Source: Candidatus Saccharimonadales bacterium
Lineage (GTDB): Bacteria > Patescibacteriota > Saccharimonadia > Saccharimonadales > UBA10212
DNA length: 64,000 nucleotides
Reading direction: 5' to 3'
Assembly (NCBI GenBank): GCA_049521895.1
Contig: JBEKOJ010000001.1
Span: 695,114-759,113 of the forward strand
Positions within the stretch are counted from its first letter, which is position 1, and the number at the start of each line of letters is the position of its first letter. Made by a program: the position numbers and the translations under genes. The notes beneath the pieces were generated by a model. It saw only the letters and a program-made list of their open reading frames with translations. It did not search any database and was not told the DNA's origin. Positions 1 to 64,000 of the stretch are shown here, piece after piece.

Positions 1-303
1 CCTGGATACAACTGGTGGAGTAGACACCTGTTGCTGCAGCCCGGGGTTTTCTTAGAAGAGTTCGGGGAACTTCAAGACCTGATAAGATATTTTGGCAGTC
101 GGGATGATGATCCTCAAAGTCCACAAACCCGACTGCAGCAAGTAAAACGGGGCGGGGTTATCGTACCCGGGGTTATCGATTTTTACGTAAAAATTGGTGT
201 CGAATCGAACAGAGTTTTACGTAAGCATTCCGATACCGCGCGCAGTCTTGGCGGTGCTGCTATCCATTTTGAAACAGATGGCCAGCCAAGCGTAACAGAG
301 TAG
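1..303 (+). CDS. 3' end of an unidentified gene entering from the left window edge
   Basis: Frame 1 is open from base 1 to TAG 301-303. Track ORF 31..303 is only its TTG-initiated tail. No recognisable motif. Confidence 0.3.
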   Translation, partial: PGYNWWSRHLLLQPGVFLEEFGELQDLIRYFGSRDDDPQSPQTRLQQVKRGGVIVPGVIDFYVKIGVESNRVLRKHSDTARSLGGAAIHFETDGQPSVTE

Positions 304-325
304 TATTTGCTATACTATATCTGTA

Positions 326-781
326 ATGCCGATGCCTAAAAAATCGCGACCAGACTGTTTAAGATGCGGGAAAAAGACAAACGGGCCTAACTACAAGTAT
401 TGCTCCAATAAATGTCAGGTTAACTATCAGTATGAGCAATATATAAAGCTATGGTTGCTCGGCGAAATAACTGGACTTCAGGGACACGGCGTTGTTTCCA
501 ATCATATCAAACGATACCTGCGTGAGAAATTCGGAAACAAATGTTGCATTTGCAGCTGGGCTCAGGCTAATGTGATTACGGGGCAGGTCCCATTAGTTGC
601 CGATCACATAGACGGCAACTGGAAAAACAATATAGAAAGTAATCTTCGCTTGATCTGTCCAAACTGCGACTCTATATCGGCTACATACGCTGGTTTAAAT
701 AGAGGTAACGGTCGAAAACAAAGATTATTAAGTAAAAGGGTCAAAGAAAGCAAATTGTTAGTTGCAGGCGTGCCGGAGTAA
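326..781 (+). CDS. HNH endonuclease with N-terminal CxxC-x11-CSxxC zinc ribbon
   Basis: Track ORF. Motifs CLRCGKK...YCSNKC and HIDGNWKNN...NLRLICPNCD (HNH/His-Me finger). Confidence 0.7.
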   Translation: MPMPKKSRPDCLRCGKKTNGPNYKYCSNKCQVNYQYEQYIKLWLLGEITGLQGHGVVSNHIKRYLREKFGNKCCICSWAQANVITGQVPLVADHIDGNWKNNIESNLRLICPNCDSISATYAGLNRGNGRKQRLLSKRVKESKLLVAGVPE

Positions 782-847
782 CTCAGCTGGTAGAGTAGCT
801 CATTCGTAACGAGCAAGTCGTGGGTTCGAGTCCCATCTCCGGCTCCA
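772..847 (+). tRNA. tRNA-Thr (anticodon CGU), CCA encoded
   Basis: Cloverleaf folded by hand: acceptor GCCGGAG/CTCCGGC, anticodon loop TTCGTAA, T-loop TTCGAGT. One A:C mismatch in the anticodon stem. Confidence 0.8.
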
Positions 848-921
848 GCGAGTGTAGTACAGTGGTAGTATGCCAGCTTCCCAAGCTGGAGATACGGGTC
901 CGATTCCCGTCATTCGCACCA
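848..921 (+). tRNA. tRNA-Gly (anticodon CCC), CCA encoded
   Basis: Acceptor GCGAGTG/CATTCGC, anticodon stem CCAGC/GCTGG with loop TTCCCAA. Starts at the base after the tRNA-Thr CCA. Confidence 0.8.
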
Positions 922-944
922 TGTTTTGATGTAAACTTACATAA

Positions 945-1301
945 GTGGAACTGCCCAAAAAATTTTTACACGACCGCTTAGTGCTACTGCTTATAACAAT
1001 AGTAGCTATCCTGTTAGTTATAGGTGTTAGTACGGTACTACTGCGTTTTGACGTTTCTAAAAACCCCACCACCATTGTTGCCTATAGGCCTAATATCTCT
1101 GGCGCCAGTTATCAAAGCGGCCGGCCCATAGATATCTATAGCTTGGCGATTTTTATGGCGCTTGTCTCCGTTGGCGGCGTGATTTTAGGTGCCCGCACCT
1201 ACATTGTGCGCCGTTCAATAGCTATTTTTCTTCTTAGCTCCACCGTCTTTCTGCTCATCTTGGCTATCCGCGTGGCCTGGAGCATTATATCGCTCCAGTA
1301 G
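945..1301 (+). CDS. small integral membrane protein, function unknown
   Basis: Track ORF (GTG start). About three hydrophobic helices are visible in the translation. Confidence 0.5.
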   Translation: MELPKKFLHDRLVLLLITIVAILLVIGVSTVLLRFDVSKNPTTIVAYRPNISGASYQSGRPIDIYSLAIFMALVSVGGVILGARTYIVRRSIAIFLLSSTVFLLILAIRVAWSIISLQ

Positions 1302-1428
1302 GAGCGAATTTAGCATCTACCATTTGTCATTTAGCATTTATTTTTCATTTGTCATTTAGCATTGAGCAGCAAAGTTAAATGTTACCTGTTAAATAAATGT
1401 GAATTGTGAACTGTTAAATGTAAAATAG
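1291..1428. repeat. CATTT/AAATG word-hairpin element, copy H1
   Basis: Small GC hairpin CGCTCC-AGTA-GGAGCG over the stop codon. A long AT-rich imperfect palindrome follows, with left arm (CATTTNN)n and right arm (AAATG)n. Contains the 15-mer CTGTTAAATAAATGT at 1386-1400. Confidence 0.7.
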
Positions 1429-1432
1429 TCTT

Positions 1433-3049
1433 ATGAGATCAATCGAGATTCCGCAGCCTGAGGACCGCGACTGGAAATACCGGGCCTTCGAGATTCTACC
1501 GGCAGTGTTAACCTGGACAATCCTAAGCCTTCCCGTAGTTTTGGGCATTATCAGCGCCCCGGCGGCGGCATTCTTCGTCATTGGCTACTTAATGCTTTGG
1601 TTTGTCCGTGCTATCGGTATAGATCTGCGCTCGCTCCAGGGATGGCATAATTTGAACCAACATAAAAGACTCCCTTGGAAAAAGCTCAATAGCGATCTGG
1701 AAATCCTCGAACCCAGGACTAAAAATGCCCCTGGCTGGCATGCCCGTAATCTACGCCGGGTAGAGAATAATATCCCCCGCACCCGCATTAAACCCAGCGA
1801 GGTTTATCACGCCGTTATCATCGCTTTCTGGAACGAGTCACGCGAGATCTTAGGGCCGACGGTTAAATCGGTACTAGATAGTGACTACGACCCCAAAAAA
1901 ATCATCCTAATCTTGGCTTACGAGCAGCGCGGCGGCCCGGAAATAGAAGCTACCGCTAGAAGCTTGATTAAAGAATACGGCAAAGATTTCTACTACGCCC
2001 ATGCCGTGATGCACCCATGGCCAATGACCGGGGAGGTTATCGGGAAGGGCGGCAATATTACTTATGCCGGTCGCTGGCTGAAAACCTACTTGGAAGAACA
2101 AAAAATTGACCCATTGCACGTTTTGGTCACCACACTTGATTCGGATAACCGTCCGGATCCTCAGTATCTTGGCGCCTTGACCTACACCTATTGTTCCACC
2201 GAGGATCCCAAACACTCCTCCTACCAGCCGGTACCAATGTTCCTCAATAATATCTGGGATGCGCCGGCGCCGATGCGCGTAGTCGCCACCGGTAACTCGT
2301 TTTGGAATATCATCTTGTCAATGCGCCCACACATGTTGCGTAACTTTTCCAGCCACGCCCAGCCGATGGCCGCTCTAATCGACACCGATTTTTGGAGTGT
2401 GCGCACTATCGTGGAGGACGGCCACCAATTTTGGCGAACCTGGTTCCGCTACGACGGCAACCACCAAGTCTATCCTATATACGTGCCGATTTACCAGGAT
2501 GCGGTACTGGCTGAAACCTACCGCAAAACCATAAAAATGCAGTTTATCCAGGTCCGGCGCTGGGCATGGGGCGCCTCCGACATAGCTTACTTTATCAACC
2601 AGGGCTTTTTTAAGATTAATAACATCCCGCTACATAAAAAAATTGCCAAATTTGGCCGCCTGCTAGAAGGCCACATTAGCTGGTCTACAGCTCCGCCGAT
2701 CCTACTGCTGTCCGCTTATCCGCCGTTTTTCCTGCATCCGCAAAGTTTTGTCGGCCAAGAGCTGCCCCAGTATGCCAGCGCCCTTCAGAGGATCGCTATG
2801 GTCGGTATTTTGATCAGCCTTTTTCTATGCATGAGATCGCTGCCCCCTAAGCCAGAGCGCTATAAACGCCGCCGCACCGTTTGGATGGTCATCCAATGGA
2901 TCTATCTGCCGATTACATCTATAATTTTCAGTTCCTTCGCTGCTATATACGCGCAAACCCGGCTGGCTTTTGGCCGGTATCTGGGCTTTATCGTTACTGA
3001 AAAAGCCAGTAAGAGTAAACGCGTGGACACCACAGAGTTACTGAAGTAA
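1433..3049 (+). CDS. membrane-bound family 2 glycosyltransferase (processive, cellulose/chitin-synthase-like)
   Basis: N- and C-terminal TM segments, DSDN acidic motif, and QVRRWAWG (the Q-x-x-R-W signature of processive GT2). Confidence 0.7.
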   Translation: MRSIEIPQPEDRDWKYRAFEILPAVLTWTILSLPVVLGIISAPAAAFFVIGYLMLWFVRAIGIDLRSLQGWHNLNQHKRLPWKKLNSDLEILEPRTKNAPGWHARNLRRVENNIPRTRIKPSEVYHAVIIAFWNESREILGPTVKSVLDSDYDPKKIILILAYEQRGGPEIEATARSLIKEYGKDFYYAHAVMHPWPMTGEVIGKGGNITYAGRWLKTYLEEQKIDPLHVLVTTLDSDNRPDPQYLGALTYTYCSTEDPKHSSYQPVPMFLNNIWDAPAPMRVVATGNSFWNIILSMRPHMLRNFSSHAQPMAALIDTDFWSVRTIVEDGHQFWRTWFRYDGNHQVYPIYVPIYQDAVLAETYRKTIKMQFIQVRRWAWGASDIAYFINQGFFKINNIPLHKKIAKFGRLLEGHISWSTAPPILLLSAYPPFFLHPQSFVGQELPQYASALQRIAMVGILISLFLCMRSLPPKPERYKRRRTVWMVIQWIYLPITSIIFSSFAAIYAQTRLAFGRYLGFIVTEKASKSKRVDTTELLK

Positions 3050-3198
3050 CTCTCATTTGACATTTATCATTTGACATTTAGCATTTATTTTTCATTTGAA
3101 CATTTTTCATTGCCCCACATTTGTTAAATACTACCTGTTAAATAAATGTAAATTGTTAAATGTAAAATGATAAATCCTGCAAAGCTAGCTTTGCAGGC
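3036..3198. repeat. CATTT/AAATG word-hairpin element, copy H2
   Basis: GC hairpin GAGTTAC-TGAA-GTAACTC over the GT2 stop, an AT-rich palindrome with CTGTTAAATAAATGT at 3135-3149, then hairpin CCTGCAAAGC-TAGC-TTTGCAGG over the nrdR stop. Confidence 0.7.
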
Positions 3199-3595
3199 TA
3201 GGGTGTTCGGCCATATAACGTAAACCAGCTCGTTTATCCAAACGGCCCAAGACCTTTGATGTGAGCTTGCTGATCTGTTCTGGCGCGAACAAGGGGCTCT
3301 CCGGCAGCTTTAGCAGGTTCTTTATAACAGTGTTAGTTACTTCCCGGGCGTCCACATAGCAGTTTTTTCGGTCCTGTAGGGCTAATAGTACTTCGGTAAA
3401 CAGCAAATCGGGCAAAAAGGCCTTTGTAGAGGCCCCAGATTGGACTAAAAGGGCATTAGGCAGGTCTATAGCCTCGTGAGTGGTAAAAACCGCCTTACAG
3501 GCCAAGCATTGCCGCCGGCGCCATACCTGATTGTTACGCTTCTGCAAACGGCTATTGATGACCTTTGTCTCATGCCCACAATATACACAAATCAT
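3185..3595 (-). CDS. nrdR: transcriptional repressor NrdR
   Basis: MICVYCGHETKVINSR...CLACKAVFTT zinc ribbon plus ATP-cone. I prefer ATG 3595 over the track start 3667, whose extension lies in repeat H3. Confidence 0.85.
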   Translation of the reverse strand: MICVYCGHETKVINSRLQKRNNQVWRRRQCLACKAVFTTHEAIDLPNALLVQSGASTKAFLPDLLFTEVLLALQDRKNCYVDAREVTNTVIKNLLKLPESPLFAPEQISKLTSKVLGRLDKRAGLRYMAEHPSLQS

Positions 3596-3597
3596 AG

Positions 3598-3676
3598 AGG
3601 TATTCCGTATTGTGTATATGGTATTAGGTATTTCGGCATACTTTATACTCCATACCTGATACCCCATACTAAATAC
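3598..3676. repeat. GTAT/ATAC word-hairpin element, copy H3
   Basis: GGTATTAGGTATT ... ATACCTGATACC arms. Related to the two 23S insertions at 40725 and 41530. Confidence 0.55.
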
Positions 3677-3763
3677 TTTTTTGAGTGAACCATGTCAACA
3701 TATTGACATGGCCCTATTAAAAAAGCTAGTGGATAAAACTCACAAAACTGGGGATTGATAAAC

Positions 3764-3795
3764 AAAAACCCCGCTTTCTTCAGGGAAGAGCGGGG
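3764..3795 (-). terminator. intrinsic terminator (minus strand)
   Basis: Minus-strand GC-rich hairpin CCCCGCTCTTCC..GGAAGAAAGCGGGG followed by TTTTT. Confidence 0.55.
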
Positions 3796-3811
3796 CTAAT
3801 GGCGGAATATA

Positions 3812-3934
3812 CTAACTGTTAGCGTTAGCCGTTTGCCGCACCCTACGTAGGCGTGGGCGCACCGGCTTAACAGTAGTGATTTCCTCGTAAAACAGCTTGA
3901 ACTGGTCAAGCGCATTACGCTTATTGGTACTCAC
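3812..3934 (-). CDS. candidate 40-aa small protein (MSTNKRNALDQFKLFYEEITTVKPVRPRLRRVRQTANANS)
   Basis: GTG start preceded by GAGG at 6 nt. The terminator lies 17 nt after the stop. Below the track length cut-off. No homology recognised. Confidence 0.3.
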   Translation of the reverse strand: MSTNKRNALDQFKLFYEEITTVKPVRPRLRRVRQTANANS

Positions 3935-4060
3935 TAACTACCTCACGTTAACTCGGTTATGCTAACACAGTAATCAATTTATGTCAATAGCCCTGACCTC
4001 TGTTAATGCTCATGCTTTGATCGGATTTTTTGATTTTGCCATCTGTTACAATTAACCAAG

Positions 4061-5143
4061 ATGCCAAAACGCTATTTTAAAGAGGTGCAAAGGAGTAAAT
4101 CCGGTGGCCGCAGTGGAATTCTCAACACCCGTACCGGTTGGGTGAAAACGCCCTTTTTCATGCCGGTGGCTACCAAGGGCGCAGTGGTGGGCTTAGAGCC
4201 GGCCCAGGTAGCGGCTACCGGCGCTCAGGTATTGTTAGCTAACACCTACCATCTGCACATGCAGCCGGGCGAGAAGGTCATCAAAAAACTTGGCGGGCTG
4301 CAGGCTTTTACAGGGTGGAAAGGGCCAATGCTGACCGATTCTGGCGGTTTCCAAGTATTCTCGCTGGCCAACGTACGTAAGATCACCGAAGAGGGTGTAA
4401 CCTTTAAAGATCCTAAGTCTGGCCGCGAAGTTTTAATTACTCCCGAAAAATCTATGCAGATCCAGTCAGACTTGGGCGCCGATATCATCATGGCCTTTGA
4501 CGATTTAACAGGGTTGGATCCAGCGAAGACCAAAGTCCGTACAGATGAAGCCGTTGAGCGTACCCACCGCTGGCTTGTCCGCTGTATAGCCGAGTTCAAG
4601 AAACTGACAAAGAACCTGCCAGAAACAGAACGGCCTCTGTTGTTTGGTATCGCCCAAGGTGGCCTGGATAAAAAACTCCGCGCTAAAAGCTTGGAATTCG
4701 TGCAATCCCAGGAGGTAGACGGCTTAGGAATAGGCGGTTTATCCGTTGGCGAAAGCAAAAATGACATGCACGGCATGCTGAAATTCCTAGGCAAATTGTA
4801 CGACCCAACCAAAATTCGTTATCTGATGGGTGTGGGTGAACCTTCCAATATGCGCTACGCCATTGAACACGGCATAGACATGTTTGACTGCGTACTGCCA
4901 ACGCGCAACGCCCGCCACGGGTCACTCTGGATCACCGGTGATAAGAGATTGAACCTCAATAACGCCCGCCACGCAGCTGACCCCGGGCCGATAGACAATA
5001 AATGCGACTGTAGCACCTGTAAGATGGGCTACAGCCGCGCCTACTTGTACCAGCTTTTTAAGACGGATAACCCCTTAGGCGGCAGTTTGGCTTCTACCCA
5101 TAATTTACGTTATCTGGCCCGCCTCTGCGAAGAATATCAATAA
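4061..5143 (+). CDS. tgt: queuine tRNA-ribosyltransferase (tRNA-guanine transglycosylase)
   Basis: LLANTYHLHMQPG, TDSGGFQVFSL, DCVLPTRNARHG and the CxCxxC zinc site. Confidence 0.9.
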   Translation: MPKRYFKEVQRSKSGGRSGILNTRTGWVKTPFFMPVATKGAVVGLEPAQVAATGAQVLLANTYHLHMQPGEKVIKKLGGLQAFTGWKGPMLTDSGGFQVFSLANVRKITEEGVTFKDPKSGREVLITPEKSMQIQSDLGADIIMAFDDLTGLDPAKTKVRTDEAVERTHRWLVRCIAEFKKLTKNLPETERPLLFGIAQGGLDKKLRAKSLEFVQSQEVDGLGIGGLSVGESKNDMHGMLKFLGKLYDPTKIRYLMGVGEPSNMRYAIEHGIDMFDCVLPTRNARHGSLWITGDKRLNLNNARHAADPGPIDNKCDCSTCKMGYSRAYLYQLFKTDNPLGGSLASTHNLRYLARLCEEYQ

Positions 5144-5165
5144 AAAATATTTCTCTGACAGTTTT

Positions 5166-5244
5166 TGGTGGGTGCGAAGGGACTCGAACCCCCGAAACCT
5201 CTTCCACGTCAAGGAAGCGCTCTAGCCAACTGAGCTACGCACCC
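5166..5244 (-). tRNA. tRNA-Val (anticodon GAC)
   Basis: Reverse complement reads GGGTGCGTAGCTCAGTTGG...CTTCC-TTGACGT-GGAAG...TTCGAGT...CGCACCCACCA. Confidence 0.8.
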
Positions 5245-5342
5245 AAATTTGTCGGGTGAAACTGAGCTACCCAACAAGAACATTATAACCTTATCTTATT
5301 TGATATAAAGATAGGAAGAGCCGCTAATAGGAGTACCATATA

Positions 5343-5351
5343 TGGTATAAT
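5343..5351 (+). promoter_or_regulatory. extended -10 promoter element TGGTATAAT
   Basis: Exact TGnTATAAT, about 230 nt upstream of thrS, with no plus-strand gene before it. Confidence 0.4.
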
Positions 5352-5468
5352 TTAGGAGCTGAGAGACCTGTGGATAAATAAGTAAAAAAGTACTAGCATT
5401 TTGTGGCTAGTACATATATACTCCTCAGTAGGTTGAGTTCTGCCGATGTGTTAACCCTCACACAAAAT

Positions 5469-5511
5469 GGCTTGAATGACGTTGCGAGATCATTCAAGCC
5501 TTTTTGTTTTT
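5469..5511 (+). terminator. intrinsic terminator/attenuator in the thrS leader
   Basis: GGCTTGAATGA-10 nt loop-TCATTCAAGCC followed by TTTTTGTTTTT, 70 nt upstream of the thrS ATG. Confidence 0.55.
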
Positions 5512-5580
5512 CTAGCTGTCGCAAAATATCCTGCTAGCGCTTTTTAGAAAAAGCCCGAACTGTTATGATGTAAATCGAAG

Positions 5581-6822
5581 ATGGAAGAGACTGATAAATT
5601 AAAAGAGAATGACCACCGCAGACTAGGCCAAGAACTAGATCTGTTCGTGTTTTCGGATTTGGTCGGAGCTGGTTTGCCCCTTTGGACTCCCAGAGGAACC
5701 ATTCTTAGGGAAGAGCTGGACCGTTTCGTGCAAGGAATGCGGGATGAATATGGTTTTCAAGCTGTAACTATTCCCCATATCACTAAAAAAGAGCTTTATC
5801 AAAAGAGTGGACACTGGACAAAGTTCAGCAATGATCTGTTTCACATTAAGAGCCGTGAAGGGCATGAATTTGCCATGAAGCCCATGAACTGCCCACATCA
5901 TATGCAAATCTATGCTAGTCGGCCTCGTAGCTACCGTGAATTGCCAATTCGCTACCGGGAAACCACCATGAATTACAGGGACGAACAAACCGGGGAATTA
6001 AATGGTCTGCTACGAGCGCGATCATTCACCCAAGATGATGCTCACGTTTTTTGTCGGGAGGAACACATCTTAGACGAAGTTTTAAAAATTTGGGGCATAA
6101 TCGAGAATTTCTACAAAACCTTGGGCTTTGATCTGTCGCTGCGCTTCTCCAGGCGAGACCCTTCTACCCCTGATGCTTATGCTGGCAGTAGTGAAAAATG
6201 GCAACGGGCCGAGGGCGAGCTTAAAAAAGCGCTCGATAATCATCCTCATGCAGCTATAGAAGATGGGCTTGGTGATGCAGCATTCTATGGCCCAAAACTG
6301 GACTTTATAGCTAAAGACTCTCTGGGTCGAGATTGGCAGGTGGCCACTATCCAGATTGATTTTGCTCAGCCAGAGGGGTTAGACCTTACGTATGTTAATG
6401 AAAAAGGCGAAAACGAGCGCCCAGTTATGATCCACTGCGCGATCATGGGCTCTATTGAGCGGTTTCTGGCTGTTTATATTGAGCATACCAGCGGCAAATT
6501 TCCGATTTGGCTAGCGCCTGAGCAGCTACGGGTAGCGACCCTCAATGACGAAAAAAACATCTTAAAAATGGCACAGAGTGTTGTAGAAAAGGCAAAGACT
6601 ATGGGAGTCCGTGTAATGTTGGATGACTCTAATGAATCGGTAGCCAAGAAAATCCGCGACGCCGAAGTTATGAAAGTACCCTATGTAGTAGTAATAGGGA
6701 ACAAGGAACTAGAAAATGGTAAAGTGGCTCCGCGCCATCGTAGCGACCTGCCGGAACTGCCCGAATCATCCGTAGGCGAACTTCTCCAGAGGCTTTCCGA
6801 AGATGCCAAAGCCCGGAAGTAG
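5581..6822 (+). CDS. thrS: threonyl-tRNA synthetase, catalytic plus anticodon-binding core only (413 aa)
   Basis: DHRRLGQELDLF..., class II motifs and a C-terminal anticodon-binding domain. In-frame TGA 12 nt upstream of the ATG. Confidence 0.9.
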   Translation: MEETDKLKENDHRRLGQELDLFVFSDLVGAGLPLWTPRGTILREELDRFVQGMRDEYGFQAVTIPHITKKELYQKSGHWTKFSNDLFHIKSREGHEFAMKPMNCPHHMQIYASRPRSYRELPIRYRETTMNYRDEQTGELNGLLRARSFTQDDAHVFCREEHILDEVLKIWGIIENFYKTLGFDLSLRFSRRDPSTPDAYAGSSEKWQRAEGELKKALDNHPHAAIEDGLGDAAFYGPKLDFIAKDSLGRDWQVATIQIDFAQPEGLDLTYVNEKGENERPVMIHCAIMGSIERFLAVYIEHTSGKFPIWLAPEQLRVATLNDEKNILKMAQSVVEKAKTMGVRVMLDDSNESVAKKIRDAEVMKVPYVVVIGNKELENGKVAPRHRSDLPELPESSVGELLQRLSEDAKARK

Positions 6823-7504
6823 ATCTCCGAGTCAAGGTCGTCAGCGCGACCTTAAATATCCGCTAACGGCGGATAATCTCGAAGTCTCACTTCCGGGAAA
6901 GCCCGCAAATAAGCCTGTTATTGCCGTCGATATTGATGATGTATTAATGCCCCATTTTCAAGATCTCATTAATTGGTATAACAAAAAATATAAGACCAAA
7001 CTAACATTAGCCAACAACCATCCTACTGACCCACGGCCCTGGGGGACAGAAAGCATCCACGAAGCAGTCCAAAGGGTACATGGCTTTTTTGATACCGGGA
7101 AGTTTCTAAGCTCCCAACCTTACAGAGAGTCTGTAAAAGCAGTTAATAAACTTAGCCAGAGATATAGTCTTATGGTCGTGACAGCCAGAGATACAATTCT
7201 TGAGAGAGTGACGAGGGATTGGCTGAAAAAACACTTCGGCGAGCTTTTTGCAGATGCGCATTTTACAGCCAGATATAGTCTGGATGGAAAGTCACAAACT
7301 AAGACCGCTGTATGCCTTGCCATAGGAGCTGGCTATTTAGTTGATGATGCCCTAGACCTCTCAATTGATGCGGCAAAGGCTGGAATAAAAGTCTTGTTGT
7401 TTGGTGACTACCCCTGGAATCAGACCAAGAAGTTGCCTAGAGGCATAGCTCGGGTAAAAAACTGGCAGGAAGTGCTGGAGTATTTTAATGCAGCGAGTAG
7501 ATAA
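6803..7504 (+). CDS. HAD-superfamily hydrolase, 5'(3')-deoxyribonucleotidase-like
   Basis: HAD motif I VDIDDV, motif II VVTAR, and a distal DD. The start codon is uncertain because it overlaps the thrS end. Confidence 0.5.
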   Translation: MPKPGSRSPSQGRQRDLKYPLTADNLEVSLPGKPANKPVIAVDIDDVLMPHFQDLINWYNKKYKTKLTLANNHPTDPRPWGTESIHEAVQRVHGFFDTGKFLSSQPYRESVKAVNKLSQRYSLMVVTARDTILERVTRDWLKKHFGELFADAHFTARYSLDGKSQTKTAVCLAIGAGYLVDDALDLSIDAAKAGIKVLLFGDYPWNQTKKLPRGIARVKNWQEVLEYFNAASR

Positions 7505-8030
7505 TGATTTTAAAGAGCGGGTTTATATGCTGGTGTCACAGATACCCAGAGGGCGGGTGATGACTTACGGGCAGATTGCGGCGCTGGCTGGAGCGGCTTG
7601 GGCGGCCTGGGAAGTCGGCCAAATCGCTCATTTCGCACCTTGCGCCGGCCTAAAAACGTGTCCGGCGAATCCAATGAGCGGTACAGGTTTGGATGAAGTG
7701 CAAGGAAAGGCCGAGCAGCGGACTGAGGCGTATATGAAATACGGTGAAGGAGCAACGGAGGCTTTGACGCGGCAATTTGCCAAAAGCAAGAGCGGAGCTG
7801 CTGGCTCTGCTAGCAGGCAGGCTCTTGCGGCCTGTCCCGCTCATGATTTGCCGTGGCAGCGGGTGGTGAATAAAAAGGGCGGCTTAGCCCGGGGTTATAC
7901 CCCTGGTGGCTATGCAGCCCACAAGCGCGACCTTGAAGCCGAGGGCGTGGCCGTAGATTCTGATTACAGGGTAGATATAGGTAAATTATTATGGTTTCCA
8001 CCACATCAGGACCAGAACTTGTTGCTATAG
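7488..8030 (+). CDS. MGMT-family DNA-binding protein without the active-site Cys (alkyltransferase-like), with an internal insertion
   Basis: RVYMLVSQIPRGRVMTYGQIAALAG helix-turn-helix, and LPWQRVVN in place of PCHRV. Confidence 0.55.
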   Translation: MQRVDNDFKERVYMLVSQIPRGRVMTYGQIAALAGAAWAAWEVGQIAHFAPCAGLKTCPANPMSGTGLDEVQGKAEQRTEAYMKYGEGATEALTRQFAKSKSGAAGSASRQALAACPAHDLPWQRVVNKKGGLARGYTPGGYAAHKRDLEAEGVAVDSDYRVDIGKLLWFPPHQDQNLLL

Positions 8031-8875
8031 TTGGCCTGACAGCCAGCGGCAAGTCGGATCTGGCGATGAGGCTGGCCAAAGAGCTGGATGGCGAAATAAT
8101 CTGCGCTGATTCGCGTACGATTTACAGGGGGATGGATATCGGTACGGCCAAACCAACGATAGCCGAGCAGACTGATGTTAGACACTGGGGAATAGATCTG
8201 ATAAAGCCCGGGCAGGGCTACAGCGCCGCCAAGTTTAAAAAGTATGCCAAAAACGCTATCACGGATATCCAGAATAGGGGCAAACTGCCGATTTTAGTTG
8301 GTGGCACCGGCCTATATGTGGACGGCGTACTTTATGATTTTGGGTTTATGCCTAAAGCTCCCAAAAGCCGGCGAGCCAAGCTGGAGGCTATGAGCCTGGA
8401 GGCGTTGCAGGACTTTATCCGTGAAATGAGTTGGCCGATGCCATTTAACGTGCATAACCGGCGGCATCTGGTACGTGTTATGGAGCGGCAGGGAAAAACC
8501 GGCTCTAAAAAGACCGCACCGCCTGCCGGAGTTTTGATGATTGGCCTGATGCCACCGGACGAGGTACTCAAAGAGCGGATTGCCAGCCGCGCTGAGGCAG
8601 TTTTTGGCCAGGGAATTATTAAGGAGACCGAGAAACTAATGGATAGATACGGCCGAGAAAGCGTGTCTAGCACAGCCGGCATTGCCTACCAAGTAATCCT
8701 AAGGCTAATCGGGGGTGAAATTACCCAAAATGAAGCCACTCAACTGATAGCTACGAAGGAATGGCAGTACGCGCGACGGCAAAAAACCTGGTTCAAGCGC
8801 GACCCTCACATAAAATGGTTCAATGATCCGGACGCAGCTTACGAAGCCATCAAAAAACAGTTGGTGAACACATAA
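7991..8875 (+). CDS. miaA: tRNA dimethylallyltransferase
   Basis: P-loop GLTASGKS and ICADSRTIYRGMDIGTAKPT. Confidence 0.85.
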   Translation: MVSTTSGPELVAIVGLTASGKSDLAMRLAKELDGEIICADSRTIYRGMDIGTAKPTIAEQTDVRHWGIDLIKPGQGYSAAKFKKYAKNAITDIQNRGKLPILVGGTGLYVDGVLYDFGFMPKAPKSRRAKLEAMSLEALQDFIREMSWPMPFNVHNRRHLVRVMERQGKTGSKKTAPPAGVLMIGLMPPDEVLKERIASRAEAVFGQGIIKETEKLMDRYGRESVSSTAGIAYQVILRLIGGEITQNEATQLIATKEWQYARRQKTWFKRDPHIKWFNDPDAAYEAIKKQLVNT

Positions 8876-8926
8876 AACAACGTTTTAGCTGGACACTTCT
8901 GGTACAATAAAAACAGGGAGAGAGAA

Positions 8927-9565
8927 GTGATTGAGCAACTGTTTGGATCAAAAACGCGGGTAAAGCTGCTGCAGCTATTTTACGCTAATCCAAACCGATC
9001 ATTTTATGTGCGCGAAATCACCCGTAAAGTTAGCGAGCAGATAAATTCGGTACGTCGCGAGCTGTCCAATCTATTAAGCATTGGCATCATAACCTCCGAT
9101 GCCAATAACAACCGGCTTTATTACGAAGTTAATCAAAAATATCAGTACTACGCCCCGCTGGCAATGATTTTCGGCGGACTAAAAGCTGCGCCGGTAGCGT
9201 CCAAGAAAACTGCTGGTGGCGCAACCATGCAAGATAAATCCAAAACTGCTACTGTGGCCCCAGAGCACCCCATGGCTAAAGAAATCCGTGGCACTGGGCG
9301 GGTGGATCTGGCACTTTTAACCGGCCAATTTACTCGTGACGAGCTTTCTGGTATTGATTTGCTGGTAGTGGGCGATATCAACCAATCTAAGCTGGACCGC
9401 TTCGTGGAAGAGCTGGAAAAAGCCGAGAATAAAGAAGTGCGCTATACCTCCATGCCGCTGGCCACCTATCAATACCGCGTGCAAATCAATGATCGCTTTG
9501 TTAGTAACGTGCTGGCGGCTAAAAAACAGGTTATAATTAATAACCAGGACCTACTCGTAGAATAA
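8927..9565 (+). CDS. winged-helix transcriptional regulator-like protein
   Basis: N-terminal RVKLLQLFYANPNRSFYVREITRKV...SVRRELSNL wHTH pattern. GTG start with a GGGAGAG SD. Confidence 0.45.
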   Translation: MIEQLFGSKTRVKLLQLFYANPNRSFYVREITRKVSEQINSVRRELSNLLSIGIITSDANNNRLYYEVNQKYQYYAPLAMIFGGLKAAPVASKKTAGGATMQDKSKTATVAPEHPMAKEIRGTGRVDLALLTGQFTRDELSGIDLLVVGDINQSKLDRFVEELEKAENKEVRYTSMPLATYQYRVQINDRFVSNVLAAKKQVIINNQDLLVE

Positions 9566-9588
9566 AAAATGATTCGTTACACTCATCA

Positions 9589-9663
9589 GGTTACAGGTTA
9601 CAGGTTACAGGTTACAGAAACTGTAGCTAAACTGTTACCTACAACCTCTAACCTACAACCTCA
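9589..9663. repeat. (GGTTACA)x4 heptad word-hairpin, copy H4
   Basis: GGTTACAGGTTACAGGTTACAGGTTACAG ... CTGTTACCTACAACCTCTAACCTACAACC. The arms are complementary only if transitions/G:U pairs are allowed. Confidence 0.6.
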
Positions 9664-9684
9664 AGCGACCGCAGGGAGCACCTA

Positions 9685-10311
9685 GTGGAATTGTCGTTTT
9701 TTGGTGCTAATTGCCTACGTTTGACGGCCAAAAAGGCTACCATTGTGGTCGACGACAATTTAGCTAATCTTGGCCTAAAAACGCTTACCAAACCAGACAA
9801 TATCAGTCTGCGCACCTCTGTAAAGTTAATTCCCGAGCACGAGGCCAAGTTCAGCGCTGATATGCCCGGCGAATACGAGATGGCCGGTGTGGTTATCCAT
9901 GGCGTGGCTGCACGGGCGCACATGGACAAAGAAGGCGAGCACACAGCAATAATCTACACTGTAGCCACCGATGACTTAAAAGTGGCTATTATCGGTCATA
10001 TTTATCCCGAGTTATCGGACGACCAGCTGGAGCAGATCGGCTTGGTGGATGTGGCTATAATTCCAGTGGGCAATAGTGGATATACGCTGGATGGGGTAGG
10101 TGCCCTTAAAGTCGTTAAAGCCATTGAGCCTAAAGTGGTAATTCCCACTCACTACGCCGATAAAGCGGTTAAGTACGAGGTACCGCAGGTTGAGCTGGCC
10201 GAATCACTCAAGAATTTAGGCATGGAAGCCTCCGAGACACTTGATAAATATAGGCCCAAACCAGCCGAACTAACAGATACAACCCGGCTGATTGTCTTAA
10301 GCCGCCAATAG
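9685..10311 (+). CDS. MBL-fold hydrolase-like protein (Lactamase_B_3-like)
   Basis: Overall pattern of UPF0173-type proteins. A canonical HxHxDH motif is not obvious. Confidence 0.45.
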   Translation: MELSFFGANCLRLTAKKATIVVDDNLANLGLKTLTKPDNISLRTSVKLIPEHEAKFSADMPGEYEMAGVVIHGVAARAHMDKEGEHTAIIYTVATDDLKVAIIGHIYPELSDDQLEQIGLVDVAIIPVGNSGYTLDGVGALKVVKAIEPKVVIPTHYADKAVKYEVPQVELAESLKNLGMEASETLDKYRPKPAELTDTTRLIVLSRQ

Positions 10312-10334
10312 ATAATATAAGACGCGATAATTTT

Positions 10335-10565
10335 ATGGAACTCAGACAAAAGGCTAGAGAACTCATCGACAATAAATATACTAAGCTTGTAAGTTTGCTT
10401 GGAGGGCTAGCTACTTTAGCGGCCGCCGGGATTTACTTGCATGAATCTTTACATCCTAATTTTGATCTTTCGACCGGCGGTCTTGCCGTTGGGGCAACAC
10501 TGGTTTTCCACGGTATAAATAGAGCCCGCGAAAGACGTCCACTTCCAGAAGAACCCGAGTCTTAA
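10335..10565 (+). CDS. small hypothetical membrane protein
   Basis: Track ORF with two hydrophobic stretches. Confidence 0.35.
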   Translation: MELRQKARELIDNKYTKLVSLLGGLATLAAAGIYLHESLHPNFDLSTGGLAVGATLVFHGINRARERRPLPEEPES

Positions 10566-10750
10566 ATAAGGCCTTTTTTCTTTAGGCTGCGGATGGCGGT
10601 GGTGCTGATTTTGACTTTGACTTTTTTGCCGTCTACCACTAGAGTTTTGGTCTGCAAATTAGGCTTCCACACGCGTTTGGTGTGGCGCTGAGAAAAACTG
10701 ACGTTATTACCATACTGCTTTTTCTTGGTATCGATTTCTAATCTTCGCAT
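10562..10750 (-). CDS. rpmB: 50S ribosomal protein L28
   Basis: GNNVSFSQRHTKRVWKPNLQ motif. Confidence 0.85.
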   Translation of the reverse strand: MRRLEIDTKKKQYGNNVSFSQRHTKRVWKPNLQTKTLVVDGKKVKVKISTTAIRSLKKKGLI

Positions 10751-10810
10751 AGGTATAATTTTCTAAGTTATTCAAACACCCATTCTATAGATTGTGTCGC
10801 ATGATTTCAA

Positions 10811-10892
10811 CCCAGCAGTAGACTTTCGATTCGTCCGCCCGTGGCGGACTTATATCTGCGGAGGCAGATAATATCGAAAGCTCACTACTGGG
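10811..10892. repeat. CCCAGCAGT...ACTACTGGG palindromic element, copy P1
   Basis: 20-nt arms CCCAGCAGTAGACTTTCGAT / ATCGAAAGCTCACTACTGGG enclose two small GC hairpins. A second copy is at 20169. Confidence 0.55.
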
Positions 10893-10971
10893 CAAGGGTG
10901 TTATTTTACTTGATTTTTTTATCCCTGTCCACTATCTACAGTCCTCTGCTGCTTAAGCTATACTAAAGGTC

Positions 10972-11607
10972 GTGAGCGCCAATCTGCAAACCATAATAAT
11001 TCTTCTGATTGTGCTGCTTTTTAGCATGTCTATCCACGAGATGATGCATGCTTTTACTGCCGATTGGCTGGGCGATGATACAGCACGTATAATGGGCCGG
11101 GTTAGCTTGAACCCCTTGCGCCACATTGACCCGGTCTTTACAGTAGCCCTGCCGCTGCTGCTACTGCTTTCTGGCAGCCGATTCCTGTTTGGCGCCGCCA
11201 AACCGGTGCAGGTTAACTTTAACAAATTAAAATACGGCGAGTTCGGTGGGGCGATTGTGGGCATGGTGGGGCCAGTTACCAACCTAGTAATTGCGGCGGT
11301 GATGGCTTTGATCTTTAATCATCTGAGTTTAGTAAGTGGTACAGCTGCCTACAGCTTTTTTCAGCTGGCAATCATACTTAATGTGGGCCTGTTTATTTTT
11401 AACTCTATTCCTTGGCCGCCACTGGATGGCTCGCGCTTGCTGTACGCCTTTGCACCGAGGCCGCTGCAGGAATTTATGGAATCTATAGAACGCTTGGGGA
11501 TAATGGGTTTGGTGGTCTTTATTTTCTTGTTTTACTCCTTTGGCGGATCTATCGGTGACATTATGTTAAAACTGGTGCACGCGCTTGCCCCCACCCTTAT
11601 AACCTAA
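10972..11607 (+). CDS. site-2 protease family (peptidase M50) membrane metalloprotease
   Basis: HEMMHAF (HExxH) and NSIPWPPLDGSRLL. Confidence 0.75.
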   Translation: MSANLQTIIILLIVLLFSMSIHEMMHAFTADWLGDDTARIMGRVSLNPLRHIDPVFTVALPLLLLLSGSRFLFGAAKPVQVNFNKLKYGEFGGAIVGMVGPVTNLVIAAVMALIFNHLSLVSGTAAYSFFQLAIILNVGLFIFNSIPWPPLDGSRLLYAFAPRPLQEFMESIERLGIMGLVVFIFLFYSFGGSIGDIMLKLVHALAPTLIT

Positions 11608-11796
11608 TTTTCTCGCTAGATACGTGCTTGAGCAAAGTACAAGACGCTGCCGAGAAACAAGCGAGGCGTATTAATAGATACGTTGAGCGAGTCTCGCAGG
11701 CAGGCAACGCCGTAATTTGCCAAGAGCAGCAGCGGTGCTACCAGCTCCGCTGGTTGACAGGCGGCTGCGGCACGTATTTAGCGGGGTGTATAATAT

Positions 11797-11974
11797 AAGC
11801 AGGTCGGTAAGACTAGCACAATAAATTTTCTGAACAGTTGGTTACTCGAGGGAGCTCAATATTTGCATCGGGCTGTGGCCCGGGCGTGAGGGCACCCACT
11901 TTGCGAACGCAGAGTAAATTTTGGTGCTTCAAACCGACCTACACATAAAAAACCCGATATTTATCGGGTTTTTT
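11797..11974 (+). ncRNA. candidate about 175-nt small RNA (rod-like, 6S-like or unknown)
   Basis: TGTATAAT extended -10 at 11787-11794. Closing helix AGGTCGGT (11801-08) / ACCGACCT (11933-40). Hairpin plus T-run terminator at 11947-11974. No ORF. Confidence 0.35.
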
Positions 11975-11977
11975 ATG

Positions 11978-12053
11978 TGGTCGGGGATGCGGGATTTGAA
12001 CCCACGACCTCACGGCCCCCAGCCGTGCGCGCTACCAACTGCGCTAATCCCCG
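11978..12053 (-). tRNA. tRNA-Pro (anticodon GGG)
   Basis: Reverse complement reads CGGGGATTAGCGCAGTTGG...CACGG-CTGGGGG-CCGTG...TTCAAAT...ATCCCCGACCA. Confidence 0.85.
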
Positions 12054-12177
12054 TCGAAATTGAAGGACAACCTACGGTTTTCCTTCAACGCTCAGTCGGC
12101 AAAGCCGCCCCTGACGGGCAAGCCGAGCTACTACCTTTCCCTTAAGAAAGAACAATAACTATTATAAGATAGTAGGG

Positions 12178-12975
12178 ATGAAAACGCTGAAATTCGACCA
12201 TGGACAGGCCCAGGCTATCCTAGCCGGCCAAAAAAACTCTACTTGGCGGCTTTACGACGATAAGGACCTTTCTGTTAGCGACGATATAAAAATTGTCGAT
12301 AAAGTTAATCCCAAAAACCCGGAGAGTTGGCGGATTATTGGCCAGGCTAAAGTCACAGAAATCATTGAAAAGCTACTGGGGTCAGTGACAGAGGAGGATT
12401 TACGTGCCCGCCCGCCTTTCAAAACTAAGGAAGAGGTGCTGGAAACCTATCGTGGCTACTACGGCCTGCGCGTAAATTTTGAAACGCCAGTCAAGATTAT
12501 TTATTTTGATTTTACACCCACTGTTGGTGACCAGCCTAGCGGCGCTATGTTACTGGAAGAGGCTAAACTTTATACCGATGGCGCCTCGCGTGGCAACCCT
12601 GGCAATTCGGCCTGCGCCTATATTATTTGCAAACCCGATAATACAACGGTAGAGAAGGGCGGTTATTACATGGGTATGGCTACCAACAACCAGGCCGAAT
12701 ACTATGGTTTTATCAAGGGGCTAGAGCGGGCCCGTGACCTGGGAATTGATAAAGTAGACCTGTTTTCCGACAGCCAGCTAGTCGTTAATCAGATGACCGG
12801 TCGCTACAGGGTTAAGAACCAGGAATTGGCGCCGCTGCACCAGCAGGCCAAAGCTTTAGCAGAATCTTTTGAAGAGGTTGGCTTTACCTACGTGCCGCGT
12901 GAGCTTAACAAAATCGCCGACACCGAAGTCAATCGCATCTTGGACCAGGCCGAAAGAAACAAGCGCAAAAAATAG
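12178..12975 (+). CDS. ASCH domain fused to RNase H (type 1)
   Basis: N-terminal ASCH-like region (AILAGQKNSTWR). C-terminal LYTDGASRGNPG...NNQAEY...FSDSQLVVNQ...NKIAD (the DEDD residues of RNase HI). Confidence 0.7.
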   Translation: MKTLKFDHGQAQAILAGQKNSTWRLYDDKDLSVSDDIKIVDKVNPKNPESWRIIGQAKVTEIIEKLLGSVTEEDLRARPPFKTKEEVLETYRGYYGLRVNFETPVKIIYFDFTPTVGDQPSGAMLLEEAKLYTDGASRGNPGNSACAYIICKPDNTTVEKGGYYMGMATNNQAEYYGFIKGLERARDLGIDKVDLFSDSQLVVNQMTGRYRVKNQELAPLHQQAKALAESFEEVGFTYVPRELNKIADTEVNRILDQAERNKRKK

Positions 12976-13023
12976 CCATAAGCAGGGTTGATATCAGGGG
13001 TGAGGTGTGCTATAATTCATCTT

Positions 13024-13365
13024 GGCTCAGATTATCGGCTGATTGCGTGCAGCAATGCACGAGGAAAGTCCGGGCAGTACATGGCAAAGGCAGTTGCTAA
13101 CAGCAACCGGGGACAACCCTAGGGAAAGTGCCACAGAAACAACACAACCGTATCTCTAAAGGGTGCGGAAATGGTGAAACGAGTGAGGTAAGAGCTCACA
13201 GCGACCGCGGGTGACCGCGGGAGAAGGTAAACCCTGCCTACTGCAAGGAGACAGCTACCAGAGCGGCCAGCTACGCTGTCGATTGAACCGCTTGAGCCCA
13301 GTGGCAACGCTGGGCCTAGATAGATAATCAGCTAAAACAGAACCCGGCTTACGGATAATCTGGCT
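13024..13365 (+). ncRNA. rnpB: RNase P RNA (bacterial type A-like)
   Basis: Universal GAGGAAAGTCCGGGC, ACAGAACCCGGCTTAC, and P1 pairing of GCTCAGATTATC with GGATAATCTGGC. Confidence 0.85.
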
Positions 13366-13374
13366 GACAAAGAG

Positions 13375-13398
13375 CTCCTCTGAAAAGAGGAGTTTTTT
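13375..13398 (+). terminator. intrinsic terminator after rnpB
   Basis: CTCCTC-TGAAAA-GAGGAG followed by TTTTTT. Confidence 0.6.
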
Positions 13399-13418
13399 GA
13401 TTTTGTTATACTTCTGCC

Positions 13419-13991
13419 ATGACGACGTTTTATATTTGCCGGCACGGCGAGTCCGAGAACAATAAAAGGCGCAGGCTAATGGGCTGGTTGGATACGCCGC
13501 TAACAGATGAAGGCGTCCAAAATGCGGCGTCCTCGGCCGCGAAATTAAAGGGCATAAAGTTCGATAAAATTGTATCCAGCGACCTTGGCCGGGCCTTCAC
13601 AACCGCTTATTTAATCTCCCGCGAACTTGGCTACACGGATGAAATTAAGCGGAGCAGGGAGCTGCGCGAAGTGAACTATGGCGACCTGGCAAACATGCCT
13701 TATGCTGCCTATCCTGAGAAGTCGCAGGCCGAAAACACAAATTTTGCCCCGCCGAACGGCGAATCACTAGCCCAAATGCAGCAGAGAGTTTTGGCTTACG
13801 CACATAAGCTCAGCGCCGACAACGCCGACAAAACCATCTTGCTTGTAGGCCACCACGGCACCATCAACGCCGTACATGCAAGTTTCACTGGCGAGGATAT
13901 GGGCACAGCGGACGCTAATGAAAAGACCCACGACTTCGTCGCCCAATTCACCGTGAACGACGGCTCAATAACCTCCTTCACCGAACTCTAA
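13419..13991 (+). CDS. histidine phosphatase family protein (phosphoglycerate mutase-like)
   Basis: ICRHGESENN (RHG motif) and a distal GHHG. Confidence 0.7.
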   Translation: MTTFYICRHGESENNKRRRLMGWLDTPLTDEGVQNAASSAAKLKGIKFDKIVSSDLGRAFTTAYLISRELGYTDEIKRSRELREVNYGDLANMPYAAYPEKSQAENTNFAPPNGESLAQMQQRVLAYAHKLSADNADKTILLVGHHGTINAVHASFTGEDMGTADANEKTHDFVAQFTVNDGSITSFTEL

Positions 13992-14018
13992 ATACGCGAT
14001 TAACAGATACGCTTATGC

Positions 14019-15137
14019 TTGCATCAAATACCCAATGCGCCATACTTATTCCAAGATATGGACACAGGCAAACTGCTAAAGGTCATAAGCGACATTCGAA
14101 AGGACGAGTCGGAATTCTCGTTCCAATCACGGTTTTCTCAAATACTCACCTACTATAATGAACCCAATCGTGAGGCATTAAATTCGGAAAAAGAGGCAAT
14201 ATATAACGATATAAACAAGGGGATTCTGGCCAATTATAACTACTCAGACTCCAGTCTAATGAAACAGTTGGGCATAAAGGAGTTCTTTGGTATTGGTTCC
14301 CACGAGCGCTTGGATCAGATTCTGGGCAGCCAGTCGCAGGACACGCGACCACTACTGGAAGAGTTCATCGCAAAGAGACAAGACCAGGTTAACAGACTAA
14401 ACAGCCTATTCGATATTATGAGCGGGTTTGGTGTTAACGCTCGTGAGCTGGGAGATGATGAGTACGAGATAGGATTCTCCTTGCCTGTTATCTATACCGA
14501 TTTGGATAAGCTTCAGGAGGCAATCGCCGACATTAACAACTTTTTGAATGGGCTTTCAAGTGCTGCCGGCGAACAAGCTGCAGTTAGGGTCAAGTATGTC
14601 AGCAATGGCACCCTAGAATTATTTCTAAGCGCAGGGCTGACACTGGTCGTTAACTTTAATAAAGTTCTAGAATTTTCACTCAAGATCTACCACACGCTCA
14701 GTGATTGTGACGAAATCATAGAAAAGGCAAAAGCGTTTACAAAAGCCAAAACCAGGCGGAAGACCATAGAAAACGGTCTCAAGAAAGAAAGCCAAATGCA
14801 GGTGGATAAATTGATTGACGAAATGATTAAGGAGCTTGGCATAAAGGAGCATGACCATAGGAATAGAGTGAAGGGTCTATTTGTCGAAATACTGAAGCAC
14901 ATTGAAGCAGGAATAATACCCGAAGTTAGAGTTCCAGAGTTGCACGAGCCGAAGGAACTAGGCACCGATGCAACTAGCGAGCAAAAAAAAGAGTACAAAA
15001 CATTGGCGAATAGATACGAGAGAAATATGGTCATACAGAATCGTAACCGCGAAATATTGAAGCTAGAGGAAAGCAACTTTTACGGCACATCGGTAAACTT
15101 CTTGAAGGGCTCGGACGCCGACACGATCGCTAGATAG
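14019..15137 (+). CDS. hypothetical protein, coiled-coil-rich, AT-rich coding
   Basis: Long track ORF with no recognisable motif. A likelier start is ATG at MDTGKLL. Confidence 0.45.
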   Translation: MHQIPNAPYLFQDMDTGKLLKVISDIRKDESEFSFQSRFSQILTYYNEPNREALNSEKEAIYNDINKGILANYNYSDSSLMKQLGIKEFFGIGSHERLDQILGSQSQDTRPLLEEFIAKRQDQVNRLNSLFDIMSGFGVNARELGDDEYEIGFSLPVIYTDLDKLQEAIADINNFLNGLSSAAGEQAAVRVKYVSNGTLELFLSAGLTLVVNFNKVLEFSLKIYHTLSDCDEIIEKAKAFTKAKTRRKTIENGLKKESQMQVDKLIDEMIKELGIKEHDHRNRVKGLFVEILKHIEAGIIPEVRVPELHEPKELGTDATSEQKKEYKTLANRYERNMVIQNRNREILKLEESNFYGTSVNFLKGSDADTIAR

Positions 15138-15185
15138 CTGGCGTCTGATGAGTCCGGGCATAAGAAGCTGGCCCGAGCAGAGCGA

Positions 15186-15710
15186 TTGACTTTTCAATCC
15201 GTTTATGCTAATATGTACCCAAGTTCAAAAACAAAAAGGAAAAATATTATGTCCATAGAAGCATTAGCAAAACCGCGGCCTTTACAACCCGGTGAAACAG
15301 ATCATACTCATTCCAAAGAATATGTTTTGGCGCGAGGTGTAAACGTTGAGGTTGATAGGATGAACGAGAGGAAGAAGTTTAACGATCGAACTACAAATTC
15401 AGATTATGCAAATTCTCTGATAGAGCACCCGACAACTAGGATGAAGGAGCTCGGAAGGGATGACATCGCTAGAGACCAACACGAACTTTATCTGCATCAT
15501 CCTGAGAAACTGAGCAGAAGGCAGAGAGCTATGTTTAGAATCGGAGATAAACTTGAGCAAAATGGCGTCCTTGATCTAGTGGGTGACCTTTTAGAGCCAA
15601 GGCCAACTCATGATGATAAACGTTCCTACTGGGGCACTGGCCCTTATAAATATATGTCGTCCGAAGAACGTCGAGCCTATAGACATTCTCGCGGATACGA
15701 TCGTAGATAA
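15186..15710 (+). CDS. hypothetical protein (possibly starting at ATG 15249)
   Basis: Track ORF. The internal ATG is preceded by AAAAAGGA. No motif recognised. Confidence 0.4.
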   Translation: MTFQSVYANMYPSSKTKRKNIMSIEALAKPRPLQPGETDHTHSKEYVLARGVNVEVDRMNERKKFNDRTTNSDYANSLIEHPTTRMKELGRDDIARDQHELYLHHPEKLSRRQRAMFRIGDKLEQNGVLDLVGDLLEPRPTHDDKRSYWGTGPYKYMSSEERRAYRHSRGYDRR

Positions 15711-15760
15711 ATTCTCTTCTATTTTTGGGTCCCGGCATCGGCTTTTTCCTGCAGCCAATA

Positions 15761-16016
15761 GGGCCGGGCATAAGGAGCTAGCCCGGCTTTTCGGGCATCT
15801 GTCGAGGCCTGAGTGGATGATGTGAAAAAGGGGCGTCTTTGAGTGCTAAAGCATGTCCGACGAAACTAAGCAGTCGGGGACTGCTTAGCGAGGAGTTCTT
15901 TAGCAAGCCCGCTTTTTGACTATCAGACACATCAAGCCGAGACAGCCGCCCGAGAGCTTTGATTACTTTGTCGGTACAAAGTAACAGATTATTTAAGCAC
16001 TTTGCAAAAGTGCTAC
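15761..16016 (+). ncRNA. structured-RNA-like repeat, copy A
   Basis: Conserved TGCTAAAG...CTTTAGCA helix around CATGTCCGACGAA-hairpin-CGAGGAGTT, plus two further hairpins. All three hairpins covary with copy B. Confidence 0.4.
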
Positions 16017-16115
16017 TTGGTTTTAACAGCAGCTTTTAAGACTTCTTCGAAGCCGACCGGCTCGTTTATTCAGCTAGGCTATTGTGGTCTCTCTGCCGCC
16101 ATAAACCTTCATCCC

Positions 16116-16976
16116 TCAAGAAGTCTTTTTTCTAGCGAGCTGAAGAGTGGCAGAGAAATGGAGTGTAACTCTATTACCAAACTTGGTTTCAATCAAATTT
16201 CTAACTTCAGCCAAAAAGCCCTCCCGATCAAGTTCAGGCAGCTGTGAGACGTGCGAAATTGTTCGTAGATAATTCAAATAATCCTCCATGTTTTGGTATT
16301 CGAACGCAAGTGGCGGATCAGTTACGAAAAAGCCGATTTCATCGAAAAGATTAGTATCCACAGTTAATTTAGGACCCAGGTCCTCCATGTGTTTAACTAG
16401 TGGGCTGACAGCCTGAACTGTCCTTGGAGCCATACCAGATCTTAGAACACTAGTAACGCCATAACGTAAAACTATTGGCTCGAACGCGTCAAAATAGGCT
16501 TTGTCCTCAGGCAGTTCGACTAAATCGTTATAGATTATCGCTACATGCCCACCTGGCTTAAGCAGGCGAGCCATTTTTTTAAAAAGCGTTTCCTGATTGA
16601 CCCAATGTAATGAAGTTGCGCCGTAAATAAGATCAAAACTACCTTCAGCAAGTTCTACGTCTTCAAATTTGCCGACAACAACATTGGCGTTGGGAAATGG
16701 GGCCAGGTTACGTCTGGCTATATCTGCCAACTGTGGTCCAGGCTCTACGGCCGTAAGTGAGTATCCACGTTTAGCCATAGGTATAGTGGCCTGACCGGTA
16801 CCCGGACCAATTTCCAGCAACCGGGAGCTAGGATGAAGGTGAGTTTCAGCCGCTAAGATGTCAAATAATTGTTCAGGGTAACCAGGCCGTAGGCGATCAT
16901 AGTATGCAGCTTCTTTATCGAATAAGTCGCCTGCTAATGTGTTATGCCCACTCGGCGGTGTAGGCTCGGTGCTCAT
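16116..16976 (-). CDS. class I SAM-dependent methyltransferase
   Basis: LLEIGPGTGQAT motif I. Rossmann-like order of motifs. Confidence 0.75.
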   Translation of the reverse strand: MSTEPTPPSGHNTLAGDLFDKEAAYYDRLRPGYPEQLFDILAAETHLHPSSRLLEIGPGTGQATIPMAKRGYSLTAVEPGPQLADIARRNLAPFPNANVVVGKFEDVELAEGSFDLIYGATSLHWVNQETLFKKMARLLKPGGHVAIIYNDLVELPEDKAYFDAFEPIVLRYGVTSVLRSGMAPRTVQAVSPLVKHMEDLGPKLTVDTNLFDEIGFFVTDPPLAFEYQNMEDYLNYLRTISHVSQLPELDREGFLAEVRNLIETKFGNRVTLHFSATLQLARKKTS

Positions 16977-16978
16977 AA

Positions 16979-17326
16979 CTACTTAATTTTGGCGGCTTTC
17001 AAAACCGCTTCAAAGGCCTTGGGTTCGTTGACGGCCAATTCTGCCATCACTTTTCTGTCTAAAGTGATCTGCGCCTTTTTCATACCATTAATAAGCACGC
17101 TATAAGTCGTTCCATGCGTGCGGGCAGCGGCATTAATGCGGGCGTTCCACATCTGTCGGAAAGTCCGCTTGCGGTTCCGGCGGTCGCGGTAAGCGAACTG
17201 CAGGGCGCGGGTTGTGGCCTGGCGGCCGCGCTTCAGGGAAGAGCGGTGGGATTTTTGCATGCCCCGCGTGGCCTTGCGGACTTTTAAATGGCGTTTATGG
17301 CTGGCCACACCCCTTTTTACCCTCAT
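16979..17326 (-). CDS. rplT: 50S ribosomal protein L20
   Basis: [16 protein letters not shown]... I prefer ATG 17326 with a GAGGAG SD over the track start 17359, which lies inside repeat H5. Confidence 0.9.
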
Positions 17327-17340
17327 CGCTGTGCTCCTCG

Positions 17341-17471
17341 GGCATTTGCCATTTGCCATTTGCCATTTGCCATTAATTTACCAAGTGGCATTTGCCGTTG
17401 ATTAAATGAAAAAAGATCAATAAATGTTAAATGTGAATTGTTAAATGTGAATTGGAATGACGTAGTCATGA
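17341..17471 (-). repeat. intercistronic word-hairpin cassette, copy H5 (rpmI-rplT spacer)
   Basis: Reverse complement is roughly four-fifths identical by eye to 27341-27472. (CATTTGC)x4 arm versus (AAATGT/GAATTG) arm. Confidence 0.7.
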
Positions 17472-17666
17472 CTAGACTCCTAGGTTCCGGCGGATGTCTT
17501 TATTGTGTTTGCCATGCAGCTGCTGCACACCGGCAAAATGCCGCTTGCGCGAAGCTGATTTCTTCTCTAAAAAGTGGCTGCCGGTGGCGCGCCTACGCAG
17601 CAATTTACCGGTCTTGGTGACGGTAATGCGCTTGCCGGTTCCTTTATGAGTCTTTAACTTTGGCAT
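17472..17666 (-). CDS. rpmI: 50S ribosomal protein L35
   Basis: MPKLKTHKGTGKRITVTKTGK... Confidence 0.9.
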   Translation of the reverse strand: MPKLKTHKGTGKRITVTKTGKLLRRRATGSHFLEKKSASRKRHFAGVQQLHGKHNKDIRRNLGV

Positions 17667-18177
17667 GGGGGCGATTCATCCTAACGACGAAACTCAGCTG
17701 CCGGCCAGCAAATTCGGGTGGTTGTTCAACGACAACGTCGTCGCCCAGATCCGCCGTAATTCGCTCGGCTAACTTATAACCCAGCTCTTTGTGGGCCAGT
17801 TCTCGTCCCCTATAGACTACCGCAATCTTCACCTTATGTCCAGCTTCCAGAAAAGCCGTGACTTTGCGCAATTTGATGGCTAAGTCATGGTCGCCGATGC
17901 GCAGGCTGGTGCGCATTTGCTTTAGGTCCAGCGGCTTAGATTTGGCGCGGCTTTTTTGCGCCTGCTTGGTGCGCTGGTAATTATATTTGCCCCAATCAAC
18001 GACTTTGGCTACCGGCGGCTTGGCATCGGGCGAGACTTCCACCAGGTCGAGTTCGGCTTCCCGGGCGGCGGCCAAGGCCTCAGAGCGGCTTAAAACGCCT
18101 AGTTGGCGGCCATCTTCACCTATAACACGCAGTTCAGGGGCCCTGATGGCCTCGTTGATCCGGGGGTCCTTAGAGAT
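17644..18177 (-). CDS. infC: translation initiation factor IF-3, non-canonical AUC start
   Basis: The conserved N-terminal region ISKDPRINEAIRAPELRVIGEDGRQLGV lies upstream of the track start. That frame is closed by TGA just before ATC 18177, and GGAG sits 7 nt upstream. Confidence 0.8.
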   Translation of the reverse strand: MSKDPRINEAIRAPELRVIGEDGRQLGVLSRSEALAAAREAELDLVEVSPDAKPPVAKVVDWGKYNYQRTKQAQKSRAKSKPLDLKQMRTSLRIGDHDLAIKLRKVTAFLEAGHKVKIAVVYRGRELAHKELGYKLAERITADLGDDVVVEQPPEFAGRQLSFVVRMNRPHAKVKDS

Positions 18178-18226
18178 TTCTCAACTCCATGCTTTTCGTG
18201 AATGAATAATATCAAAGCCGATACCT

Positions 18227-19741
18227 TTACGCAAAGACTTGCTGGCGGTATTGCAGGGCTTCAGATATGTGCTGGGGTTCTATGGTTAGCTCGTTGGCCA
18301 AATCGGCGATGGTGCGGGCGACTTTGACCGAGCGCACGTAGGCCCGCGCCGAGATATTAAGCTTGCTGGCGGCACTATCCAGCAGATCTTTAGCATCGGT
18401 AGTCAGGCCGGCTTGCTCGCGCACTTCTTTATTGGTCATGGAATTGTTGTAGCGCGCCTTGCCAAAGCGCCGGTGCTGGACAGCATAGGCTTTTTCTACC
18501 CTTGATCTGATTTCCAGCGTCTGGCTTTTGGCCGTGCGCTTTTCCAACAGTCGTTTGTGGTCAACCTCGTGGACGGGCAGATGCAGGTCTATACGGTCCA
18601 GAATTGGCCCGGAAACCTTCTTCTGGTACTTGGCAATGGCGCTAGCCGTACAGACACAGGGCTTATTAGTGCCGTAGTAGCCGCAGGGGCAGGGGTTCTG
18701 GGTGGCTACCAAGATAAAATCAGCTGGGTAAGTGGCGCTATCACGGACACGGGAAATACTGACCGTGCCATCCTCTAGCGGCTGGCGCAGGGCTTCCAGG
18801 CAGGCGTGGCTGAACTCAGGCAGCTCATCAAGGAATAACACGCCACGGTGGGCCAAGGTGGCCTCACCGGGTTTGGGCACGCTGCCGCCGCCCACCAAGG
18901 CCGTGGCGCTGGCCGTGTGGTGCGGCGTGCGGAAAGGCCTATTGGTGATGATGTCGCAGTGGCCGCCGTTGCCCAGAGAGTGCAGATGGGTTACTTCCAG
19001 TACTTCTGAGTGGTCCAAAGCTGGCAAAATGCCGCACATGGCTCTTGCCAGCATGGTTTTACCGGTGCCTGGCGGGCCGTGCAGTAGGATATTGTGATGG
19101 CCGGCCGCGGCAATCTCCAGCGCCCGTTTGGCAATCGGCTGGCCGGCGATCTCGGCAAACTCAATGGCATCGATATCTACCGGGTCGACTTTGATCTTGC
19201 CGCGGCCGGTTTTGAGACTTTTTAGCGGCAGGGTTTCGCTTAAATCAAGATAAACGTCCCGCAGGGTTGTCGCGGCTTTAACGGTGATCTCTGGTATAAG
19301 CCTGGCTTGGTCCAAGTTGGCCCGCGGTATGTAAAAATGGCCGAAACCCAGGTTCTTGGCAGCCAAAATTCGGCCGATTAAGCCACGGACAGGCCCAAGC
19401 TCGCCCTCCAAGCTTAGCTCACCCAAGAATATATAATCGCTTAAACTATCGGTTTTGATCTGTTGGGAGCGGGCCATAATAGCCACCGCCATAGCTAAAT
19501 CAAGGCTGGTAGAATCCTTGGGGATGTCAGCCGGCGACAGGTTAATAGTAACCCGTTTTTTGGGGAACTGGATCGTGGAGTTGGCAAAACTGGCGCGCAG
19601 GCGCTCCTTGGCCTCGTCTACGGCCTTGGAGGCATCGCCGATTATCAAAACCGAGGGCAGGCCGTTGGTGATATGGCATTCCACGTCTACCACCACGCCG
19701 CCGCCCATGTAATCCACGATGCTCTTAACTGGCTTTTTCAT
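18227..19741 (-). CDS. comM: Mg-chelatase-like ATPase YifB/ComM
   Basis: N-terminal Lon-like domain, Walker A GPPGTGKT, and C-terminal ChlI-type motifs. Confidence 0.85.
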   Translation of the reverse strand: MKKPVKSIVDYMGGGVVVDVECHITNGLPSVLIIGDASKAVDEAKERLRASFANSTIQFPKKRVTINLSPADIPKDSTSLDLAMAVAIMARSQQIKTDSLSDYIFLGELSLEGELGPVRGLIGRILAAKNLGFGHFYIPRANLDQARLIPEITVKAATTLRDVYLDLSETLPLKSLKTGRGKIKVDPVDIDAIEFAEIAGQPIAKRALEIAAAGHHNILLHGPPGTGKTMLARAMCGILPALDHSEVLEVTHLHSLGNGGHCDIITNRPFRTPHHTASATALVGGGSVPKPGEATLAHRGVLFLDELPEFSHACLEALRQPLEDGTVSISRVRDSATYPADFILVATQNPCPCGYYGTNKPCVCTASAIAKYQKKVSGPILDRIDLHLPVHEVDHKRLLEKRTAKSQTLEIRSRVEKAYAVQHRRFGKARYNNSMTNKEVREQAGLTTDAKDLLDSAASKLNISARAYVRSVKVARTIADLANELTIEPQHISEALQYRQQVFA

Positions 19742-19860
19742 GAGATTTAGCTGAATTATCGCACCTCAAGCGCAAAAGATTAATTGCTAGAGCTTAAAAA
19801 ACTTCAAAAAGCCTCCCGCACCATGATCTTTTTCGGGCATTAGCGAAGCCTGTAGCTAAC

Positions 19861-20145
19861 GGGCCTGGGCATAAGAAGCCAACCTGAGTAGATGTCGTAA
19901 AGAAGGAGCGCCCTTGGGTGCTAAAGCATGTCCGACGAAGTGGATATGCTGGGAGCATATTCGCGAGGAGTTCTTTAGCAAGCTTGTTTTTGATCGGCAG
20001 CTACATCAAGTTGGCAACGCGCCCAGCAGCTTTGCTACTTTGGGTGGCCAAAGTAGACATACGTTTAGTTCTTTGGAAAAGAACACTCAAAATCTCGGGC
20101 AGGCTAATAGCAAAACGTCCGGACTAATGCCGGACGTTTTGCGAG
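19861..20145 (+). ncRNA. structured-RNA-like repeat, copy B, ending in a bidirectional terminator
   Basis: Same conserved core as 15761-16016 with compensatory hairpin changes. Hairpin AAAACGTCCGG-ACTAATG-CCGGACGTTTT at 20112-20140. Confidence 0.4.
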
Positions 20146-20168
20146 TTTTGGTTGGGTTTTGGAGTTTG

Positions 20169-20239
20169 CCCAGCAGTGAGCTTTCGCGTGGCTTTGCCAA
20201 TATCCGCTTTGCGGATAGTCGCGAAAGTCTACTACTGAG
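20169..20239. repeat. CCCAGCAGT...ACTACTGAG palindromic element, copy P2
   Basis: Arms CCCAGCAGTGAGCTTTCGCG / CGCGAAAGTCTACTACTGAG. The arm sequences match copy P1 in the inverted orientation. Confidence 0.5.
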
Positions 20240-20433
20240 TTTGTTTGGCGAACTTTTTGTTTATAAGGTTTTGGATGGAACAACGGCTTGCGAGAAGCCG
20301 TTGTTACAGATCAATTTTTGTTTTGAGCACTTTTTTTATTCAAGTGCCATCCTCATCTTATAAACTACTGATTTTGATGTCAACAAGATTTTTATGCTTT
20401 TTTTGACAAACCTGTGCATAACTTTTTGCTAAC

Positions 20434-21125
20434 ATGCCAGCAAAATCTACGCGAAAAAATGTTTGCTACACTCTAAGCATGAAAAACCTGCCGTTTTTCG
20501 CCAACACGCCGGACAATACTCGCTGCGTCCAGGCAGCTTTTAGAATCATACTCAAATATTTTATGCCGGAGCGCAATTTTAGCTACGCGCAGCTGGACCA
20601 AATGAGCCAGAAAATGCCCGGCAAGGACACTTGGTGGCCGCCAATGCTCATAAAACTGCAAAAAATGGGTTTTTCGGTCAAAAGCATCGAAGCTTTTGAT
20701 TATAGAAGGTTCTACGAGGAGGGCGAAACCTATGTAAGGGGTATTTATCCTGAAGCAACGGCGGATTATCACCTAAACCAAACCAATCTAAAGGAGATAA
20801 AACCCCTTATACCCGAGTTTCTTAGTAAAATCGCTACAGCAACACGCCCGGGGCAACATTAAAGGACATTGATAATTTACTGGCTGATGGCTGGTTGGTG
20901 GGCGTGGCCTTAAACTCGCGGGCCTTAAATGACAAGCCGGGCTATGCCGGACACGTGGTGGTAGTTTTTGGCGCGGACAAGAACAATTTTTGGTTGCATG
21001 ACCCAGGCCTGCCGCCCATGCCAAGCCGTAAAGTTAGCCGTCAGAAATTACTTGAAGCATGGCAATGGGCTGGCGGGCAAAATACTAACCTCGCAGCTCT
21101 AAAAGCGAGCAAAAACAGAACATAA
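20434..21125 (+). pseudogene. frameshifted papain-like/C39_2-like cysteine peptidase
   Basis: The candidate catalytic Cys (NTRCVQAAF) is in ORF 20434..20862. The His/Asp part (GHVVVVFG...HDPG) is in ORF 20895..21125. The second frame is open back to 20829, so the frames must switch between 20829 and 20862, where a CCCGGGG run lies. Confidence 0.5.
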
Positions 21126-21429
21126 AAAATACAACTTTCAACTTAATACAACGTAAATTTTACAATTAAAAGCTGTGGATAAACCATATCTTACTGCTTG
21201 TTATTGTAAAAAATATACCTAATTATCGTTGACGTTTTAACTATTTTTTGCTAGGATGGTTTTTGTAAGTTAAAAACAAAAATAACTTATATCTAGCGGT
21301 TAGTGGAGACCGTTTTAGCTATCGCTCTTCAATATGAAGAGCGGTCAGTCAATGGCTTATGTGCGGTAAGCGCTACTTAAGTAATTTAATAGTTGAGCGC
21401 ATTTACCGCCTAAGCCTCCTCGTTCTATA

Positions 21430-21783
21430 ATGCTTGGTGTGAAACTCAACCACCAACGTCCAAGACTACCAGCAATTACCGCAGCTGGTAGTTTTTTATG
21501 TTTGCTGCTCATCGTGCTGTTGACCAGCCCCGTCAAGGATATCGCCTGGGCCATGGCGTTTTTTGTGAGCCTGTTGGTGTTTTTACTGAGCACAGGCTAC
21601 GCAGTGGTGTACCTACAAGCTGGCCAGATGCGCCGCGTTTACCGCTATCGAATTATCATCGCCAGCCTTTTTATAGTTATAGTACTAATGTTTCGTAGTG
21701 CCCAATCATTAAGTTGGATAGATGGTCTGGTGCTGTTGATCATAACCACTGGGCTGCTCTTTTACAGTGGCCGGCGTGCCTGA
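21430..21783 (+). CDS. hypothetical membrane protein
   Basis: Track ORF with 3-4 hydrophobic helices. Confidence 0.4.
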   Translation: MLGVKLNHQRPRLPAITAAGSFLCLLLIVLLTSPVKDIAWAMAFFVSLLVFLLSTGYAVVYLQAGQMRRVYRYRIIIASLFIVIVLMFRSAQSLSWIDGLVLLIITTGLLFYSGRRA

Positions 21784-21920
21784 GCACGGCCGAGCCATAG
21801 CGTAGGACTGATATAGAGCCTTATGCATTATAATAATGCGTATGGATCCCGTTAGAAGTAAGTATTTTATCAAAGATAAAATCTGCCAATTCTCTGGCAG
21901 AGAATTGGACTTCTAACGGG

Positions 21921-22346
21921 ATGAACCCTAGTAGCGGGGAAATAAAACCCCAGTTTGAGACGCCGCAAGGTGATGAGGGGCTGGAACGCCAGCATGATAG
22001 GGCTATGGAGCAAACTGGTGGCGAGGAAACTGCGGTCGGCAAGCAGTCACCCAAAAACGATTCCACCGCGCTGGCTTTGCCAGCCGATATCCCCGATGCT
22101 AATCCGGTAGCTATTCCGGCTGATCAAACCCAAGCCGATAAGAGCAGCCAAACTGCGGGGCCAAAAGAAGTAGCCCACGATTCACACCGTATAGAAAAAC
22201 AGTGGGTAGAACGCGCCAAAAAAGTTATCGCCCAGACTAAAGATGACCCACACACCCAGAAACATAACATGAGCTTGGTCAAAGCTGATTATATCCATAA
22301 GCGCTTTAATAAAACCATCCCCACAGATGATACGGCGGCGGCATGA
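21921..22346 (+). CDS. hypothetical acidic protein, translationally coupled to the downstream ATPase
   Basis: Track ORF. Its stop overlaps the next start (ATGA at 22343-22346). Confidence 0.4.
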   Translation: MNPSSGEIKPQFETPQGDEGLERQHDRAMEQTGGEETAVGKQSPKNDSTALALPADIPDANPVAIPADQTQADKSSQTAGPKEVAHDSHRIEKQWVERAKKVIAQTKDDPHTQKHNMSLVKADYIHKRFNKTIPTDDTAAA

Positions 22347-25243
22347 CAATCTTAGCTATTTTGATAAGCTTTCTGGTCTTGGTGGCCGCCGGTTGCAGCT
22401 TTGCCTATTTTTATATCCGTAGCATTTTTCGTGAACAGAAAAATTACGAACGTGGACTAAAAATGGTACCGGTACTCATTCATTTACCGCCGCCGAGTGA
22501 TGATGCCGACACCAAGGGCCGCGATGCCCGTGATGTGGTGGATGAGAATATCTCCCGCGCACAGGTGTTATACGGTATTTTAGCCAGCACCTTTCAAAAG
22601 GGTTTGCGGCATAAGTTTTATGGCCAGCGCCACATTGCCCTGGAAATCGTCGCTAATCACGGCGCAGTTCATTTTTATAGCGCTGTACCGGTACCACTAC
22701 TGAGCGTAGTCGAGCAGGCTATAGTCGGCGCCTACCCTACAGCCCGCCTGGAGGAAGTGCCGGAGCATAATATTTTTAGCAGCGTCGGACGGATAACCGG
22801 TACCGTAGGTGGCGAACTCGTACTTAAAGAGAACTTCGCCTATCCAATTGCTACCTACCAAGACATTAAACGTGACACTATGCAGTCGCTGCTAAACGCT
22901 TTGTCGGGCTTAACTACTGAGGATGGGGCTGGTGTCCAGATCTTGCTTAGGCCAGCGGATGGGTCCTGGCGCAAAACTGCCAACACCGAGGCCAGTAAAA
23001 AACGCACCGGTAAATCCACTCCACAAGGTTTTGAGAGTGCTTTCTGGTGGTTAGGGCAGCTGTTTACAGCCCTTACTAAGCCGCCAGACTCCAAGCAGGG
23101 CGAGAAAGAAGAAGGCGCGCCAAAAGATGTTTCTTCGTTAGACCAATCCATTGCCCAGGCCATAGAAGAAAAGACCAAGCAGGCGGGCTACGAGGTGCTG
23201 ATCCGCGTTATTGCATCCTCCAATGTCATGCAGCGGGCCGAGACGATTAAGAATAATATCGTGGCTAGCTTTGCCCTGTATGACGCGCCGGGCCGTAACG
23301 GCTTTAAATTTGTGCCAGCCCGCGATATGGAAACTTTCGTGACGGCCTATATTTTGCGTTTTTTTCCGGCTGAGAGATCCAAGAACATCTTGAGTGCTAA
23401 CGAGATCGCCACCATGTTCCACTTCCCGGACCAGCAGAATATACCCACCAGCCAGCTGGAGCGCCAAGCTTCCAAGCAGGTCGACGGCCCGCGCAACGTA
23501 CCCGAACACGGCCTGATGCTGGGCTATAACATGTTCCGCGGCGCCAAGAAAGCCATCCGCTTGGACCTTAACGACCGGCGCCGCCATATGTACGTGGTTG
23601 GCCAAACCGGTACCGGAAAGTCGATGTTTTTGGAAAACTTGGCGCTGCAAGACATGTTAGAGGGACGGGGGTTTGCTTTTGTCGATCCGCACGGTGATAC
23701 GGCTGAAAAGCTGCTGGCTATGGTGCCCAAAGAGCGTACGGAAGACGTAATTTATTTCTGCCCGGCCGACATGGATTACCCCCTGGGACTTAATATGTTT
23801 GAGTATCACAACCCCGAGCAGAAAGACTTTTTGATCCAGGAAGCCATCAATATGCTCTATAAGCTTTACGACCCGGGCCACACCGGTATCATTGGCCCGC
23901 GCTACGAACATTTGTTCCGCAACGCTGCCCTAACCATCATGGCCGACCCGAACGGCGGCAGCTTTGTGGACATACCCAAACTTTTCCGCGACCCAGTCTT
24001 TGTGGAGCAAAAACTTAAGTACGTCACAGATCAAAACGTTATTGAATTCTGGCGCAAAGAAATGCCCCAAAGCCAGCGGTCTAACGAGTTCGGCGAGGTT
24101 GTCAGCTGGTTTATTTCTAAATTTGGCGCTTTTCTTAGCAACGAGATGATGCGCAATATCATCGGCCAGAGCAAGAGCAGCTTTGACCTGCGCGAGGTCA
24201 TGGATACCAATAAAATCCTGCTGGTTAACCTCAGCCGCGGACGGACAGGCGACCTAAATTCCAAACTGTTGGGCATGATTTTTGTGATGAAATTCCAGGC
24301 CGCGGCCATGAGCCGGGCGGACATTCCCGAAGACTTCCGCCAGGACTTTTGCCTGTATGTCGATGAGTTCCAAAACTTCAGCACCGACTCTTTTGCCGAT
24401 ATCTTGTCTGAAGCCAGAAAATACCGCCTGAACGTAGTCGTAGCTAATCAGTTTACCACCCAGTTGACAGATGAGGTACGCGACGCTGTTTTTGGTAACG
24501 TTGGGACGGTGGTAGCTTTCCGCGTGGGAACTAATGACGCCGAATTTCTGGCTAAGCAATACGCGCCGATCTTTGATATCGACGATTTACAGTTTTTGCC
24601 CAACTACAACACTGCTGTACGCATGCTGATTGGCGGCGTGCCGGTACAGTCGTTTTCTATGGCGACTTTGCCACAGTTGGGCAACCCCAATAAGCAACTG
24701 GCTGATGCTCTAAAGCAACTCTCAGCTGCCAAATATGGCCGGCCGAAACAGGCGGTAGAAGCTGAGATTTTCAAGCGCATGGAAACCCAGCCACGCTTGG
24801 GCGGCCCCAGGCCTGGCCTGCCCGCTGGGGCGGGCGCCAGCCCGTTTGACAACTTGGGCTTGCCGCCCGCTGCGGGTGCTTTATCTGGCCCAAGTATGGC
24901 TCCAAGATCATCCACACCCTCCAGTCAGACAGGTTCGTCGTTTCTCGACGAGTGGTTGGCTAAACGTAAAGGTATGGCACCAGGCCAGCCAATGGCCCGC
25001 GCCAGTTCTGCTCCCGGCGCTTCGCCCCCGGCCTATGCCACTACGCCGTCTGCAACCTCTAGCAATGTAGCTAGTCCAACAGTTGCTAAATCGCAGCCGG
25101 CACCGGCTTCAACAGAATTAGCTAAGCCTGAACCGGGCGAGTTCAAAATTAGGCGTGATGATAACAATGCGGCAGGTGGTATGACCGATGAGGGGCAGAC
25201 AATCCATATAGATAAAGACGGCAACCTCTCCTATGGACAGTAG
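22343..25243 (+). CDS. VirD4/TraD/TraG-like (type IV secretion coupling protein family) membrane ATPase with a Pro/Ala/Ser-rich tail
   Basis: N-terminal TM, Walker A VVGQTGTGKS, Walker B CLYVDEFQNF, and a distal RKYRLNVVVANQ. The last ~190 aa are low-complexity P/A/S. Confidence 0.65.
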   Translation: MTILAILISFLVLVAAGCSFAYFYIRSIFREQKNYERGLKMVPVLIHLPPPSDDADTKGRDARDVVDENISRAQVLYGILASTFQKGLRHKFYGQRHIALEIVANHGAVHFYSAVPVPLLSVVEQAIVGAYPTARLEEVPEHNIFSSVGRITGTVGGELVLKENFAYPIATYQDIKRDTMQSLLNALSGLTTEDGAGVQILLRPADGSWRKTANTEASKKRTGKSTPQGFESAFWWLGQLFTALTKPPDSKQGEKEEGAPKDVSSLDQSIAQAIEEKTKQAGYEVLIRVIASSNVMQRAETIKNNIVASFALYDAPGRNGFKFVPARDMETFVTAYILRFFPAERSKNILSANEIATMFHFPDQQNIPTSQLERQASKQVDGPRNVPEHGLMLGYNMFRGAKKAIRLDLNDRRRHMYVVGQTGTGKSMFLENLALQDMLEGRGFAFVDPHGDTAEKLLAMVPKERTEDVIYFCPADMDYPLGLNMFEYHNPEQKDFLIQEAINMLYKLYDPGHTGIIGPRYEHLFRNAALTIMADPNGGSFVDIPKLFRDPVFVEQKLKYVTDQNVIEFWRKEMPQSQRSNEFGEVVSWFISKFGAFLSNEMMRNIIGQSKSSFDLREVMDTNKILLVNLSRGRTGDLNSKLLGMIFVMKFQAAAMSRADIPEDFRQDFCLYVDEFQNFSTDSFADILSEARKYRLNVVVANQFTTQLTDEVRDAVFGNVGTVVAFRVGTNDAEFLAKQYAPIFDIDDLQFLPNYNTAVRMLIGGVPVQSFSMATLPQLGNPNKQLADALKQLSAAKYGRPKQAVEAEIFKRMETQPRLGGPRPGLPAGAGASPFDNLGLPPAAGALSGPSMAPRSSTPSSQTGSSFLDEWLAKRKGMAPGQPMARASSAPGASPPAYATTPSATSSNVASPTVAKSQPAPASTELAKPEPGEFKIRRDDNNAAGGMTDEGQTIHIDKDGNLSYGQ

Positions 25244-25366
25244 CTCTTGGCAAAAGTACACATAAAAACATAGTTTACAATCTGTAATCTGGCTTGCGCG
25301 GTAGGCCGCAATCGGCTACAATATATGTGAGATGTTTAGACAAAAAACAGAGAGGGAATCTTTGCT

Positions 25367-27340
25367 GTGAGTGCCGAAAATAACCCAAAAGGCCATAGTT
25401 ATGATGCCAGCCAAATCCAGGTACTGGAAGGTCTGGATCCAGTGCGCAAGCGTCCGGGTATGTACATTGGCAGCACCGGCACCGAAGGCCTGCACCATCT
25501 TGTAAAGGAGTTGGCCGATAACGGCATCGATGAAGTAATAGCTGGTTTCGCCACCGAACTCCATATTACTCTGCACCAAGACGGCGGCGTGACCGTAACT
25601 GACAACGGCCGTGGTATCCCGGTAGAAATCCATCCTAAAACCCACAAGAACACCTTAGAGACAGTGCTAACAACCTTGCACGCCGGCGGTAAGTTTGGTT
25701 CTGGCGGCTATAAAGTAAGCTCCGGCCTGCATGGCGTGGGTTCTAGCGTAGTTAATGCGCTGTCGATTAAGCTTATTGCCACTGTCGCCCGCGACGGTTT
25801 CGAGTGGACGCAGGAGTACGCCAAAGGTGTGCCGACAACCAAGCTTATCAAGGGTAAGCCAACGGATCGAACTGGCACCACCATCACTTTTTATCCCGAC
25901 AGCAGCGTCTTCAATACAACCACGGATTTTGACTACGACTGGGTAGTAGACTACTTGCGCCACCAGGCTTATCTCACTAAGGGGGTAAAAGCTTCGGTAT
26001 CAGATGAACGCAGCGGCCAGGCCTATGCTTTTCATTTCGAAGGCGGCATCGAAAGCTATGTCCGACATCTCAATGCCGGCAAAGAGACGCTGGACGAAGA
26101 GATTTTCTACGTCGAGAAAGAGATAGAAGAAGCCATAGTGGAAATTTCTCTGCAGTATAACGACGGTTTTAATGAAACCGTAATGGCTTTTGCCAACAAC
26201 GTCTATAACGTCGAAGGCGGTATGCACCTGACCGGTTTCCGCACTGCGCTCACAAGAGTTATTAACGATTACGCCCGCAAAAGCGGCTTACTAAAAGATA
26301 AAGAAGAGAATCTGACCGGCGAAGACTGCCGCGAGGGCTTGACCGCCGTTATTTTGATAAAAATCCCCGACCCGCAGTTTGAGGGCCAAACTAAGAACAA
26401 GCTGGGTAATCCAGAGGTGCGCGGCTATGTAGAGCAGGTGATGAACGAGTGGTTTTCTTACTATTTAGAAGAGCACCCGGCGATCGGCCGCAAGATAGCC
26501 GGCAAGGTACTGCTGGCCGCCCGCGCCCGTAAAGCCGCCCGCGCCGCGCGCGATAACATCATTCGTAAAGGTGCTCTAGAAGGCGCCAGTTTGCCCGGTA
26601 AGCTGGCCGACTGCGCCACCCGCGACCGCAGCCAGGCTGAGCTGTTCATAGTAGAGGGCCTTTCCGCTGGCGGCTCTGCTAAAGACGGCCGCAACAGCTT
26701 TTACCAGGCTATTTTGCCGCTGCGCGGCAAAGTGTTGAACGTTGAACGGGCGCGTCTAGACAAAATGCTGGCCAATCAGGAAATTTTAAATCTTATTAAA
26801 GCTATGGGCGTAGGCATTGAAGATCAGTTCGATATAACAGGCCTGCGCTACGAGCGAATCATTATCATGACCGATGCTGACGTAGATGGTTCTCATATTC
26901 GGACTCTATTAATGACTTTCTTCTTCCGGCACATGCGTCAAGTCCTAGAAGGTGGGCATGTTTATGCCGCACAGCCGCCGTTGTTCGGAATTGTCAGTGG
27001 AAAAAAAGAGGACTATGTCTACAGTGAAGAAGAGCGTGATACCGCTATTGATAAAATCATCCAAGAACGCAGGGATAAAGGTATAAAAATAGATAAAAAC
27101 GATGAGCGTATCAAGCAAGCAGGGGTGTCGATTAAACGGTATAAAGGCTTGGGGGAGATGAATGCTGAACAACTGTGGGAAACTACCATGAATCCGACCA
27201 ACCGAGTTCTAGCCCAGGTAAAGATTGAAGATGCCGAAAAGGCTGACGCTATTTTCTCCAAACTGATGGGAACAGAGGTAGAAATGCGCAAAAACTTCAT
27301 CCAAAGCCGCGCTAAATTCGTGAAGGACCTGGATATTTAG
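25367..27340 (+). CDS. gyrB: DNA gyrase subunit B
   Basis: YDASQIQVLEGLDPVRKRPGMYIG, EGLSAGGSAK, PLRGKVLNVE. GTG start with an AGAGGGA SD. Confidence 0.95.
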   Translation: MSAENNPKGHSYDASQIQVLEGLDPVRKRPGMYIGSTGTEGLHHLVKELADNGIDEVIAGFATELHITLHQDGGVTVTDNGRGIPVEIHPKTHKNTLETVLTTLHAGGKFGSGGYKVSSGLHGVGSSVVNALSIKLIATVARDGFEWTQEYAKGVPTTKLIKGKPTDRTGTTITFYPDSSVFNTTTDFDYDWVVDYLRHQAYLTKGVKASVSDERSGQAYAFHFEGGIESYVRHLNAGKETLDEEIFYVEKEIEEAIVEISLQYNDGFNETVMAFANNVYNVEGGMHLTGFRTALTRVINDYARKSGLLKDKEENLTGEDCREGLTAVILIKIPDPQFEGQTKNKLGNPEVRGYVEQVMNEWFSYYLEEHPAIGRKIAGKVLLAARARKAARAARDNIIRKGALEGASLPGKLADCATRDRSQAELFIVEGLSAGGSAKDGRNSFYQAILPLRGKVLNVERARLDKMLANQEILNLIKAMGVGIEDQFDITGLRYERIIIMTDADVDGSHIRTLLMTFFFRHMRQVLEGGHVYAAQPPLFGIVSGKKEDYVYSEEERDTAIDKIIQERRDKGIKIDKNDERIKQAGVSIKRYKGLGEMNAEQLWETTMNPTNRVLAQVKIEDAEKADAIFSKLMGTEVEMRKNFIQSRAKFVKDLDI

Positions 27341-27472
27341 TCATGACTACGTCATTCCAATTATCATTTAACACTTTACATTTAACATTTATTGATCATT
27401 TTTCATTTAACAGATTCGAAAAATGGCAAATGCCAAATTAATGGCCAATGATAAATGGCCAATGATAAATGC
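27341..27472 (+). repeat. intercistronic word-hairpin cassette, copy H6 (gyrB-gyrA spacer)
   Basis: Starts TCATGACTACGTCATTCCAATT directly after the gyrB TAG. Ends AAATGCC directly before the gyrA SD. Confidence 0.7.
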
Positions 27473-27490
27473 CTCCGGAGGAGGCGTTTG

Positions 27491-30049
27491 ATGGACGATA
27501 GAACTAAAGGCTTGCTGCCAAGTATAGAAAAACACTCCAAAACTGTCTTGGACCGTTCGGTCGAGAACGAGATGGAGACCAGCTACCTTCAATACTCCAT
27601 GAGTGTAATCGTGGCGCGAGCCCTTCCAGACGTACGTGACGGCTTAAAACCAGTCCACCGTCGTATTTTGTACGTTATGGATAAAAACGGGCTTGGAGCG
27701 GGCTCTAAACATACTAAAAGCGCCCAAATTGTGGGCGATGTGATGGGGAAATACCATCCGCACGGCGATACAGCCATTTATGACGCTATGGTACGGCTGG
27801 CACAGCCGTTTTCTACCAGATATCCGCTGGTGGACGGGCAGGGTAACTTTGGCAGTATGGACGGTGACCCGCCGGCTGCCTACCGCTATACCGAGGCCCG
27901 TATGACCAAGGCCTCTGAGGCCTTGCTGGAAGACATCGATAAAGAAACCGTACCTTTTAGGGATAACTTCGACGGCTCCCAACAGGAACCAGAGGTGCTA
28001 CCGGCCAAAATTCCCAATCTGTTGCTAAACGGCCAGGTGGGCATAGCCGTGGGCATGGCCACTAATATTCCGCCGCATAACCTGTCAGAGCTGGTAGACG
28101 CCACTATTGAACAGATAGACAATCCCGAAGCCACCTTGGACGATCTAATGAAGCACGTTAAGGGGCCGGACTTTCCGACGGGTGCGGTAGTCTACGGCAA
28201 AGAGTCCATCCGCAGCGCTTTTGCCACCGGCCGCGGCGGTGTGGTAGTGCGCGGCGTAGCCGACATTGAGGAGTCCAGCAAAGGCCGCCACCAGATTATC
28301 ATCAGCGAAATCCCTTATGCCGTTAACAAAGCTGGCTTGGTAGAGAAAATCGCCGACTTGGTTCGCGAAAAGAAGATTAGCGGTATATCTGATATTCGCG
28401 ATGAGAGCTCGCGCGGCAGCGTGCGAATCGTTATGGATTTGAAAAAAGATGCCTACCCAAAAAAGTTGCTCAACCAGCTGTACAAGTTAACTCCATTGCA
28501 AACGGCCTTTCACTACAACATGCTGGCGCTGGTGGACGGCATCCAACCCCGGGTTTTGGGTCTGCAGGACATTATCAATGAGCACATTAAACACCGGCAG
28601 GTGGTGGTGCGCCGACGCACCGAGTTTGAACTCAAAAAAGCCCAGGAACGCGCCCATGTGCTGGAAGGTCTGAAAATTGCCCTCGACCATATCGACGAAG
28701 TCATCAAGACAATCCGCGCTAGCCAGACCCAAGAAGAGGCTGAAGCCAATCTAATTACCGCCTTTAAGCTTAGCCAAATACAAGCTCAAGCTATCTTATC
28801 GATGCAGTTGCGCCGCTTGACCGGCCTGCAGCGCCAAGAAGTTGAAGATGAGCTGGCCAATCTGATATCACTTATCTCCAAATTGCAAACTGTCTTGGCC
28901 GATGAGAAGAAGATCCTGAAAATCATTAAAGATGAACTGCTGGACGTGAAAAAACAGTTTGGCGATGAGCGCCGAACAAAGATTGTCGCCGCCGAACTGG
29001 GCAAACTTAGCGATGAAGATCTAGTTCCTGATGAGCAAGTTGTTGTTACACTTACATCGGCAAACTATATAAAGCGCACTTCAATCGCTGATTATAAACG
29101 GCAGGGCCGCGGTGGCAAGGGCCGAAGAGGAATGGCTACCCGCGACGAAGATTATATAGAGCACGTTGTTAATGCATCAACACATGATTACCTACTTTTC
29201 TTCACAAACAAAGGCCGGGTCTTCCGCATTAAAACTTACGAAGTGCCGGCGGTTGGTTTAAATGCTAAGGGCGTAGCTATTGTAAACTTGCTGCAGCTAC
29301 AGCCAGAAGAGGCTGTTACATCTGTTATAAATGTAACTAAAGGCAGCGGTGAGTCGGGCTATCTATTGATGTGTACGATCCATGGTGTAGTTAAGAAAAC
29401 ACCATTTGAGCAATACCAGAACGTTCGTGCTACCGGCCTAATTGCTATCAGGTTGGATGACAAAGACGAGCTCAAATGGATCCGCCATACCTCTGGTAAG
29501 GATGAAGTTATTATTTCTACCAGCCAGGGGCAGGCTATTCGCTTTTCTGAAAAGGACGCCCGGCCAATGGGCCGGGCCAGCCGTGGCGTTCGTGGTATTC
29601 GCTTACGCGCCGGCGACCAGGTAATCGGTATGGATATGGTGCAAGAAAAAGCTTCGCTATTTGTCATTAGCGAATTCGGCTATGGCAAACGCACTAAGGT
29701 GGAGCAATTTACTCCTCATAAAAGAGGTGGCGTAGGTATCCGCTCGGCAGTAGTCAACAAAAAGACCGGCCCGCTGATAGGTGTTAAATCGCTGGAGGGC
29801 TTAGATCAGGAAGTGATAATTATTTCTGCTGAAGGTCAAACCATCCGCTTAGGGCTCAGAAACATCCCAAGCCTAGGGCGGGCGACCCAAGGCGTGCGCA
29901 TTATGCGCCTTAATGGCGGCGACCAGGTGGTATCGCTAGCACTGGTGGAAAAGGTTGAAGAAGTCGAAGAAGAACCCTCAGGGGTCCCAGCTGATAATAA
30001 GCCGGCCAAAGAGCCAAAAACCAAGATCTCCACGAAGCCCAAAAAGTAA
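27491..30049 (+). CDS. gyrA: DNA gyrase subunit A
   Basis: [28 protein letters not shown] and YHPHGD. I prefer ATG 27491 (GGAGGAGG SD 7 nt upstream) over track start 27455, which lies inside the repeat. Confidence 0.95.
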
Positions 30050-30077
30050 TCTTCTTTTTCAAAGAAGCAAATAGTCT

Positions 30078-30101
30078 GCCACCTTTTTCCGAAAAGGTGG
30101 C
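30078..30101 (+). terminator. stem-loop after gyrA (no U-tract)
   Basis: GCCACCTTTT-TCCG-AAAAGGTGGC perfect 10-bp stem. The lack of a T-run lowers confidence. Confidence 0.35.
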
Positions 30102-30524
30102 GCCAAACTCTGGGCGCAGGACTCGCTTGACGCAACCACTTGTCAAAGTGCACAACAGCCTGCGGAACGACCCCTACGGGGATCGGTCTCGCTCTTTACT
30201 GTATCTATACGAGTCGCTCGACTAAGTCCTCGGCTGACTTAGTTAGTGTTTTTGACGTGTTTACTCAGGCTCGCCATGCATGCCCAAGCCCTTAGCCCCC
30301 GCCCAAGTTGACTCTCCACGCCCAGACCTGATTTTGGGTATGAAAATAGCCATGCGGGTGCTGCTTGGATAAGCACGCGCCGCATGGCGCTTGCCCCGCA
30401 CTAAAACCTGAGCGTAGAAGAGAGGGAATACCTCTATTTCGTAGCATCAAGATTTTAGTGCCGGGGCTGTGAGGACGGAAGTCATCAGTGCTTCCGTCCA
30501 TTCGAGAAGAAGCTTGCGGGCACA

Positions 30525-30755
30525 TCACGGGCTGCTCTTCCTTAGCCGTGGCCAAAGAAGGATCCAGCTGGGCAGTTGCTCGTTTGGAATGCCCCTTTCG
30601 ATCGCAATCCACAACCCGATTGCGCAGTAGCCGCAATAGCTCAGGCCGATACCCACTCCGGCGTCGAAGCCAAGATACCGGCCTACGACCAGCCACAGAG
30701 TGAGGGCCGGGACGTACATCACGAATATGCAGATAAAACCTGTCAAGAGTCGCAT
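30525..30755 (-). CDS. small hydrophobic protein, 76 aa
   Basis: ATG 30755 preceded by AAGGAG. MRLLTGFICIFVMYVPALTLWLVVGRYLGF... has two TM-like segments. Confidence 0.45.
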   Translation of the reverse strand: MRLLTGFICIFVMYVPALTLWLVVGRYLGFDAGVGIGLSYCGYCAIGLWIAIERGIPNEQLPSWILLWPRLRKSSP

Positions 30756-30769
30756 CGGGCTCCTTTCGG

Positions 30770-30886
30770 TTAGGGCCTTTTGCCGTATCGGCGATCTGCC
30801 ACAGCAATCGCTACGCGGACGAGTACTGCGATCGACGCGCAGGTAATCGCTGCGGCTGTCAACAAACTCTCCCAATAATCGTGCAC
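30770..30886 (-). CDS. small hydrophobic protein, 38 aa
   Basis: GTG 30886 preceded by AGGAG at 6 nt. MHDYWESLLTAAAITCASIAVLVRVAIAVADRRYGKRP. Confidence 0.4.
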   Translation of the reverse strand: MHDYWESLLTAAAITCASIAVLVRVAIAVADRRYGKRP

Positions 30887-30908
30887 CTCGGGCTCCTTTT
30901 GGTTCAGA

Positions 30909-31067
30909 CTAGGGTTTTTCCTGTTGCCTCCGTGGACTACCGCTGAGTACGACAAAGGCGAGACCCCAGATAGCGCAGGCCAGTCCGAAGCCGCCACCCT
31001 TGTTTTCGAAGACGAAAGCTATGCCAAGCCCGATTAATACATATCCAATCAGCGCCTTTTTCGGCAT
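30909..31067 (-). CDS. small hydrophobic protein, 52 aa
   Basis: ATG 31067 preceded by AGGAGG at 7 nt. MPKKALIGYVLIGLGIAFVFENKGGGFGLACAIWGLAFVVLSGSPRRQQEKP. Not in the track (<60 aa). Confidence 0.45.
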   Translation of the reverse strand: MPKKALIGYVLIGLGIAFVFENKGGGFGLACAIWGLAFVVLSGSPRRQQEKP

Positions 31068-31208
31068 TTGAAATCCTCCTTAGTTTGGAAAGAGCTAACC
31101 TCGGAACCAACCCGAAGTTAGCCCGAAATTCATCTCATATTTTACCATATTCCATTGACTTTTCAAACTGTTTGTGGTAATGTACTATCTGTTAACCCGA
31201 AATAAAAA

Positions 31209-32087
31209 ATGTCCGAGCAATTATCAAACGTTATACCTCTAAGAACTGAAACTCATGAAGCTGGTCAACAGAAGCCATGGGAAGCTAGAGTTGAGGCTAT
31301 TAGATCGAGGTCTAGGGATAACCTAGAGGTTATAGTGGGTGCACTGGATCCAAAGCGTACTTCAGAAACTCCTGAAGCGCAGGCTAGAATTGAAGAAATA
31401 AATCATTCTTTAGGAGTAACGATTAACTTCAATGGTGGTGAAACAATACCTTATTTATTAAGCGAGGGTCGCTTAAGGCCACATCTTGAAGACAAAGAGC
31501 CGGATTTGATGAGCAAGTTAAAAACAGGGTTTCTCGATAAAATGCGTACGCGCATAAGTACGATAAAACATACCCGCAGTGCAGAGGAAAGACTGGGCAT
31601 TAGACCTGAAGGGTGGGGGTCAGCTGATGACCCTGAGTTAGTGTATGGCGCAGTTACTGACGGTACAACCGAGGACGAGATTAAGGGAGGTGCTGGAGGC
31701 TGGTATGGCCTTGACATATTTGTTTTGAAACCAGACAGAATTAAAGACAGAGCAACCATTACTCCAATGGACAGCTACTACATACAAGATTCGCGTATGG
31801 TAGTAACTTGGGAAGACGCACCCACCCTTATGTATTTACGGGACGAGGGAAGGGCTGATTCAACCGCCAACCTTACTCGGGGCGAGTACGTAGAAGCACA
31901 AATTGCTGGCGGCGTTAGCGCAGAGGACATAGAGGAAATCAAGTTCTCTGTATGGGGCCCTAATAGCACGCTTGACGATGTTTTAGACCAGTATGGCGGC
32001 CGTGCTGTGTTTGAAGAGAAACTGCCCGGAGTTAAGTTAACTGAAATTAGAGCTCAAGACAGAGCAGAATTGGCCGAAGCCGCCTAG
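31209..32087 (+). CDS. hypothetical protein
   Basis: Track ORF with coding-like composition. No motif recognised. Confidence 0.45.
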   Translation: MSEQLSNVIPLRTETHEAGQQKPWEARVEAIRSRSRDNLEVIVGALDPKRTSETPEAQARIEEINHSLGVTINFNGGETIPYLLSEGRLRPHLEDKEPDLMSKLKTGFLDKMRTRISTIKHTRSAEERLGIRPEGWGSADDPELVYGAVTDGTTEDEIKGGAGGWYGLDIFVLKPDRIKDRATITPMDSYYIQDSRMVVTWEDAPTLMYLRDEGRADSTANLTRGEYVEAQIAGGVSAEDIEEIKFSVWGPNSTLDDVLDQYGGRAVFEEKLPGVKLTEIRAQDRAELAEAA

Positions 32088-32369
32088 AATTCGGGCAAAA
32101 TGAGCAGGCTTGATAGTTTTATCCCCGGGACTCGAGGCAACTGATGAATTTAGTAGGCGTCTGGCGAATCAGCCAAAAGTTTGCCCCGAGTTCCTACGGA
32201 AAGGGCGAGGGGATGCTTGCATTCTTTTGGCGCGCCAGACGCCGTTAAGTAAATTCAATCATGTTACCGAATGTCCCGGCGGTTGGCGCCACCTTACCGC
32301 TAAGGTGGCAATATTTATGGCACTTTGTAAAAAGTGCTATTTTGTAGCAATTGCTACATCAAATTATCC

Positions 32370-32399
32370 TTGACTACACCTTAACTTATGCGGTATCAT
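32370..32399 (+). promoter_or_regulatory. candidate 16S rRNA promoter TTGACT-18-TATCAT
   Basis: Near-consensus -35/-10 hexamers about 250 nt upstream of the mature 16S. Confidence 0.4.
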
Positions 32400-32548
32400 A
32401 GGCTTAGCTTTTAGGGCGTCCTATTTTTGAGTGTCTCCACTACTGAGATACAGGAAGAACAGGAACAATCCGTACGCGAATGAGCGGACGGGTACATCCC
32501 CTTAGAGTGCTCATTGAAAACTGAGTAGTGCAAATCAACGTCAGTTCA

Positions 32549-32651
32549 GCGCGACGAGAGTCGCGCAGGAACAAGTAACAGGTAACAAGGAACTGGTTTT
32601 CCAGTTTCAAGTTTCATGTTTCGTGTTCCACAAATTCGCGTAAGCGAATTT

Positions 32652-32655
<4 letters not shown>
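32549..32655 (+). repeat. word-hairpin (GGAACA/AGTAACA type) in the 16S leader, copy H7
   Basis: GCGCGAC-GAGA-GTCGCGC, then AGGAACAAGTAACAGGTAACAAGGAACTGG-TTTT-CCAGTTTCAAGTTTCATGTTTCGTGTTCC, then CAAATTCGC-GTA-AGCGAATTT. Confidence 0.55.
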
Positions 32656-34241
<1,586 letters not shown>

Positions 34242-34258
34242 AGGGAGAATATTCAACC

Positions 34259-34386
34259 CGTGCTAACACACGGATTTAGCATTAAGCATTTTCCATTTAG
34301 CATTAATTTTTCATTTGACATTTGCCAACTGTTAAATAAATGTGAATTGTGAACTGTAAAGTAATAAATCTCGTGCAGAGCACGAG
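34259..34386 (+). repeat. CATTT/AAATG word-hairpin element in the 16S trailer, copy H8
   Basis: CCGTG-CTAACA-CACGG, an AT palindrome with CTGTTAAATAAATGT at 34329-34343, then CTCGTGC-AGA-GCACGAG. Confidence 0.7.
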
Positions 34387-34536
34387 GTATGGTTGATCCC
34401 CGCAGCCGGAGTTGAACTAACCGGTTGCACTCTAAAAGGGGAAAGTTCATTTTTGACGTTTGATCTGCACTACCCAGTTTTCAAAAAAGCCTGCTTTAAA
34501 AAGCGGGCTTTTTCTGCTAGAATACCCCTGTTGTGA

Positions 34537-34609
34537 GGGGTTATAGCTCAGCTGGTAAGAATACTCCGCAAAATAAAATTTTGCGGGGACCCCGAGTTGA
34601 GCGCGCCAC
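34537..34609 (+). pseudogene. degenerate tRNA-like remnant
   Basis: GGGGTTATAGCTCAGCTGGTAAGA is a tRNA 5' half. The middle is replaced by hairpin CCGCAAAAT-AAA-ATTTTGCGG, and the tail GAGTTGAGCGCGCCAC resembles the tRNA-Ile 3' end. No valid cloverleaf. Confidence 0.4.
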
Positions 34610-34634
34610 TGCTACTTAACAAAATGGTGTACAT

Positions 34635-34711
34635 GGGCACGTAGCTCAGCTGGTTAGAGCGCGTCACTGATAATGACGAGGTCCCTGGTTCGAGTCCAGG
34701 CGCGCCCACCA
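34635..34711 (+). tRNA. tRNA-Ile (anticodon GAU), CCA encoded
   Basis: Anticodon arm CGTCA-CTGATAA-TGACG and T-loop TTCGAGT. One A:C mismatch in the acceptor stem. Confidence 0.85.
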
Positions 34712-34808
34712 TGTGATTTTTGGCACTAACTTCTCTCGAGGTAGAGATATACCGGTCGCTATTCCGATCGCCGTTGTCAAAAACGACACTAAATATGGTT
34801 AGGGGCCT

Positions 34809-35675
34809 ATGGCAATTTCTTATACACCCTTTGGGAACAAATATCAGGATACTGGCAAGCTTGTTATGGGTTTCCCAGATTTCCTTCGCGATGATCTTGT
34901 TGAGTGGATACAAAACGTCATGGAGTTGAATCGGCTCGCGAGTGCCCCTAGCGATTTATACAGAACTTCCGGCTATCTTGATGCTAAGTTCCGCCGATTT
35001 CTGCAGCGTGAATTCATGAGAAACTTTCCCGATGATTGGCCGCATTTTATAAGAGAGGTGGTTGCCGACGAAGAACTCCTCGCCGACTATTTGTCTCTCT
35101 TGCTGAGAAACTTTGCCAACGGATCCCAGGCGAAAGTTTTAGAGTCTTTGCTTCGTCACGTGAACTCAGAATTTACGGTAAAGGCTACCAAAAACGATGC
35201 TGAAGATTATGATGTGGGATGTTTTGACTTGGAATACAGAGTTCCACGTGCAGTTCGTACAAACGCAAACAATGCTCTAAATAGCCAGCTATTATTAGAT
35301 GCTTGGCATGCCTGCTACGGAACCAGATCGCCCGACTACGAAAAATGTGTTAGTGCATGTGCCGACTTCTTGGAGGGCTATCTACGGGATAAGTTTTATC
35401 CGGAGATGGAGAGAACAAAAACGATTCCTCAATTCATCAATGATTTCAAAGAACCAGAGAAAATTGGCTTCGTCGGCGATGGTTTCGTGAAAGACAGGAT
35501 GTCACTAGTAAGTTTACTGACCGGTCTAAGTAACGCTCGTGGTCAGCACACGACGGGCAAGGGGCGACCTCCTACGCCCGAAGACGCAAAGTATGTTCTG
35601 CATACGACGATCTATATTTGGAACTTGATGGAGGGCAAAAGTTCTAGAGGTGGTACTTCGAAGCCGGAGGAGTAG
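34809..35675 (+). CDS. hypothetical protein, possibly Abi_C/HEPN-type abortive-infection-like
   Basis: Track ORF. The C-terminal LSNARGQHTTG resembles the R-x-x-x-H(G) HEPN/Abi_C motif. Weak by-eye call only. Confidence 0.35.
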   Translation: MAISYTPFGNKYQDTGKLVMGFPDFLRDDLVEWIQNVMELNRLASAPSDLYRTSGYLDAKFRRFLQREFMRNFPDDWPHFIREVVADEELLADYLSLLLRNFANGSQAKVLESLLRHVNSEFTVKATKNDAEDYDVGCFDLEYRVPRAVRTNANNALNSQLLLDAWHACYGTRSPDYEKCVSACADFLEGYLRDKFYPEMERTKTIPQFINDFKEPEKIGFVGDGFVKDRMSLVSLLTGLSNARGQHTTGKGRPPTPEDAKYVLHTTIYIWNLMEGKSSRGGTSKPEE

Positions 35676-35855
35676 GACGTCGCTTAACGAACGGTCCGGG
35701 TTCCGGCTCAGACTGTCCCGGTCGGTGCTGTAAAAACGGCAGCATAGACAGCACTAAATATGGATTTTCGGACCGGAGATGGCTCACCGAGGGTCGATCT
35801 TTTCCGTGCTCGATGACGAGTGTGAGCCGCTCGCCGCCTTGTGGTCGAAAACGAC

Positions 35856-36359
35856 CTACGCCCACGACCCGGGATCGCCTGGAAACCGCCAAGGGTGGTA
35901 GCCTGTGCAGGGAGCCTGGCCGCAATACGGACAGACAGAAACGCGTCCACCATCATCCACATAGGCATTAGCGATGCGTTCTCGTTCCTTTCGCCACAGT
36001 CGTTCATTCTCCTCCCACTTGATAATTTCATCGGCTCCAATTAGCTCCGCGACGGCCGCGGCTTTTTCTGTCACGCGATTAACAACATCATGCATCGAAA
36101 GTGACTCGGCAACCACCTGAGCACCGCAATAAGCGTCAAAGGCGTAGATCAATCTGAGAGGGCGTTCTGATTCAACCTGTTCGTCACCCTCTGACTCCAA
36201 GTAGCTGACGATACCGCGCTTACGTCTTCGCGACATCCTACGACTTGAATTCCGTTCCCAGGCCTCTCGGCGAAGATTGAATCTTTCTTGTAAAAATTGT
36301 TCAACTTCTTGACGTTCACGTTGATAATCGCTTGGCAATTGTGGCTCGTACTCACTCAT
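35856..36359 (-). CDS. hypothetical protein with a C-terminal CPYCGQAPC cysteine cluster
   Basis: Track ORF. Charged N-terminus. No family recognised. Confidence 0.4.
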   Translation of the reverse strand: MSEYEPQLPSDYQRERQEVEQFLQERFNLRREAWERNSSRRMSRRRKRGIVSYLESEGDEQVESERPLRLIYAFDAYCGAQVVAESLSMHDVVNRVTEKAAAVAELIGADEIIKWEENERLWRKERERIANAYVDDGGRVSVCPYCGQAPCTGYHPWRFPGDPGSWA

Positions 36360-36811
36360 ACAATCATTATCTCATATTGTCTACTGAGCCAACAATGGAC
36401 TGCGATTAGTGGTGATACTTCGAAGCTGGGTTCGACCGCCGCGTAATCGATGGGGGCCCAGACTCAGGCTGTTCACCCCGAAGTAGCTTTAGTATAATTT
36501 CTAGAGGTTTGGGCAGGTTGGAAAGATGCCCAGTTAGGACCACCACGCAAAAGCTCGGCCTATGAGGCAAGAGCCAAACAATGATCTGTTTGACCCTTTG
36601 CCTTTTCGGCCGGCTTTTGTTTTTCCCCAAGCCACAGCTCCGTGGCTTGGGGACCCCAGCAGATTAATCTGCTATAATTACCTCTGTTCTTTAACAAATT
36701 TTCAAAGCGGCGGTCTAATCACCGTTTGAAAATTTGAGAGGAGCGGCATAGCACTAAGCCGAAGCTTTTGGCTTACTTGGCAAAATGAGGCAAGTGCGTA
36801 GGCCGTGACGA

Positions 36812-36888
36812 GGGGCATTAGCTCAGTTGGCTAGAGCACCACATTTGCAATGTGGGGGTCATCGGTTCAAATCCGATATGCTCCACCA
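36812..36888 (+). tRNA. tRNA-Ala (anticodon UGC), CCA encoded
   Basis: Acceptor GGGGCAT/ATGCTCC with the G3:U70 alanine identity pair. Anticodon arm CCACA-TTTGCAA-TGTGG. Confidence 0.9.
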
Positions 36889-36912
36889 GTCACCTTTAGG
36901 CGTATATCAATC

Positions 36913-37869
36913 TTATAAACTCGTTCTGGACTTGTATACGGCGCGGGCTAGCAGGAGACAGATATTGGATTCGGCGCCGCTGTGGCGGTTGATTTCGCCT
37001 CTGTTAATACCGTCGTAGCATTTTAAGTTCTTAGGCTGGTACATTTTCTGTTTGGCGATATTATCACCCTCAAACCAATTCAACCACTGCTTAGCGTTTG
37101 TGAGGCTGGCTCTCTGGCCATCAAACTGGTAACAGGCCACCCAGGCCAGCACCATGTAGGCAACATCTACCGGCTGCTGGGAGTAATCCGCTGGTCTAGC
37201 TTGGCCTTTTTGGAACCAACCGTCGTTGCCCACCGGACCAAGAACGCGGCCTTTTGTACAAACTTCCTCCAGAAACCCCAGCAACTTATAGGCCTTGTCA
37301 GCCATAGTCTTATCACCGCTGATCAGGCTGTAGCGTAAAAGGGAGTAGGGGATTATAGCGTTGGCATAAGTTATTCGTTGTTCCAGCCAATACCAATCTT
37401 TGGTGCAATTTTGCAGCAGCTTATCCATTTTGCCCGCTAACTGTTTGGCGAGCCCGGCGTCCCAATAAATAGCTCCCAGTAGCGCGTAAGCGTAACCCCG
37501 GATATGCTTCATCTTTGGCAGGGTTGGTCCAATCCGTACTAAAATCTTCCGGCACTCTTGTGGCTTAAATCCAGCTGATAGACTGTAGCCTAAAGCCCAG
37601 GCCACCTGGCCCTTGGCATCCTCAGAAGAAGGATAGGTGTTAAATTGTCCGCTAGAGGTGGCGAAGCCGTAAAAATCGCTACCTTTTCGCGAACGGCTAA
37701 TGTAGTCAAATAATACCTCGGCCCTGCCCAAATCATTATGTGCTAAACACGAGATCAAGCCACGCGCGGCGTCGTCAAGACTATAACCGGATTCTTTAAG
37801 CCACCTGCGGCCATCGGTGTGGTGGTGCACCCCGAAGCTATCTACTAAGCTGTCAAAAAAGTACTTCAT
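36913..37869 (-). CDS. (alpha/alpha)6-barrel (six-hairpin) glycosidase-like protein
   Basis: Track ORF with a repeating helical W/Y-rich pattern. 4-nt overlap with the upstream GT4 gene. By-eye call. Confidence 0.4.
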   Translation of the reverse strand: MKYFFDSLVDSFGVHHHTDGRRWLKESGYSLDDAARGLISCLAHNDLGRAEVLFDYISRSRKGSDFYGFATSSGQFNTYPSSEDAKGQVAWALGYSLSAGFKPQECRKILVRIGPTLPKMKHIRGYAYALLGAIYWDAGLAKQLAGKMDKLLQNCTKDWYWLEQRITYANAIIPYSLLRYSLISGDKTMADKAYKLLGFLEEVCTKGRVLGPVGNDGWFQKGQARPADYSQQPVDVAYMVLAWVACYQFDGQRASLTNAKQWLNWFEGDNIAKQKMYQPKNLKCYDGINRGEINRHSGAESNICLLLARAVYKSRTSL

Positions 37870-39110
37870 ACGGATTTAGGCAACGCGTCATCTATAATCT
37901 TCCAGTAAGCCTCGGCGACCCTGTCCCAGCCCATTTCCTTGCCGTATTTAGTGGCATTTAGCCTGATAGTCTTATACAGCCGCTGATTCGTTATTAGTAA
38001 TATTATGGCTGCGCCTATGGCTTCGGAATTATTGAATGGCACGAGTAGCCCACGATTTTTGGACAGGAGCTCCCTCGCATAGGCGTAAGGTGTGGAAATC
38101 GATACCAAACCGTTACCCACAGCGTAAGCTAACGTACCCGAGGCCGATTGCTCCGGGTCATTGTGGATTGTCAGATACACATCAGAAATAGCCAGATAAT
38201 CCAGTAGCAACTCCGAGGATATATATTTGTTTACAAATCTGACATGCTGGCTTACGCCCAAATCACGGGCCAGTTTTTTGAGGCTCTTGCGGTACTGCTC
38301 ACCGGCGTTTTTTATTATCTGGGGATGAGTCTGGCCGACGACCAGTAACTGAATCTGGGGGTACTCGGCTACTAAGTCAGGCAAGGTCTTAATAATGGCC
38401 TCGATATTCTTGTTCGGACCAATCAGGCCGCTAACCATTAGGTAAAATTTATCATCAGGCAGCTTTAGGCGTTTTAGGATCTTCGATCTGGCTTCGTTTT
38501 TTTCTTTAAGCTCAACCCCGTGGGGAATAAAGGTGGTCTTGCGGGCTATTGCTGGCCACTGATGAATAATCACGCCTTTTGATTGCTCTGTCATCAGGAT
38601 AATTTTGCATGAGCGGGCGGCTATTTCAGCTAGCACCTTCGAGCGCTCGGCATCTAGATGTGGTAAAACTGTATGCAAGGTAGTGATTATAGGAGCGTTA
38701 ACACCCTCCAGTAGGTCCAGCAAGTAATTGCCGGTTGGTGTGCGGTAATCCATGCCTTTTATGCGGAAATTTGCCCACTTGCCGCCGTATATGCCGTATT
38801 CGTGTTGTAACAATATAACGTCAGGCTTAAAGTGTCTTAGGGCTTCGGCGGCCCTCAAATAGCTCTCTTTAGAAGCAGTGTCGACAACAATCTTAACGTT
38901 GCTACCATAACTAAGTTTCTCTTTTTCTTCGGCGGCCACGACAAATAAATCCATCGGGGTGATCTTCTGCATATAAGTGATCAGGTTATTGGTAAAGGTA
39001 GCAATACCGCATTTTTTAGGTACGTACGAACCAATTACAGCAACCTTTGGCAGGCTTTTTTCAGAGATTGTACCAACTATTTTTTTGCTCGATTCGGCTA
39101 TTTTAACCAT
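37866..39110 (-). CDS. family 4 (GT-B) glycosyltransferase
   Basis: Two Rossmann halves. C-terminal PEQSASGTLAYAVGNGLVSISTP resembles the E-x7-E region. Confidence 0.7.
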   Translation of the reverse strand: MVKIAESSKKIVGTISEKSLPKVAVIGSYVPKKCGIATFTNNLITYMQKITPMDLFVVAAEEKEKLSYGSNVKIVVDTASKESYLRAAEALRHFKPDVILLQHEYGIYGGKWANFRIKGMDYRTPTGNYLLDLLEGVNAPIITTLHTVLPHLDAERSKVLAEIAARSCKIILMTEQSKGVIIHQWPAIARKTTFIPHGVELKEKNEARSKILKRLKLPDDKFYLMVSGLIGPNKNIEAIIKTLPDLVAEYPQIQLLVVGQTHPQIIKNAGEQYRKSLKKLARDLGVSQHVRFVNKYISSELLLDYLAISDVYLTIHNDPEQSASGTLAYAVGNGLVSISTPYAYARELLSKNRGLLVPFNNSEAIGAAIILLITNQRLYKTIRLNATKYGKEMGWDRVAEAYWKIIDDALPKSV

Positions 39111-39185
39111 TAACTAATTTCAGTCAGCTAGCTTTAGTACCCATGCTTTCACACCTGGCTGATTGAGTTATACTTAATATAACAA

Positions 39186-40142
39186 ATGTACTCAATAAAG
39201 AACAGATATGGTGGGTTAGAGCTAAGGCTGGAACGGCTTACCGATCAACCTATTTTAGTGCCGGATGGCCGCAGAGACTGGGAAGTGGGAGGAGTATTTA
39301 ATCCAGGAGTTATTAAAAACGGCACGGACTATATAATGATTTATCGTGCCTTTGGAAAAGACAAAATCTCACGGCTTGGCTATGCTTCTAGCAAAAATGG
39401 AATCTCATGGCGCAAAAACCCAAGGCCAATTATTGAGCCAGACCCTAGCGACAAGCAGGAAAGTCGAGGCATGGAAGACCCGCGGATCGTCAAACTCAAC
39501 GGTAGTTATTACATCACCTACACAGCGGCCGAGGGCTTTCCAGTCCGGAAAAGTTGGCGCTGGCGGACCATGATAAGGATTTTGGTTACTGAAGACTTTA
39601 AAGAAATTGGCAAAATAACCCCCAGTTTGCACGGCATCGGCGAAAAAAACGACAAAGACGCAGTATTGTTCCCGGCCAAAGTCAACGGCCAGTATTGGCT
39701 ATTGCACAGGGTCATTCCTGACGTGCATATCGCCCAATCAACCAACCTTATAAGCTGGCAAGAAAAAGGTACTGTAATTAAAAACCGCCAAGACGGCTGG
39801 TCGTACATAAAAGTTGGTGCTGCCGCACCGCCCGTGCTTACTGATTATGGCTGGCTGATGTTTTATCATGGTGTCCGCAGGGATAAAAGTTACGCCCTGG
39901 GGGTAGCATTACTGGATGCTGCTGACCCCTGTAAATTGACCCACCTTCTGCCTTATGCAATTTTTGAGCCGGAGCGGGATTACGAACTATTTGGTGTAGT
40001 GCCAAGGGTTGTCTTTGGTACGTCAGTGTTGGAAGTTGGTAGTGCGCTATGGGTTTATTACGGCGCTGCTGACAGGGTGATAGGCGTGGCCGCGATTGAT
40101 AAAAAAATACTCCTCGATAACCTCGTACGATACATGGTTTAA
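39186..40142 (+). CDS. GH130-family glycosidase/beta-mannoside phosphorylase-like protein
   Basis: GVFNPGVIKNG...YRA..., MEDPRIVKLNGSYYITYTA, and a five-bladed-propeller DUF377/GH130 pattern. Confidence 0.7.
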   Translation: MYSIKNRYGGLELRLERLTDQPILVPDGRRDWEVGGVFNPGVIKNGTDYIMIYRAFGKDKISRLGYASSKNGISWRKNPRPIIEPDPSDKQESRGMEDPRIVKLNGSYYITYTAAEGFPVRKSWRWRTMIRILVTEDFKEIGKITPSLHGIGEKNDKDAVLFPAKVNGQYWLLHRVIPDVHIAQSTNLISWQEKGTVIKNRQDGWSYIKVGAAAPPVLTDYGWLMFYHGVRRDKSYALGVALLDAADPCKLTHLLPYAIFEPERDYELFGVVPRVVFGTSVLEVGSALWVYYGAADRVIGVAAIDKKILLDNLVRYMV

Positions 40143-40724
40143 AGCTAACAATTTTGTCTGGTGGCCTCCTTTCGAAGAAGTTACCACCGGTGATTTAATA
40201 TCTAAAACCAATTCTTCTATACTCAACTGATACCAAAACGTAACCTTTTTTACAGCGATTTGGGGTTGATTACATCTGTTAAAATTGCTAAAATAGTCTT
40301 GGTCGTTTGAGTACGGCCAGTTTGTTAGTCGGCAACCGGCCGGTACTAATCCTCTGGGCTTACTCAAACTCTTTTCCGCGAATCGATCTTTCATGACGCA
40401 CGGTGGAGCGAGAGCAAGCATGTAATTTAACAACTCGGGCTGTATAGCGGCCAGCAAAGCCGCATGCAGATTGAGAAAGCAAATGACAGATAGCATTGGT
40501 GAGAACCAATAGCTAGTCAAATGCACAAATCAGTAGTGAGATTTATCTCATTACTTTGTAAAAAGTTACTCAAGCGCACATAAAGGATGCCTTGACGCAA
40601 AACACCGAAGAAGGACGTAGATGACTGCGATAAGCCGCGGGGAGCTGCCTCACAAGCTTTGATCCGTGGATGTCCGAATGGGGAAACCTCATGCAAGTTA
40701 TATTGCATGGCGCCAAACTGAAGT

Positions 40725-40838
40725 GCTTCTCACTGGCGTGAGAAGCGGTATAGCGTATCTCGTATAAAGTATTAGGTATTTTTTATACCATATACCTTAT
40801 ACCGGATACCAAATACTGCTTACCGCGTTAGCGAGGAG
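40725..40838 (+). repeat. GTAT/ATAC word-hairpin insertion in 23S domain I, copy H9
   Basis: 114 nt inserted between AACTGAAGTG and CATATAGG relative to E. coli. Left half is near-identical to 41530-41587. Confidence 0.7.
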
Positions 40839-41194
40839 CATATAGGTCTGGTAGCGGTAAGCTGGGGAACTGAAACATCTTAGTACCCAGAGGAAAGGAA
40901 AGTAAACAACGAATCCCGTAGTAGTGGCGAGCGAACCGGGACCAGCCCAAACCTTTTAAGTTTCCATCTGTTAATTCAGGTGGATAAATTGGTAGATGAA
41001 TACTTAATAGGGGTTGTGACAAACAATTAACCAGTACGGAGCCCTGGAGCAATCCAGGACTGCGTACTGCTGCAGGTTCTACCGATGGCCTGCGTAAGGT
41101 TACAAATTTCCGGGGCGAGCAGAACAGTCTGGAAAGGCTGGCCAAAGACAGTGAAAGCCTGGTACGCAAAGTGTCGGAAACCTTATCAATTGTT

Positions 41195-41353
41195 TAGCGG
41201 TGCGCAGCACCGCATTTACCATTGACCATTTTTCATTTACCATTGATTTTTCATTGACCATTTACCATTGCAAGCTGCAATTGTTAAATGTTACCTGTTA
41301 AATAAATGTAAATTGTTAAATGTAAATTGATAATTGCGATGCTACGCATCGCC
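41195..41353 (+). repeat. CATT/AATG word-hairpin insertion in 23S, copy H10
   Basis: GCGGTGC-GCA-GCACCGC, an AT palindrome with CTGTTAAATAAATGT at 41295-41309, then GCGATGC-TAC-GCATCGC. Confidence 0.7.
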
Positions 41354-41529
41354 TGTCGAGTAGGTCGGGACACGTGAAACCCTGACTGAAACCAGAGGGA
41401 CCACCCTCTAAGGCTAAATATGTTTTGCGATCGATAGTGTACAAGTACCGTGAGGGAAAGGTTAAAAGAACCGCGGATAGCGGAGTGAAATAGAGCCTGA
41501 AATTATGTGCGTACAAGGAGTCGGAGCGA

Positions 41530-41645
41530 GCTTCTCACTAGCGTGAGAAGCGGTATAGCGTATTTCGTATAAAGTATTAGGTATTTTTTCATACCTTATA
41601 CCCAATACCTGATACCAAATACTGCTTATCGCGTAAGCGAGAAGC
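41530..41645 (+). repeat. GTAT/ATAC word-hairpin insertion at the 23S helix 25 position, copy H11
   Basis: Inserted within the GGAGC...GTGAC helix-25 equivalent. Outer stem GCTTCTC/GAGAAGC. Confidence 0.7.
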
Positions 41646-42264
41646 TTGTGACGGCGTGCTTTTTGTAGAACGATCCAGCGAGTTACTCAGTCACCGCAAG
41701 CCTAAGCCATTTGGCGGAGGCGCAGTGAAAGCGAGGGTTAAATACCCGAAATTAGTGGGGCTGAGTAGACCCGAAACCGGGTGACCTAACCATGGGCAGG
41801 CTGAAGCGTGGGTAAAACCACGTGGAGGGCCGCACCACCGTGAGTTACAATACACTTGGATGACCTGTGGTTAGTGGTGAAATGCTAATCGAACCCGGAG
41901 ATAGCTGGTTCTCCTCGAAATAGCTTTAGGGCTAGCGTCGTACGGTAACGATCAGGGGTAGAGCTCTGTTTTGGACTAGGGCCAGTGATGGTACCTACCC
42001 TTGACAAACTACGAATACTGGTCGCGGAACTACGGCAGTTAGAACGTGGGGGCTAAGCTCCACGCTCGAAAGGGAAACAGCCCAGATCGCCAGCTAAGGT
42101 CCCTAAATATACGCTAAGTGGGAAACGAAGTGGGAATTCTTGGACAATAAGGATGTTGGCTTAGAAGCAGCCATTCATTTAAAGAGTGCGTAACAGCTCA
42201 CTTATCAAGAAATCCTGCGCGGAAAATGTAACGGGGCTAAAGCGTATTACCGAAGCTGCGAACG

Positions 42265-42392
42265 CCAGTAGTGGGACTAAGTCTACGGACTTGTCGCAAA
42301 CTGTTCTTGAAGGGAAAAAGAGCAGCCCGAGAGAAATGTATTCCATTTCCCCGGCGCGATGAGAAAAAACCGCAGGTTTTGTCTCATTACTG
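42265..42392 (+). other. about 128-nt expansion at the 23S helix 45 position
   Basis: Replaces the ~20-nt GCAGCGACGCTTATGCGTTGTTGGG segment of E. coli. Closed by CCAGTAGTG/CATTACTGG. Confidence 0.55.
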
Positions 42393-42892
42393 GTTTGGTA
42401 GAGGAGCGTTGATATCGCACTGAAGTCAGATCGTAAGGTCTGGTGGAGCGTTATCAAGTGAGAATGCTGGAATGAGTAACGATAAGGCAGGTGAGAATCC
42501 TGCCCACCGAAAGAGCAAGGTTTCCTGGGCCATGATAATCAGCCCAGGGTTAGTCGGTCCTAAGCCGAGGCAGGATATGCGTAGGCGATGGACAACGGGT
42601 TAATATTCCCGTACCGGTGTTAATTTGTTAAGTGGTGCGCATTGGATAAGTAGGAGCGGATTCATGGTTATATCCGTCTAACTAGTCCTTACGGGCTAGG
42701 AATGAAACGGCTGCAATATGCCGGATTTCTGCCGACACGGTGCCTAGAAAAGCCACCTAGCTTATGATTAACGCCGACCGTACCGCAAACCGACACAGGT
42801 GCTCAGGGCGAGTAGCCCAAAGGTGTACGAGTGATTCTTCGTTAAGGAACTCGGCAATATAGCGACCGTAAGTTCGCGATAAGGTCTGCCTG

Positions 42893-43058
42893 GGCTCTTC
42901 ACAGGTGAAGAGCCAATGGACAAATGCGACAAATGTTCAATGGACAAATGAATAGTCAGTGCAATCAATGATTCAACGCATTGAGGTATTAAAAGCATTC
43001 ATTAGTTCATTAGTTCATTCGTTCATTGATTCATTGGGCTCATCGCTTGCGATGAGCC
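42893..43058 (+). repeat. AATGGACAAATG/CATTCATT word-hairpin insertion in 23S, copy H12
   Basis: GGCTCTTCAC-AG-GTGAAGAGCC, an AT palindrome, then GGGCTCATCGC-T-TGCGATGAGCC. Confidence 0.65.
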
Positions 43059-43236
43059 TAGGCTGCAACAAAAGAACCCATGCAACTGTTTACTAAAAAC
43101 ACAGGTCTCTGCTAACACGAAAGTGGATGTATAGGGGCTGACGCCTGCCCGGTGCTGGAAGGTTAAGGGGAAAGCTTTACGGCTAGAACTGAAGCCCCAG
43201 TGAACGGCGGCCCTAACTATAAGGGTCCTAAGGTAG

Positions 43237-43932
43237 GAAAGCTGCTTTAGTAAAATTCGGCTATATGCTGGAACATCTGAGAATCGGACTGTACTATGGT
43301 AAAATGTTTCCTTAGATGGGCAACATTAACCTTAGTGACAATCATGTCCGTGCAGACAATCAGCAGGGAAGATTAGATGTATGGTGGATTACGGGTTTCG
43401 TTGACGGCGAAGGGTGTTTCTCGATAAGTGTCTTTAAGAATGCGACCACCAAGGCGGGAGTTCAAATATTCCCGGAATTCGTGGTAACGCAAGGCGCCAA
43501 AAGCCTGCTAACGCTGAAGAATCTGCAAGATTTCTTCGGTTGTGGCCGGATATATGAAAATAGGCGTACAGATAATCATCGGGAGAACCTTTACAGATAT
43601 TGCGTAAGATCAAAACAAGATTTAAGGGATAAGATAATTCCGTTTTTTAAGGAATATCCTCTAAAAACTTCTAAGCATCAGGATTTTCTGGTGTTTTGTA
43701 AGGTAATGGATATGATAGAGAGCAAATCACATCTTAGCCCCGAAGGCCTTATGATCATACGTGAACTGGCAGCCACTACGAACAGACGTAAACCACGTAT
43801 CTAAAACCCTCAGAGACTATACGCCGAAGCCGCTTTAAGGCGGCAAGATATAGTCCGATCTCCATGGCGACATGGAGGATGCAAGCAAAAGCTTTTGCAT
43901 CGTAAAAACAGCAGTAATTGAACTCAAATGAG
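43237..43932 (+). mobile_element. group I intron at the 23S L1917-equivalent site
   Basis: Exon sequence GGTCCTAAGGTAG | CGAAATTCCTTGTC is interrupted by 696 nt. The core element AAGATATAGTCCGA is present. Confidence 0.8.
43316..43804 (+). CDS. LAGLIDADG homing endonuclease (single-motif type)
   Basis: WWITGFVDGEGCFSI motif. The ORF is entirely inside the intron. Confidence 0.85.
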   Translation: MGNINLSDNHVRADNQQGRLDVWWITGFVDGEGCFSISVFKNATTKAGVQIFPEFVVTQGAKSLLTLKNLQDFFGCGRIYENRRTDNHRENLYRYCVRSKQDLRDKIIPFFKEYPLKTSKHQDFLVFCKVMDMIESKSHLSPEGLMIIRELAATTNRRKPRI

Positions 43933-44046
43933 CGAAATTCCTTGTCAGGTAAGTTCTGACCCGCACGAATGGCGTAATGATATGGGTACTGTCTCGACGA
44001 AGAGCTCGGTGAAAGTGCATTGACGGTAAAGATGCCGTCTGTCCGC

Positions 44047-44078
<32 letters not shown>

Positions 44079-44202
44079 ACAGTTTGGCATTGTGCCGAGC
44101 GTGTATATGTGTAGCATAGGTGGGAGACTTTGAAGCTGACGCGCTAGCGTCGGTGGAGTCACCGGTGAAATACCACCCTTATATACGTTTTGTACTTACA
44201 TG

Positions 44203-44379
44203 GCCCTTGAATTGCAAGCAATTCAGGGCATTTACCATTGACCATTTTGCATTACCATTAATTTTTCATTTGTCATTTTTCATTGCAGCTGCAATTGTTA
44301 AATGGTATCTGTTAAATAAATGTTAATTGTGAATTGTAAAATGTTAAATGACCCTGGAAGATTACTTGTAATTCCAGGG
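44203..44379 (+). repeat. CATT/AATG word-hairpin insertion in 23S domain V region, copy H13
   Basis: GCCCTGAATTGC..GCAATTCAGGGC-type clamp, an AT palindrome with CTGTTAAATAAATGT at 44309-44323, then CCCTGGAA...TTCCAGGG. Confidence 0.7.
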
Positions 44380-44600
44380 TCGTGGACAGTGTCTGATGGG
44401 TAGTTTAACTGGGGCGGTTGCCTCCTAAAGAGTAGCGGAGGCGTTCAAAGGTTGGCTAGATACGGATGGAAATCGTATTGGTAGTGTATACGCACAAGCC
44501 AGCTTGACTGCGAGGCATACAAGCCGAGCAGGCACGAAAGTGGGAGTAAATGACCCGCTGATCGCACCTTTTGGTGCATGAGTGTGGTATTGACAGCGAA

Positions 44601-44633
<33 letters not shown>

Positions 44634-44769
44634 TATAGCGCCCAATAGTTCACATAGACGGCGCTGTTTGGCACCTCGATGTCGGCTCATCTCATCCTGG
44701 AGGGGGAGCACCTTCCAAGGGTCGGGCTGTTCGCCCGTTAAAGAGGTACGTGAGCTGGGTTTAGAACGT

Positions 44770-45531
44770 AAATTACATTGCGTTCTACTACTGTAAAGTA
44801 GTAAAATGCTGGTGTACATCGCACCAATAGCATTAACATTCGGCTAATATCGGTGAAACCCCACTCGGATTTTCGAACAATCCGAAGGGCAATACCGAGG
44901 GAAGACGAAATCGTCCATGACTAACGAAGAAAAAGCCTACATAGCTGGGTTTTTAGATGGTGATGGTTCAATCATGGCACAGTTGGTAGCCCGCAAGGGC
45001 TACAAGCTGGGCTATCAGATAAGAACCAGCATCGTTTTCTATCAGAAAACGATCCATCTAGAACATCTCCTTTGGCTTAAAGAGCAGCTAGGCTACGGTT
45101 ATGTTCGCGACCGCCACGATGGCATGAGCGAATATACCATAGTCGGCTTAAGGGAAGTAGAAGCAGTTTTGAAGCTTCTAGGACCCTTTCTTCACCTCAA
45201 AAAAGTTTTGGCGCGCAGCGTGTTGGCAATAATTGCCCAGCATCCGGCGCAGCGCAAAATGACCGAGGCGCAACTGATTAGGTTAAGCAAGCTGGTTGAT
45301 AAAACAGCCGCTTTCAACTATTCCAAGAAGCGCACCAACACAAGTGTTCAGGTCATCAATTTTTTGAGCAGTCGTGAGATTTTGTCCCCGTAGAGACTGA
45401 AGCTTAGCGGAAGCCCCGCGAAGCTGAGATGGGATCCTCAACCAGAGGCCCATAATACGCCGACTCCTAATCCGCACCGGCGGAAAGGAAGAAGATATAG
45501 TCCGTGCCATTAGTAATAATGGAATTACACG
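44770..45531 (+). mobile_element. group I intron at the 23S L2593-equivalent (I-CreI) site
   Basis: Exon sequence GGGTTTAGAACGT | CGTGAGACAGTTCGG is interrupted by 762 nt. The core element AAGATATAGTCCGT is present. Confidence 0.8.
44917..45393 (+). CDS. I-CreI-like LAGLIDADG homing endonuclease
   Basis: YIAGFLDGDGSIMAQ, GYVRDR and AAFNYSKKRTNTSVQV parallel I-CreI LAGFVDGDGSIIAQ, GYVRDR and AALNDSKTRKTTSETV. Confidence 0.85.
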   Translation: MTNEEKAYIAGFLDGDGSIMAQLVARKGYKLGYQIRTSIVFYQKTIHLEHLLWLKEQLGYGYVRDRHDGMSEYTIVGLREVEAVLKLLGPFLHLKKVLARSVLAIIAQHPAQRKMTEAQLIRLSKLVDKTAAFNYSKKRTNTSVQVINFLSSREILSP

Positions 45532-46093
45532 CGTGAGACAGTTCGGATTATATCCGCTGTGGACGATAGGAAATTTGCGAGGAGTTGCCTCTAGTACGAG
45601 AGGACCGAGGCGAACGCACCGCTGGTGTATGGGTTGTTCTACCAAGGGCATTGCCCAGTAGCTATAGTGCGGAATGGATAAGCGCTGAAAGCATATTAAG
45701 CGCGAAGCCAACCTCTAGATTAGATTTCCCCATGATCCCCCAGAAAGACTATCTGGTTGATAGGCGCAAGGTGGAAGTACAGTAATGTATGGAGCCGAAG
45801 CGTACTAATAGGGACATTGACTTTTTACACTATGAGACAAACCTGTGGTTTTTCTCATCGAGCCTGACGGAGTTAATCCGTCTTTCGCTCGAGGAGCGAA
45901 ACCAACTCTGCTCTTTTCCTTCGGGGGAAGGCAGGGAAAGCAGGTTAGTCTTATAGGGATAAGTGCAACTTGACTAGCTTTTGGTAATCAGCAATAATGA
46001 CTGTGGTCATTTGGCAGATTACGTCGTTTGCTTTACAACACATCCGTGCCAATCTTATGGTTGCCGAAGAAGCTCCCCATCGAGGGTCGCTTC

Positions 46094-46207
46094 TTCGGTG
46101 CCCATGGCGCTAGGGAAACACCTGTTCCCATCCCGAACACAGAAGTTAAGCCTAGCTGCGGTTACAATACTTGGGTTTTAGCCCTGGGAAAATAGCACGG
46201 TGCCGAA
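46094..46207 (+). rRNA. rrf: 5S ribosomal RNA
   Basis: CCCATCCCGAACACAGAAGTTAAGC core. Helix I is TTCGGTGCC/GGTGCCGAA. Confidence 0.85.
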
Positions 46208-46213
46208 ATATAT

Positions 46214-46246
46214 AAAGGGCCTCCGAAAGGAGGTCCTTTATCTTTT
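46214..46246 (+). terminator. intrinsic terminator after 5S
   Basis: GGGCCTCC-GAAA-GGAGGTCC followed by TTTATCTTTT. Confidence 0.65.
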
Positions 46247-46435
46247 GGCCACGGCTTTTATAAGTCGGAACAGACCTATGATTATCAGGGGTACACCTAT
46301 GAATATTGAGACAATTGCCAACCCCAGAGTGCTTAAGCCTGATGAATCGATACTATTTCCAGAAACAATGGCCACGATTGGCAGCAGTATTCCGGCGAGA
46401 ATCATCAAGAGGGCATTGCGCCTGCGGTTATTCAT
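46238..46435 (-). CDS. small membrane protein (65 aa)
   Basis: Track ORF with two clear hydrophobic helices. No obvious SD. Confidence 0.4.
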   Translation of the reverse strand: MNNRRRNALLMILAGILLPIVAIVSGNSIDSSGLSTLGLAIVSIFIGVPLIIIGLFRLIKAVAKR

Positions 46436-46774
46436 TACTTCATAATATCAGTTCTCTGTAGAGAATCAGACTATTTGCTACCCTTGCTACCCGGAGTATA
46501 CTTTCCAAGGCTGACTTTCCAAGGCTGGTCCTTGGAAACGTGGGAAGCGGTTGTTGGAAAGCGCGGGTTTTTATAAATAAATTGTTCAAAATTGTTCAGA
46601 GAAAAATAAAAAGTGTGGATAACTTTTAATAATGTGTGACTAATGTTAGAAAAACAACATGCGAGAGACGTTGATTATTTAAGGTGTAAAAAGCAGCTAA
46701 TGTGTAAAAATGACATCGAAAAAACGTAAAAAATAAACTGGACAAGTAACACCTTAAAAAAACGTCTTTTCCTC

Positions 46775-46803
46775 TTGACTTTGTCCGGTTTAAAATCCAT
46801 AAT
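46775..46803 (+). promoter_or_regulatory. candidate sigma70-type promoter TTGACT-17-CATAAT for the giant gene
   Basis: Hexamers with 17-nt spacing, about 40 nt upstream of GTG 46843. Confidence 0.45.
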
Positions 46804-46842
46804 CTTTAGCAGATTCGCGAACAAAAAAATTAACAAAACAAA

Positions 46843-49800
46843 GTGGCGCGCCAAAAAAGTATAATTTGTCTCTCTTGTGGTCAAAGGTTCAGAGGACGCT
46901 CTGATGCTAAGGCCTGCTCACCCCGGTGTCTTAAACGCTTGCAGCGCGCCGCTAAAGCCACGGCCCGTGAAGCCAAACTCGCCAAGGAGCTAGGCTCTTC
47001 CAAGAATAAAATCTGTCAATCTTGCGGCAAGGTATTTGTCGGCCGGCGGTCTAAAACCTGTTCAGATCGCTGTCGTAGACGTCTGCAGCGGGCTGAAGAC
47101 CTGCTAGCCCGGGAAACAGGCAAGGCAAAGAGTTCAGGCAAGCGCGCCATCGCTTCGGTTGAAAAAAACCTGCAAGAACTAGAGAAAGATATAGCTTCGG
47201 CTGTTGAACCCGAGTTCGCCACCGAAGAGGGCTTTGTAGGCGATGAAACTGCTACCCAACAGGGTGTTCCGGAGACTGTTCCGGTGCGATTGGTCAGCCC
47301 GCAGCCGGCCCAAACGGTCATTAATCCGGCAGCAGCCAACAGTTTAGAGCCCCAGCCCCAACTATCACAACCTGACGCTAGCTTGGAGGGCCAGCCGCAA
47401 AACGCACCGGCAGCAGATACAAGCGATGCTTTAAGTGAAACATTCCTAACAAATACAGATGCGGCCCAAACTCCAAGCGAACCAGACCACTACGAAAGTC
47501 CACTCAGAAGGCTCCTTAGGCCCAAACTGGTTACTTACGGTGTTCTTAGTATTTTCCTGGTCATTGGCATGGCAACAGCGCTATTTGTCTATTCCCGCAG
47601 CCAAAAAACCCAAGTTACTTCTGGGTCAAACCTGAGCTTGTCGCTAAACAGCTCGACCATCAATACTACCGGCGACAGCCTGCATATAAACTTCAATACG
47701 GTAATTGACAGGGGCAAAAGCTTGACGGCTTCCGGGCCAGTCGTTTTACAAAATGACGTCAATTCTACAGCTGCTTTCAAGATCCAAAATGCCGCTGGCA
47801 CATCCAACCTGCTTATCGCCGACACTACCAATAACCGTATCGGCATCGGCAAAGCCCCAACCCTGGGTATCCTGGATGTCAATGGTGCTATCTACCAAAA
47901 CGGCAACCGGGTCTGTGACACCTCTGGCAACTGCATCAGTACAGCCGGCCGCGGTGGTGCCATAAGCGGCTCCGGCTTGTCTGGTACCATAGCCCTGTTT
48001 ACCGGCTCCGGTTCAAGCATCGGTAACTCCGACTTAAGCCAGTCCGGCTCTACGGTTACGGCAACCGGCAACCTTAACATCACCGGCCAGCTCTGGGTCG
48101 GCGGCAGCCAGATCAGCTCCGCCAACCTGTTTAATGACGCCAATCTGGCTAAGCTCAACGGCAACCAGACATTTACCGGTATCAACACCTTTACAGGTAG
48201 CGTACTGCTGCAGAGTGCCAACGGAGTAGGTCTGCTATCTGTTGATAGCCAGAATAGCCTGGTGGAATTGGGGCAGGCTAATGCCCAAACTGGTGCTTTA
48301 GTGTTTTATGGCTCGGCTAACGGTAACAGCATTACCCTGGCTGGGCTGAATGGGCCAACTTCTAATCAGAACATCTTCTTGCCGGATAGCTCAGGTACAA
48401 TCTGTTTGACGAGCGGTAACTGCAGCGGCAGCGGTGGTTACGGCGACGTTTTGCAGGGCGGAAACTCATTTGCCACGACAATGCTGCTGGGGACAAACGA
48501 TAACTTCGGCTTTAATCTGGAAACCAACGGCAATGTCGCCCAAAGTATCGCCAACAGCGGTAGCGTATTGTTCAAGGCTGTCAACGACAGCAGCAGTAAC
48601 TTCCAGGTTCAGACAGCCAATGGCAAAAACCTCCTTAACCTAAATGGTCTCAGCGGACAGTTGACAATAGGTAGCCCGGGCGCGACTGGTGCTACCAGTA
48701 TCGTATTCTCTGGCACCAGCGTTATCAATACTGTTACGTTGGTGGCACCAGCTGGTCCTACTAGTAACCAAACCATCACACTGCCAGACGCGTCAGGTAT
48801 AGTCTGTTTGACTGACGGTAACTGTGTCGGCTTGGGCGGTTATGGTGATATAAATCAGGGTGGTAACAGCTTTAGCACTAATATTTTAATTGGTACCAAC
48901 GATAATTTTGGCTTTAATATTGAGACCGACTCCCATACGGTGGCCAGCTTATCTAACACCGGCGCGGCTACGTTTAAAAACTATACAGATTCTACAAACG
49001 CCTTCCAGATCCAGAATGCCGCCGGTACCAGCAACTTGCTTGTGGCCGATAGCCAAGATACCAGAATTGGTCTTGGCACTAATGCGCCAACGGCTTCTTT
49101 GACTATCAAAGATAATTTTTCCAGCACATCTTTGACCGCTAGCCTAACAGTCTCCGGCAATGAGATAACCGATGCCACCCGCACCGCCAACACCCAAGGC
49201 GATGGCTTTACTCCTCCAGATAGCAGCTATGGCATATGGGAAGGGACCACTAACTTGGTAGTCAATGGTGGTTTTGAGACTAATGTTAATAATTGGGGCG
49301 GCGGCACCGTAACAAATAGCCGTGATACTTCAACTGCCAAATTCGGGTCATCCAGTCTTAAGGCGGTGACCAATAATACTAATGCGGGTACTTGGGGCGG
49401 TGGCTCAAGTACTACGAACGGTACTCCGAACCAAATCCCAGTAACAGTTGGCAATACCTACACCGCCAGCGCATGGATTAAGGCATCAAGCGGTGTAAAT
49501 GCGAACCTTGATATTGAATGGACAAATTCCTCTGGAGCTTCATTCGGCACTATTATTCAAGCATTTACGACGACAGGAAGTTGGCAGCGTGTGACTTTGA
49601 CAGGAACTGCTCCCAGCAATGCTGTCTCAGCAGACATCAACATCAATTCAACCAATTGGGGTGGCGTAGGCCAGGCATTTTGGTTAGACGGTGTGCAGTT
49701 TGAGCAAAAAGCCTATGCCACGCCTTATGTAGAAACCAGCAACGGCTCGACCGCCAGCCGCAGCGGTGCATATATAGGGGCTCCATCCAGTCTTGTAAGC

Positions 49801-52800
49801 GAAGCGCAAGGTTGGGTTGCTGTTAGGGCAAGACTAGGCACGTTAGATACCTCTACATCCCACGATCTGTTCGGATGGGCAGCTAACAGTAGTGTTAATA
49901 GAATTTCAGTTGCCCCAAACAGCTCAACTAGTTGGCAGGGCTTCTTCAGTCGTAATGGTACACCCACGTTCATAAGTGCTACGGATAGTAGCCATTTTAT
50001 TGGCGATATAGTTACAGTTGTACTTAGCTGGACGAATAGTCAGGTCGGCTTGTCTGTCAATGGTTCCAGTTTTTCGACCAGCACCCGCAATGGCACAGTT
50101 GGTGGAGCCAGTTTGCCTTCAACGTTTGGTATAGGTAATATCAATCTAAATTTAGGAAACGATGTGTCCGACGATGACATTATGTGGTTTGCCTCCGGTA
50201 CAGGCACTCTTTCCAATAGTGATGCTTCTACTCTGAACGCTTATGGCAACAACGACCCGACTACAACCAGTTTGTCCAGCTCTTTGCCGTCGGCTATACC
50301 AACAATGGCGTGGGCTGCTAATACGTCTAGTTATCAATATCAAACTGGAATCTACAACCCTGTAGCGCTGCAAGTGCAGGATGCCAGCGGCAACAATTTG
50401 CTGACTGTCAACGCCAACTCTTCGGCCAGCAGTTTATTGGCGCTTGGTGCCAATACCACCACGGCTAGCGGCGGTATTACCTTTGGCACCGACACTTATC
50501 TCTACCGCTCCGGCACAGGTGCTTTGACTCTTCAGGGCGCCGGCAGTAACTCTACTTTGCAAGCTGGAGCTGCTTCGGGCTATAGCATGCCTGGCAGCAA
50601 TCTAATCTTGGCGGGCGGACAGGGTACCGGTTCCGGTAACGGCGGTAACATCAACTTACAGATTGCCCAAGCGGCTGTTCCTAACACCCCTAACGAGAGC
50701 TTTATCACTGGCGCCAATGCCCCAGATAGCGTTGCTGTCGACAGCACTTACGTCTACTGGTCTAACAATGGCAACAACACCATCGGCCGCGCCAACCTGG
50801 ATGGCAGTGGCGTTAACCAAAGTTTTATCACCACTACCACCCCAGATGGCTTATCTGTGGATAGCAGTCATATCTATTGGGAGAATAGTACTAACACCAT
50901 CGGCCGCGCCAACCTGGATGGCAGCGGCGTGAACGATAGCTTTATCACCACAAGCAATGCTCCCCGGGGCACAGCCGTCGACAGTGCTCATATTTACTGG
51001 ACTAACTCTGCTACTAACACCATCGGCCGCGCCAACCTGGATGGCAGTGGCGCAAATAATAGTTTCATTACCACGGGCAACGCTCCAGTTAAAGTCGCCG
51101 TTGATAGCACCCATATTTACTGGACTAATAAGTTGGATAACACCATCGGCCGCGCCACCTTGGACGGCTCCAATGTCAATAATAGCTTCATTACTGGGGC
51201 CAACACGCCTCGGGGCATCGCTGTCAACAGTACCTATATTTACTGGGCCAACAACGGTAACGGCAGCATCGGCCGCGCCAACCTGGATGGCAGTGGCGTT
51301 AACCAAAGCTTCACTACCGGCACTAGTGGCCCAGACGGTATGACTTTAGATAGCGCCAATGTTTATTGGGCTAATTATAATGGCGGCAGTGGGACTACCA
51401 TCGGCCGGCTTAACTTTGGTAACGCTGTTAACAGTTTGTCCACAGTGGCTAGTCTGTCGGGCGTCAACGGAGCGGCCACCTTCCAAAATGCCGCCGACTC
51501 AACTAACGCTTTTCAGATCCAGAACGCTGCCGGTACATCCAACCTGCTTGTGGCCGATACTGCGGACTCTAGAATTGGCATAGGCACAGCCACCCCTACA
51601 GCTACACTATCTGTTAATGGTTCTGGCTTAATCCAACAAGCTAGCTCTGCCGGCACAACTCTAACTACTTCCGGCAATGAAATAACTGACGCTACCAGGA
51701 CCACCAACACCCAAGGCGATGGCAGAACCCCGCCAGATAGCAGTTACGGCATATGGGAAGGCACCACCAATCTAATTACTAATGGTGGGTTTGAAAGTAA
51801 TAAGACTGGCTGGACCGCCAGTGGCTCTACCGCCACTCAGGTTACTAGCCAGCATAAGTTTGGCTCAGGCTCTTTGCAAGTTGTCACCAATGGCGCCCTC
51901 AGTGGAGAAGGTGCTTTACCATCTTATCCAGGCATTAATGTCACAGCTGGAAATACATATACTTTTTCTGGTTGGGTTTATGGCACGAGTGGTTCGGTAA
52001 TGATGATTGATTATACGTTTATTAACGGGGTTAATCAGGGTCAACATAACCAGACATCGGCAGTAACACTTAACGGAACCTGGCAAAGACTAACCTTAAC
52101 CGATACAGCTCCTGCTGGCACCACATCTATGACACCGTTTATAGTGACTGCTGGCGTAGAAGCTATCACTTTCTATATTGACGGGGTCCAAATGGAGCAA
52201 AAAGCTATTGCTACACCCTATGTAGAAACTAATGGCGCTACCGCTAGTCGCACCATTGCTAGCGTCCAGGCCCCTAGCTCTTTACTGAATGTGACTCAAG
52301 GATGGGTTGCTATTCGCCTACGGTTGGGTATTCCGCAAAGTGTCGCCGGCACCAGCGCAGACAACTTCCCAGAATTCTTTACATGGGGCACGAGCAACGG
52401 CAACTACTACTATCTAGCTCCAACTTCAACTGGTGTTGATTTTGCCCGCAAAAATGGTTCAACCAAACAGACTGTAAGTGGTAACGTGACTTGGTCGGTT
52501 GGCGACTATATGACGGTGGTTGCTGCGTGGACAGCGACGCAAACTGGAATAAGCGTCAACGGCAACAATTTTGTAATTAATAACAACACCAGTATACCGA
52601 CTATCAGTGCTAGTACATTCTACATTGGCTCCTCTGGGGACACCAACTTCTTCGGTAATCCAAGCAACTCCGACAATCTCTGGTTCGCCGCCGGCACAGG
52701 TACCCTGACCAATACTGATGCTTCTATTATCAACAACTTTGGTAACACCGATCCCAATCCAATATCTTTTAACGGTACAGCTAACGCAACCATGGTTTGG

Positions 52801-55800
52801 CAGGCTAACACCTCTACTTACACTAATGTTAACAGCCAACCAATAGTCTTTCAGGTCCAAAACTCAGCCAATAGTAACTTGCTGAGTATCGATGCTAGTG
52901 CCTCGCAACTTTTGGCTAACACCACTACTGTGTTTAGAAACAGTACTAACTCACCTACCGCTTTCCAAGTACAGAATGCCGCCGGCACTACACTTTTGGG
53001 TGTTGATACTACAAACGGCTTAGTTAACCTGGGCACCCCAGGTTCTAGCGGCGCTAATGGCCAGATTGTCTTTAATTCTACCAATGCTGCCGGCTATGGC
53101 GTAACTATCGCTGCAACTAGCGCGCTGAGCCAGTCTTACACTTTAAAACTCCCAACTGCCGCGCCGGTGCAAAGCCAGTGTTTGGTAGTTGACTCGGTAG
53201 ACGCCAGTCAACTTAACTTTGGTTCGTGTGCCACCGGTAGTGGCGGGTCAGTTGATCTGCAAGGCGCTTACAATAACTCCACCACTCCAGCTACTATCAC
53301 CACCACTTCACCAACCAAGACTCTAATCTTTAAAGCTGGCACCAACAACGACTCCACAACCTTATTCCAGATCCAGAATGCCGCTGGCACATCCAATCTG
53401 TTAGTAGCTGATACCACTGACACTAGACTAGGTGTTGGTACAGCTGCGCCGCTGACTACTTTACAGGTGAATGGCACGGGCTTAATTCAAGGTTCTTCCT
53501 CTACTAGCAATAACTTAACAGTCTCCGGTAATGAGATAACTGATGCGTCCAGAACTCAAAACCAACAAGGCGACGGCCGCACCCCACCAGACAGCAGTTA
53601 TGGCATATGGGAAGGGACGACTAACCTGGTTACCAATGGTGGGTTTGAGAGTAATACGAATGGGTGGGTAGCGTACGGTAGCGGAACAACATTTAGCCGT
53701 GATACGAACGTATCTAAATTCGGGCCGGCATCTCTAAAAGTGGTAACTGATGGAACCATCGCCCAGCAAGGAGTTTACGTTGCGGCAAACTTCTCTCCCA
53801 GCTTGACCTACACTGCCTCCATGTGGGTAAAAGGCCCCTCAGGCGCAAACTTCGTCTTTTGGTCGGCCAATAACTTCCCCAATATTTATGTTAACGGAAC
53901 GTTTACTGGTTCTTGGCAGAGAGTGTCACTGACAGGTACGACACCTTCATATTCTTCATCGGCGTGGCTTATCTTTCAGACTAATTCCGCAGAGGCAATC
54001 ACTTTTTGGGTTGATGGTGCTCAGTTTGAGCAGAAATCAATTGCTACACCTTATGTAGAGACTAATGGCGCCACGGCCAGCCGCAGTAACTCAGCTGTAA
54101 CAGCACCGTCTAGTTTGATTAACTCCACCCAGGGGTGGGCCAGTGTTAGGATGCGAATGAGCTTTGCTAGCACAACGATACCGAACTCATTCGTGATTCC
54201 TTTCACGTGGGACGACGGAACCGGCAATAACGCTATACAGCTAAGGTTCAATGGCTCATGGACCACATTGCGTTGTACTGGCGGATCTTGCGGTAGTGCT
54301 GCAGTTGTTGCTGACACATTCAGTGCCGGTGATTTCCGAACTGTAATACTAAAATGGGACGCCTCTACCATCGGAATCTCAATTAACGGTGGTTCGTTTA
54401 CTACTGCAAGTAATGGGAACATTCCGTCTGGACTTGGTGCCACCTTTAGGCTTGGCTCTGGAAATGGATTTAACCAAGTTGACTCTGACTTTATGTGGAC
54501 CGCCACCGGCACCGGCACGCTGACTAACACTGATGCTACTAACATCAACAACTTTGGTAATACTGATCCATATATCACTAATTTCTCCCAAGCTGCCTAT
54601 CCTACTATGGTCTGGCATGCCAATAACGCCACCTATCAAACAGGTAGCAGCTTGGCCCTACAGGTTCAAAATAGCAATGGTAATAATCTCTTCAACATCA
54701 ACTCGGCTAATACCAGCTTAATAGCTAACACCAACACCAATACCTTCCAAAATACCATTGACTCTACTAATGCCTTCCAGATCCAGAATGCCGCTGGCAC
54801 ATCCAATCTGTTAGTAGCTGATACCACTGACACTAGACTAGGTGTTGGTACAGCTGCGCCGCTGACTACTTTACAGGTGAATGGCACGGGCTTAATTCAA
54901 GGTTCTTCCTCTACTAGCAATAACTTAACAGTCTCCGGTAATGAGATAACTGATGCGTCCAGAACTCAAAACCAACAAGGCGACGGCCGCACCCCACCAG
55001 ACAGCAGTTATGGCATATGGGAAGGGACGACTAACCTGGTTACCAATGGTGGGTTTGAGAGTAATACAACGGGGTGGGGTGCAAGGAACTCTGCAACTTA
55101 TGCAAGGATAACGGCTTTTTCGAAGTTTGGTGCCGCCTCCTTGCAAGTAAACGGAACAGGAAGTACTACTACGCAAGGCATACAATCACCAGAGGTTGCT
55201 ATTTCCCCAAGCATTACTTACACGGCTTCAACTTGGGTCTATTCTCTTTCGGGTACCTCGGTTCAAATATATATAAACTGGTATGACGGCTCGAACGCAT
55301 ACATCTCGACGAGTAGTGGTACGGCAACTGGAACGGCTACTGGGTGGACGAGAGTTTCTGGAACCGCCCCATCACCATCTAATGCTAGCTTTGCAAACAT
55401 TCAAGTCTTCTTCCCAAGCGGGCAACCGATCCAAACATTTTATATCGATGGGGCCCAGATTGAGCAAAAAGCTATCGCCACACCTTACGTAGAAACCAAC
55501 GGTACCACGGCCAGCCGCAGCGCCGCGCGCGTCCAAGCCCCCGTTGCCAACACCATAAATGCCACCCAGGGCTGGATAGCGATGCGATTCCGACCAGCAT
55601 GGTCGGCTAGTACAGAGCCCGCATCCCAAGACAATGCAAGGCTGTTTTTATGGTGTGGCTCAACCTGCAATGACCGACTGGATCTATACTATAATCTCTC
55701 TAATCAAACCTTTGACCTAGGACGTTACGCGGGTGGTTCCGGAGGCGGATCGGGTTCAAATACACAGTCATTTGCGGCTGGCAGTCCTGTAACAGTCGTT

Positions 55801-58800
55801 GCAGCCTGGGATTCAGGGCACCTCTATGTGTCAGTAAATGGTTCCAGCTTTATATCTAGCACCAATACTAATATTCCTACAATTTCAACGTCGACATTTG
55901 ATCTAGGTTCATATGGCAATGGCAGCCATTATCTCGATTCCGACATCCTTTGGACAGCCACCGGCACAGGTACCCTGACTAACACAGATGCTACTAACAT
56001 CAATAACTTTGGCAATACTGATCCATATATCACTAACTTCTCCCAGGCCAGCTACCCGACCATGGTTTGGCAGGCTAACAACGCTACCTACCAAACTGGC
56101 ACCAGCCTGGCTCTGCAGGTCCAGAACAGCACAGGAGCTAACCTCTTCAACATTAACTCGGCTAACACCAGCTTAATAGCTAACACCAACACCAATACCT
56201 TCCAAAATACCATTGACTCTACTAATGCCTTCCAGATTCAGAATGCTGCTGGGACATCCAACCTATTTGTAGCTGACACAACCGATTCACGTATAGGCAT
56301 AGGCACAGCTACACCGGTAGCTACAGTCAACGTTGTAGGTTCTACATTGCTACAGCAAGGAGCAGCTACATCTCTAACCGTCTCTGGTAACGAGATAACT
56401 GATGTTACCCGTACCACCAACACCCAAGGCGATGGCCGAACCCCACCAGACAGCAGCTATGGTATCTGGGAAGGGACGACCAACCTGCTAACTAACGGCG
56501 GCTTTGAGAGCGGGACGACGCCGTGGAACCCACTGGGGTCAGGCGCGTCTCAAACTCGTGTTACTACACAAGCAAAATTTGGTTCAGCCTCTCTTGCCGT
56601 AACTACTCCAGGATCGAGTGCCACTGAAGGCACAGCTATATCAGTCATAACGCTTAGTAGTAGTACTACCTATACGATGAGTGCTTGGGTGCTTTGGGAA
56701 AACGGAGTAGCCGGCAGATTAATCTTCTTTGACGCTACTGGAGCCAGCAACTACGCGACAACCAACTTCACTGGTACGGGCACTTGGCAGCGAGTGACAG
56801 TTACTGCAACAACGTTGTCTACAAGCACGCAGTTCCAGTTAAGGCTAGAGAGAAATGTAGCAACAGCAGGCACTTTCTATGTAGACGGTGCCCAAATTGA
56901 GCAAAAAGCCATTGCTACGCCTTATGTAGAGACCAGCAACGGCTCCACTGCCAGCCGCAATGCTCCCAGCGTTCGAGCTCCGGCATCCTTAATTAATCAA
57001 AATCAATTCTGGGTAGCAGCCAGGGTGAGGATGGGTGTCTCAAGCGCCAACTGGCCCCATAACTTAACACTCTTTAATTGGGGCGATGCTTCACCGGGCT
57101 ATTTCCACTTGGCCTTCAATAGTAGTGGAGCTGAAATGCAAAGCCACACCTCTGGATATAGTGCTGCTGCCGCCAGCTTTAGTTGGAATGCTGGCGACTT
57201 AATAACTATAATTGGCTATCGAACTTCTAGTGGTAGTCTGGGACTATCTGTCAATGGAGGTAGCTTCTCTACAGGCACGGATATTCAAGCGGTTTCCGGG
57301 TTGCCAAGTACCTTTACACTAGGTACAGACTTTGTTCCTTATAATTTGGACTCCGACATCCTTTGGTCTGCCACCGGCATAGGCACCCTAACTAATACCG
57401 ATGCCACTAACCTCAATGCCTTTGGCAATACCGATCCGAACTTCAACCAGCTGCCGCCAGCCGGTGATCCAACTATGCTCTGGAAGGCTAATAATTCTAA
57501 CTACATAGGTCCTTCCAATGCAGATATAGTCTTCCAGGCCAACAATAGTGCAGGCACTAGCTTACTCTCCCTTGATGCCACCAACGCTAAACTAACCGTA
57601 TCTACCGCCGGCCTCTTCCAAAACACCACTAACTCTGCTAATGCCTTTACAGTTAACACCTCTACTGGTAGCCAGCTATTCAACGTTAATACCTCTAACC
57701 TTCAAGTAACCACTAATAATCTCCAATCCTCCGGAGCGGTCAACCTAAGTAACACCCAAGGCACGGTATCCTTAGCTGGAAGCCTGCAAAACTCCTCCCA
57801 AACCCTAACTACCTCTGGCAATGAGATAACTGATGCAGAACGTGCTATAGGTGCATCCTCTACCAACACAGCTGGCCAATCTTACGACGGCAAAACCAAT
57901 GACTCCTCCTACGGCATATGGGAAGGCACGACGAACCTGGTTACTAATGGAGGGTTTGAGAACAATACGACAGGGTGGTCGAATAACGACGGTGTAGCCA
58001 CTTTGGCGCAGGATGCAACTAAATCGAAATTTGGCAGTAAATCTCTCAAGGTTACTCCTGTCGCTGGGCCTACATCAGGGGCAAGAATAAATCCTGCCTT
58101 ATCCACTACTTCTGGCAGCACCTATACTGCCTCCGGTTGGGTATGGGTTACAGCAGGCCAAGCCGTTAAGTTATCGGTTTATCGAGCAGATTTTTCAACA
58201 CTGCTAATTAACACAAATATTACGGGCAATAGTGGATGGCAGAGAGTTACGGCTACCTGGACCGCGCCAGCTACAGAGCTTGCCTATGTAGAGTTCTTGT
58301 CGGCCGATTCAAGCGGCACAGCGTTTTATCTAGATGGCGCGCAGATTGAGCAAAAAGCCTACGCAACGCCTTACGTAGAAACCAATGGCACTACCGCCAC
58401 GCGCAGCGCAGGCCGAGTTCAAGGCCCGGTAACTGCTTTAAGTGCTACCCAGGGCTGGGTGGCGATGCGAGTTAGGATGGGCTTTGCTTCTAGCGTTTCA
58501 TTCAGTGTCCCGCGTGAATTCTTCTCTTATGACGACGGGACACTGAATAATAGGTTCCAGCTTAGGTGGAATCCAGGCACTGTCTCGTGGGTTGCAGACA
58601 CAGTCGTCGGAGGCGTTGCACAGACTCAAATACTCATTGCCGACAGTTTCAATGCGGGAGATGTGCGTACAATAATAATCAGTTGGACTTCCAGCCAGAC
58701 ATTTTTGTCGATTGCCGGCTCTAACTTTACGGGAGCAGCTACCTCCAAGCCGACGGGACTAAACGATCTGGATATAGGTTCATCTACGGGTTCAGGACTT

Positions 58801-61800
58801 ACCGGTCGTGAAGTAGACTCCGACATCCTCTGGGCTGCCACCGGCACCGGCACGCTGAGTAACTCTGACGCTACGACTTTGAATAATCTTGGCAACACTG
58901 ACCCGACCTTAGCTAAGCTCTACAGCTTAAATGGTGGAGCAGGGCAACCAACCTTTGTCTGGAACGCTAATACGGCTAACTACCAAGATATAACAAGCTC
59001 TAACGGCCAAGCCCTAATCTTTGCCGCTAATACCTCTGGGGCCACTACTGGCAACCTAATAGACCTGCAATCCGGCCTGTACCCCTCCAGCAAGTTTTCT
59101 GTAGACGTAAATGGTAACCTAACTGATGTCGGCACCGCCCTCTTCCAGAACACTACTGACTCTACCGCCGCCTTCCAGATCCAAAATGCTGTCGGCACAT
59201 CAAATCTGTTTGTAGCTGATACGGCTGACACTAGACTAGGAGTAGGAACGGCTACACCGGTAGCTACAGTCAACGTTGTAGGTTCTACATTACTACAGCA
59301 AAGGGCAACTACATCTCTAACAGTCTCAGGTAACGAGATAACTGATGCAACTCGTACAACGAATACCCAAGGCGACGGCCGCACCCCACCGGACAGTAGC
59401 TACGGCATCTGGGAAGGCACCACCAACCTAATGATACATGGCGGCATGGAAGGTGGCCTTGGCCAATGGGTGCAAAGTGGCAGTGGCACGGTTACCTTAT
59501 CTAACGACACAAGCACTGCAAAGTTTGGCAGTAAATCCCTTAAAGCTTCCAGCGATGGATCTGTTACAAACGGTGTTAAATGGGATAATGGCGCGGGTGG
59601 AGTCGGCGTGTCCCCAAGCACTACCTATACTTTCTCGGCCTGGGTAAAGGGAACTGGTTCAGCGTTTATACAAATATCTGAATATGCTAGTGGTGTATCC
59701 TTTGTCACTAACGATGGTTCCAGCAACTTTACTCTCACCTCTAGCTGGCAGCGTATAACACTGACTTTCACCACTTCGTCAACAACGGTAGCTGCTTTGC
59801 CTCGCATACTTTTGAACACAGGCTCTGCATGGACTTTGTGGGTTGATGGTGTGCAGCTTGAGCAAAAAGCAATCGCTACACCTTATGTAGAAACCAATGG
59901 CTCTACAGCTACCCGCAACGCCGCCCGCGTGCAGGGCCCAGCAACGGCAATAAACTCAACCCAGAGCTGGTTTGCCGCCCGTATCCGTGTGGGTTGGTCA
60001 ACAACATCTACCAACAGTACCTTCTCCCGTGTGTTTGACTGGGGGGACAGTGATGGAGTTAATGAAATAAGGCTGGCCTGGGTAGATGCTTCTAAGATGT
60101 GGTTGATGCAAAGATATGCCGGCGGCTCTGTGACCAATGCAACAAGCGCTACTCAAACATTCAACGCGGGGGATGTATTAACTATTATTGGATCATGGAC
60201 TAGTGGCCAGGTTGCAATTAGTATTAATGGATCTACATTTACATCAGCTGTTAATACCTATATTCCTTCTCTTGTTGCTTCTCAGTTCAATATCGGCAGT
60301 GATATCAACGGTTACCAACAGGGTGATTCTGATTTCCTCTGGACTGCCACCGGCACCGGCACTCTGACTAACACTGATGCAGCTAACCTTAATGCCTTCG
60401 GTAACACTGACCCGAACTTCAACCAGCTGCCAGCTACTGGCACTCCAACCATGCTCTGGAAAGCTAATAACTCTAACTACATTACATCCTCTAATGCCGA
60501 CATAGTCCTACAAGCTAACAATAACGCTGGCTCTAGCTTACTCTCCCTTGATGCCACCAACTCTAAGCTAACAGTAAATACACAGGGCCTTTTCCAAAAC
60601 ACTACCAATAGCAGTAATGCCTTTACAGTCAACACCTCTACTGGTACCCAGCTATTCAACGTAAATACTGCTAACCTCCAAGTAAGCACTAATAACCTCC
60701 AATCCTCCGGAGCCGTTAACCTAACCAACTCTCAAGGCACTGTCTCCCTAGCTGGAAGTCTGCAAAACAGCAGCCAAACTCTAACTACAAGTGGTAATGA
60801 GATAACTGATGCCGAACGTGCTATAGGCGCATCCTCTACCAACACAGCCGGCCAATCCTATGATGGTAAAACTAGTGATAGCTCCTACGGCATATGGGAA
60901 GGGACGACTAATTTAGTTACTAATGGAGGGTTTGAGAGTAATACAACGGGGTGGACTATAGTTGCTGGAGACGAAACCCTGGTACGTACAACTACAACTT
61001 CTAAGTTTGGTTCCGGTAGTGCATCAGTAACAACTACAGCCAATGCTACACGAGGGCTAATTATTGCCAGTGCCTCACGTCCTGCGGTGTCGGCGTCTAC
61101 AGCCTATACCTATTCTGCCTGGGTTAATGCCCCTGCAGGTGCTCCTATGACACTAAGATTACGAGAGTATATTGGCGCAACACCGCAGGGCGATACCGAC
61201 CAAACTTTTATCGGTACAGGTACTTGGCAAAGAGTTAGTGTTACTCGGACGATGACTTCAACTGGTGGGTCCACTGCTAGTTTGTGGGTATTCCAAACGG
61301 ACGCTACTGTTAGAACCTTCTATGTCGACGGCGCCCAATTGGAGCAAAAAGCGATTGCTACACCTTATGTAGAAACCAATGGTGTTACCGCCAGCCGCAG
61401 CGCCGCCCGTATACAAGCCCCGGCCAGTAATCTGAACGCCACTCAAGGCTGGGCTGCTGTCCGCGTCCGGTTTGGTTGGGCGTCAACTACCTCTCTTGGC
61501 TTCTTGCGATTTTTGTCCTGGGGTAATGACGGCAACAACGCCTTAGAAATTACTAATCAATTGAATCCGGGCGGTGGCATTGCCGTGGTTAGGCGCACTG
61601 CTGGGTCTGGAGCTAACGCGAACGCGTCATTGACATGGAACGCTGGTGATACTGCCACTATCGTTGCAACCTGGACAGCTTCGACATTGAATGTGAGTGT
61701 AAACGGCGGCGCATTTATTACGGTTGCCAATAACACGATTCCTTCTATTACATCCACCACTTTTGATATAGGTGATAGATTTGATTCAACGAGTCAGGCT

Positions 61801-64000
61801 GACTCCGACATCCTCTGGGCTGCCACCGGCACCGGCACGCTGAGTAACTCTGACGCTACGACTTTGAATAATCTTGGCAACACTGACCCGACCTTAGCTA
61901 AGCTCTACAGCTTAAATGGTGGAGCAGGGCAACCAACCTTTGTCTGGAACGCTAATACGGCTAACTACCAAGATATAACAAGCTCTAACGGCCAAGCCCT
62001 AATCTTTGCCGCTAATACCTCTGGGGCCACTACTGGCAACCTAATAGACCTGCAATCCGGCCTGTACCCCTCCAGCAAGTTTTCTGTAGACGTAAATGGT
62101 AACCTAACTGATGTCGGCACCGCCCTCTTCCAGAACACTACTGACTCTACCGCCGCCTTCCAGATCCAAAATGCTGCCGGCACATCTAACCTCTTTGTAG
62201 CCGATACCACAGACTCTAGAATAGGTATAGGTACAGCTACGCCTACGGCCACCCTTTCGGTAAATGGCACCGGCTTAATCCAAGCCAGCTCTGCCAGTAA
62301 CCCACAACTGACTGTCTCTGGTAACGAGATAACTGACGCTACCAGGACTACCAATACCCAAGGCGATGGCAGAACCCCGCCAGACTCCAGCGAAGGCATA
62401 TGGGAAGGCACGACCAACCTGATTACTAATGGCGGATTTGAGAATAATACTACGGGGTGGGGCGCATGGTCAGCCAGTACTGCTGCTAGGACAACTTCCC
62501 GGGCTAAATTCGGATCTGCTTCACTTGCTTTATCTGGTTCGACTAATCCATACATAGGTGGGTCCACAGGATTTGCGCCGACTACAGGAACCCAGTACAC
62601 AGCTTCGCTCTGGTTTAAACCGGTAGAAACGGCCACTTACTCACTCAGGGCTAGCGACGCTACAACCTTGTGGAATGCCTATGGTCCACAGATACAGGCT
62701 CAAGCGGGAGTATGGACACGCTACACTGTTACCTTCACTCCGGGCAACTCCAACAATCTTGTTCTAGGTATGTTCTACGAAGGAGGAGGTAGTGGTTACT
62801 TCACCGGTGAAACAGTCTATTACGACGGCGTACAGGTTGAGCAAAAAGCCATCGCTACACCTTATGTAGAAACCAGCAACGGTTCAACCGCCAGCCGCAG
62901 TGATGCGGCTGCATCGGCTCCAGCAAGCCTAATAAATAATATCCAGAGTTGGATGTCCGTCCGTGCCAGAATTGATGCTCCGACTGGTTCTGGCCAGCCC
63001 ACCCACAGTTTTTTCTCTTGGAATGTTAATAGCAACACGACCCTCCATCTCTACTATAATTCTTCTAGTGGCACGCAGCTGCGTGCAGGACGACAAGTTA
63101 CTGGTTCTGAAAACACAGTTGCCATCAATTACAGTGGTAATGTAGGTGATTTAGTCACTGTAACATTTGCCTGGACTGCCACTAACCTTTACTTGAGCCT
63201 TAATGGTGGCGCTTTTGTATCAGTTAGTAATACAGCGACAAGTGGTACAGGCTATCCTTCGACATTCAATATCGGTTCAGCAGAAAGTGGTACAGGCGTT
63301 GGAGCACTTGATGGCGACATTTTGTGGTTTGCTACTGGCACCGGCATCCTGACTAATACTGATGCCAGCAATATCTACGGCTTTGGCAATGCTGACCCGG
63401 GCTTCTCCAGCTTCCCGGGTTACTCCACGCCCACTATGGTCTGGCAGGCTAATAACTCCAGCTACATCAATAACTCTAACAACTCATCCATAACCTTTAA
63501 TGTCCAGAACTCCAGTGGCAATAGCTTGCTTGACGTTGACTCTAACTTGATGTCGGTCAACCTACAGGCTGCTACTAACAGTACTGCAGCCTTAGTCCTG
63601 GGCAACGACGCCAACCTCTACCGTAGTGCCGCTAATACCCTAAAAACCGATAGCTCACTGGTAGTAGCTGGCGCTAACGCTAAGTTCCAAAATACCACTG
63701 ACTCTACAAACGCTTTCCAGATCCAGAACGCCGCCGGTACATCAAACCTATTAGTGGCCGATACTGCCGATAGCCGTATAGGCATAGGCACAGCCAGTGC
63801 CACCTCTACCTTAACTGTCAGCGGCAGCGGTCTGATTCAGCAGAGTGCGGCAACTAACTCACTGACTGTAAGCGGCAATGAAATAACTGATGCCAGCCGT
63901 ACAACAAACACCCAAGGTGATGGCCGCACCCCGCCCGACAGTAGCTATGGGATATGGGAATCTACCACCAACTTGGTTACTAATGGTGGTATGGAGAATA
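46843..64000 (+). CDS. giant modular surface protein, 5' partial (at least 5,719 codons, continues beyond the window)
   Basis: Frame 1 was read codon by codon from 46843 to 64000 with no TAA/TAG/TGA. TAA at 46831-33 closes the frame upstream, and GTG 46843 is the first start. Missing from the track because no stop lies in the window. Confidence 0.9.
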   Translation, partial: MARQKSIICLSCGQRFRGRSDAKACSPRCLKRLQRAAKATAREAKLAKELGSSKNKICQSCGKVFVGRRSKTCSDRCRRRLQRAEDLLARETGKAKSSGKRAIASVEKNLQELEKDIASAVEPEFATEEGFVGDETATQQGVPETVPVRLVSPQPAQTVINPAAANSLEPQPQLSQPDASLEGQPQNAPAADTSDALSETFLTNTDAAQTPSEPDHYESPLRRLLRPKLVTYGVLSIFLVIGMATALFVYSRSQKTQVTSGSNLSLSLNSSTINTTGDSLHINFNTVIDRGKSLTASGPVVLQNDVNSTAAFKIQNAAGTSNLLIADTTNNRIGIGKAPTLGILDVNGAIYQNGNRVCDTSGNCISTAGRGGAISGSGLSGTIALFTGSGSSIGNSDLSQSGSTVTATGNLNITGQLWVGGSQISSANLFNDANLAKLNGNQTFTGINTFTGSVLLQSANGVGLLSVDSQNSLVELGQANAQTGALVFYGSANGNSITLAGLNGPTSNQNIFLPDSSGTICLTSGNCSGSGGYGDVLQGGNSFATTMLLGTNDNFGFNLETNGNVAQSIANSGSVLFKAVNDSSSNFQVQTANGKNLLNLNGLSGQLTIGSPGATGATSIVFSGTSVINTVTLVAPAGPTSNQTITLPDASGIVCLTDGNCVGLGGYGDINQGGNSFSTNILIGTNDNFGFNIETDSHTVASLSNTGAATFKNYTDSTNAFQIQNAAGTSNLLVADSQDTRIGLGTNAPTASLTIKDNFSSTSLTASLTVSGNEITDATRTANTQGDGFTPPDSSYGIWEGTTNLVVNGGFETNVNNWGGGTVTNSRDTSTAKFGSSSLKAVTNNTNAGTWGGGSSTTNGTPNQIPVTVGNTYTASAWIKASSGVNANLDIEWTNSSGASFGTIIQAFTTTGSWQRVTLTGTAPSNAVSADININSTNWGGVGQAFWLDGVQFEQKAYATPYVETSNGSTASRSGAYIGAPSSLVSEAQGWVAVRARLGTLDTSTSHDLFGWAANSSVNRISVAPNSSTSWQGFFSRNGTPTFISATDSSHFIGDIVTVVLSWTNSQVGLSVNGSSFSTSTRNGTVGGASLPSTFGIGNINLNLGNDVSDDDIMWFASGTGTLSNSDASTLNAYGNNDPTTTSLSSSLPSAIPTMAWAANTSSYQYQTGIYNPVALQVQDASGNNLLTVNANSSASSLLALGANTTTASGGITFGTDTYLYRSGTGALTLQGAGSNSTLQAGAASGYSMPGSNLILAGGQGTGSGNGGNINLQIAQAAVPNTPNESFITGANAPDSVAVDSTYVYWSNNGNNTIGRANLDGSGVNQSFITTTTPDGLSVDSSHIYWENSTNTIGRANLDGSGVNDSFITTSNAPRGTAVDSAHIYWTNSATNTIGRANLDGSGANNSFITTGNAPVKVAVDSTHIYWTNKLDNTIGRATLDGSNVNNSFITGANTPRGIAVNSTYIYWANNGNGSIGRANLDGSGVNQSFTTGTSGPDGMTLDSANVYWANYNGGSGTTIGRLNFGNAVNSLSTVASLSGVNGAATFQNAADSTNAFQIQNAAGTSNLLVADTADSRIGIGTATPTATLSVNGSGLIQQASSAGTTLTTSGNEITDATRTTNTQGDGRTPPDSSYGIWEGTTNLITNGGFESNKTGWTASGSTATQVTSQHKFGSGSLQVVTNGALSGEGALPSYPGINVTAGNTYTFSGWVYGTSGSVMMIDYTFINGVNQGQHNQTSAVTLNGTWQRLTLTDTAPAGTTSMTPFIVTAGVEAITFYIDGVQMEQKAIATPYVETNGATASRTIASVQAPSSLLNVTQGWVAIRLRLGIPQSVAGTSADNFPEFFTWGTSNGNYYYLAPTSTGVDFARKNGSTKQTVSGNVTWSVGDYMTVVAAWTATQTGISVNGNNFVINNNTSIPTISASTFYIGSSGDTNFFGNPSNSDNLWFAAGTGTLTNTDASIINNFGNTDPNPISFNGTANATMVWQANTSTYTNVNSQPIVFQVQNSANSNLLSIDASASQLLANTTTVFRNSTNSPTAFQVQNAAGTTLLGVDTTNGLVNLGTPGSSGANGQIVFNSTNAAGYGVTIAATSALSQSYTLKLPTAAPVQSQCLVVDSVDASQLNFGSCATGSGGSVDLQGAYNNSTTPATITTTSPTKTLIFKAGTNNDSTTLFQIQNAAGTSNLLVADTTDTRLGVGTAAPLTTLQVNGTGLIQGSSSTSNNLTVSGNEITDASRTQNQQGDGRTPPDSSYGIWEGTTNLVTNGGFESNTNGWVAYGSGTTFSRDTNVSKFGPASLKVVTDGTIAQQGVYVAANFSPSLTYTASMWVKGPSGANFVFWSANNFPNIYVNGTFTGSWQRVSLTGTTPSYSSSAWLIFQTNSAEAITFWVDGAQFEQKSIATPYVETNGATASRSNSAVTAPSSLINSTQGWASVRMRMSFASTTIPNSFVIPFTWDDGTGNNAIQLRFNGSWTTLRCTGGSCGSAAVVADTFSAGDFRTVILKWDASTIGISINGGSFTTASNGNIPSGLGATFRLGSGNGFNQVDSDFMWTATGTGTLTNTDATNINNFGNTDPYITNFSQAAYPTMVWHANNATYQTGSSLALQVQNSNGNNLFNINSANTSLIANTNTNTFQNTIDSTNAFQIQNAAGTSNLLVADTTDTRLGVGTAAPLTTLQVNGTGLIQGSSSTSNNLTVSGNEITDASRTQNQQGDGRTPPDSSYGIWEGTTNLVTNGGFESNTTGWGARNSATYARITAFSKFGAASLQVNGTGSTTTQGIQSPEVAISPSITYTASTWVYSLSGTSVQIYINWYDGSNAYISTSSGTATGTATGWTRVSGTAPSPSNASFANIQVFFPSGQPIQTFYIDGAQIEQKAIATPYVETNGTTASRSAARVQAPVANTINATQGWIAMRFRPAWSASTEPASQDNARLFLWCGSTCNDRLDLYYNLSNQTFDLGRYAGGSGGGSGSNTQSFAAGSPVTVVAAWDSGHLYVSVNGSSFISSTNTNIPTISTSTFDLGSYGNGSHYLDSDILWTATGTGTLTNTDATNINNFGNTDPYITNFSQASYPTMVWQANNATYQTGTSLALQVQNSTGANLFNINSANTSLIANTNTNTFQNTIDSTNAFQIQNAAGTSNLFVADTTDSRIGIGTATPVATVNVVGSTLLQQGAATSLTVSGNEITDVTRTTNTQGDGRTPPDSSYGIWEGTTNLLTNGGFESGTTPWNPLGSGASQTRVTTQAKFGSASLAVTTPGSSATEGTAISVITLSSSTTYTMSAWVLWENGVAGRLIFFDATGASNYATTNFTGTGTWQRVTVTATTLSTSTQFQLRLERNVATAGTFYVDGAQIEQKAIATPYVETSNGSTASRNAPSVRAPASLINQNQFWVAARVRMGVSSANWPHNLTLFNWGDASPGYFHLAFNSSGAEMQSHTSGYSAAAASFSWNAGDLITIIGYRTSSGSLGLSVNGGSFSTGTDIQAVSGLPSTFTLGTDFVPYNLDSDILWSATGIGTLTNTDATNLNAFGNTDPNFNQLPPAGDPTMLWKANNSNYIGPSNADIVFQANNSAGTSLLSLDATNAKLTVSTAGLFQNTTNSANAFTVNTSTGSQLFNVNTSNLQVTTNNLQSSGAVNLSNTQGTVSLAGSLQNSSQTLTTSGNEITDAERAIGASSTNTAGQSYDGKTNDSSYGIWEGTTNLVTNGGFENNTTGWSNNDGVATLAQDATKSKFGSKSLKVTPVAGPTSGARINPALSTTSGSTYTASGWVWVTAGQAVKLSVYRADFSTLLINTNITGNSGWQRVTATWTAPATELAYVEFLSADSSGTAFYLDGAQIEQKAYATPYVETNGTTATRSAGRVQGPVTALSATQGWVAMRVRMGFASSVSFSVPREFFSYDDGTLNNRFQLRWNPGTVSWVADTVVGGVAQTQILIADSFNAGDVRTIIISWTSSQTFLSIAGSNFTGAATSKPTGLNDLDIGSSTGSGLTGREVDSDILWAATGTGTLSNSDATTLNNLGNTDPTLAKLYSLNGGAGQPTFVWNANTANYQDITSSNGQALIFAANTSGATTGNLIDLQSGLYPSSKFSVDVNGNLTDVGTALFQNTTDSTAAFQIQNAVGTSNLFVADTADTRLGVGTATPVATVNVVGSTLLQQRATTSLTVSGNEITDATRTTNTQGDGRTPPDSSYGIWEGTTNLMIHGGMEGGLGQWVQSGSGTVTLSNDTSTAKFGSKSLKASSDGSVTNGVKWDNGAGGVGVSPSTTYTFSAWVKGTGSAFIQISEYASGVSFVTNDGSSNFTLTSSWQRITLTFTTSSTTVAALPRILLNTGSAWTLWVDGVQLEQKAIATPYVETNGSTATRNAARVQGPATAINSTQSWFAARIRVGWSTTSTNSTFSRVFDWGDSDGVNEIRLAWVDASKMWLMQRYAGGSVTNATSATQTFNAGDVLTIIGSWTSGQVAISINGSTFTSAVNTYIPSLVASQFNIGSDINGYQQGDSDFLWTATGTGTLTNTDAANLNAFGNTDPNFNQLPATGTPTMLWKANNSNYITSSNADIVLQANNNAGSSLLSLDATNSKLTVNTQGLFQNTTNSSNAFTVNTSTGTQLFNVNTANLQVSTNNLQSSGAVNLTNSQGTVSLAGSLQNSSQTLTTSGNEITDAERAIGASSTNTAGQSYDGKTSDSSYGIWEGTTNLVTNGGFESNTTGWTIVAGDETLVRTTTTSKFGSGSASVTTTANATRGLIIASASRPAVSASTAYTYSAWVNAPAGAPMTLRLREYIGATPQGDTDQTFIGTGTWQRVSVTRTMTSTGGSTASLWVFQTDATVRTFYVDGAQLEQKAIATPYVETNGVTASRSAARIQAPASNLNATQGWAAVRVRFGWASTTSLGFLRFLSWGNDGNNALEITNQLNPGGGIAVVRRTAGSGANANASLTWNAGDTATIVATWTASTLNVSVNGGAFITVANNTIPSITSTTFDIGDRFDSTSQADSDILWAATGTGTLSNSDATTLNNLGNTDPTLAKLYSLNGGAGQPTFVWNANTANYQDITSSNGQALIFAANTSGATTGNLIDLQSGLYPSSKFSVDVNGNLTDVGTALFQNTTDSTAAFQIQNAAGTSNLFVADTTDSRIGIGTATPTATLSVNGTGLIQASSASNPQLTVSGNEITDATRTTNTQGDGRTPPDSSEGIWEGTTNLITNGGFENNTTGWGAWSASTAARTTSRAKFGSASLALSGSTNPYIGGSTGFAPTTGTQYTASLWFKPVETATYSLRASDATTLWNAYGPQIQAQAGVWTRYTVTFTPGNSNNLVLGMFYEGGGSGYFTGETVYYDGVQVEQKAIATPYVETSNGSTASRSDAAASAPASLINNIQSWMSVRARIDAPTGSGQPTHSFFSWNVNSNTTLHLYYNSSSGTQLRAGRQVTGSENTVAINYSGNVGDLVTVTFAWTATNLYLSLNGGAFVSVSNTATSGTGYPSTFNIGSAESGTGVGALDGDILWFATGTGILTNTDASNIYGFGNADPGFSSFPGYSTPTMVWQANNSSYINNSNNSSITFNVQNSSGNSLLDVDSNLMSVNLQAATNSTAALVLGNDANLYRSAANTLKTDSSLVVAGANAKFQNTTDSTNAFQIQNAAGTSNLLVADTADSRIGIGTASATSTLTVSGSGLIQQSAATNSLTVSGNEITDASRTTNTQGDGRTPPDSSYGIWESTTNLVTNGGMEN
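46867..47073 (+). other. two tandem CxxC-x11/12-CSxxC zinc-ribbon (TRASH/FCS-like) motifs at the giant protein N-terminus
   Basis: CLSCGQRFRGRSDAKACSPRC (46867-46929) and CQSCGKVFVGRRSKTCSDRC (47014-47073). A TM helix LVTYGVLSIFLVIGMATALFVY follows at 47527-47592. Confidence 0.6.
50698..51420 (+). repeat. six 40-41-aa YWTD/NHL-like beta-propeller blades inside the giant ORF
   Basis: Six repeats of FIT..N.P.G.AVDS..IYW.N...NTIGRANLDGSG.N.S. The DNA core ACCATCGGCCGCGCCAACCTGGATGGCAG recurs almost exactly. Confidence 0.65.
53365..53657 (+). repeat. 293-bp exact direct repeat (copy 1) in a giant-ORF linker
   Basis: Identical base for base to 54775-55067 (offset 1,410 bp, in frame). Confidence 0.9.
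54775..55067 (+). repeat. 293-bp exact direct repeat (copy 2)
   Basis: Identical to 53365-53657. Confidence 0.9.
58816..59191 (+). repeat. 376-bp exact direct repeat (copy 1) in a giant-ORF linker
   Basis: Identical base for base to 61801-62176 (offset 2,985 bp, in frame). First mismatch at 59192. Confidence 0.9.
61801..62176 (+). repeat. 376-bp exact direct repeat (copy 2)
   Basis: Identical to 58816-59191. Confidence 0.9.

Follow-up and report, generated by a model that had tools for sequence, protein, structure and literature searches.

The question raised by this locus is what kind of element can occur as an AT-rich palindrome both in the gaps between protein genes and within the rRNA genes of one bacterium. 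In the 64-kb stretch analyzed here (the window), an earlier note made from the letters alone had listed seven such elements, five of them sharing the exact 15-mer CTGTTAAATAAATGT. All seven exist (A1-A5, B1, and B2), and the 15-mer is found at the same five positions (1386, 3135, 34329, 41295, and 44309), always on the + strand. Allowing up to two mismatches, 0.12 occurrences would be expected by chance, and none of 100 shuffles reaches five. Our preferred reading, to which we give a probability of about 0.6, is that these sequences are small palindromic insertion elements without coding capacity, in families that are lineage-specific within Saccharibacteria, similar to MITEs or REPINs and carrying expression signals.

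Core anatomy and element families

An alignment in register of 14 copies from six genomes, consisting of the seven window elements and seven copies from five other Saccharibacteria contigs, has a mean column identity of 75% and 31 invariant columns. The core, ∼121 nt long (12 of the 14 copies measure 119-123 nt), starts with about eight CAYTTnn words and continues with nnAARTG words, also about eight; the period is 7 nt except for a single central unit of 11 nt. This is consistent with the word-built left and right arms of the first description. Also as described, the AT-rich cores are imperfect palindromes, with ∼39-42 Watson-Crick positions out of ∼58 per arm. The words are invariant, and the spacers between them are free and non-complementary. 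The right arm is more conserved than the left one (82% versus 75%) and groups by context, not by genome. A solo right arm is present upstream of a gene in the relatives L017 and L025. The constant core length and the invariant columns correspond to a dispersed family with defined ends and not to low-complexity drift. The repeated words permit many folding registers, as in slippage-prone sequence. The GC-rich flank hairpins are present on both sides in A2, A3, A4, and A5 and on one side in A1, B1, and B2.

Besides A/B, two sister families absent from the earlier note were found, family C with one element and family D with three (D0-D2), bringing the total in the window to 11 copies. The word sets differ by family (CATTT; AATG/TTCATT; GTAT), the architecture being common to all three. 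The orientation of the copies is unambiguous by nhmmer; for example, A1 scores 95 bits on the + strand and 50 on the − strand. Palindrome detectors (ungapped, BLAST-based) were only partly sensitive, missing A3, A4, B1, D0, and the gap element of L022. Moreover, the family is not confined to the window, as the same 22-mer occurs in copies from the five other Saccharibacteria contigs; the 22-mer scan gave two true and two chance matches in genomes and four true and one chance match in metagenomes, where one sequence is counted twice (L006 = L010). A search of IMG/VR with the A 22-mer and the D flank/core junction gave zero matches, and a viral vector was rejected on this basis. That no described element has this composition is also upheld, since the elements have no Rfam match at the gathering threshold or at E ≤ 1 and the literature offers one remark on uncharacterized rRNA inserts (PMC11270868).

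Copies at gene boundaries and in structural RNA genes

The placements given in the earlier note are correct, namely intercistronic gaps for A1, B1, and B2, a position after the 16S gene for A3, and positions within the 23S gene for A4 and A5. A1 (1291-1432, + strand; core 1307-1428) fills the stop-to-start gap before a GT2-like gene. Its junction hairpin (1291-1306, CGCTCC-AGTA-GGAGCG) has native SLQ codons as the 5′ half and the TAG stop in the loop, and the element ends in TAAAAT, followed by 6 nt and the ATG of the GT2-like gene at 1433. A2 (3035-3197, + strand; core 3053-3175) lies between two convergent stop codons, the left hairpin (3035-3052) being formed by native ELLK codons, TAA, and their complement, and the right hairpin (3176-3197) being a perfect 22-nt palindrome that contains the nrdR stop (− strand). 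In the stop-codon hairpins, native codons form one strand. D2 (3596-3672, + strand) is a family D core without GC flanks, 80% identical to D1, and it separates the nrdR start codon (3595-3593, − strand) from the NrdR-box-like palindrome of that gene.

B1 (17327-17474, + strand; core 17341-17455) occupies the rpmI-rplT gap of a − strand operon, with its core in A-type orientation on the + strand, hence antisense to transcription. Its end hairpin ATGACGTAGTCAT (17457-17469) adjoins the rpmI stop (17472-17474), and it brings a new Shine-Dalgarno (SD) sequence, GAGGAG (17334-17339, − strand), 7 nt before the rplT ATG (17326). B2 (27341-27490, − strand; core 27357-27473 in − orientation) occupies the gyrB-gyrA gap, with the hairpin TCATGACTACGTCAT immediately 3′ of the gyrB stop and an anti-SD/SD hairpin GCCTCCGGAGGAGGC at 27471-27485, before the ATG at 27491. 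Both correspond to one element in opposite orientations, with ends GAGGAG and GGAGGAGG, and both are antisense to the surrounding genes. A-type copies are sense to transcription in 11 of 11 cases.

Two signals would be relevant for the neighboring genes. The first would be the hairpin enclosing the upstream stop codon. The second would be, in the B type, an SD sequence held in a CCUCC/GGAGG hairpin and, in gene-proximal A-type copies, a −10-like TAAAAT located 6 nt before the ATG, leading to a leaderless mRNA. TAAAAT-N6-ATG is found in A1 and in the copies of L004 and L007, where the ATG is that of lysS, and of L008, and native SD-less genes of the genome show the same geometry, for example TATACT-N6-ATG at 13419. 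No sigma-70-type −35 element is recognizable for this putative promoter, and a consensus scan shows no enrichment. In a terminator consensus scan, only the right hairpin of A2 passes (− strand, tail ATTTATCATT), the total for the region, 5, not being above that of shuffles (3.3 ± 2.2); AUUUA-type tails follow the other junction hairpins.

Odd rRNA genes are a known feature of candidate phyla radiation (CPR) bacteria, and the 23S gene of the window carries six short inserts and two introns. A3 (34257-34386, + strand) is found in the 16S-23S spacer, 18 nt past the 16S 3′ end, with a shortened core of 96 nt (34274-34369) between flank hairpins at 34257-34273 and 34370-34386. A4 (41197-41352, + strand; core 41214-41335) lies in 23S domain I, near Escherichia coli position ∼360, and its flank hairpins are GCGGTGC-GCA-GCACCGC (41197-41213) and GCGATGC-TAC-GCATCGC (41336-41352). 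A5 (44202-44381, + strand; core 44230-44349) is at E. coli 2213, in the helix 79 region, with flank hairpins at 44202-44229 and 44350-44381. The family C element (42888-43063, + strand) is located at E. coli 1704-1751 (∼1726), in the helix 63 region, and has AATG words first and CATT words second; its flank hairpins are GGCTCTTCAC..GTGAAGAGCC and GGCTCATCGC..GCGATGAGCC, and its left arm is ∼90% identical to the gyrB-gyrA gap element of L022. D0 (40722-40842, + strand), built of GTAT/ATAC words, is in domain I after E. coli ∼163, in the helix 9/10 loop (H10), between the flanks GCTTCTCAC-TGGC-GTGAGAAGC and GCTTACCGC-GTT-AGCGAGGAGC. D1 (41527-41648, + strand), at E. coli 546 in helix 25, repeats D0 almost exactly, including its flanks. 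A further insert, not built of words, is present in helix 45 (E. coli 1167-1177). For RNase P RNA, a copy is found in P12 of L003, the RNase P RNA of the window lacking this insert.

Helix 25 and helix 45 are two known sites of 23S intervening sequences (IVSs) (PMC2801512, PMC11270868); D1 is at helix 25 and has a predicted long stem, whereas the other copies are at non-classical sites. Saccharibacteria rRNA is reported to carry uncharacterized short inserts, and Tsurumaki et al. 2024 counted 64 of 66 Saccharibacteria rRNA insertions with ≤250 bp and without intron or ORF features, guessing that they are RNase III IVSs (PMC11270868). These insertions are probably the same objects as the elements described here, although the word/palindrome anatomy, the families, and the presence outside rRNA are not described in that work (PMC11270868).

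Empty sites in sister genomes and the insertion of the elements

The comparison with related genomes, which the earlier note had proposed, found the orthologous sites of close relatives (81-95% protein identity) without the element. Where these sites can be aligned, they are empty in eight of eight cases, those of A1, A2, A4, B1, B2, D0, D1, and D2. For example, at the A1 site of L016, L017-19, and L025, the genes overlap by ATGA (caATGAga), at the A2 site, L016, L017/18, and L025 have convergent genes that share 12 nt and no insert, and at the D2 site of L018 and L025, the ATG adjoins the NrdR-box-like palindrome. Also, the gap between rpmI and rplT is 1-3 nt in L014, L015, and L021 (TAGcagATG), and that between gyrB and gyrA is 1-3 nt in L014, L015, L020, L021, and L024 (TAAgATG). 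In the 23S gene of the sister genome L014, D0 and D1 are not present and the helices are short, the A4 position has only a short 9-bp hairpin, and the A5 position holds an unrelated insert of ∼130 nt. No element copies were found in ∼115 kb of relatives' DNA (L014-16, L015, L020, L021), these zero counts resting mainly on nhmmer and on direct reading of the junctions. Copy density is patchy, with 11 copies in the window and four in 8 kb of L003. Three other assemblies of the same strain are identical across the shared 22.6 kb, with no strain-level polymorphism. Inferring gap inserts from extended N-termini of GyrA homologues proved uninformative.

Because the orthologous sites in sister genomes are empty, the elements entered the window lineage recently by insertion, and this mobility is what the comparative data show most directly. 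The elements occur only where insertion is harmless, that is, at 0-3-nt or overlapping gene junctions, 5′ leaders, the rRNA spacer, variable 23S helix tips, and P12 of RNase P RNA. Based on these data, the elements would spread as DNA through an enzyme acting in trans, and the purging of lethal insertions would leave the placement that appears precise. Their persistence in operons would be due to signals, brought or acquired by each copy, that allow the neighboring genes to go on functioning. In the rRNA, the GC flanks would pair with each other, and the copy would protrude as a long irregular helix, in agreement with the long hairpins predicted for the rRNA copies with their flanks (see below), being either an expansion segment or an IVS trimmed by RNase III at its ∼20-bp GC base. 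RNase III-type processing is plausible only for the rRNA copies, and both this step and the promoter are read from sequence pattern only. No transposase, recombinase, integrase, or RAYT gene was found in the window, 64 kb of a 745-kb contig, when ∼30 of its ORFs were compared with Pfam.

Among the closest known systems are the bacterial MITEs, in particular the Correia elements of Neisseria (CREE/NEMIS), which are also non-coding palindromic repeats of ∼100-160 bp at gene boundaries and polymorphic among strains. Outward promoters are present in Correia elements, which also function as terminators and, once transcribed, are cleaved by RNase III. The elements reported here are likewise small, non-coding, and multi-copy, with polymorphic sites (11 window copies, five other contigs, and eight of eight sites empty). 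However, no conserved 26-bp terminal inverted repeat or TA duplication was found. Other differences are the core composed of 7-nt words, the variable and partly native flank hairpins, the copies inside rRNA and RNase P RNA genes, and the host, a CPR bacterium whose genome measures ∼0.75 Mb. With respect to the termini, A-type copies have only the core ends ATTTA...TAAAT in common, the whole unit being palindromic, and the D-type ends GCTTCTCAC and GCGAGAAGC match at eight of nine positions and recur at three sites.

As in the REP/REPIN-RAYT system (PMC3733652; Bertels and Rainey), two inverted GC-rich imperfect hairpins surround a spacer and could fold as two small hairpins or as one long hairpin, an alternative that applies to D0, D1, the family C element, A4, and A5. 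In contrast, the spacer is here a conserved AT-rich word palindrome of 120 nt, the flanks are not conserved across A copies, no GTAG/CGTC tag or shared tetranucleotide tag was found, and the 64-kb window has no RAYT (Y1 transposase) gene. The elements depart from the REPIN consensus, a conserved GC-rich imperfect palindrome of 20-40 nt with a tag, in that the inverted GC doublets, although existing, are site-specific in A copies and without a shared tag. An integron attC site was rejected, with no GTTRRRY/RYYYAAC pair at the ends and no integrase or cassette array in the window.

Comparable selfish palindromes of organelles are the double-hairpin elements of Allomyces. The Rickettsia palindromic elements and the sponge RHE (PMC2800124) are also selfish palindromes of reduced genomes, found within structural RNA genes and at gene borders. 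Nonetheless, the Rickettsia elements insert in frame in protein-coding genes, whereas the elements described here avoid coding sequence, and the sequences are unrelated to those of the Rickettsia and organellar elements. Finally, the 23S IVSs of Salmonella, Campylobacter, Leptospira, and Coxiella (PMC2801512, PMC4990558) are short stem-loops at variable helix tips with a sporadic distribution among close relatives, as observed here; the difference is that our elements also occupy mRNA intergenic gaps, the internal transcribed spacer, and RNase P RNA, as well as additional 23S sites (about E. coli 163, 360, 1726, and 2213), excision being only putative.

Alternative explanations and implications

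Another explanation, raised in the earlier note and regarded by us as unlikely, is that the elements are RNA-processing cassettes, in which RNase III or another nuclease would cut transcripts at the hairpins, separating cistrons and excising segments of pre-rRNA, with the GC hairpin on either side serving as a cap for the resulting 3′ or 5′ end. The layout of hairpin, AU-rich helix, and hairpin suits such end protection, A-type copies are all sense to transcription, and D1 lies in a helix known as an RNase III IVS site (PMC11270868). Also, the folds of the rRNA copies point in this direction. With their flanks, these copies have as + strand minimum free energy structure one long hairpin (z from −5.7 to −11.9), the GC flanks being predicted to pair into basal stems of ∼20 bp; the values are a minimum free energy of −76.9 with z = −11.9 on the + strand for the family C element, z = −10.1 for D0, and z = −10.6 for D1, and five of six rRNA copies are more stable on the sense strand. 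However, the core-only folds are marginal (z from +0.1 to −4), the transcribed strand of B-type copies is the one that folds less stably, and the sister genomes lack the elements, with genes abutting or overlapping at those sites, which argues that there is no conserved processing need.

The earlier note had further proposed that the arms differ mostly by transitions and that pairing could depend on G:U and be strand-specific. This is not supported, as each copy has 2-4 G:U and 1-2 A:C positions against 10-18 true mismatches (U·U, C·U, A·A, and A·G), mostly in periodic 2×2 loops that would make the core a poor dsRNA substrate; transitions are thus a minority, and the better-folding strand varies between copies. 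Selection on the RNA fold of the core finds no support either, since RNAalifold predicts no pairs (0) on the core alignment and covarying pairs are almost absent. When built by hand in register, the structure has 92.3% pairing, compared with 91.1% in shuffles, with a double change in only four pairs. A structured functional RNA of the Rfam type was therefore rejected for the core, there being neither covariation nor an Rfam match at E ≤ 1.

A somewhat less probable explanation considers the word cores and the GC-hairpin flanks as separable modules of a mobile system without classical transposase-defined ends. In this case, hairpin loops and stop/start junctions would receive copies of the cores through synthesis that is guided by structure or templated during repair, for example by fold-back or template switching; an inverted copy of the neighboring target would thereby be written at each junction, and the heptad words would be a recognition code for a dedicated protein. 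If true, this would represent a new mode of sequence spread that specifically uses RNA-gene helix tips and intercistronic junctions in ultra-small genomes.

Several observations count against the preferred reading itself. The outer flank hairpins of the A copies differ at every site and are partly native codons in A1 and A2, which is not expected of a classical cut-and-paste element with fixed ends. Moreover, no clean direct repeat of a target-site duplication is seen at the filled and empty junctions of A1, A2, B1, B2, D0, and D1, the weak candidates being AGGAG..AG at B1 and CTAAAG at L003_B. One flank type occurs with different cores, and one site holds different cores in sister lineages, so that one unit moving as a block does not explain the data. 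For example, the gyrB-gyrA gap of L022/L023 has a C-type core between homologous flanks; in the GyrA tree, L022 groups with L014 (95% identity) and then with the window (89%), and this gap holds a C-type core in L022, is empty in L014, and holds a B-type core in the window. Also, the rpmI-rplT gap holds an element in the window and in L003, a more distant genome, but three closer relatives have an empty gap, a pattern that needs repeated targeting of one site or precise loss.

It is quite improbable that the elements are arrays for a multimeric DNA- or RNA-binding protein that reads CA or TG every 7 nt, the palindrome being a by-product. Ribbon-helix-helix repressors read 7-bp heptad arrays and TRAP reads spaced triplets, and such reading would agree with invariant words separated by free and non-complementary spacers, with a fixed number of units and one 11-nt central unit, with the higher conservation and context grouping of the right arm, and with its solo occurrence upstream of a gene in L017 and L025. 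Against this, no candidate protein was identified, such arrays would be purposeless inside rRNA and RNase P helices, three word families would require three proteins, and the close relatives lack the elements.

The least probable proposal, that heptad replication slippage and intra-strand template switching generated the hairpins in place with no pre-existing element inserted, fits the slippage-prone words and the A1 and A2 junction hairpins, which are inverted copies of adjacent native sequence as produced by template-switch mutations (PMC8794818), but it is effectively refuted for the cores by shared sequence, since copies at unrelated sites and in different species have the exact 22-mer in common, align end to end, and have a fixed length, and two different 23S sites hold D0 and D1, which nearly coincide in sequence, also in their flanks. 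Template switching may still account for the junction hairpins, and if these are written at insertion, the mechanism itself would be new.

Returning to the reading as mobile insertion elements, the data place short rRNA inserts of Saccharibacteria in dispersed repeat families with recent activity, which are also found splitting operons. There, judging from the motifs at their ends, the copies seem to supply SD or leaderless-promoter signals of their own. There are practical consequences, as the AAATG words create false start codons (gyrA was called 12 codons too long) and rRNA primers and models can fail because of the inserts, the Rfam match to 23S being truncated. The insert positions also show where 23S rRNA and RNase P RNA naturally tolerate insertions. 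The elements appear to be small selfish repeats of a variant not described before, and even in a genome of ∼0.75 Mb the most essential genes are heavily loaded with selfish DNA.

Elements in the window and empty sites in relatives

The AT-rich palindromes of CATTT/AAATG words are small insertion elements that form a genuine family. All seven listed in the earlier note are present at its positions, being five of type A (A1, 1291-1428; A2, 3036-3198; A3, 34259-34386; A4, 41195-41353; A5, 44203-44379) and two of its variant B (B1, 17341-17471; B2, 27341-27472), and the shared 15-mer it reported does occur in five exact copies, all on the + strand, with 0.12 expected even when two mismatches are allowed. 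A scan for CATT/AATG word density together with a repeat search recovered the seven elements and found additional ones: a CATT/AATG-rich element of sister family C (42880-43067, in 23S H63) and members of family D, with GTAT/ATAC words, in the nrdR leader (D2, 3596-3672) and in the 23S gene (D1, 41549-41623, and a further copy, D0, 40722-40842).

The decisive comparison is that of orthologous sites in relatives, these being contigs that encode homologues of GyrA and of a GT2-like protein. The presence/absence check proposed in the earlier note shows that, for eight of eight alignable sites, one or more close relatives have no element. Between gyrB and gyrA, TAA and ATG are separated by 1-3 nt in L014, L015, L020, L021, and L024, and the window carries a 150-nt insert; between rpmI and rplT, TAGcagATG in L014 and TAAgctATG in L015 correspond to 148 nt in the window, and the called genes of L021 lie 1 nt apart. 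For L016, L017-19, and L025, ORF945 and the GT2 gene overlap as caATGAga, where in the window A1 separates CAG-TAG from ATG, and the convergent GT2 and nrdR genes overlap by 12 nt, where the window has A2. The nrdR ATG adjoins an NrdR-box-like palindrome in L018 and L025, and D2 intervenes in the window. Also, the 23S gene of L014, a sister genome (90% GyrA identity), is without D0, A4, and D1 and has inserts of unrelated sequence at the positions of H45, H63, and H79. Searching with an A/B profile (nhmmer) gave no A/B copies in L014-L016, L020, and L021, and in L017-19 and L025 nothing but a solo right arm, which follows tRNA-Gly. This arm of type A (profile positions 60-120; L017 3132-3192; L018, L019; L025 1411-1471) starts directly after the tRNA, with 8 nt separating it from the GTG of the next gene; in the window only a short remnant is left there (gatgtaaacttacataaGTG, 927-947).

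The palindrome upstream of nrdR (catgtcaacatattgacatg) is conserved in the window (3691-3710), L018, L025, and L016, and its position beside the start codon in L018 and L025 may reflect a leaderless, autoregulated nrdR. A conserved GC-rich leader (…cgcgccgggcgcggaataaatccgacgctcgggctgc…) is found upstream of nrdR in L016 (4140-4260) and L006 (3640-3740), with no Rfam match at E<=1.

The family is also found outside the window. A 22-mer (CTGTTAAATAAATGTNAATTGT) scanned once per collection gave two true and two chance matches in GTDB species representatives and zero in IMG/VR, with true matches in other Saccharibacteria MAGs and metagenome contigs. In the Saccharibacteria MAG L003, an element lies within RNase P RNA, as an insert of ~150 nt at the P12 tip that is absent from the RNase P RNA of the window when both are aligned; two other copies occupy the rpmI-rplT gap and the position immediately 5' of this RNA, and one of C type is at 4150-4270. 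The Saccharimonadales MAG L004 has an element in the stop-to-start gap before a lysS-like gene, a site also occupied in the metagenome contig L007; further metagenome copies are in L008 and in the nrdR leader of L006 (identical to L010).

Host genome and rRNA operon

The window genome is that of a member of the Saccharibacteria (CPR): its GyrA and GT2-like protein have homologues 84-90% and 70-84% identical, respectively, whose named sources are Candidatus Saccharibacteria/Saccharimonadales. The sequence lies within the 745-kb contig ENA ERZ27249952 k141_256040, and an identical assembly is in JGI 3300018004.

The rRNA operon comprises 16S (32651-34239), tRNA-Ile, three ORFs, tRNA-Ala, 23S (from 40559), and 5S (46094-46208). 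The 16S and 23S genes are 6.3 kb apart because protein genes intervene between tRNA-Ile and 23S (34809-40142), being three hypothetical ORFs without Pfam matches, a GT1, and a GH130, with tRNA-Ala embedded among them. Alignment to the E. coli 23S extends the gene from 40559 to ~45830, ~5.3 kb interrupted by six short inserts and two introns with LAGLIDADG ORFs, one at E. coli 1931 (43235-43930; ORF 43316-43804) and one at E. coli ~2593 (ORF 44917-45393). The Rfam 23S match goes no further than 44878, leaving out the 3' exon. L014 has no 1931 intron and a shorter insert, with no called ORF, at 2593. The second of the classical IVS sites is helix 45 (E. coli 1167-1177); the window has a 113-nt non-word insert there (42266-42388), and L014 has at the same position one of similar length and different sequence. 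Elsewhere, a giant ORF on the + strand (46834-64000, at least 5,722 codons) continues past the window end and is made of diverged tandem units of ~1.45 kb each; relatives have at this locus genes of >2,700 aa and >2,890 aa with CBM_4_9/Kelch-type matches. An ORF with ASCH and RNase H / RVT_3 domains, conserved in L021, occupies 12178-12975, a short way upstream of RNase P RNA (13027-13367).

Cores, flanks, and folding

Trimmed to the AT-rich core, 14 A/B elements (seven in the window, seven in other contigs) have lengths of 122, 123, 96, 122, 120, 119, 121, 122, 123, 122, 107, 115, 117, and 121 nt and align in register, with a mean column identity of 75% and 31 invariant columns. The invariant positions are CA every 7 nt on the left and TG every 7 nt on the right, each arm having a single 11-nt unit at its middle (CATTTATTTTT / AAATAAATG). 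Comparing the left arm with the reverse complement of the right gives ~39-42 Watson-Crick, 2-4 G:U, and 1-2 A:C positions, against 10-18 other mismatches, located at the two spacer positions of each heptad; by these counts, the earlier note is mistaken in holding transitions to be the main difference between the arms.

Transcribed into RNA, the core would form AU helices of 4-5 bp strung together by 2x2 loops. Core-only MFEs range from -12 to -35 kcal/mol (z +0.1 to -4) and favor neither strand consistently, contrary to the strand-specific pairing suggested earlier, and the registers of single-core MFE structures differ from copy to copy. RNAalifold found no consensus structure on the A/B core alignment. 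A hand-derived in-register structure is 92.3% paired versus 91.1% in column shuffles, with only four pairs showing a double change, a single one each. The pairing potential of the core therefore follows from its conserved words, and neither RNAalifold nor the comparison with column shuffles gave positive evidence of selection for a core fold.

The GC-rich junction hairpins that bracket the core show, unlike the core, signs of structural constraint, since at structural-RNA sites each local hairpin pairs perfectly within itself, its differences being compensated (for example, GCGGTGC/GCACCGC and GCGATGC/GCATCGC), and the B-type end hairpin covaries (ATGAC/GTCAT in the window, GTGAT/ATCAC in L003). 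At structural-RNA sites (A3, A4, A5, and L003 P12), left and right hairpins are alike and pair across on the + strand, so that the MFE structure is one continuous helix; with flanks included, z is -4.4 for A3, -5.7 for A4, -6.8 for A5, -10.1 for D0, -10.6 for D1, and -11.9 for C. The 5' strand of the A1 hairpin (CGCTCC-AGTA-GGAGCG) corresponds to native Ser-Leu-Gln codons, with the stop codon in the loop, and relatives have the same residues in different codons. The same rule holds for A2, whose left hairpin (GAGTTAC-TGAA-GTAACTC) is native ELLK plus TAA and whose right hairpin holds the nrdR stop on the other strand. The inner strands may have been written at insertion, by fold-back or template switching (cf. 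PMC8794818), or may have been selected afterwards.

Flanks and cores combine modularly, because one flank type occurs with different cores and one site with different cores. GyrA identities give the tree ((L022/L023, L014) 95%, window 89%), and the gyrB-gyrA gap has a C-type core in L022/L023 (left arm ~90% identical to the window 23S H63 element), is empty in L014, and has a B-type core in the window, the filled gaps having common flanks (ATGACT... after the stop, CCTCCnnnGGAGGCGT before the start). Moreover, the flank pair GCTTCTCAC...GCGAGRAGC accompanies D cores at two window 23S sites and, in L003, the A core that lies upstream of RNase P RNA; the C core has a similar pair. This modularity could stem from recombination among elements or from nested insertion.

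Expression signals and nature of the family

A new SD (GAGGAG; GGAGGAGG in a CCUCC/GGAGG hairpin) closes both B1 and B2, 6-7 nt ahead of the start codon; at these sites relatives depend on coupling, their SD-like motif being within the upstream gene. Public calls make gyrA 12 codons too long at its start (864 versus 852 aa; 27455-27490), an annotation artefact because the ATG lies within an AAATG word of B2. The gene-proximal A copies (A1, L004, L007, L008) have no SD and all end in TAAAAT, exactly 6 nt, and ATG; the solo right arm of L017/L025 ends in TAAAAT, 8 nt, and GTG. Many window genes also have no SD and a -10-like hexamer (TATACT, TACAAT) 6-8 nt before the start codon, as in TGtTATACT-N6-ATG at 13419, TATACT-N7-GTG at 10972, and TGtTACAAT-N8-ATG at 4061, with further examples at 326 and 39186; these motifs point to leaderless mRNAs being widespread in this genome. 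The A right end would then supply a leaderless-type promoter, such transcription probably being common here. Among gene-proximal copies, right arms of different species are 89-91% alike and left arms group by genome, which fits a constraint on the right end.

A copies appear sense to the local transcript (11/11), B copies (B1, B2, and the L003 copy) are antisense (3/3) and have hairpin/SD ends instead, and nine of ten oriented window copies are on the + strand. This bias could reflect either a transcription-related filter or a replication-related insertion bias.

We infer that these elements may spread by a transposition mechanism, undergo processing by RNase III, and act as promoters. No published description of the family was found, the only related report found being a remark (PMC11270868) that Saccharibacteria rRNA insertions are short and uncharacterised in 64 of 66 cases. 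Their kind is already known from MITE, REPIN, Correia, RPE, and IVS elements; what is new are the heptad-word cores of fixed length, the modular hairpin flanks, and the sites occupied in an ultra-small genome (rRNA, RNase P RNA, and intercistronic junctions).

Follow-up and report, generated by a model that had tools for sequence, protein, structure and literature searches.

The spacers between rpmI and rplT and between gyrB and gyrA in the genome of a Candidatus Saccharimonadales bacterium both belong to one dispersed family of non-coding, quasi-palindromic repeats, of which seven full copies are present in the 64-kb window, the whole stretch of DNA analysed here. The organism belongs to the CPR, and the homologues of its L20 and GyrB proteins are named Saccharimonadales or Saccharibacteria; the identities of rpmI, rplT, gyrB and gyrA were taken from Pfam annotations. 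We consider it probable, at roughly 60%, that the module is a selfish repeat of the MITE or IVS type, tolerated where its ends provide a stop codon and a Shine-Dalgarno (SD) sequence, and that it uncouples cistrons that were once coupled. The original prediction described a two-locus cassette, and this was not borne out, the pair being two of the seven copies. Nor is the module a device special to the two operons, since the family is also found in 23S rRNA, in an rRNA spacer and between unrelated genes.

The description of the two spacers themselves proved accurate, including all of its coordinates. Both begin at a TAG stop codon (rpmI, 17474-17472 on the minus strand; gyrB, 27338-27340 on the plus strand), open after it with the same TCATGACTACGTCATTCCAATT and close with AAATGCC. 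This is followed by GAGGAG (17339-17334) and the rplT ATG (17326-17324) in one spacer and by GGAGGAGG and the gyrA ATG (27491-27493) in the other. In both, the unit spans the interval between the upstream stop codon and the downstream SD, with the same polarity relative to transcription. The proposed identity of about four-fifths agrees with a global stop-to-start alignment, in which 124 of 157 columns are identical (79%); the identity amounts to about 78-79% overall and to 83% over ungapped columns, with a longest identical run of 25 nt. The alignment score is 177, compared to -29 +/- 11 in shuffles. The copies lie 9.8 kb apart and are inverted on the chromosome (repeat finder I1, 84 nt at 88%; I2, 60 nt at 77%), each of them oriented so that a CCTCC/GGAGG hairpin with the SD immediately precedes the downstream start. 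At gyrA the core of this hairpin is GCCTCC/GGAGGC (27471-27485), and the ATG is at 27491. Some annotation artefacts were seen at the spacer, where L20 is called with 126 aa vs 115 aa and 48-aa ORFs are called inside.

The seven copies (Table 1) can be aligned end to end, with nhmmer E values from 1e-31 to 1e-41, and all of them contain a 23-nt degenerate core pattern, which has seven matches in the window compared to 0.00 expected. In the module, which is about 130-165 bp long, a small hairpin at either end encloses a (CATTTNN)n arm followed by a (NNAAATG)n arm. The arms are mutual inverted repeats (GCATTTA...TAAATGC), approximately 65-70% Watson-Crick complementary, with period-7 arrays of 4-4.6 copies and up to 100% matches (TRF), and the outermost hairpins vary among the copies. 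In the copy next to the glycosyltransferase-like gene, the stop codon TAG of the 118-aa ORF (1299-1301) is in the loop of the hairpin CGCTCC-AGTA-GGAGCG, and the ATG of the downstream 538-aa ORF is at 1433. The family occupies solely transcribed non-coding niches, namely 23S rRNA helices, rRNA spacers and tight gene junctions, and the module itself has no ORF signal above chance. In addition, a second repeat family has three copies in the same 64 kb.

Table 1. Copies of the repeat family and elements within the two operon spacers (positions in the window)
Feature	Position	Strand	Remarks
Family copy, forward, without SD	1300..1459	+	between 118-aa ORF and 538-aa glycosyltransferase-like ORF
Family copy between convergent genes	3043..3200	+	both flanking stop codons within terminal hairpins
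Family copy, entire rpmI-rplT spacer	17327..17471	-	nhmmer E = 7.6e-39; reverse relative to family model in mRNA sense
Post-stop hairpin ATGAC-TAC-GTCAT, 2 nt past rpmI TAG	17457..17469	-	sequence and fold
Perfect heptamer array, CATTTGC x 4.6 on plus strand, GCAAATG in mRNA	17343..17374		TRF
SD GAGGAG at module end, 7 nt ahead of rplT ATG	17334..17339	-	sequence
Family copy, entire gyrB-gyrA spacer	27341..27490	+	nhmmer E = 1.1e-38; reverse relative to family model
Post-stop hairpin ATGAC-TAC-GTCAT, gyrB-gyrA	27343..27355	+	sequence, covariation count
SD-burying hairpin AAAUGCCUCC-GGA-GGAGGCGUUU	27467..27489	+	10-bp stem in MFE and centroid structures
Family copy in 16S-23S spacer	34260..34408	+	20 nt past 16S rRNA 3' end (34239)
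Family copy in 23S rRNA gene, E. coli position ~361, both flanking GC hairpins	41186..41366	+	
Family copy in 23S rRNA gene, E. coli position ~2207 (helix 79 region), one long stem	44200..44385	+	

Outside this genome, full-length copies were found in only five other Saccharibacteria species (GTDB scan), the 23S genes of which are filled with family copies. Matches to the core pattern include one-armed (ACATTTA)n arrays in many phyla, and the matches listed in a metagenome pattern scan were mostly unrelated heptamer arrays. Rfam 15 gave no match in the modules of the window at gathering score and none at E <= 1 in 17000-27700, and a BLAST search of plasmid and phage collections with the gyrB-gyrA spacer gave none either. 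Promoter and terminator scans on the mRNA strand of both spacers returned nothing above shuffled expectation. In the literature we found no paper joining MITE-type repeats to rRNA IVS and no description of such repeats in Patescibacteria.

The 23S rRNA gene of the window is 4320 nt long. Both of its family copies share two features with an IVS, being helix insertions relative to the bacterial consensus that are lacking in some relatives and are predicted to fold into extended stem-loops (MFE -63.4 and z = -6.46 for 44200-44385; z = -4.1 for 41197-41366). The site at position ~361 is empty in the relative L130, a relative has seven family copies in its 23S gene and one more in its 23S-5S spacer, and occupancy at the same rRNA positions varies between species. 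At the classic sites, helix 25 and helix 45, the second repeat family is present here. The idea that the arms are tuned to fold in the transcribed sense was considered and rejected, since strand-specific MFE and counts of G.U vs A.C gave a weak, non-decisive bias.

Among the seven lineages sampled, rpmI abuts rplT in five, with 0-3 nt between them. The empty junctions read GGAGTTTAAATG in L189/190, GGAGTTTAATTTATG in L191 and GGAGTTTAGCAGATG in L195, and the gaps in L204 and L205 are of 3 nt. The gyrB-gyrA site is also empty in L195, one of the two nearest lineages, with the junction ATATAAGATG. At the empty sites the rplT SD is located within the 3' end of rpmI, and the flanking hairpins are absent too, which argues that gain or loss affects the unit as a whole. 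Because the same sites are empty in relatives, insertion is taken as the derived state, a polarity of gain vs loss that is based on five of seven lineages being empty and not on a resolved tree. Filled positional counterparts exist in another species, L193 for rpmI-rplT and L197 for gyrB-gyrA, both with the same layout of TAG, TC, 5-bp hairpin, TCCAATT, arms and SD hairpin.

Modules are kept at the same site between species with flanking proteins only ~68% identical. Counterparts at one site in different species are only 50-64% identical, whereas within the genome the rpl and gyr copies share 78% identity and an mRNA-spacer copy and a 23S copy share 75%, so that copies of one genome are more alike than same-site copies across species. 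At 23S position 2207 and in the gyrB-gyrA spacer, different heptamers are found between conserved flanking hairpins in different species; TCATGACTACGTCATTCCAATT recurs unchanged at two loci separated by 10 kb, and part of it is shared with another species, L028. The small hairpins carry compensatory changes. The SD hairpin is 95.8% paired, with four of six core pairs changed on both sides (eight copies), and the post-stop hairpin is 100% paired, with four of five pairs changed on both sides. In a second strain type the rpmI post-stop hairpin reads GTGAC-TAC-GTCAC, a compensatory pair change between two strains that are ~0.5% diverged. Persistence of sites across species, together with the compensatory changes, therefore points to some RNA or DNA structure constraint, or to ongoing gene conversion, rather than to pure junk.

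In the reading that we favour, the module would have inserted into ancestral rpmI/rplT and gyrB/gyrA junctions where only 0-3 nt lay between the stop codon and the following start, the SD being placed within the preceding gene. As judged from the junction sequences, the data support the loss of this stop/start adjacency at both junctions. The insert, probably co-transcribed with both cistrons, would have pushed them about 145-150 nt apart, and because of this separation termination-reinitiation coupling would be removed. Translation of the downstream cistron would then depend on the SD at the module's own end, which in gyrA may be locked in the predicted 10-bp stem and in rplT would be free. 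The effect on the operons may mostly be a tolerated by-product rather than a selected function. Similarly to MITEs, the module is short, non-coding, multi-copy and present or absent among relatives. Comparison of filled and empty sites revealed no target-site duplication at rpmI/rplT, gyrB/gyrA or 23S position 361, no conserved terminal sequence was found across copies, and no transposase was among the ten window ORFs scanned for family matches; for these reasons we infer mobility from distribution only, and the agent that moves or copies the module is likewise presumed. A point against the favoured reading is that the terminal hairpins differ among copies though they are part of the inserted DNA, which is unusual for an element recognised by a transposase. 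It was also considered that insertion might have produced these hairpins by palindromic copying of the host flanks; this was rejected, as neither the SD nor the spacer 3' of the hairpin is present at the empty sites.

Several known systems resemble the module in part. Saccharibacteria rRNA insertions are mostly short (64 of 66 are <=250 bp) and unclassified (Tsurumaki et al. 2024, PMC11270868). The modules share with 23S IVS the ~160-nt insertions in 23S helices, the extended stem-loops without ORFs or intron features and the sporadic occurrence between species, but the family is also found outside rRNA between protein-coding cistrons, its 23S sites at E. coli ~361 and ~2207 are not the classic helix 25/helix 45 ones, and its arms are heptamer-periodic. 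Correia (CREE) and ERIC elements are likewise small, non-coding, multi-copy inverted repeats, co-transcribed with their neighbours, strain-polymorphic and able to alter mRNA processing or stability (PMC2649163, PMC10969869, PMC2229807). However, they show no sequence similarity to the module, and the terminal inverted repeats of Correia elements are defined, 26 bp long and accompanied by a TA duplication, whereas the module has no target duplication, variable terminal hairpins, heptamer arms and an SD at one end. REP/BIME and REPIN are palindromes that lie outside genes, between the cistrons of operons, and stabilisation of the upstream mRNA is the role classically proposed for them; the module, too, is palindromic and intercistronic. 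REPs measure 20-40 bp, bear a conserved tag (GTAG or CGTC) and are linked to a RAYT gene (PMC3116915, PMC3733652), and the module units are 4-5 times longer and without a conserved tag across copies. A GTAG is positionally present in ATGACGTAGTCAT and lacking in the equivalent hairpins GCAATGAAATTGC and GTGATGGAATCAC. As in IS200/IS605-derived elements, there are subterminal hairpins at both ends, no clearly defined terminal inverted repeats and no target duplication, but the hairpin sequences of the module vary freely and no common flank was seen.

Tandem arrays of heptanucleotides, often in two complementary arms and variable between strains, are known from cyanobacteria as STRR, both intergenic and in helix P12 of RNase P RNA. 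These heptamer repeats and small dispersed repeats were reportedly treated by Mazel in 1990, Vioque in 1997 and Elhai in 2008, and we know of no reported stop-to-SD role between cistrons for STRR. The module shares the tandem arrays with a 7-nt period; the phylum and the heptamers are different. Among cyanobacterial sequences, the core pattern matches one-armed (ACATTTA)n arrays or arrays of different heptamers, and no full-length match was found outside Saccharibacteria. Rickettsia palindromic elements (RPE) are selfish repeats of a reduced genome that are inserted at tolerated positions in essential genes, in-frame in protein-coding sequence and also in the tmRNA and RNase P RNA genes (PMC2229807). 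The modules would similarly be selfish palindromic repeats in essential genes of a reduced genome, but they lie between genes and in rRNA, not in-frame within protein-coding sequence.

A role at the transcript level had been proposed for the cassette. The stop-to-SD unit, the same polarity at both junctions, the layout kept in L193 and L197 and the compensatory stems are consistent with it, whereas the dispersed family, its occurrence in both orientations and the empty sites count against it. A role in processing or stability, including a selected one in RNA processing, is possible. In rRNA and mRNA alike, a putative RNase III cut in the central stem would leave each fragment capped and protected by a flanking hairpin, at the 3' end of the upstream one and at the 5' end of the downstream one, and polycistronic mRNA would be divided into independently stable, independently translated messages. 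The hairpin, long stem, hairpin layout is indeed common to rRNA and mRNA copies, the small hairpins covary, and the rRNA copies are all in one orientation (15/15), with the strong fold given above for position ~2207. Short CPR rRNA insertions have been treated as probable RNase III intervening sequences (PMC11270868), and RNase III cuts Correia elements in Neisseria mRNAs (PMC2649163, PMC10969869). We nevertheless regard such a cassette as unlikely. Read in mRNA sense, the gyrB-gyrA spacer has significant structure (z = -3.75), but the rpmI-rplT spacer folds no better than shuffles (z = +1.25), and the polarity seen at these two junctions is not general, as family copies between cistrons are nine forward vs eight reverse. 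The antisense strand is the better folder in six of the eight reverse copies, which, on the predicted folds, seem unadapted to their own mRNA sense. In addition, the limited complementarity of the arms and their weak G.U asymmetry speak against it, as do several related lineages without the module at both sites, among them L195. Distinctly improbable is a self-contained RNA excision cassette (RNase III stem, capping hairpins, stop and SD ends) spreading through the Saccharibacteria genome; it would fragment 23S rRNA and split operon mRNAs into messages that are stable and translated independently of each other, and the rpmI-rplT and gyrB-gyrA modules would then be functional operon splitters, not passengers.

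Heptamer repeats could also grow without moving, by replication slippage at sites where small hairpins already existed, the likeness of the copies coming from convergent slippage or gene conversion. The perfect period-7 arrays, the species-specific heptamers at 23S 2207 and gyrB-gyrA and the one-armed arrays of many phyla fit such non-mobile growth, which is still very unlikely given that units are gained or lost whole with their hairpins and that unlinked copies have non-repetitive parts in common (the 23-nt core in 7/7; TCATGACTACGTCATTCCAATT). In inc18 plasmids, 7-bp heptads are bound by the omega repressor, and the strict 7-bp periodicity of the CATTT/AAATG core in both arms could suggest a DNA-level element that binds protein, just as the inverted placement of the two copies could suggest one that inverts the intervening 10-kb segment. 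Neither is to be seriously expected. The rRNA copies keep a strict transcriptional orientation, needless for a DNA-binding array, and the heptamer sequence at the same site is not conserved across species. Inversion of 17.5-27.3 kb, which had been suggested, found no evidence, as gene order was the same in all places listed (rpmI, six of six distinct places in 22 contigs; gyrB, six of six in 19) and in three related species, and the 25-nt identical run is short for homologous recombination.

The module gives an identity to the short unclassified Saccharibacteria rRNA insertions (PMC11270868), at least some of which are members of a repeat family that is spread over the genome and has entered essential operons as well. 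For annotation, the modules account for spurious short ORFs and mis-called starts such as that of L20. The junctions, abutting in several relatives and here 145-150 nt apart with a module-borne SD, offer natural pairs with and without the module for translational coupling, and some Saccharibacteria are now genetically tractable (PMC10633639). Dense selfish hairpin repeats would appear to be tolerated in a streamlined CPR genome of ~1 Mb, as 64 kb hold seven copies of this family and three of the second.

The spacers between rpmI and rplT and between gyrB and gyrA are inverted repeats of each other (84 nt at 88% and 60 nt at 77% identity, repeat finder), and Pfam annotation of identical proteins identifies their neighbours as L35/L20 and GyrB/GyrA. 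In mRNA sense the former reads ...GGAGTC TAG TCATGACTACGTCATTCCAATT...GGCAAATGCC CGAGGAGCACAGCG ATG and the latter ...GATATT TAG TCATGACTACGTCATTCCAATT...GATAAATGCC TCCGGAGGAGGCGTTTG ATG. Global alignment from stop to start gave 124 identical columns out of 157, the longest identical run being 25 nt, with a score of 177 vs. -29 +/- 11 for shuffled sequences. The likeness reported in the original prediction is thus real, and its coordinates were all correct. Further related copies are present in the window (repeat finder families D12 and D13). An end-to-end alignment is common to seven stretches (Table), a profile made from them finds exactly those seven (E = 1e-31 to 1e-41), and the 23-nt core AATAAATGTNAAWTGTNAANTGT has seven window matches vs. 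0.00 expected. The window is contained in JGI contig Ga0427942_000004 (769,618 bp).

Table. Repeat copies and other features, in window positions.
Feature	Position	Strand	Context
Family copy	1300-1459		between two co-directional genes
Family copy	3043-3200		between convergent genes
Family copy	17327-17471	minus	rpmI-rplT spacer
CATTTGC x 4.6 at 100% (Tandem Repeats Finder)	17343-17374		
Family copy	27341-27490	plus	gyrB-gyrA spacer
Family copy	34260-34408		20 nt past 16S rRNA 3' end
Family copies	41186-41366, 44200-44385		inside 23S rRNA gene
Terminal hairpins with a stop codon inside	1293-1304, 3174-3195		
Second-family copy	3596-3670		upstream of NrdR-like ORF
Second-family copies	40723-40838, 41534-41641		inside 23S gene, E. 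coli ~161 and ~546 (helix 25 IVS site)
16S-23S interval, 6.3 kb	34240-40558		tRNA-Ile, tRNA-Ala, protein-coding genes on both strands
GT1 glycosyltransferase	37866-39110	minus	between 16S and 23S
GH130	39186-40142	plus	between 16S and 23S
23S rRNA gene	40559-44878		4320 nt vs. 2925-position model
23S insertion, 696 nt	43235-43930		E. coli ~1931
LAGLIDADG_1 ORF	43316-43804		in the 696-nt insertion
Terminator-like hairpin	~46215-46245		past 5S rRNA
Single ORF, at least 5722 aa	46834-64000		runs off window end

All copies share one plan, in which a CATTTNN heptamer arm and then a roughly complementary NNAAATG heptamer arm stand between two small hairpins. In agreement with the 7-nt period, Tandem Repeats Finder gave period-7 or period-14 arrays in both spacer copies. 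The arms are only ~65-70% Watson-Crick complementary, which makes the central hairpin imperfect. The terminal hairpins vary in sequence among copies, with pairing almost always kept. Copies lying in reverse to the family model in host transcript sense, both spacers included, end 4-5 nt upstream of the start codon with a hairpin of consensus GCCTCC-NNN-GGAGGC, which contains the Shine-Dalgarno sequence (SD); a set of eight of these hairpins, drawn from five assemblies, is 95.8% paired, with four of six pairs changed on both sides. At the opposite end TAG TC is followed by a 5-bp stem capped by a 3-nt loop and then TCCAATT, and the four different stems found here are each fully paired. Two strains ~0.5% diverged have three differences across the 151 nt of the rpmI-rplT spacer, of which an A-to-G and a T-to-C change fall on the two sides of a single stem pair. 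All these hairpin changes go from Watson-Crick to Watson-Crick and so fit an RNA hairpin and a DNA palindrome alike. Forward copies end ...AAATGTAAAATGTNTTT ATG without SD, the start codon being checked by N-terminal conservation.

Flanking genes often have their stop codon inside a terminal hairpin (Table; also loci L028, ~3545-3560, and L197, ~5320-5345, of other genomes), so that their final codons as well as the stop come from the module. One TAG is in the loop of CGCTCC-AGTA-GGAGCG, and that of the NrdR-like gene in the loop of CCTGCAAAGC-TA-GCTTTGCAGG. Gene callers put 42-51-aa ORFs inside modules (L001-L006, 3198-3344; L196, 4978-5106; L194, 2349-2504) and stretch L20 (126 vs. 115 aa) and GyrA (864 vs. 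852 aa) upstream into them, all likely annotation artefacts from the AUG-rich arms. A second family follows the same plan (GC hairpin, (GTATNNN)n arm, (NNNATAC)n arm, GC hairpin). The intrinsic-terminator-like hairpin past the 5S rRNA, GGCCTCC-GAAA-GGAGGTCC with a T-run behind it, shares its CCTCC/GGAGG stem motif with the SD hairpins of the modules. The long ORF at the window end consists of diverged repeats of ~1.4-3 kb (repeat families D1-D18) and presumably encodes a giant surface protein.

In mRNA sense the gyrB-gyrA spacer is predicted to fold (MFE -37.8, z = -3.75), with a 10-bp stem, AAAUGCCUCC-GGA-GGAGGCGUUU, in which the gyrA SD is hidden one nucleotide ahead of the AUG. The rpmI-rplT spacer is not (MFE -21.1 kcal/mol, z = +1.25): 181 of 200 shuffles fold equally well or better, and the centroid structure retains nothing but the 5-bp hairpin after the stop. 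A single long helix is predicted for the 23S copy at 44200-44385 (MFE -63.4, z = -6.46). Among 32 copies, the better fold tends to be that of the model-forward strand, which holds for six of eight reverse-orientation mRNA copies as well, and G.U-compatible mismatches exceed A.C-type ones by a small margin (53.5 vs. 38.5 in rRNA copies, 30 vs. 17.5 in reverse copies). The long stem of the two spacer copies is therefore without sign of mRNA-sense tuning.

Homologues of L20 and GyrB at 80-90% identity are named Candidatus Saccharimonadales or Saccharibacteria. A core-pattern scan of GTDB, with each species represented by one genome, returned 76 loci, with full-length family matches in five Saccharibacteria species only; what matched in cyanobacteria, Bacteroidota and further groups was simple one-armed (ACATTTA)n arrays or different heptamers. 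Cyanobacteria, Cytophagales, Bacteroidetes and Methylovulum have long arrays of the one-armed (ACATTTA)n kind (L023, L017, L026, L056, L060, L071), so the same heptamer unit recurs far outside Saccharibacteria, and in Microcoleus one locus combines the heptamer arms (GGTAATT)n and (CAACTGT)n, which are partly complementary. The module recalls the STRR heptamers of cyanobacteria. It matched neither Rfam models nor plasmid and phage collections, and the literature searched yielded no report of repeats like these in Patescibacteria.

Family copies are also found in the rRNA genes of relatives L130, L063 and L176, the last having a 5129-nt 23S with seven copies within and one in the 23S-5S spacer. 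Occupancy of the same 23S positions varies by species (alignment to E. coli 23S): the window, L130 and L176 have 164, 10 and 165 inserted nt at position 361, 2, 0 and 164 at 651, and 10, 8 and 165 at 2402-2407. The empty L130 site at 361 is without the arms and both flanking hairpins. Of 66 published Saccharibacteria rRNA insertions, 64 are short, without introns or homing endonucleases, and unclassified, group-I-intron-type ones being rare (2/66) (PMC11270868); the rRNA copies of the family match the former. The 696-nt insertion looks like the group-I-intron type, and both relatives have 23S insertions of about this length. Three ORFs between 16S and 23S had no Pfam match.

rpmI and rplT abut in five of seven sampled lineages, the module occurring only in the window species and L193. 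The empty sites read GGAGTT TAA ATG in L189/190 (L20 90% identical), TAA TTT ATG in L191/192 (85%) and TAG CAG ATG in L195 (89%), or have 3-nt gaps in L204 and L205 (79-81%), and all carry an SD (AGGAG) within the last codons of rpmI. The gyrB-gyrA site is empty in L195 (GATATA TAA G ATG; GyrB 87%, GyrA 88.5%) and filled in L196 (86%, 89%) and L197 (81%, 84%) by same-plan modules with other heptamers, CAATGAA and TTCAATG. Empty sites in relatives make insertion the derived state, which would have split cistrons arranged for termination-reinitiation coupling. The genome of L189 and L190, with its empty rpmI-rplT site, has a PF05635 '23S rRNA-intervening sequence protein' gene (L189 1399-1710; L190 1354-1710) between a comM-like gene and infC, outside any rRNA gene.

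Copies are 78% identical between the window rpl and gyr sites, 75% between window mRNA-spacer and 23S copies and 69% between the two copies of the L193/L197 genome; same-site copies of different species are 50-64% identical. Between species, modules at 23S position 2207 and at gyrB-gyrA keep their flanking hairpins and have their heptamer arms replaced, which points to either gene conversion of the arms or their copying within the genome. Heptamer slippage in place, without transfer, seems improbable, as it leaves unexplained the non-repetitive segments shared among copies and the gain or loss of whole units.

The main rival, an unlikely one for these two spacers, is that hairpin, long stem and hairpin form a selected RNase III excision cassette common to rRNA and mRNA. 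It gains from the hairpin covariation, from modules having long stayed in place at some sites (flanking proteins ~68% identical) and from strict rRNA orientation: 15 of 15 rRNA operon copies face the same way relative to transcription (window 3, L176 8, L130 2, L063 2), a count that includes orthologous and hence not fully independent sites. Against it, the rpmI-rplT copy is unstructured, the sites are empty in related lineages and orientations are mixed, with nine forward and eight reverse copies between protein-coding cistrons. These two orientations also undo, for the family, the original argument from shared polarity to a transcript-level role. DNA-level roles, including the inversion once suggested for the intervening segment, are very improbable, since gene order is the same in 6/6 distinct rpmI places (22 contigs read) and 6/6 distinct gyrB places (19 contigs read) among those listed, and in three related species.

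The module works like 23S intervening sequences and like Correia and ERIC elements, MITEs that are transcribed together with neighbouring genes and change what becomes of the mRNA (PMC2649163, PMC10969869), and it recalls the palindromic elements of Rickettsia, whose insertion sites include the genes for tmRNA and RNase P RNA (PMC2229807). It fails as a classical MITE, as target-site duplication was absent at every filled/empty pair compared, as a REP, being without tag, and as an IS200/IS605 derivative, its hairpins being variable. We consider it probable (about 60%) that the module is a MITE/IVS-like repeat, tolerated where transcribed and untranslated, whose ends serve its neighbours. It would be kept only at such sites, one end furnishing an in-frame stop and the other an SD. 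At rpmI-rplT and gyrB-gyrA tight coupling would thereby have been replaced by independent initiation, which may be unimpeded at rplT and gated by the hairpin at gyrA.

Follow-up and report, generated by a model that had tools for sequence, protein, structure and literature searches.

RNase III-excised intervening sequences (IVSs) occur in the 23S rRNA of Salmonella, Leptospira, Campylobacter, Yersinia and Coxiella, and in Alphaproteobacteria they are found at helix 9. Brown et al. in 2015 reportedly noted short, uncharacterised insertions in the rRNA genes of bacteria from the candidate phyla radiation (CPR) as well. Tsurumaki et al. 2024 found inserts of at least 100 bp in 35 out of 35 Saccharibacteria 23S genes, and 64 of the 66 rRNA inserts of the phylum were no longer than 250 bp and held neither introns nor endonuclease genes (PMC11270868). 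The same study places the LAGLIDADG introns of CPR 23S genes at positions 1931 and 2593, names helices 25 and 45 as the classical IVS sites of 23S rRNA, and leaves the short inserts uncharacterised with the suggestion that they are RNase III intervening sequences (PMC11270868). Its text nowhere uses the words hairpin, repeat or palindrome, and the anatomy of the inserts is undescribed there. The cassettes that we describe below are the same phenomenon as the one recorded in that study at catalogue level. IVSs and CPR short inserts were thus already known; what is newly described is their modular architecture and population dynamics, namely the heptamer period, the end modules, the paralogy across several sites, the swapping between strains and the intergenic kin.

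The DNA analyzed (the window, 64,000 nucleotides) is from a peat-metagenome MAG of "Candidatus Saccharimonadales" (Saccharibacteria, CPR). Rfam places the 16S gene at 32651-34239 and the 5S gene at 46094-46208. The 23S rRNA gene between them is about 5270 nt long, compared to 2904 in E. coli, and holds about nine inserts. The Rfam match to LSU_rRNA_bacteria spans 40559-44878 and stops short of the end of the gene; since E. coli rrlH positions 2594-2884 align by blastn at 45532-45809, beyond an intron, the gene reaches to about 45830 rather than 44878 (40559..45830, plus strand, as are all 23S features below). A stretch of 6158 bases, 40143-46300, was 100% identical across six independent assemblies (MEGAHIT and SPAdes; JGI and ENA data). 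Alignment to rrlH by blastn located inserts between E. coli 129-181 (helix 10), two between 270-312, one of 176 nt at 346-370, one between 1703-1769 (helix 63) and one of 160 nt at 2207-2209 (helix 79). The expansion of helix 45 that had been reported in the initial annotation was recovered at 42260..42393 (E. coli 1162-1182), where it forms a branched hairpin that lacks the heptamer pattern. The inserts listed in that annotation are all present, but the gene carries additional ones, and a second paralogous pair, the end modules, the 7-nt period and the dispersed intergenic kin had been omitted.

Two of the inserts are near-identical hairpins at non-homologous 23S sites, as had been proposed from the first reading of the DNA, and they end at 40839 and 41645. 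The first (ins1, 40725..40839) lies in domain I, where it substitutes for E. coli 162-164 (CTGAA^ATAGG) in the helix 10 apical loop (E. coli ~161-165). The second (ins2, 41530..41645) is in the loop of helix 25 between E. coli 546 and 549, and sits in place of the helix tip, which in relatives with empty tips reads GGAGC-CGGC-TTGT-CCGG-TGAC. In a global alignment of 116 columns the two differ by 9 substitutions and 1 indel, so that 106 of the 116 columns are identical. The differences are unevenly spread, with 2 within the first 60 columns and 8 within the last 56, in agreement with the earlier count of 2 differences in the first ~58 nt and a more diverged right half.

Both cassettes are built from the same three parts. 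A GC-rich 5' module of 22 nt, GCTTCTCAC-N4-GTGAGAAGC (40725-40746 in ins1, 41530-41551 in ins2), is followed by an inverted heptamer array with five GTATnnn units, a T-rich loop and five nnnATAC units (40747-40817 and 41552-41623), and the cassette is closed by a 3' module, also of 22 nt (40818-40839 and 41624-41645), that reads GCTTAyCGC-GTwA-GCGAGrAGC and has the general form GCTyryCGC-GNNA-GCGAGrAGC. Neither cassette has an ORF, and so neither codes for PF05635 (23S_rRNA_IVP). The predicted fold of ins1 has an energy of -59.5 kcal/mol, compared to -26.1 for shuffled sequences (z -10.5), and that of ins2 -53.6 compared to -23.4 (z -8.9); for both, 0 of 200 shuffles folded as well. Each is predicted to form one long imperfect hairpin, a rod of about 55 bp, and the folding model shows the 5' module of the RNA paired with the 3' module and the heptamer arms paired with each other, with the rod extending the host helix.

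To look at the end modules among relatives, we used 23S genes obtained via homologues of the intron endonuclease and from metagenomes scanned with a helix 9 pattern specific to the lineage (56 loci); loci of related strains and species are numbered with an L. End modules of the type CTTCTCAC-N4-GTGAGAAGC ... GCTCGTCGC-GTGA-GCGAGGAGC were found at five 23S sites: at helix 10 (in the window and in L193, with a variant in L008), at E. coli ~340-370 (L173), at helix 25 (the window and L008), at E. coli ~651-667 (L173) and at helix 63 (L133, L147/148 and L156/170/190). Altogether nine distinct cassettes carry the modules, each with a different interior. Helix 63 is the most widely occupied of the five sites, and the base that helix 63 normally has in other lineages, CCCCTCAC...GTGAGGGG, resembles the end module; because of this resemblance the end modules may have originated from helix 63. 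The window has a cassette of its own at this helix (42892..43058), with related end modules (GGGCTCTTCAC..GTGAAGAGCC / GGGCTCATCGC..GCGATGAGCC) and AATG/CATT arms of period 8. The remaining short inserts of the 23S gene mostly follow the same plan, end modules plus a repeat hairpin, with other repeat units.

Covariation was used to compare two ways of folding the end modules. When the two modules are paired with each other, 8 double-change cells are counted across the nine cassettes, and the covariation score of 0.161 was reached by 0 of 500 shuffles; this score reflects about three independent changes among nine related sequences. A model in which each module folds on itself, giving two hairpins, left slightly more cells paired, without covariation (106 of 500 shuffles were as good). 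The compensatory changes in these sequences therefore favour a base in which 5' and 3' modules pair over one in which each folds on itself.

A second paralogous pair in the 23S gene is built on a different heptamer, CATTnnn. CATT-A (41197..41352) occupies the 176-nt insert site, at E. coli ~346-370, with its hairpin core at 41213-41337, and CATT-B (44202..44381) occupies the helix 79 site at E. coli 2207-2209, with its core at 44229-44352. Small GC-rich palindromes flank each, those of CATT-A at 41197-41213 and 41336-41352. Each of the latter folds on itself better than it pairs with its partner, and the base of CATT-A may for this reason be a junction rather than a rod. A tRNA-like four-way junction at the cassette base was considered and rejected, as its arm lengths and loops are unlike those of tRNA. 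The CATT-B core is 86% identical to that of CATT-A and 88% identical to a cassette found at helix 10 in L008 (see below).

A hairpin HMM of the CATT family detected seven copies in the 64-kb window with pairwise identities of 78-88%: two in the 23S gene, one in the 16S trailer and four between protein genes. The trailer copy (34257..34386, plus strand) begins 18 nt past the 16S 3' end, in the pre-rRNA, and has flanking small palindromes too. The intergenic copies are at 1308..1428 (plus strand, nhmmer E 2.8e-31), at 3054..3177 (plus strand, between convergent genes, with palindromes at 3036-3051 and 3176-3197), at 17343..17454 (plus strand) and at 27358..27471 (minus strand, in the gyrB-gyrA gap); the last two make up a subfamily with the right flank GGAATGACGTAGTCATGACTA. 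The intergenic copies are likewise flanked by palindromes, but the flank sequences are non-homologous, unlike the end modules of the rRNA cassettes. As judged by sequence similarity, the CATT interior is also a dispersed repeat of the genome.

Comparison of close strains showed that the cassettes are replaced as units. The 23S genes of the strains L008 and L010 match that of the window exactly over 40851-44825, save one indel, and ins2 is identical in these sister strains. In the same strains the helix 10 arm (40714-40850) is swapped for a cassette of the CATT type (140 nt vs. 90), which rides on the common outer stem CTTCTCAC/GAGGAG. The helix 10 stem itself also differs between the window strain and L008/L010, and the changes are compensatory. 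Intragenic conversion alone is thus insufficient to explain the swap, and import from another lineage must be added. A similar picture was seen in a second species, from Hainich groundwater, where the flanks of L193 and L189 are 99.2% identical and their helix 10 inserts are unrelated. The L193 cassette is of the CTTCTCAC type. Its 5' stem is of the window type and does not pair properly with the 3' stem of the same insert, a mismatch that marks a recent import not yet followed by compensatory changes.

The L193 cassette also permits a comparison between orthologous and paralogous positions. Its end modules are common to ins1, whereas its interior is far more diverged from that of ins1 than is the interior of the paralogue ins2. 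The 3' module of ins1 is chimeric, with an inner half like ins2 and an outer half like the L193 helix 10 cassette. We read this as a helix 25 cassette having converted a resident helix 10 cassette, a direction of copying for which a single outgroup fragment of 216 nt is the basis, and the split of 2 versus 8 differences fits with the most recent homogenisation being that of the 5' half. Occupancy among relatives is sporadic: a helix 10 insert is present in 4 of 57 related 23S genes, and so is not ancient there, and 15 of 46 genes have an enlarged helix 25 segment. Taken together, the sequence comparisons support that the cassettes of this 23S gene were recently copied between helices and exchanged between strains. 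It had been proposed that the near-identity of the two inserts implies recent copying or mobility and not slow growth, and both the swaps in two species and the closeness of ins2 to the ins1 interior, relative to the orthologous L193 cassette, bear this out.

The closest described counterparts of the cassettes are the IVSs. They too are extra stem-loops of 100-150 nt on helix tips, they occupy helices 25 and 45, and they are sporadic among close strains with signs of lateral exchange. Their ends pair into a long stem that extends the host helix, as is predicted for ins1 and ins2 from the folding z-scores (-10.5 and -8.9) and from covariation of the terminal 20 bp. The helix 25 loop, where ins2 sits, is a classical site (PMC11270868), in line with the first reading of this DNA, which had named helices 25 and 45 as such, and ORFs of the PF05635 family are indeed present at helix 25 of relatives. 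These ORFs were found in L143 and L177, where the stems are made of GTCTTCn/nGAAGAC heptamers; L157 and L189 have GIY-YIG ORFs at the same helix. The helix 25 inserts of L143 and L177 indicate that ORF-less heptamer cassettes and ORF-bearing IVSs share both site and stem design, and ins1 and ins2 would then be ORF-less forms of IVSs. Helix 10, where ins1 sits, is a non-classical site and counts against the IVS reading. The cassettes further differ from known IVSs in that the stems of those in the window are tandem heptamers, in that the end modules are common to five sites, and in that a gene can hold up to seven short inserts and use helices 10, 63 and 79 and E. coli ~350. Here the hairpin families also occur between protein genes, and excision is only presumed.

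We consider it likely that ins1 and ins2 are paralogous, ORF-less cassettes of the IVS type, grafted on helices 10 and 25, spread and homogenised by recombination, and probably excised by RNase III. The helix 10 cassette would consist of a site-specific outer stem, common to the L193 cassette, and an interior copied from helix 25. Copying within the gene could take place by ectopic gene conversion via the common end modules, the tract over the 5' half being the most recent, and cassettes could pass from one strain or species to another when the conserved rRNA flanks recombine homologously. Slippage by 7 nt at a time may lengthen and diversify the interiors. In the pre-rRNA, the rods would be cut by RNase III without religation, giving a fragmented, functional 23S rRNA, and the presumed processing site is their conserved base, a duplex of about 22 bp. 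For the fate of the cassettes, an analogy with IVSs tips the balance slightly towards RNase III excision from the pre-rRNA; their retention as expansion segments is the less probable outcome, although one to be taken seriously. No rnc (RNase III) gene was present among the 20 window ORFs scanned.

A different explanation is that the inserts are true expansion segments that are kept in the mature ribosome and evolve by compensatory 7-nt slippage and concerted evolution. Hancock and Dover are said to have described the expansion segments of eukaryotic 28S rRNA as cryptically simple and co-evolving. The likeness is considerable, with simple repeats, compensatory arms, motifs that recur within a gene and the same peripheral helices. 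A slippage origin would account for the periodicity of the inserts. Among the 88 distinct short inserts (no longer than 260 nt) of the order, lag 7 gave the highest self-identity of all lags from 2 to 12 in 45, often at 0.45-0.6 (0.53 in ins1), compared to 1 of 12 long inserts (introns or ORF-bearing). Of 22 heptamer inserts, 18 folded better as the rRNA-sense strand than as the complementary one, a preference that indicates a G-U bias and hence structure at the RNA level, as would be expected from a constraint on the rRNA. Both the periodicity and the strand preference are equally in keeping with IVS-type cassettes. Similar motifs are found in several inserts of one 23S gene, and every site is the apical loop of a peripheral helix (10, 25, 45, 63 and 79); these are the helices on which the expansion segments of eukaryotes sit.

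Slippage alone nevertheless fails to explain whole-cassette swaps between strains that are otherwise identical in 23S, and it fails for the copies between protein genes and in the 16S trailer. The ORF-bearing IVSs of relatives, with like stems at helix 25, also speak against it, and for a cell with a genome of about 0.77 Mb it would seem costly to keep some 1 kb of weak, AU-rich hairpin in its ribosomes. The bacterial host, the strict 7-nt unit, the swapping of whole cassettes and the copies outside rRNA likewise set the present case apart from the 28S expansion segments. We regard this explanation as a serious but less likely one, and prefer that of IVS-type cassettes spread by recombination.

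Heptamer hairpins are also found well outside the rRNA genes. The initial annotation had pointed to a related hairpin upstream of nrdR, and this intergenic GTAT heptamer hairpin (3598..3676, plus strand) was recovered with an nhmmer E of 4.8e-22; it is without the GC-rich end modules. The NrdR domain is that of the ORF 3185-3667(-). A pattern of three GTATnnn, a loop and three nnnATAC matched at least 118 loci in GTDB representative genomes, where about 0.03 would be expected by chance as estimated for uniform composition, and we claim no special status for the GTAT core. The matches listed are spread over many CPR phyla, Chloroflexota, Bacteroidota and others, and no rRNA copy was among these (at least 118) matches. 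Most of the listed loci fill intergenic gaps, with co-directional and convergent gene pairs common and divergent ones rare (24, 24, 18, 4). Six GTAT loci lie seemingly within structured RNAs, and none of these six had a match in Rfam. As GTATnnn inverted arrays occur in many unrelated genomes, the core motif alone is no evidence of homology.

Possibly, the heptamer hairpins are an unrecognised and widespread modular element, with the cassettes of Saccharibacteria spread by a dedicated mechanism and the GTATnnn arrays at the 118 or more loci being the same signal. Either a hairpin-specific recombination or a machinery for RNA processing that recognises the conserved base of about 22 bp could play this part, and would let the cassettes settle on the tips of rRNA helices, in rRNA spacers and between cistrons. 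We hold this broader view to be doubtful.

Small palindromic repeats that are cut by RNase III or inserted in genes are known from the Correia elements of Neisseria and the palindromic elements of Rickettsia. The present cassettes resemble them in being dispersed, non-coding hairpins, 100-150 nt in length, that functional transcripts can accommodate. They differ in that target-site duplications are absent, in that the intergenic and rRNA termini are not the same, and in the heptamer substructure. A further reading is that the cassettes are MITEs moved as DNA by a transposase that is encoded elsewhere and recognises their conserved terminal inverted repeats, with helix tips and intergenic gaps as the places where insertions have survived. 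The termini of the rRNA cassettes are conserved with a variable interior, the same cassette ends are found at five non-homologous 23S sites, and the CATT family is dispersed with its seven copies in 64 kb at 78-88% identity, some of them intergenic, all of which would suit transposition. Comparison of filled and empty helices 10, 25 and 63, however, showed replacement of the tip and no target-site duplication, and the intergenic GTAT and CATT copies are without the rRNA end modules, with non-homologous palindromes at their flanks. No transposase or other recurrent neighbour gene was seen beside the GTAT hairpins among the matches listed (at least 118), and viral contigs, with 3 GTAT and 0 CATT matches, held no viral or autonomous relative of the cassettes. 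Since neither target duplication nor transposase was found, transposition is less likely, and we judge it improbable. Independent, convergent GTAT growth or an assembly artefact can be dismissed almost entirely, since, although GTATnnn inverted arrays do arise in many unrelated genomes, the near-identity of ins1 and ins2 extends to the spacer triplets, which are variable, and to the end modules of 22 nt, and the six identical assemblies exclude an artefact over 40143-46300.

Heptamer repeats are known in other settings. The cyanobacterial STRR sequences are a heptamer repeat family, and TAACTGA heptamer repeats occur in Beggiatoaceae, Cyanobacteria and Bacteroidetes (PMC4679880). They have in common with our hairpins the 7-nt unit, the intergenic location and the occurrence in distant phyla. 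STRR and TAACTGA repeats are, however, direct tandem arrays, whereas here the arrays are inverted, form a hairpin, consist of a 4-nt core plus a variable 3-nt spacer and lie within rRNA; the cassettes of the window also often have GC-rich palindromes at the hairpin base. REP elements with their RAYT partners were ruled out by size and by the absent tag, as REP elements measure 20-40 bp and carry a GTAG or CGTC tag (PMC3733652). TIGR arrays, which need a 36-nt unit and a Tas gene (PMC12045711), were rejected too, as the unit here is 7 nt and no associated gene was found beside the GTAT hairpins listed (at least 118).

With these results the uncharacterised short inserts of Saccharibacteria (PMC11270868) gain an anatomy, end modules plus a heptamer hairpin, and a population behaviour, with swaps between strains of otherwise identical rRNA and copying among helix tips. 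The cassettes are thereby linked both to classical ORF-bearing IVSs and to the repeats dispersed between genes, and offer a natural system in which to study the origin and movement of expansion segments or IVSs. Their conserved double-stranded base is a candidate rRNA processing site in an uncultured lineage. As the rRNA genes of these organisms are mosaic, the inserts should be masked before trees are built or strains are typed.

Group I or group II introns were rejected as an identity for ins1 and ins2, which have no Rfam match and at 116 nt are too short. The two large inserts of the 23S gene stand outside the hairpin family. They are group-I-like introns that score 33 and 26 bits against the group I intron model RF00028, which is sub-threshold. 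One of 690 nt (43241..43930) lies at E. coli ~1931 and has a LAGLIDADG ORF at 43316-43804 (Pfam), and the other, of 762 nt (44770..45531), lies at E. coli 2593/2594 with a LAGLIDADG ORF at 44917-45393 (Pfam).

Hairpins built of inverted GTATnnn heptamers, the type seen in the two 23S inserts, were found at at least 118 loci in GTDB genomes (L014-L131), usually with 4-5 units per arm, and their hosts include many CPR phyla, Chloroflexota and Bacteroidota. Among the matches listed, further hosts were some Gammaproteobacteria and Bdellovibrionales MAGs and one Nanoarchaeote; most of the listed hairpins lie in intergenic gaps, which they fill, and several immediately adjoin tRNA genes. In two Patescibacteria contigs (L106, 4494-4567, and L127, 304-370) the GTAT hairpin is flanked by 'gggcaggcccgtaacagccg' and a T-box-like 'aaggtggtaccacgc', and it may be part of a leader RNA with its own structure. 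At these two hairpin loci, no match to an Rfam family met the gathering score.

Within 23S rRNA, helix 25 of related Saccharimonadales (L143, L177, L157 and L189) contains either PF05635 23S_rRNA_IVP ORFs or GIY-YIG ORFs, and the PF05635 ORFs are accompanied by heptamer-repeat stems. Two of these relatives, L143 and L157, carry an extra insert of ~160 nt near E. coli position 650.

The 23S gene of the window is also interrupted by two group-I-like introns, each with a single-domain LAGLIDADG ORF, at E. coli positions ~1931 (window 43241-43930) and 2593 (44770-45531). Because of the latter intron the Rfam 23S match is truncated at 44878, and the true gene end lies beyond this stop, near 45830. 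Comparison with the sister strain (L008) showed ~8% divergence in the intron at position 2593 (window 44826-45481), while the flanking exons are identical in both strains. Such divergence between identical exons suggests that this intron has been replaced by homing or recombination.

The 16S and 23S genes are separated by 6.3 kb (34240-40558), a spacer that is ~1.8 kb shorter in the sister strain and that in the window holds two tRNA genes (at 34635 and 36812) and protein genes, among them one for a group 1 glycosyltransferase on the minus strand (37866-39110) and one for a GH130 phosphorylase (39186-40142). An insert of ~110 nt is also present in the 16S gene, at helix 6 (E. coli 68-100, window 32718-32862); it has a branched GC-rich fold and is not of the heptamer type. 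A giant ORF starts shortly past the 5S gene, at ~46939, and extends beyond the window end; it contains CBM_4_9 and LDL-receptor-like repeats and has an annotated length of 7609 aa in L006.

Elsewhere in the window, the space between convergent ORFs contains a GC-rich imperfect palindrome of 177 nt (15791-15953; -85 kcal/mol over 196 nt), which is unrelated to the heptamer hairpins. An ORF at 12178-12975 joins ASCH to RNase H / RVT_3 domains and lies immediately upstream of the gene for RNase P RNA (13027-13367).

Follow-up and report, generated by a model that had tools for sequence, protein, structure and literature searches.

Introduction

A 64,000-nt stretch of the genome of a Candidatus Saccharimonadales bacterium (hereafter the window, to which all coordinates refer) ends inside a very long open reading frame in which one short motif recurs ten times. 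What kind of protein is encoded here, and are its repeated parts binding modules with separate ligands? The initial annotation described about ten tandem modules, each with two divergent lectin-like domains set between nearly invariant linkers, and read this pattern as an array of binding domains of different specificity held on a common scaffold.

A Giant Gene With Twelve Head Modules

Frame 1 of the forward strand has a stop codon at 46831 and is then open from 46834 to the end of the window (5,722 codons). The giant gene in this frame (46843–64000, forward strand, as are all features below) continues past the window end, and the region is best explained as part of the gene for a fibrous protein at the cell surface of Candidatus Saccharimonadales (Saccharibacteria/Patescibacteria), of whose 7,609 aa it encodes the first three-quarters. 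This length follows from the PGAP start call at TTG 46939; another gene caller begins at GTG 46843, giving 7,641 aa. Exact-sequence look-up showed that the NCBI protein MGA3150749.1, from a Candidatus Saccharimonadales metagenome-assembled genome (MAG), and a JGI protein of 7,609 aa are identical to the product over the window part. The same 7,609-aa protein is encoded on five JGI contigs of more than 200 kb each (0.2–1 Mb), and a locus with the full gene (L011) is 100% identical to window positions 36939–64000. GyrB likewise matches Candidatus Saccharimonadales MAG records at NCBI exactly. The gene is chromosomal and lies directly after a 5S rRNA gene, with gyrB and gyrA in the same window.

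The string GIWEGTTNL was found at 49231, 51748, 53602, 55012, 56461, 57913, 59404, 60889 and 62395, and GIWESTTNL at 63949, with spacings of 2517, 1854, 1410, 1449, 1452, 1491, 1485, 1506 and 1554 nt. Recurrence of one nine-residue string ten times in a single frame is beyond chance. The positions and spacings match those of the initial annotation exactly and all fall in one open frame; its recurring 9-mer is real, but the variable residue is position 5 (G or S) and not position 6. Its count of about ten modules is close for the window, which holds nine complete modules and 17 residues of a tenth, while the full gene has twelve. The four consensus strings that it quoted were all recovered in a MAFFT consensus of the nine modules.

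Each module, here referred to as a head, consists of a short N-terminal extension, a CBM4/9-type jelly roll, a concanavalin (ConA)/LamG-type jelly roll and a C-terminal helix. In module 1 (49144–50259) the CBM-type jelly roll spans 49231–49716 and the ConA/LamG-type jelly roll 49717–50259. Pfam CBM_4_9 (PF02018) was matched above its gathering score of 25.9 bits in six or seven of the nine modules. Scores of 37–55 bits were obtained for module 2 (51661–52755, E 8.4e-10), which is followed by a 253-aa stalk; module 4 (54925–56025, E 1.6e-12, with Laminin_G_3 at E 1.1e-3), the copy used for modeling; module 5 (56374–57438, E 2.8e-11); module 6 (57805–58905, E 1.3e-14); module 8 (60781–61890, E 4.9e-9); and module 9 (62308–63399, E 1.7e-9). 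Module 1 gave no CBM_4_9 match at E ≤ 0.1, and modules 3 (53515–54570) and 7 (59317–60414) no Pfam match at this threshold; all three nevertheless align with the remaining modules in the nine-module MAFFT alignment, on which their homology is based. The start of module 10 (63862–64000) is cut by the window end.

Membrane Anchor, Stalks and Tip

The N-terminus carries two Cys4 zinc-ribbon (treble-clef-like) repeats (46867–47076; Cys 9, 12, 25, 29 and Cys 58, 61, 73, 77), each a CxxC..C...C pattern with an RC(L/R)(K/R)RLQR tail. They have a weak Pfam match to DUF2116 (E 0.011) and are predicted to lie in the cytoplasm. This element is also fused in one homolog (P0083), and at another locus (L006) it forms a separate ORF of 67–68 aa upstream of two giant genes. 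A single transmembrane helix follows at residues 228–253 (47524–47601), the sole 19-residue segment among 5,719 residues with a mean Kyte-Doolittle value above 1.6. The sequence RRLLRPK just before it suggests, by the positive-inside rule, that the chain is anchored N-in, C-out.

From the helix to the first head runs a proximal stalk of T/S/G/N-rich fibrous repeats (47602–49143) with the motif F(Q/K)(I/V)QN..G..LL..D, and between the heads are Thr/Ser/Gly/Asn-rich stalks of 116–467 aa. The stalk that follows module 1 contains an inserted YWTD/LDL-receptor class B beta-propeller (50734–51414), identified by Pfam (Ldl_recept_b, E 2.3e-13; Vgb_lyase, E 4.4e-14), in which six copies of the repeat ..Y(I/V)YW.N..NTIGRANLDGSG.. 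are visible. Beyond the window come modules 10–12, a stalk of about 380 aa and a tip domain. Because the stalk, proximal region and tip domain matched nothing in Pfam, PHROGs or PDB sequences, a fibrous form of the stalks is suggested by composition and repeats only.

Predicted Fold of the Head

An AF2 model of module 4 was obtained at a pLDDT of 93.5 and a pTM of 0.89, with the N-terminal extension folded. For the first domain, Foldseek retrieved the PDB structures of CBM16 (2zex, 3oea), CBM22 (4xuo) and CBM4-2 (2y64) at target TM scores of 0.64–0.74 (E about 1e-6 to 2e-5), so that the CBM4/9/22-type assignment made from the letters alone agrees with both the Pfam profile and the fold. The second domain of module 4, modeled in isolation (pLDDT 91.1), had only ConA-like folds among its best 50 PDB matches (E about 5e-6 to 3e-5), including thrombospondin-type TSPN (2erf), neurexin LNS, laminin LG4-5 (2jd4, TMq 0.58), pentraxins, galectins, CBM40 and BoNT Hc-N. 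The TM scores of 0.45–0.58 support a similarity at the level of the superfold only. The LamG/concanavalin-like label of the initial annotation is thus borne out for the fold, but in sequence it corresponds only to subthreshold Laminin_G_3 matches, which were seen in three of the nine modules at E ≤ 1; the best scored 20.7 bits against a gathering cut-off of 27.6 bits, and a profile search of PDB with this domain gave zero matches. PF13385 is on record for several homologs of the head.

In the model, the two domains are predicted to form one rigid unit. The 29–36 residues before GIWEG, the EQK.ATPYVETNG.TASR junction and the D.D.LW..GTGTL tail all have pLDDT values of 86–98 and lie within this unit. 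The conserved "linkers", which had been seen as a common scaffold, are therefore modeled as folded structural parts of the head that are conserved across the family, and the true spacers would be the 116–467-aa stalks. These motifs may form an inter-domain hub. No sugar-binding site could be identified from sequence conservation. Folds of the CBM and ConA types also bind proteins or play structural roles.

Divergence of Cores, Junctions and Stalks

The claim that the domain cores diverge strongly while the motifs between them are conserved was upheld. Column entropy was 0.2–0.6 bits in the junction motifs and 1.2–2.3 bits in the cores, and pairwise amino-acid identity was 72–90% and 33–34%, respectively. 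Each core is unique, with identities of about 42% at the nucleotide and 33% at the amino-acid level. At a pS of about 0.6, synonymous sites within the conserved motifs are close to saturation, so that conservation acts on the protein. Gene conversion alone was rejected on the same value as the cause of conservation in the junction motifs, and was accepted for some stalks.

What this contrast means is another matter. It had been read as the pattern of an array of domains with different specificities, but it is a property of the whole family and no evidence of diversification within this array: the junction motifs are also conserved in homologs from other genomes, phage and pilin proteins included, and the conservation profile of the nine modules correlates with that of the homologs at a Spearman coefficient of 0.83. 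Variation was not concentrated in loops, as core strands and loops had equal entropies, and because the cores vary equally in both there is no obvious hypervariable ligand pocket. The distance between two modules of the array is as great as that between a module and its counterparts in other proteins. A recent duplication in situ followed by fast divergence of the cores was rejected, since core pS was 0.70–0.87 for every pair and the modules are no closer mutually. Different binding specificities among the heads are plausible.

The stalks have another history. Self-blastn paired 58816–59444, a recently homogenized segment that runs from the tail of module 6 through the stalk into the N-extension of module 7, with 61801–62435 at 87% identity over 641 nt (96.8% over 440 nt). 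Further pairs were 57359–57978 with 60335–60954 (83% over 621 nt), 54496–55061 with 55951–56510 (79% over 569 nt) and 53365–53668 with 54775–55078 (99% over 304 nt). Between modules 6 and 8, pS was 0.27 in tail and stalk compared to 0.81 in the cores. By these synonymous-site differences, duplication or conversion is more recent in stalks than in cores, and the stalks thus appear to evolve apart from the heads, through duplication or gene conversion. Their repeats might also permit rearrangement of the array.

Relatives in Phage Tails, Pilins and Other Giant Fibers

The closest relatives of the head are phage tail-fiber, baseplate and minor-tail proteins together with heads fused to type IV pilins. 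The whole head superposed on the BFVD model A0A6J5R5N0 from an uncultured member of the Caudovirales with a TMq of 0.82 (rmsd 2.8 Å over 375 columns, 32% identity), on Tsac_2847 (I3VYV5) of Thermoanaerobacterium phage THSA-485A, encoded two genes after the tape measure, with 0.75, and on tail fiber proteins of Escherichia coli phages (NBEco002, EdH4, rolling) with 0.63–0.70. In tblastn, THSA-485A was matched at E 3e-10, and actinophage minor tail proteins also matched. One homolog (P0058) is a Mu Gp48-type baseplate fusion in a cluster with tape-measure, sheath-initiator, Baseplate_J and Collar genes. In these phage proteins, as here, the CBM and ConA-like double jelly roll superposes as one body, and metagenomic phage homologs share the N-extension motif SGNEITD..GDG..DSS.GIWE.TTN with the window heads. 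Phage fibers are trimers. In the phage proteins a virion attachment domain bears a single head or, rarely, two, whereas the window protein has twelve, encoded by a chromosomal gene, behind an N-terminal membrane anchor. The window gene does not lie within a virion tail or baseplate cluster, unlike P0058 and Tsac_2847.

Many other homologs, on metagenomic contigs, consist of an N_methyl prepilin domain fused to the head (P0002, P0003, P0013 and P0062 carry N_methyl), for which JGI gives the name PilA. Pfam found no N_methyl domain in the N-terminal 796 aa of the window protein, which is not a pilin since the prepilin motif is absent. In modular type IV pilins such as PilB of Streptococcus sanguinis (PMC8179133), a recognition module is likewise displayed away from the cell, and the minor pilin PilX1 of TM7x (PMC11623550), with its beta-jelly-roll domain, resembles the window protein in this principle of display.

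With the CBM4, CBM9, CBM16 and CBM22 modules of CAZy, the first domain shares the starting motif NGGFE..W. By the CAZy definition, a CBM is part of a carbohydrate-active enzyme, and neither the window part nor the whole protein, as given by its precomputed Pfam record, showed a catalytic family. Unlike CAZy modules, the head comes without a catalytic domain and is always paired with a ConA-like partner and an N-extension.

Giant bacterial adhesins, such as the 1.5-MDa ice-binding adhesin of Marinomonas (PMC5550230), and the giant membrane proteins of CPR bacteria, as in Vampirococcus (PMC8080830), are also very long beads-on-a-string fibers with ligand-binding domains and a proposed role in attachment to partner cells. 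RTX adhesins, however, are built of about 100 near-identical Ig-like extenders, carry their few ligand-binding domains at the tip and leave the cell by type I secretion, whereas in the window protein the repeated element is the putative binding head itself, its copies differ strongly from one another and a transmembrane helix at the N-terminus serves as anchor. No Pfam domains of the RTX or Bap type were found, the repeats have diverged to 33% identity, and the C-terminus (...LSTCDLRPF) shows no LPXTG-type motif.

Similar giant fibers with the head occur in related Saccharibacteria MAGs. A complete relative of 5,659 aa from a different genome has nine GIWE-like motifs, six of them then followed by the TPYV junction motif, and a scan of genome contigs found only two related loci. 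At E ≤ 1e-30, at least 1,254 cluster representatives belong to the head family. This large two-domain family is uncurated, and annotation pipelines give its members no label beyond "carbohydrate binding domain-containing".

Proposed Function and Alternative Explanations

Saccharibacteria in culture live as epibionts, and to bind their hosts they depend on lectin-like minor pilins and on glycans of the cell wall (PMC11623550). For epibiotic growth, several adhesins that carry glycan-binding domains are required at the surface (PMC10633639). A role as host-attachment fibers has been suggested for giant membrane proteins of CPR bacteria (PMC8080830). Twelve divergent heads of a type also found in phage tail proteins and pilins make the window protein a good candidate for host recognition, and we infer that it is probably a multivalent, multi-specific adhesin for host glycans. 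The two zinc ribbons would sit in the cytoplasm and the transmembrane helix would anchor the chain, N-in and C-out. Outside the cell would extend a beads-on-a-string fiber of twelve heads with stalks between them, one bearing the YWTD propeller, and a separate tip domain. The organism presumably lives as an epibiont on a bacterial host, whose envelope glycans the heads would bind, and with twelve anciently diverged heads attachment would be multivalent and multi-specific, which may set or broaden the host range. Published work on host recognition in Patescibacteria names no receptor-ligand pair (PMC11623550, PMC10633639). A more speculative extension, which we hold as doubtful, is that the heads are a phage-type receptor-binding repertoire that sets the hosts, with junctions and stalks serving as recombination joints at which heads are swapped among giant fibers, type IV pilins and the tails of phages directed at the same hosts.

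The pattern of divergence could also be that of a structural component of the envelope or fiber (a spacer, sheath or S-layer-like coat), with heads that lack distinct ligands and drift neutrally on a tolerant beta-sandwich. The even spread of core divergence over strands and loops, the equal distances of modules from each other and from homologs elsewhere, and the want of an evident ligand-site motif all fit such a protein; saturation of synonymous sites fits it too, and precludes a selection test on the cores. In phages, however, the head occupies receptor-binding positions (baseplate, distal tail), and in pilins the C-terminus, which speaks for recognition and not packing. Moreover, the twelve copies have stayed intact in an organism whose contig measures about 0.78 Mb, and the 7,609-aa product is identical on five independent contigs. 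We regard a purely structural role as rather unlikely. An array of units for degrading or remodeling polysaccharides, in which the ConA-like domain is catalytic and the CBM targets it, is less probable still. The folds of GH16, GH7 and polysaccharide lyases fall in the ConA-like superfold, ConA-like glucanases have the same fold, CBM_4_9 modules are usually appended to glycoside hydrolases in CAZy, and on one contig (L009) a homolog adjoins genes with Polysacc_lyase and weak Glyco_hydro_cc matches. Yet the top folds of the second domain are non-enzymatic lectin and adhesion domains rather than GH16 or GH7, Pfam gave no hydrolase or lyase family in the window portion or in the precomputed record of the whole protein, and inspection by eye did not reveal the GH16-type ExDxxE among the invariant residues of the nine copies.

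Two further possibilities carry very little weight. If the heads served defense or competition, as decoys for phages or as blockers of the receptors used by phages and rival epibionts with the same head, they would do so with homologs in phage tail proteins and in a group whose members are documented to compete for hosts (PMC11623550); nothing direct points to defense, and we consider it highly improbable as a separate role. It would refine the adhesin explanation, since occupying a host receptor itself requires host binding. The length of the gene might also be an artifact of assembly, through collapsed or expanded repeats or a chimera, with a much shorter real gene. An ENA contig (NODE_2013) and a 197-kb JGI contig do give a product of 2,686–2,718 aa, which breaks at window position 54971, inside the 99%-identical 304-nt repeat, and continues into unrelated sequence and a stop; in one of these loci (L007), the sequence after the junction is found in neither the window nor L011. 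But the frame is open for 22.8 kb, mis-assembly cannot have invented the repeats because every head core is unique, the full-length gene is identical on the five 0.2–1 Mb contigs and in the NCBI MAG, and the 5,659-aa relative is complete in a different genome. To an artifact we give next to no credence.

Implications for Host Recognition

The giant fiber, probably a host-glycan adhesin, offers in one protein twelve distinct, well-predicted and separately expressible candidate recognition heads, homologous both to receptor-binding proteins of phages and to heads borne on pilins, and it becomes feasible to express them and probe actinobacterial cell walls or glycan arrays. If the doubtful exchange of cassettes were true, host-recognition cassettes would be a mobile pool common to viruses and ultrasmall parasitic bacteria.

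The Giant Gene and Its Locus

The giant gene lies on the + strand in frame 1, with no stop between the one at 46831 and the window end (5,722 codons). Ten occurrences of a GIWEG-type motif had been listed in the initial annotation, and all positions and spacings were matched exactly in this open frame, with GIWEGTTNL at 49231, 51748, 53602, 55012, 56461, 57913, 59404, 60889 and 62395 and GIWESTTNL at 63949; aligning these modules with MAFFT, all nine complete copies included, likewise recovered every consensus string quoted for them. The window's share of this single ORF comprises nine complete modules (839, 618, then 470-518 residues) plus the opening 17 residues of module 10. By exact-sequence look-up the giant protein is MGA3150749.1 (7,609 aa, “carbohydrate binding domain-containing protein”), from an NCBI MAG of Candidatus Saccharimonadales; the window portion is identical to this record. 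GyrB and GH130 of the window likewise have exact matches in that MAG, on a 776,545-bp contig. In the complete protein, a stalk of about 380 residues and a tip domain come after the last of twelve modules, and the array therefore numbers twelve heads rather than the ten marked by motif sites in the window. PGAP places the start at TTG 46939, and an alternative gene caller at GTG 46843, which gains a first zinc ribbon. Five JGI contigs (0.2-1 Mb) carry an identical product, and L011, which is among them, matches window 36939-64000 at 100% identity.

A split, Patescibacteria-style rRNA locus (32651-46208) directly precedes the giant gene, in the order 16S, tRNA-Ile, two ORFs, tRNA-Ala, a hypothetical gene, a group-1 glycosyltransferase, a GH130 phosphorylase, 23S and 5S, with about 640 nt from the 5S gene to the giant gene start. 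The 23S match (40559-45393 region) spans 4,320 nt against a 2,925-nt model and therefore contains insertions, one of which holds a LAGLIDADG endonuclease gene (43316-43804); another LAGLIDADG ORF (44917-45393) lies just beyond the annotated 23S 3′ end. The stop codon of the giant gene is followed immediately by an IS200-type Y1 transposase gene and a 440-aa ORF (L011 32931-33551). Next to gyrB/gyrA, a 966-aa VirD4/TraG-like coupling ATPase (AAA_22, TraG-D_C; 22343-25243) is in keeping with reports of type IV secretion systems in Patescibacteria.

Anchor and Stalks

Numbered from the GTG start, residues 1-227 are assigned as cytoplasmic and include two Cys4 zinc-ribbon repeats, and residues 228-253 are the sole strongly hydrophobic segment, for which the basic stretch just before it points to an N-in, C-out anchor. 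The basic ribbon, ..C..C...C...C.(K/R)R(L/F)QR, occurs twice in the giant protein (46867-47076). On another Saccharibacteria-type contig (L006) it is encoded by separate 67-68-aa ORFs (2289-2492 and 20879-21085), each overlapping the start of one of two giant genes; the ribbon could be a cytoplasmic partner, regulator or export factor. The remaining protein is rich in Thr (14%), Ser (12%), Gly (11%) and Asn (10%). Its stalks, the true spacers, carry a recurring F(Q/K)(I/V)QN..G..LL..D..... motif, are moderately conserved (40-54% identity) and had no matches when compared with Pfam, PHROGs and PDB sequences; a stalk insertion following module 1 is a six-bladed YWTD propeller (Ldl_recept_b, E 2e-13).

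Fold of the Head

The first domain had been proposed to be of CBM4/9/22 type, and Pfam CBM_4_9 indeed exceeds its gathering score in most modules (37-55 bits, cut-off 25.9 bits). An AlphaFold2 model of module 4 (54925-56025), which took in 32 residues upstream of GIWEG, predicted two all-beta domains (pLDDT 93.5, pTM 0.89). In Foldseek searches against the PDB, domain 1 matched CBM16, CBM22 and CBM4-2 (target TM 0.64-0.74), and the pair as a whole matched tandem jelly-roll proteins. Domain 2, modelled in isolation (pLDDT 91.1), matched ConA-like folds only, namely the thrombospondin N-terminal domain, neurexin LNS, laminin LG4-5, pentraxins, galectins and CBM40 (E about 5e-6, TM 0.45-0.58), while by sequence Laminin_G_3 was found below threshold in three of nine modules. 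Judged from profile scores and predicted folds, the CBM assignment is solid, and the LamG/concanavalin-like call is correct at the level of fold and not of family.

The conserved pieces had been read as linkers forming a common scaffold. All three stretches, LTVSGNEITD..QGDG..DSSYGIWEGTTNL.NGGFE, DG.Q.EQK.ATPYVETNG.TASR and D.D.LW.A.GTGTL.N.DA, instead fall within the folded unit of the module 4 model (pLDDT 86-98), and their residues are also near-invariant when aligned with 64 homologues from other genomes, with a Spearman correlation of 0.83 between per-position entropies of the nine window modules and the foreign homologues. Given this predicted folding and family-wide conservation, the pieces are part of the head, where they probably form its inter-domain hub. 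Several homologues start exactly at M..LTVSGNEITD, marking the true N-terminus of the head unit.

Divergence of Cores, Junctions and Stalks

Among window modules, the cores diverge strongly between near-invariant junctions, as had been noted from the sequence: column entropy is 1.2-2.3 bits in cores and 0.2-0.6 bits at junction motifs, with pairwise amino acid identities of 33-34% and 72-90%, pN of 0.50 and 0.06-0.21, and pS of 0.78 and about 0.6, respectively. Purifying selection at the protein level accounts for the junction conservation; recent homogenisation is ruled out by the junction pS. Each head is no closer to its neighbours (41-50%) than to heads in pilins or other giant proteins, and core variability is the same in strands and loops; the cores are therefore ancient paralogues.

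DNA-level repeats are restricted to a segment made up of the head tail, the stalk and the N-extension that follows (M6/M8, 87% over 641 nt and 96.8% over 440 nt; M5/M7, 83% over 621 nt; M3/M4, 79% over 569 nt; M2/M3, 99% over 304 nt). For M6/M8, pS is 0.27 in this segment, far below the 0.81 of the cores, and stalks and cores therefore differ in history: either conversion or duplication affected the stalks, or the cores were swapped between conserved joints. Stalk likeness also has a two-module period (57359-62435), stalk 5 resembling stalk 7 and stalk 6 resembling stalk 8, without such pairing of the cores between them. An old two-module block duplication with later core replacement, or patterned gene conversion, would fit this period.

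Relatives of the Head

Profile searching across 1.84 billion cluster representatives recovered 1,254 proteins at E<=1e-30, and the context of a few of these relatives distinguished four kinds. Stand-alone heads of about 400 aa include P0008, in a phage head-tail cluster. This 419-aa protein (L010 10001-11260) lies downstream of the major capsid gene, with a few small ORFs between them, and may be a capsid decoration or head fibre; three short ORFs past it, a glycosyltransferase/sugar-modifying gene cluster is inserted among the head-tail genes. Phage tail proteins include P0058, a Mu Gp48 baseplate fusion flanked by Baseplate_J and a Collar fibre gene, and THSA-485A Tsac_2847, two genes past the tape measure; BFVD structures, among them E. 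coli phage tail fibres and actinophage minor tail proteins, superpose on the whole head (TMq up to 0.82). In a third kind (525-565 aa, named PilA by JGI) an N_methyl prepilin domain is fused to the head. Tail proteins of phages and pilin-borne heads are the closest relatives of the head.

The fourth kind comprises giant Saccharibacteria fibres (L001, P0078, P0080, P0083). P0078 is complete at 5,659 aa and has nine GIWE-like motifs, with the TPYV junction motif after six of these. Multi-head arrays thus occur outside the source genome as well, and we found no description of them in the literature. The fibre of a Saccharibacteria chromosome (L001 189-7181, OZ246413.1; >2,330 aa) has stalk repeats as in the window protein, a single CBM-ConA head and repeats that by eye resemble LVIVD and Kelch beta-propellers, which suggests a common fibre chassis taking different binding domains.

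Putative Role in Host Attachment

A shorter form of 2,686-2,718 aa occurs in two further assemblies, ENA NODE_2013 and a 197-kb JGI contig, both equal to the window sequence up to the same junction at 54971 (L007 18129-19776), within the module 4 N-extension and the 99%-identical 304-nt repeat. It then reads ...KFRNPMVRP*, followed by out-of-frame fibrous-protein sequence that is absent from the window and from L011. This form is either a real truncation/rearrangement allele or a recurrent mis-join. An assembly artefact creating the whole array is rejected, given the unique cores and a full-length gene identical in several long contigs.

In phages and in pilins the head sits at positions of recognition, with which a purely structural coat, although possible, fits poorly. 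An enzymatic array is unlikely: catalytic families were not detected by Pfam, inspection by eye of the invariant residues revealed no GH16-type acid motif, and the folds matched are of lectin type. In cultured Saccharibacteria, which live as epibionts, attachment to the host relies on cell-wall glycans and lectin-like pilins (PMC11623550), surface adhesins are required for epibiotic growth (PMC10633639), and an attachment-fibre role has been proposed for giant membrane proteins of CPR bacteria (PMC8080830). On the best-supported reading, the protein would be a membrane-anchored fibre bearing twelve different putative glycan-recognition heads, for multivalent and multi-specific attachment to host envelopes. 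We infer that the heads are surface-exposed and bind glycans with distinct specificities, with a role in host range.

What the initial annotation observed stands, and its interpretation is largely retained, with the amendments that the linkers belong, throughout the family, to a rigid two-domain head, that the closest relatives of this head lie in phage tails and pilins, that the stalks evolve separately from the cores and that the heads number twelve. Architecture, folds, homology and evolutionary pattern are what the analysis has shown of this putative giant modular adhesin, and its main interest is that it offers a host-recognition candidate in Patescibacteria open to direct testing.
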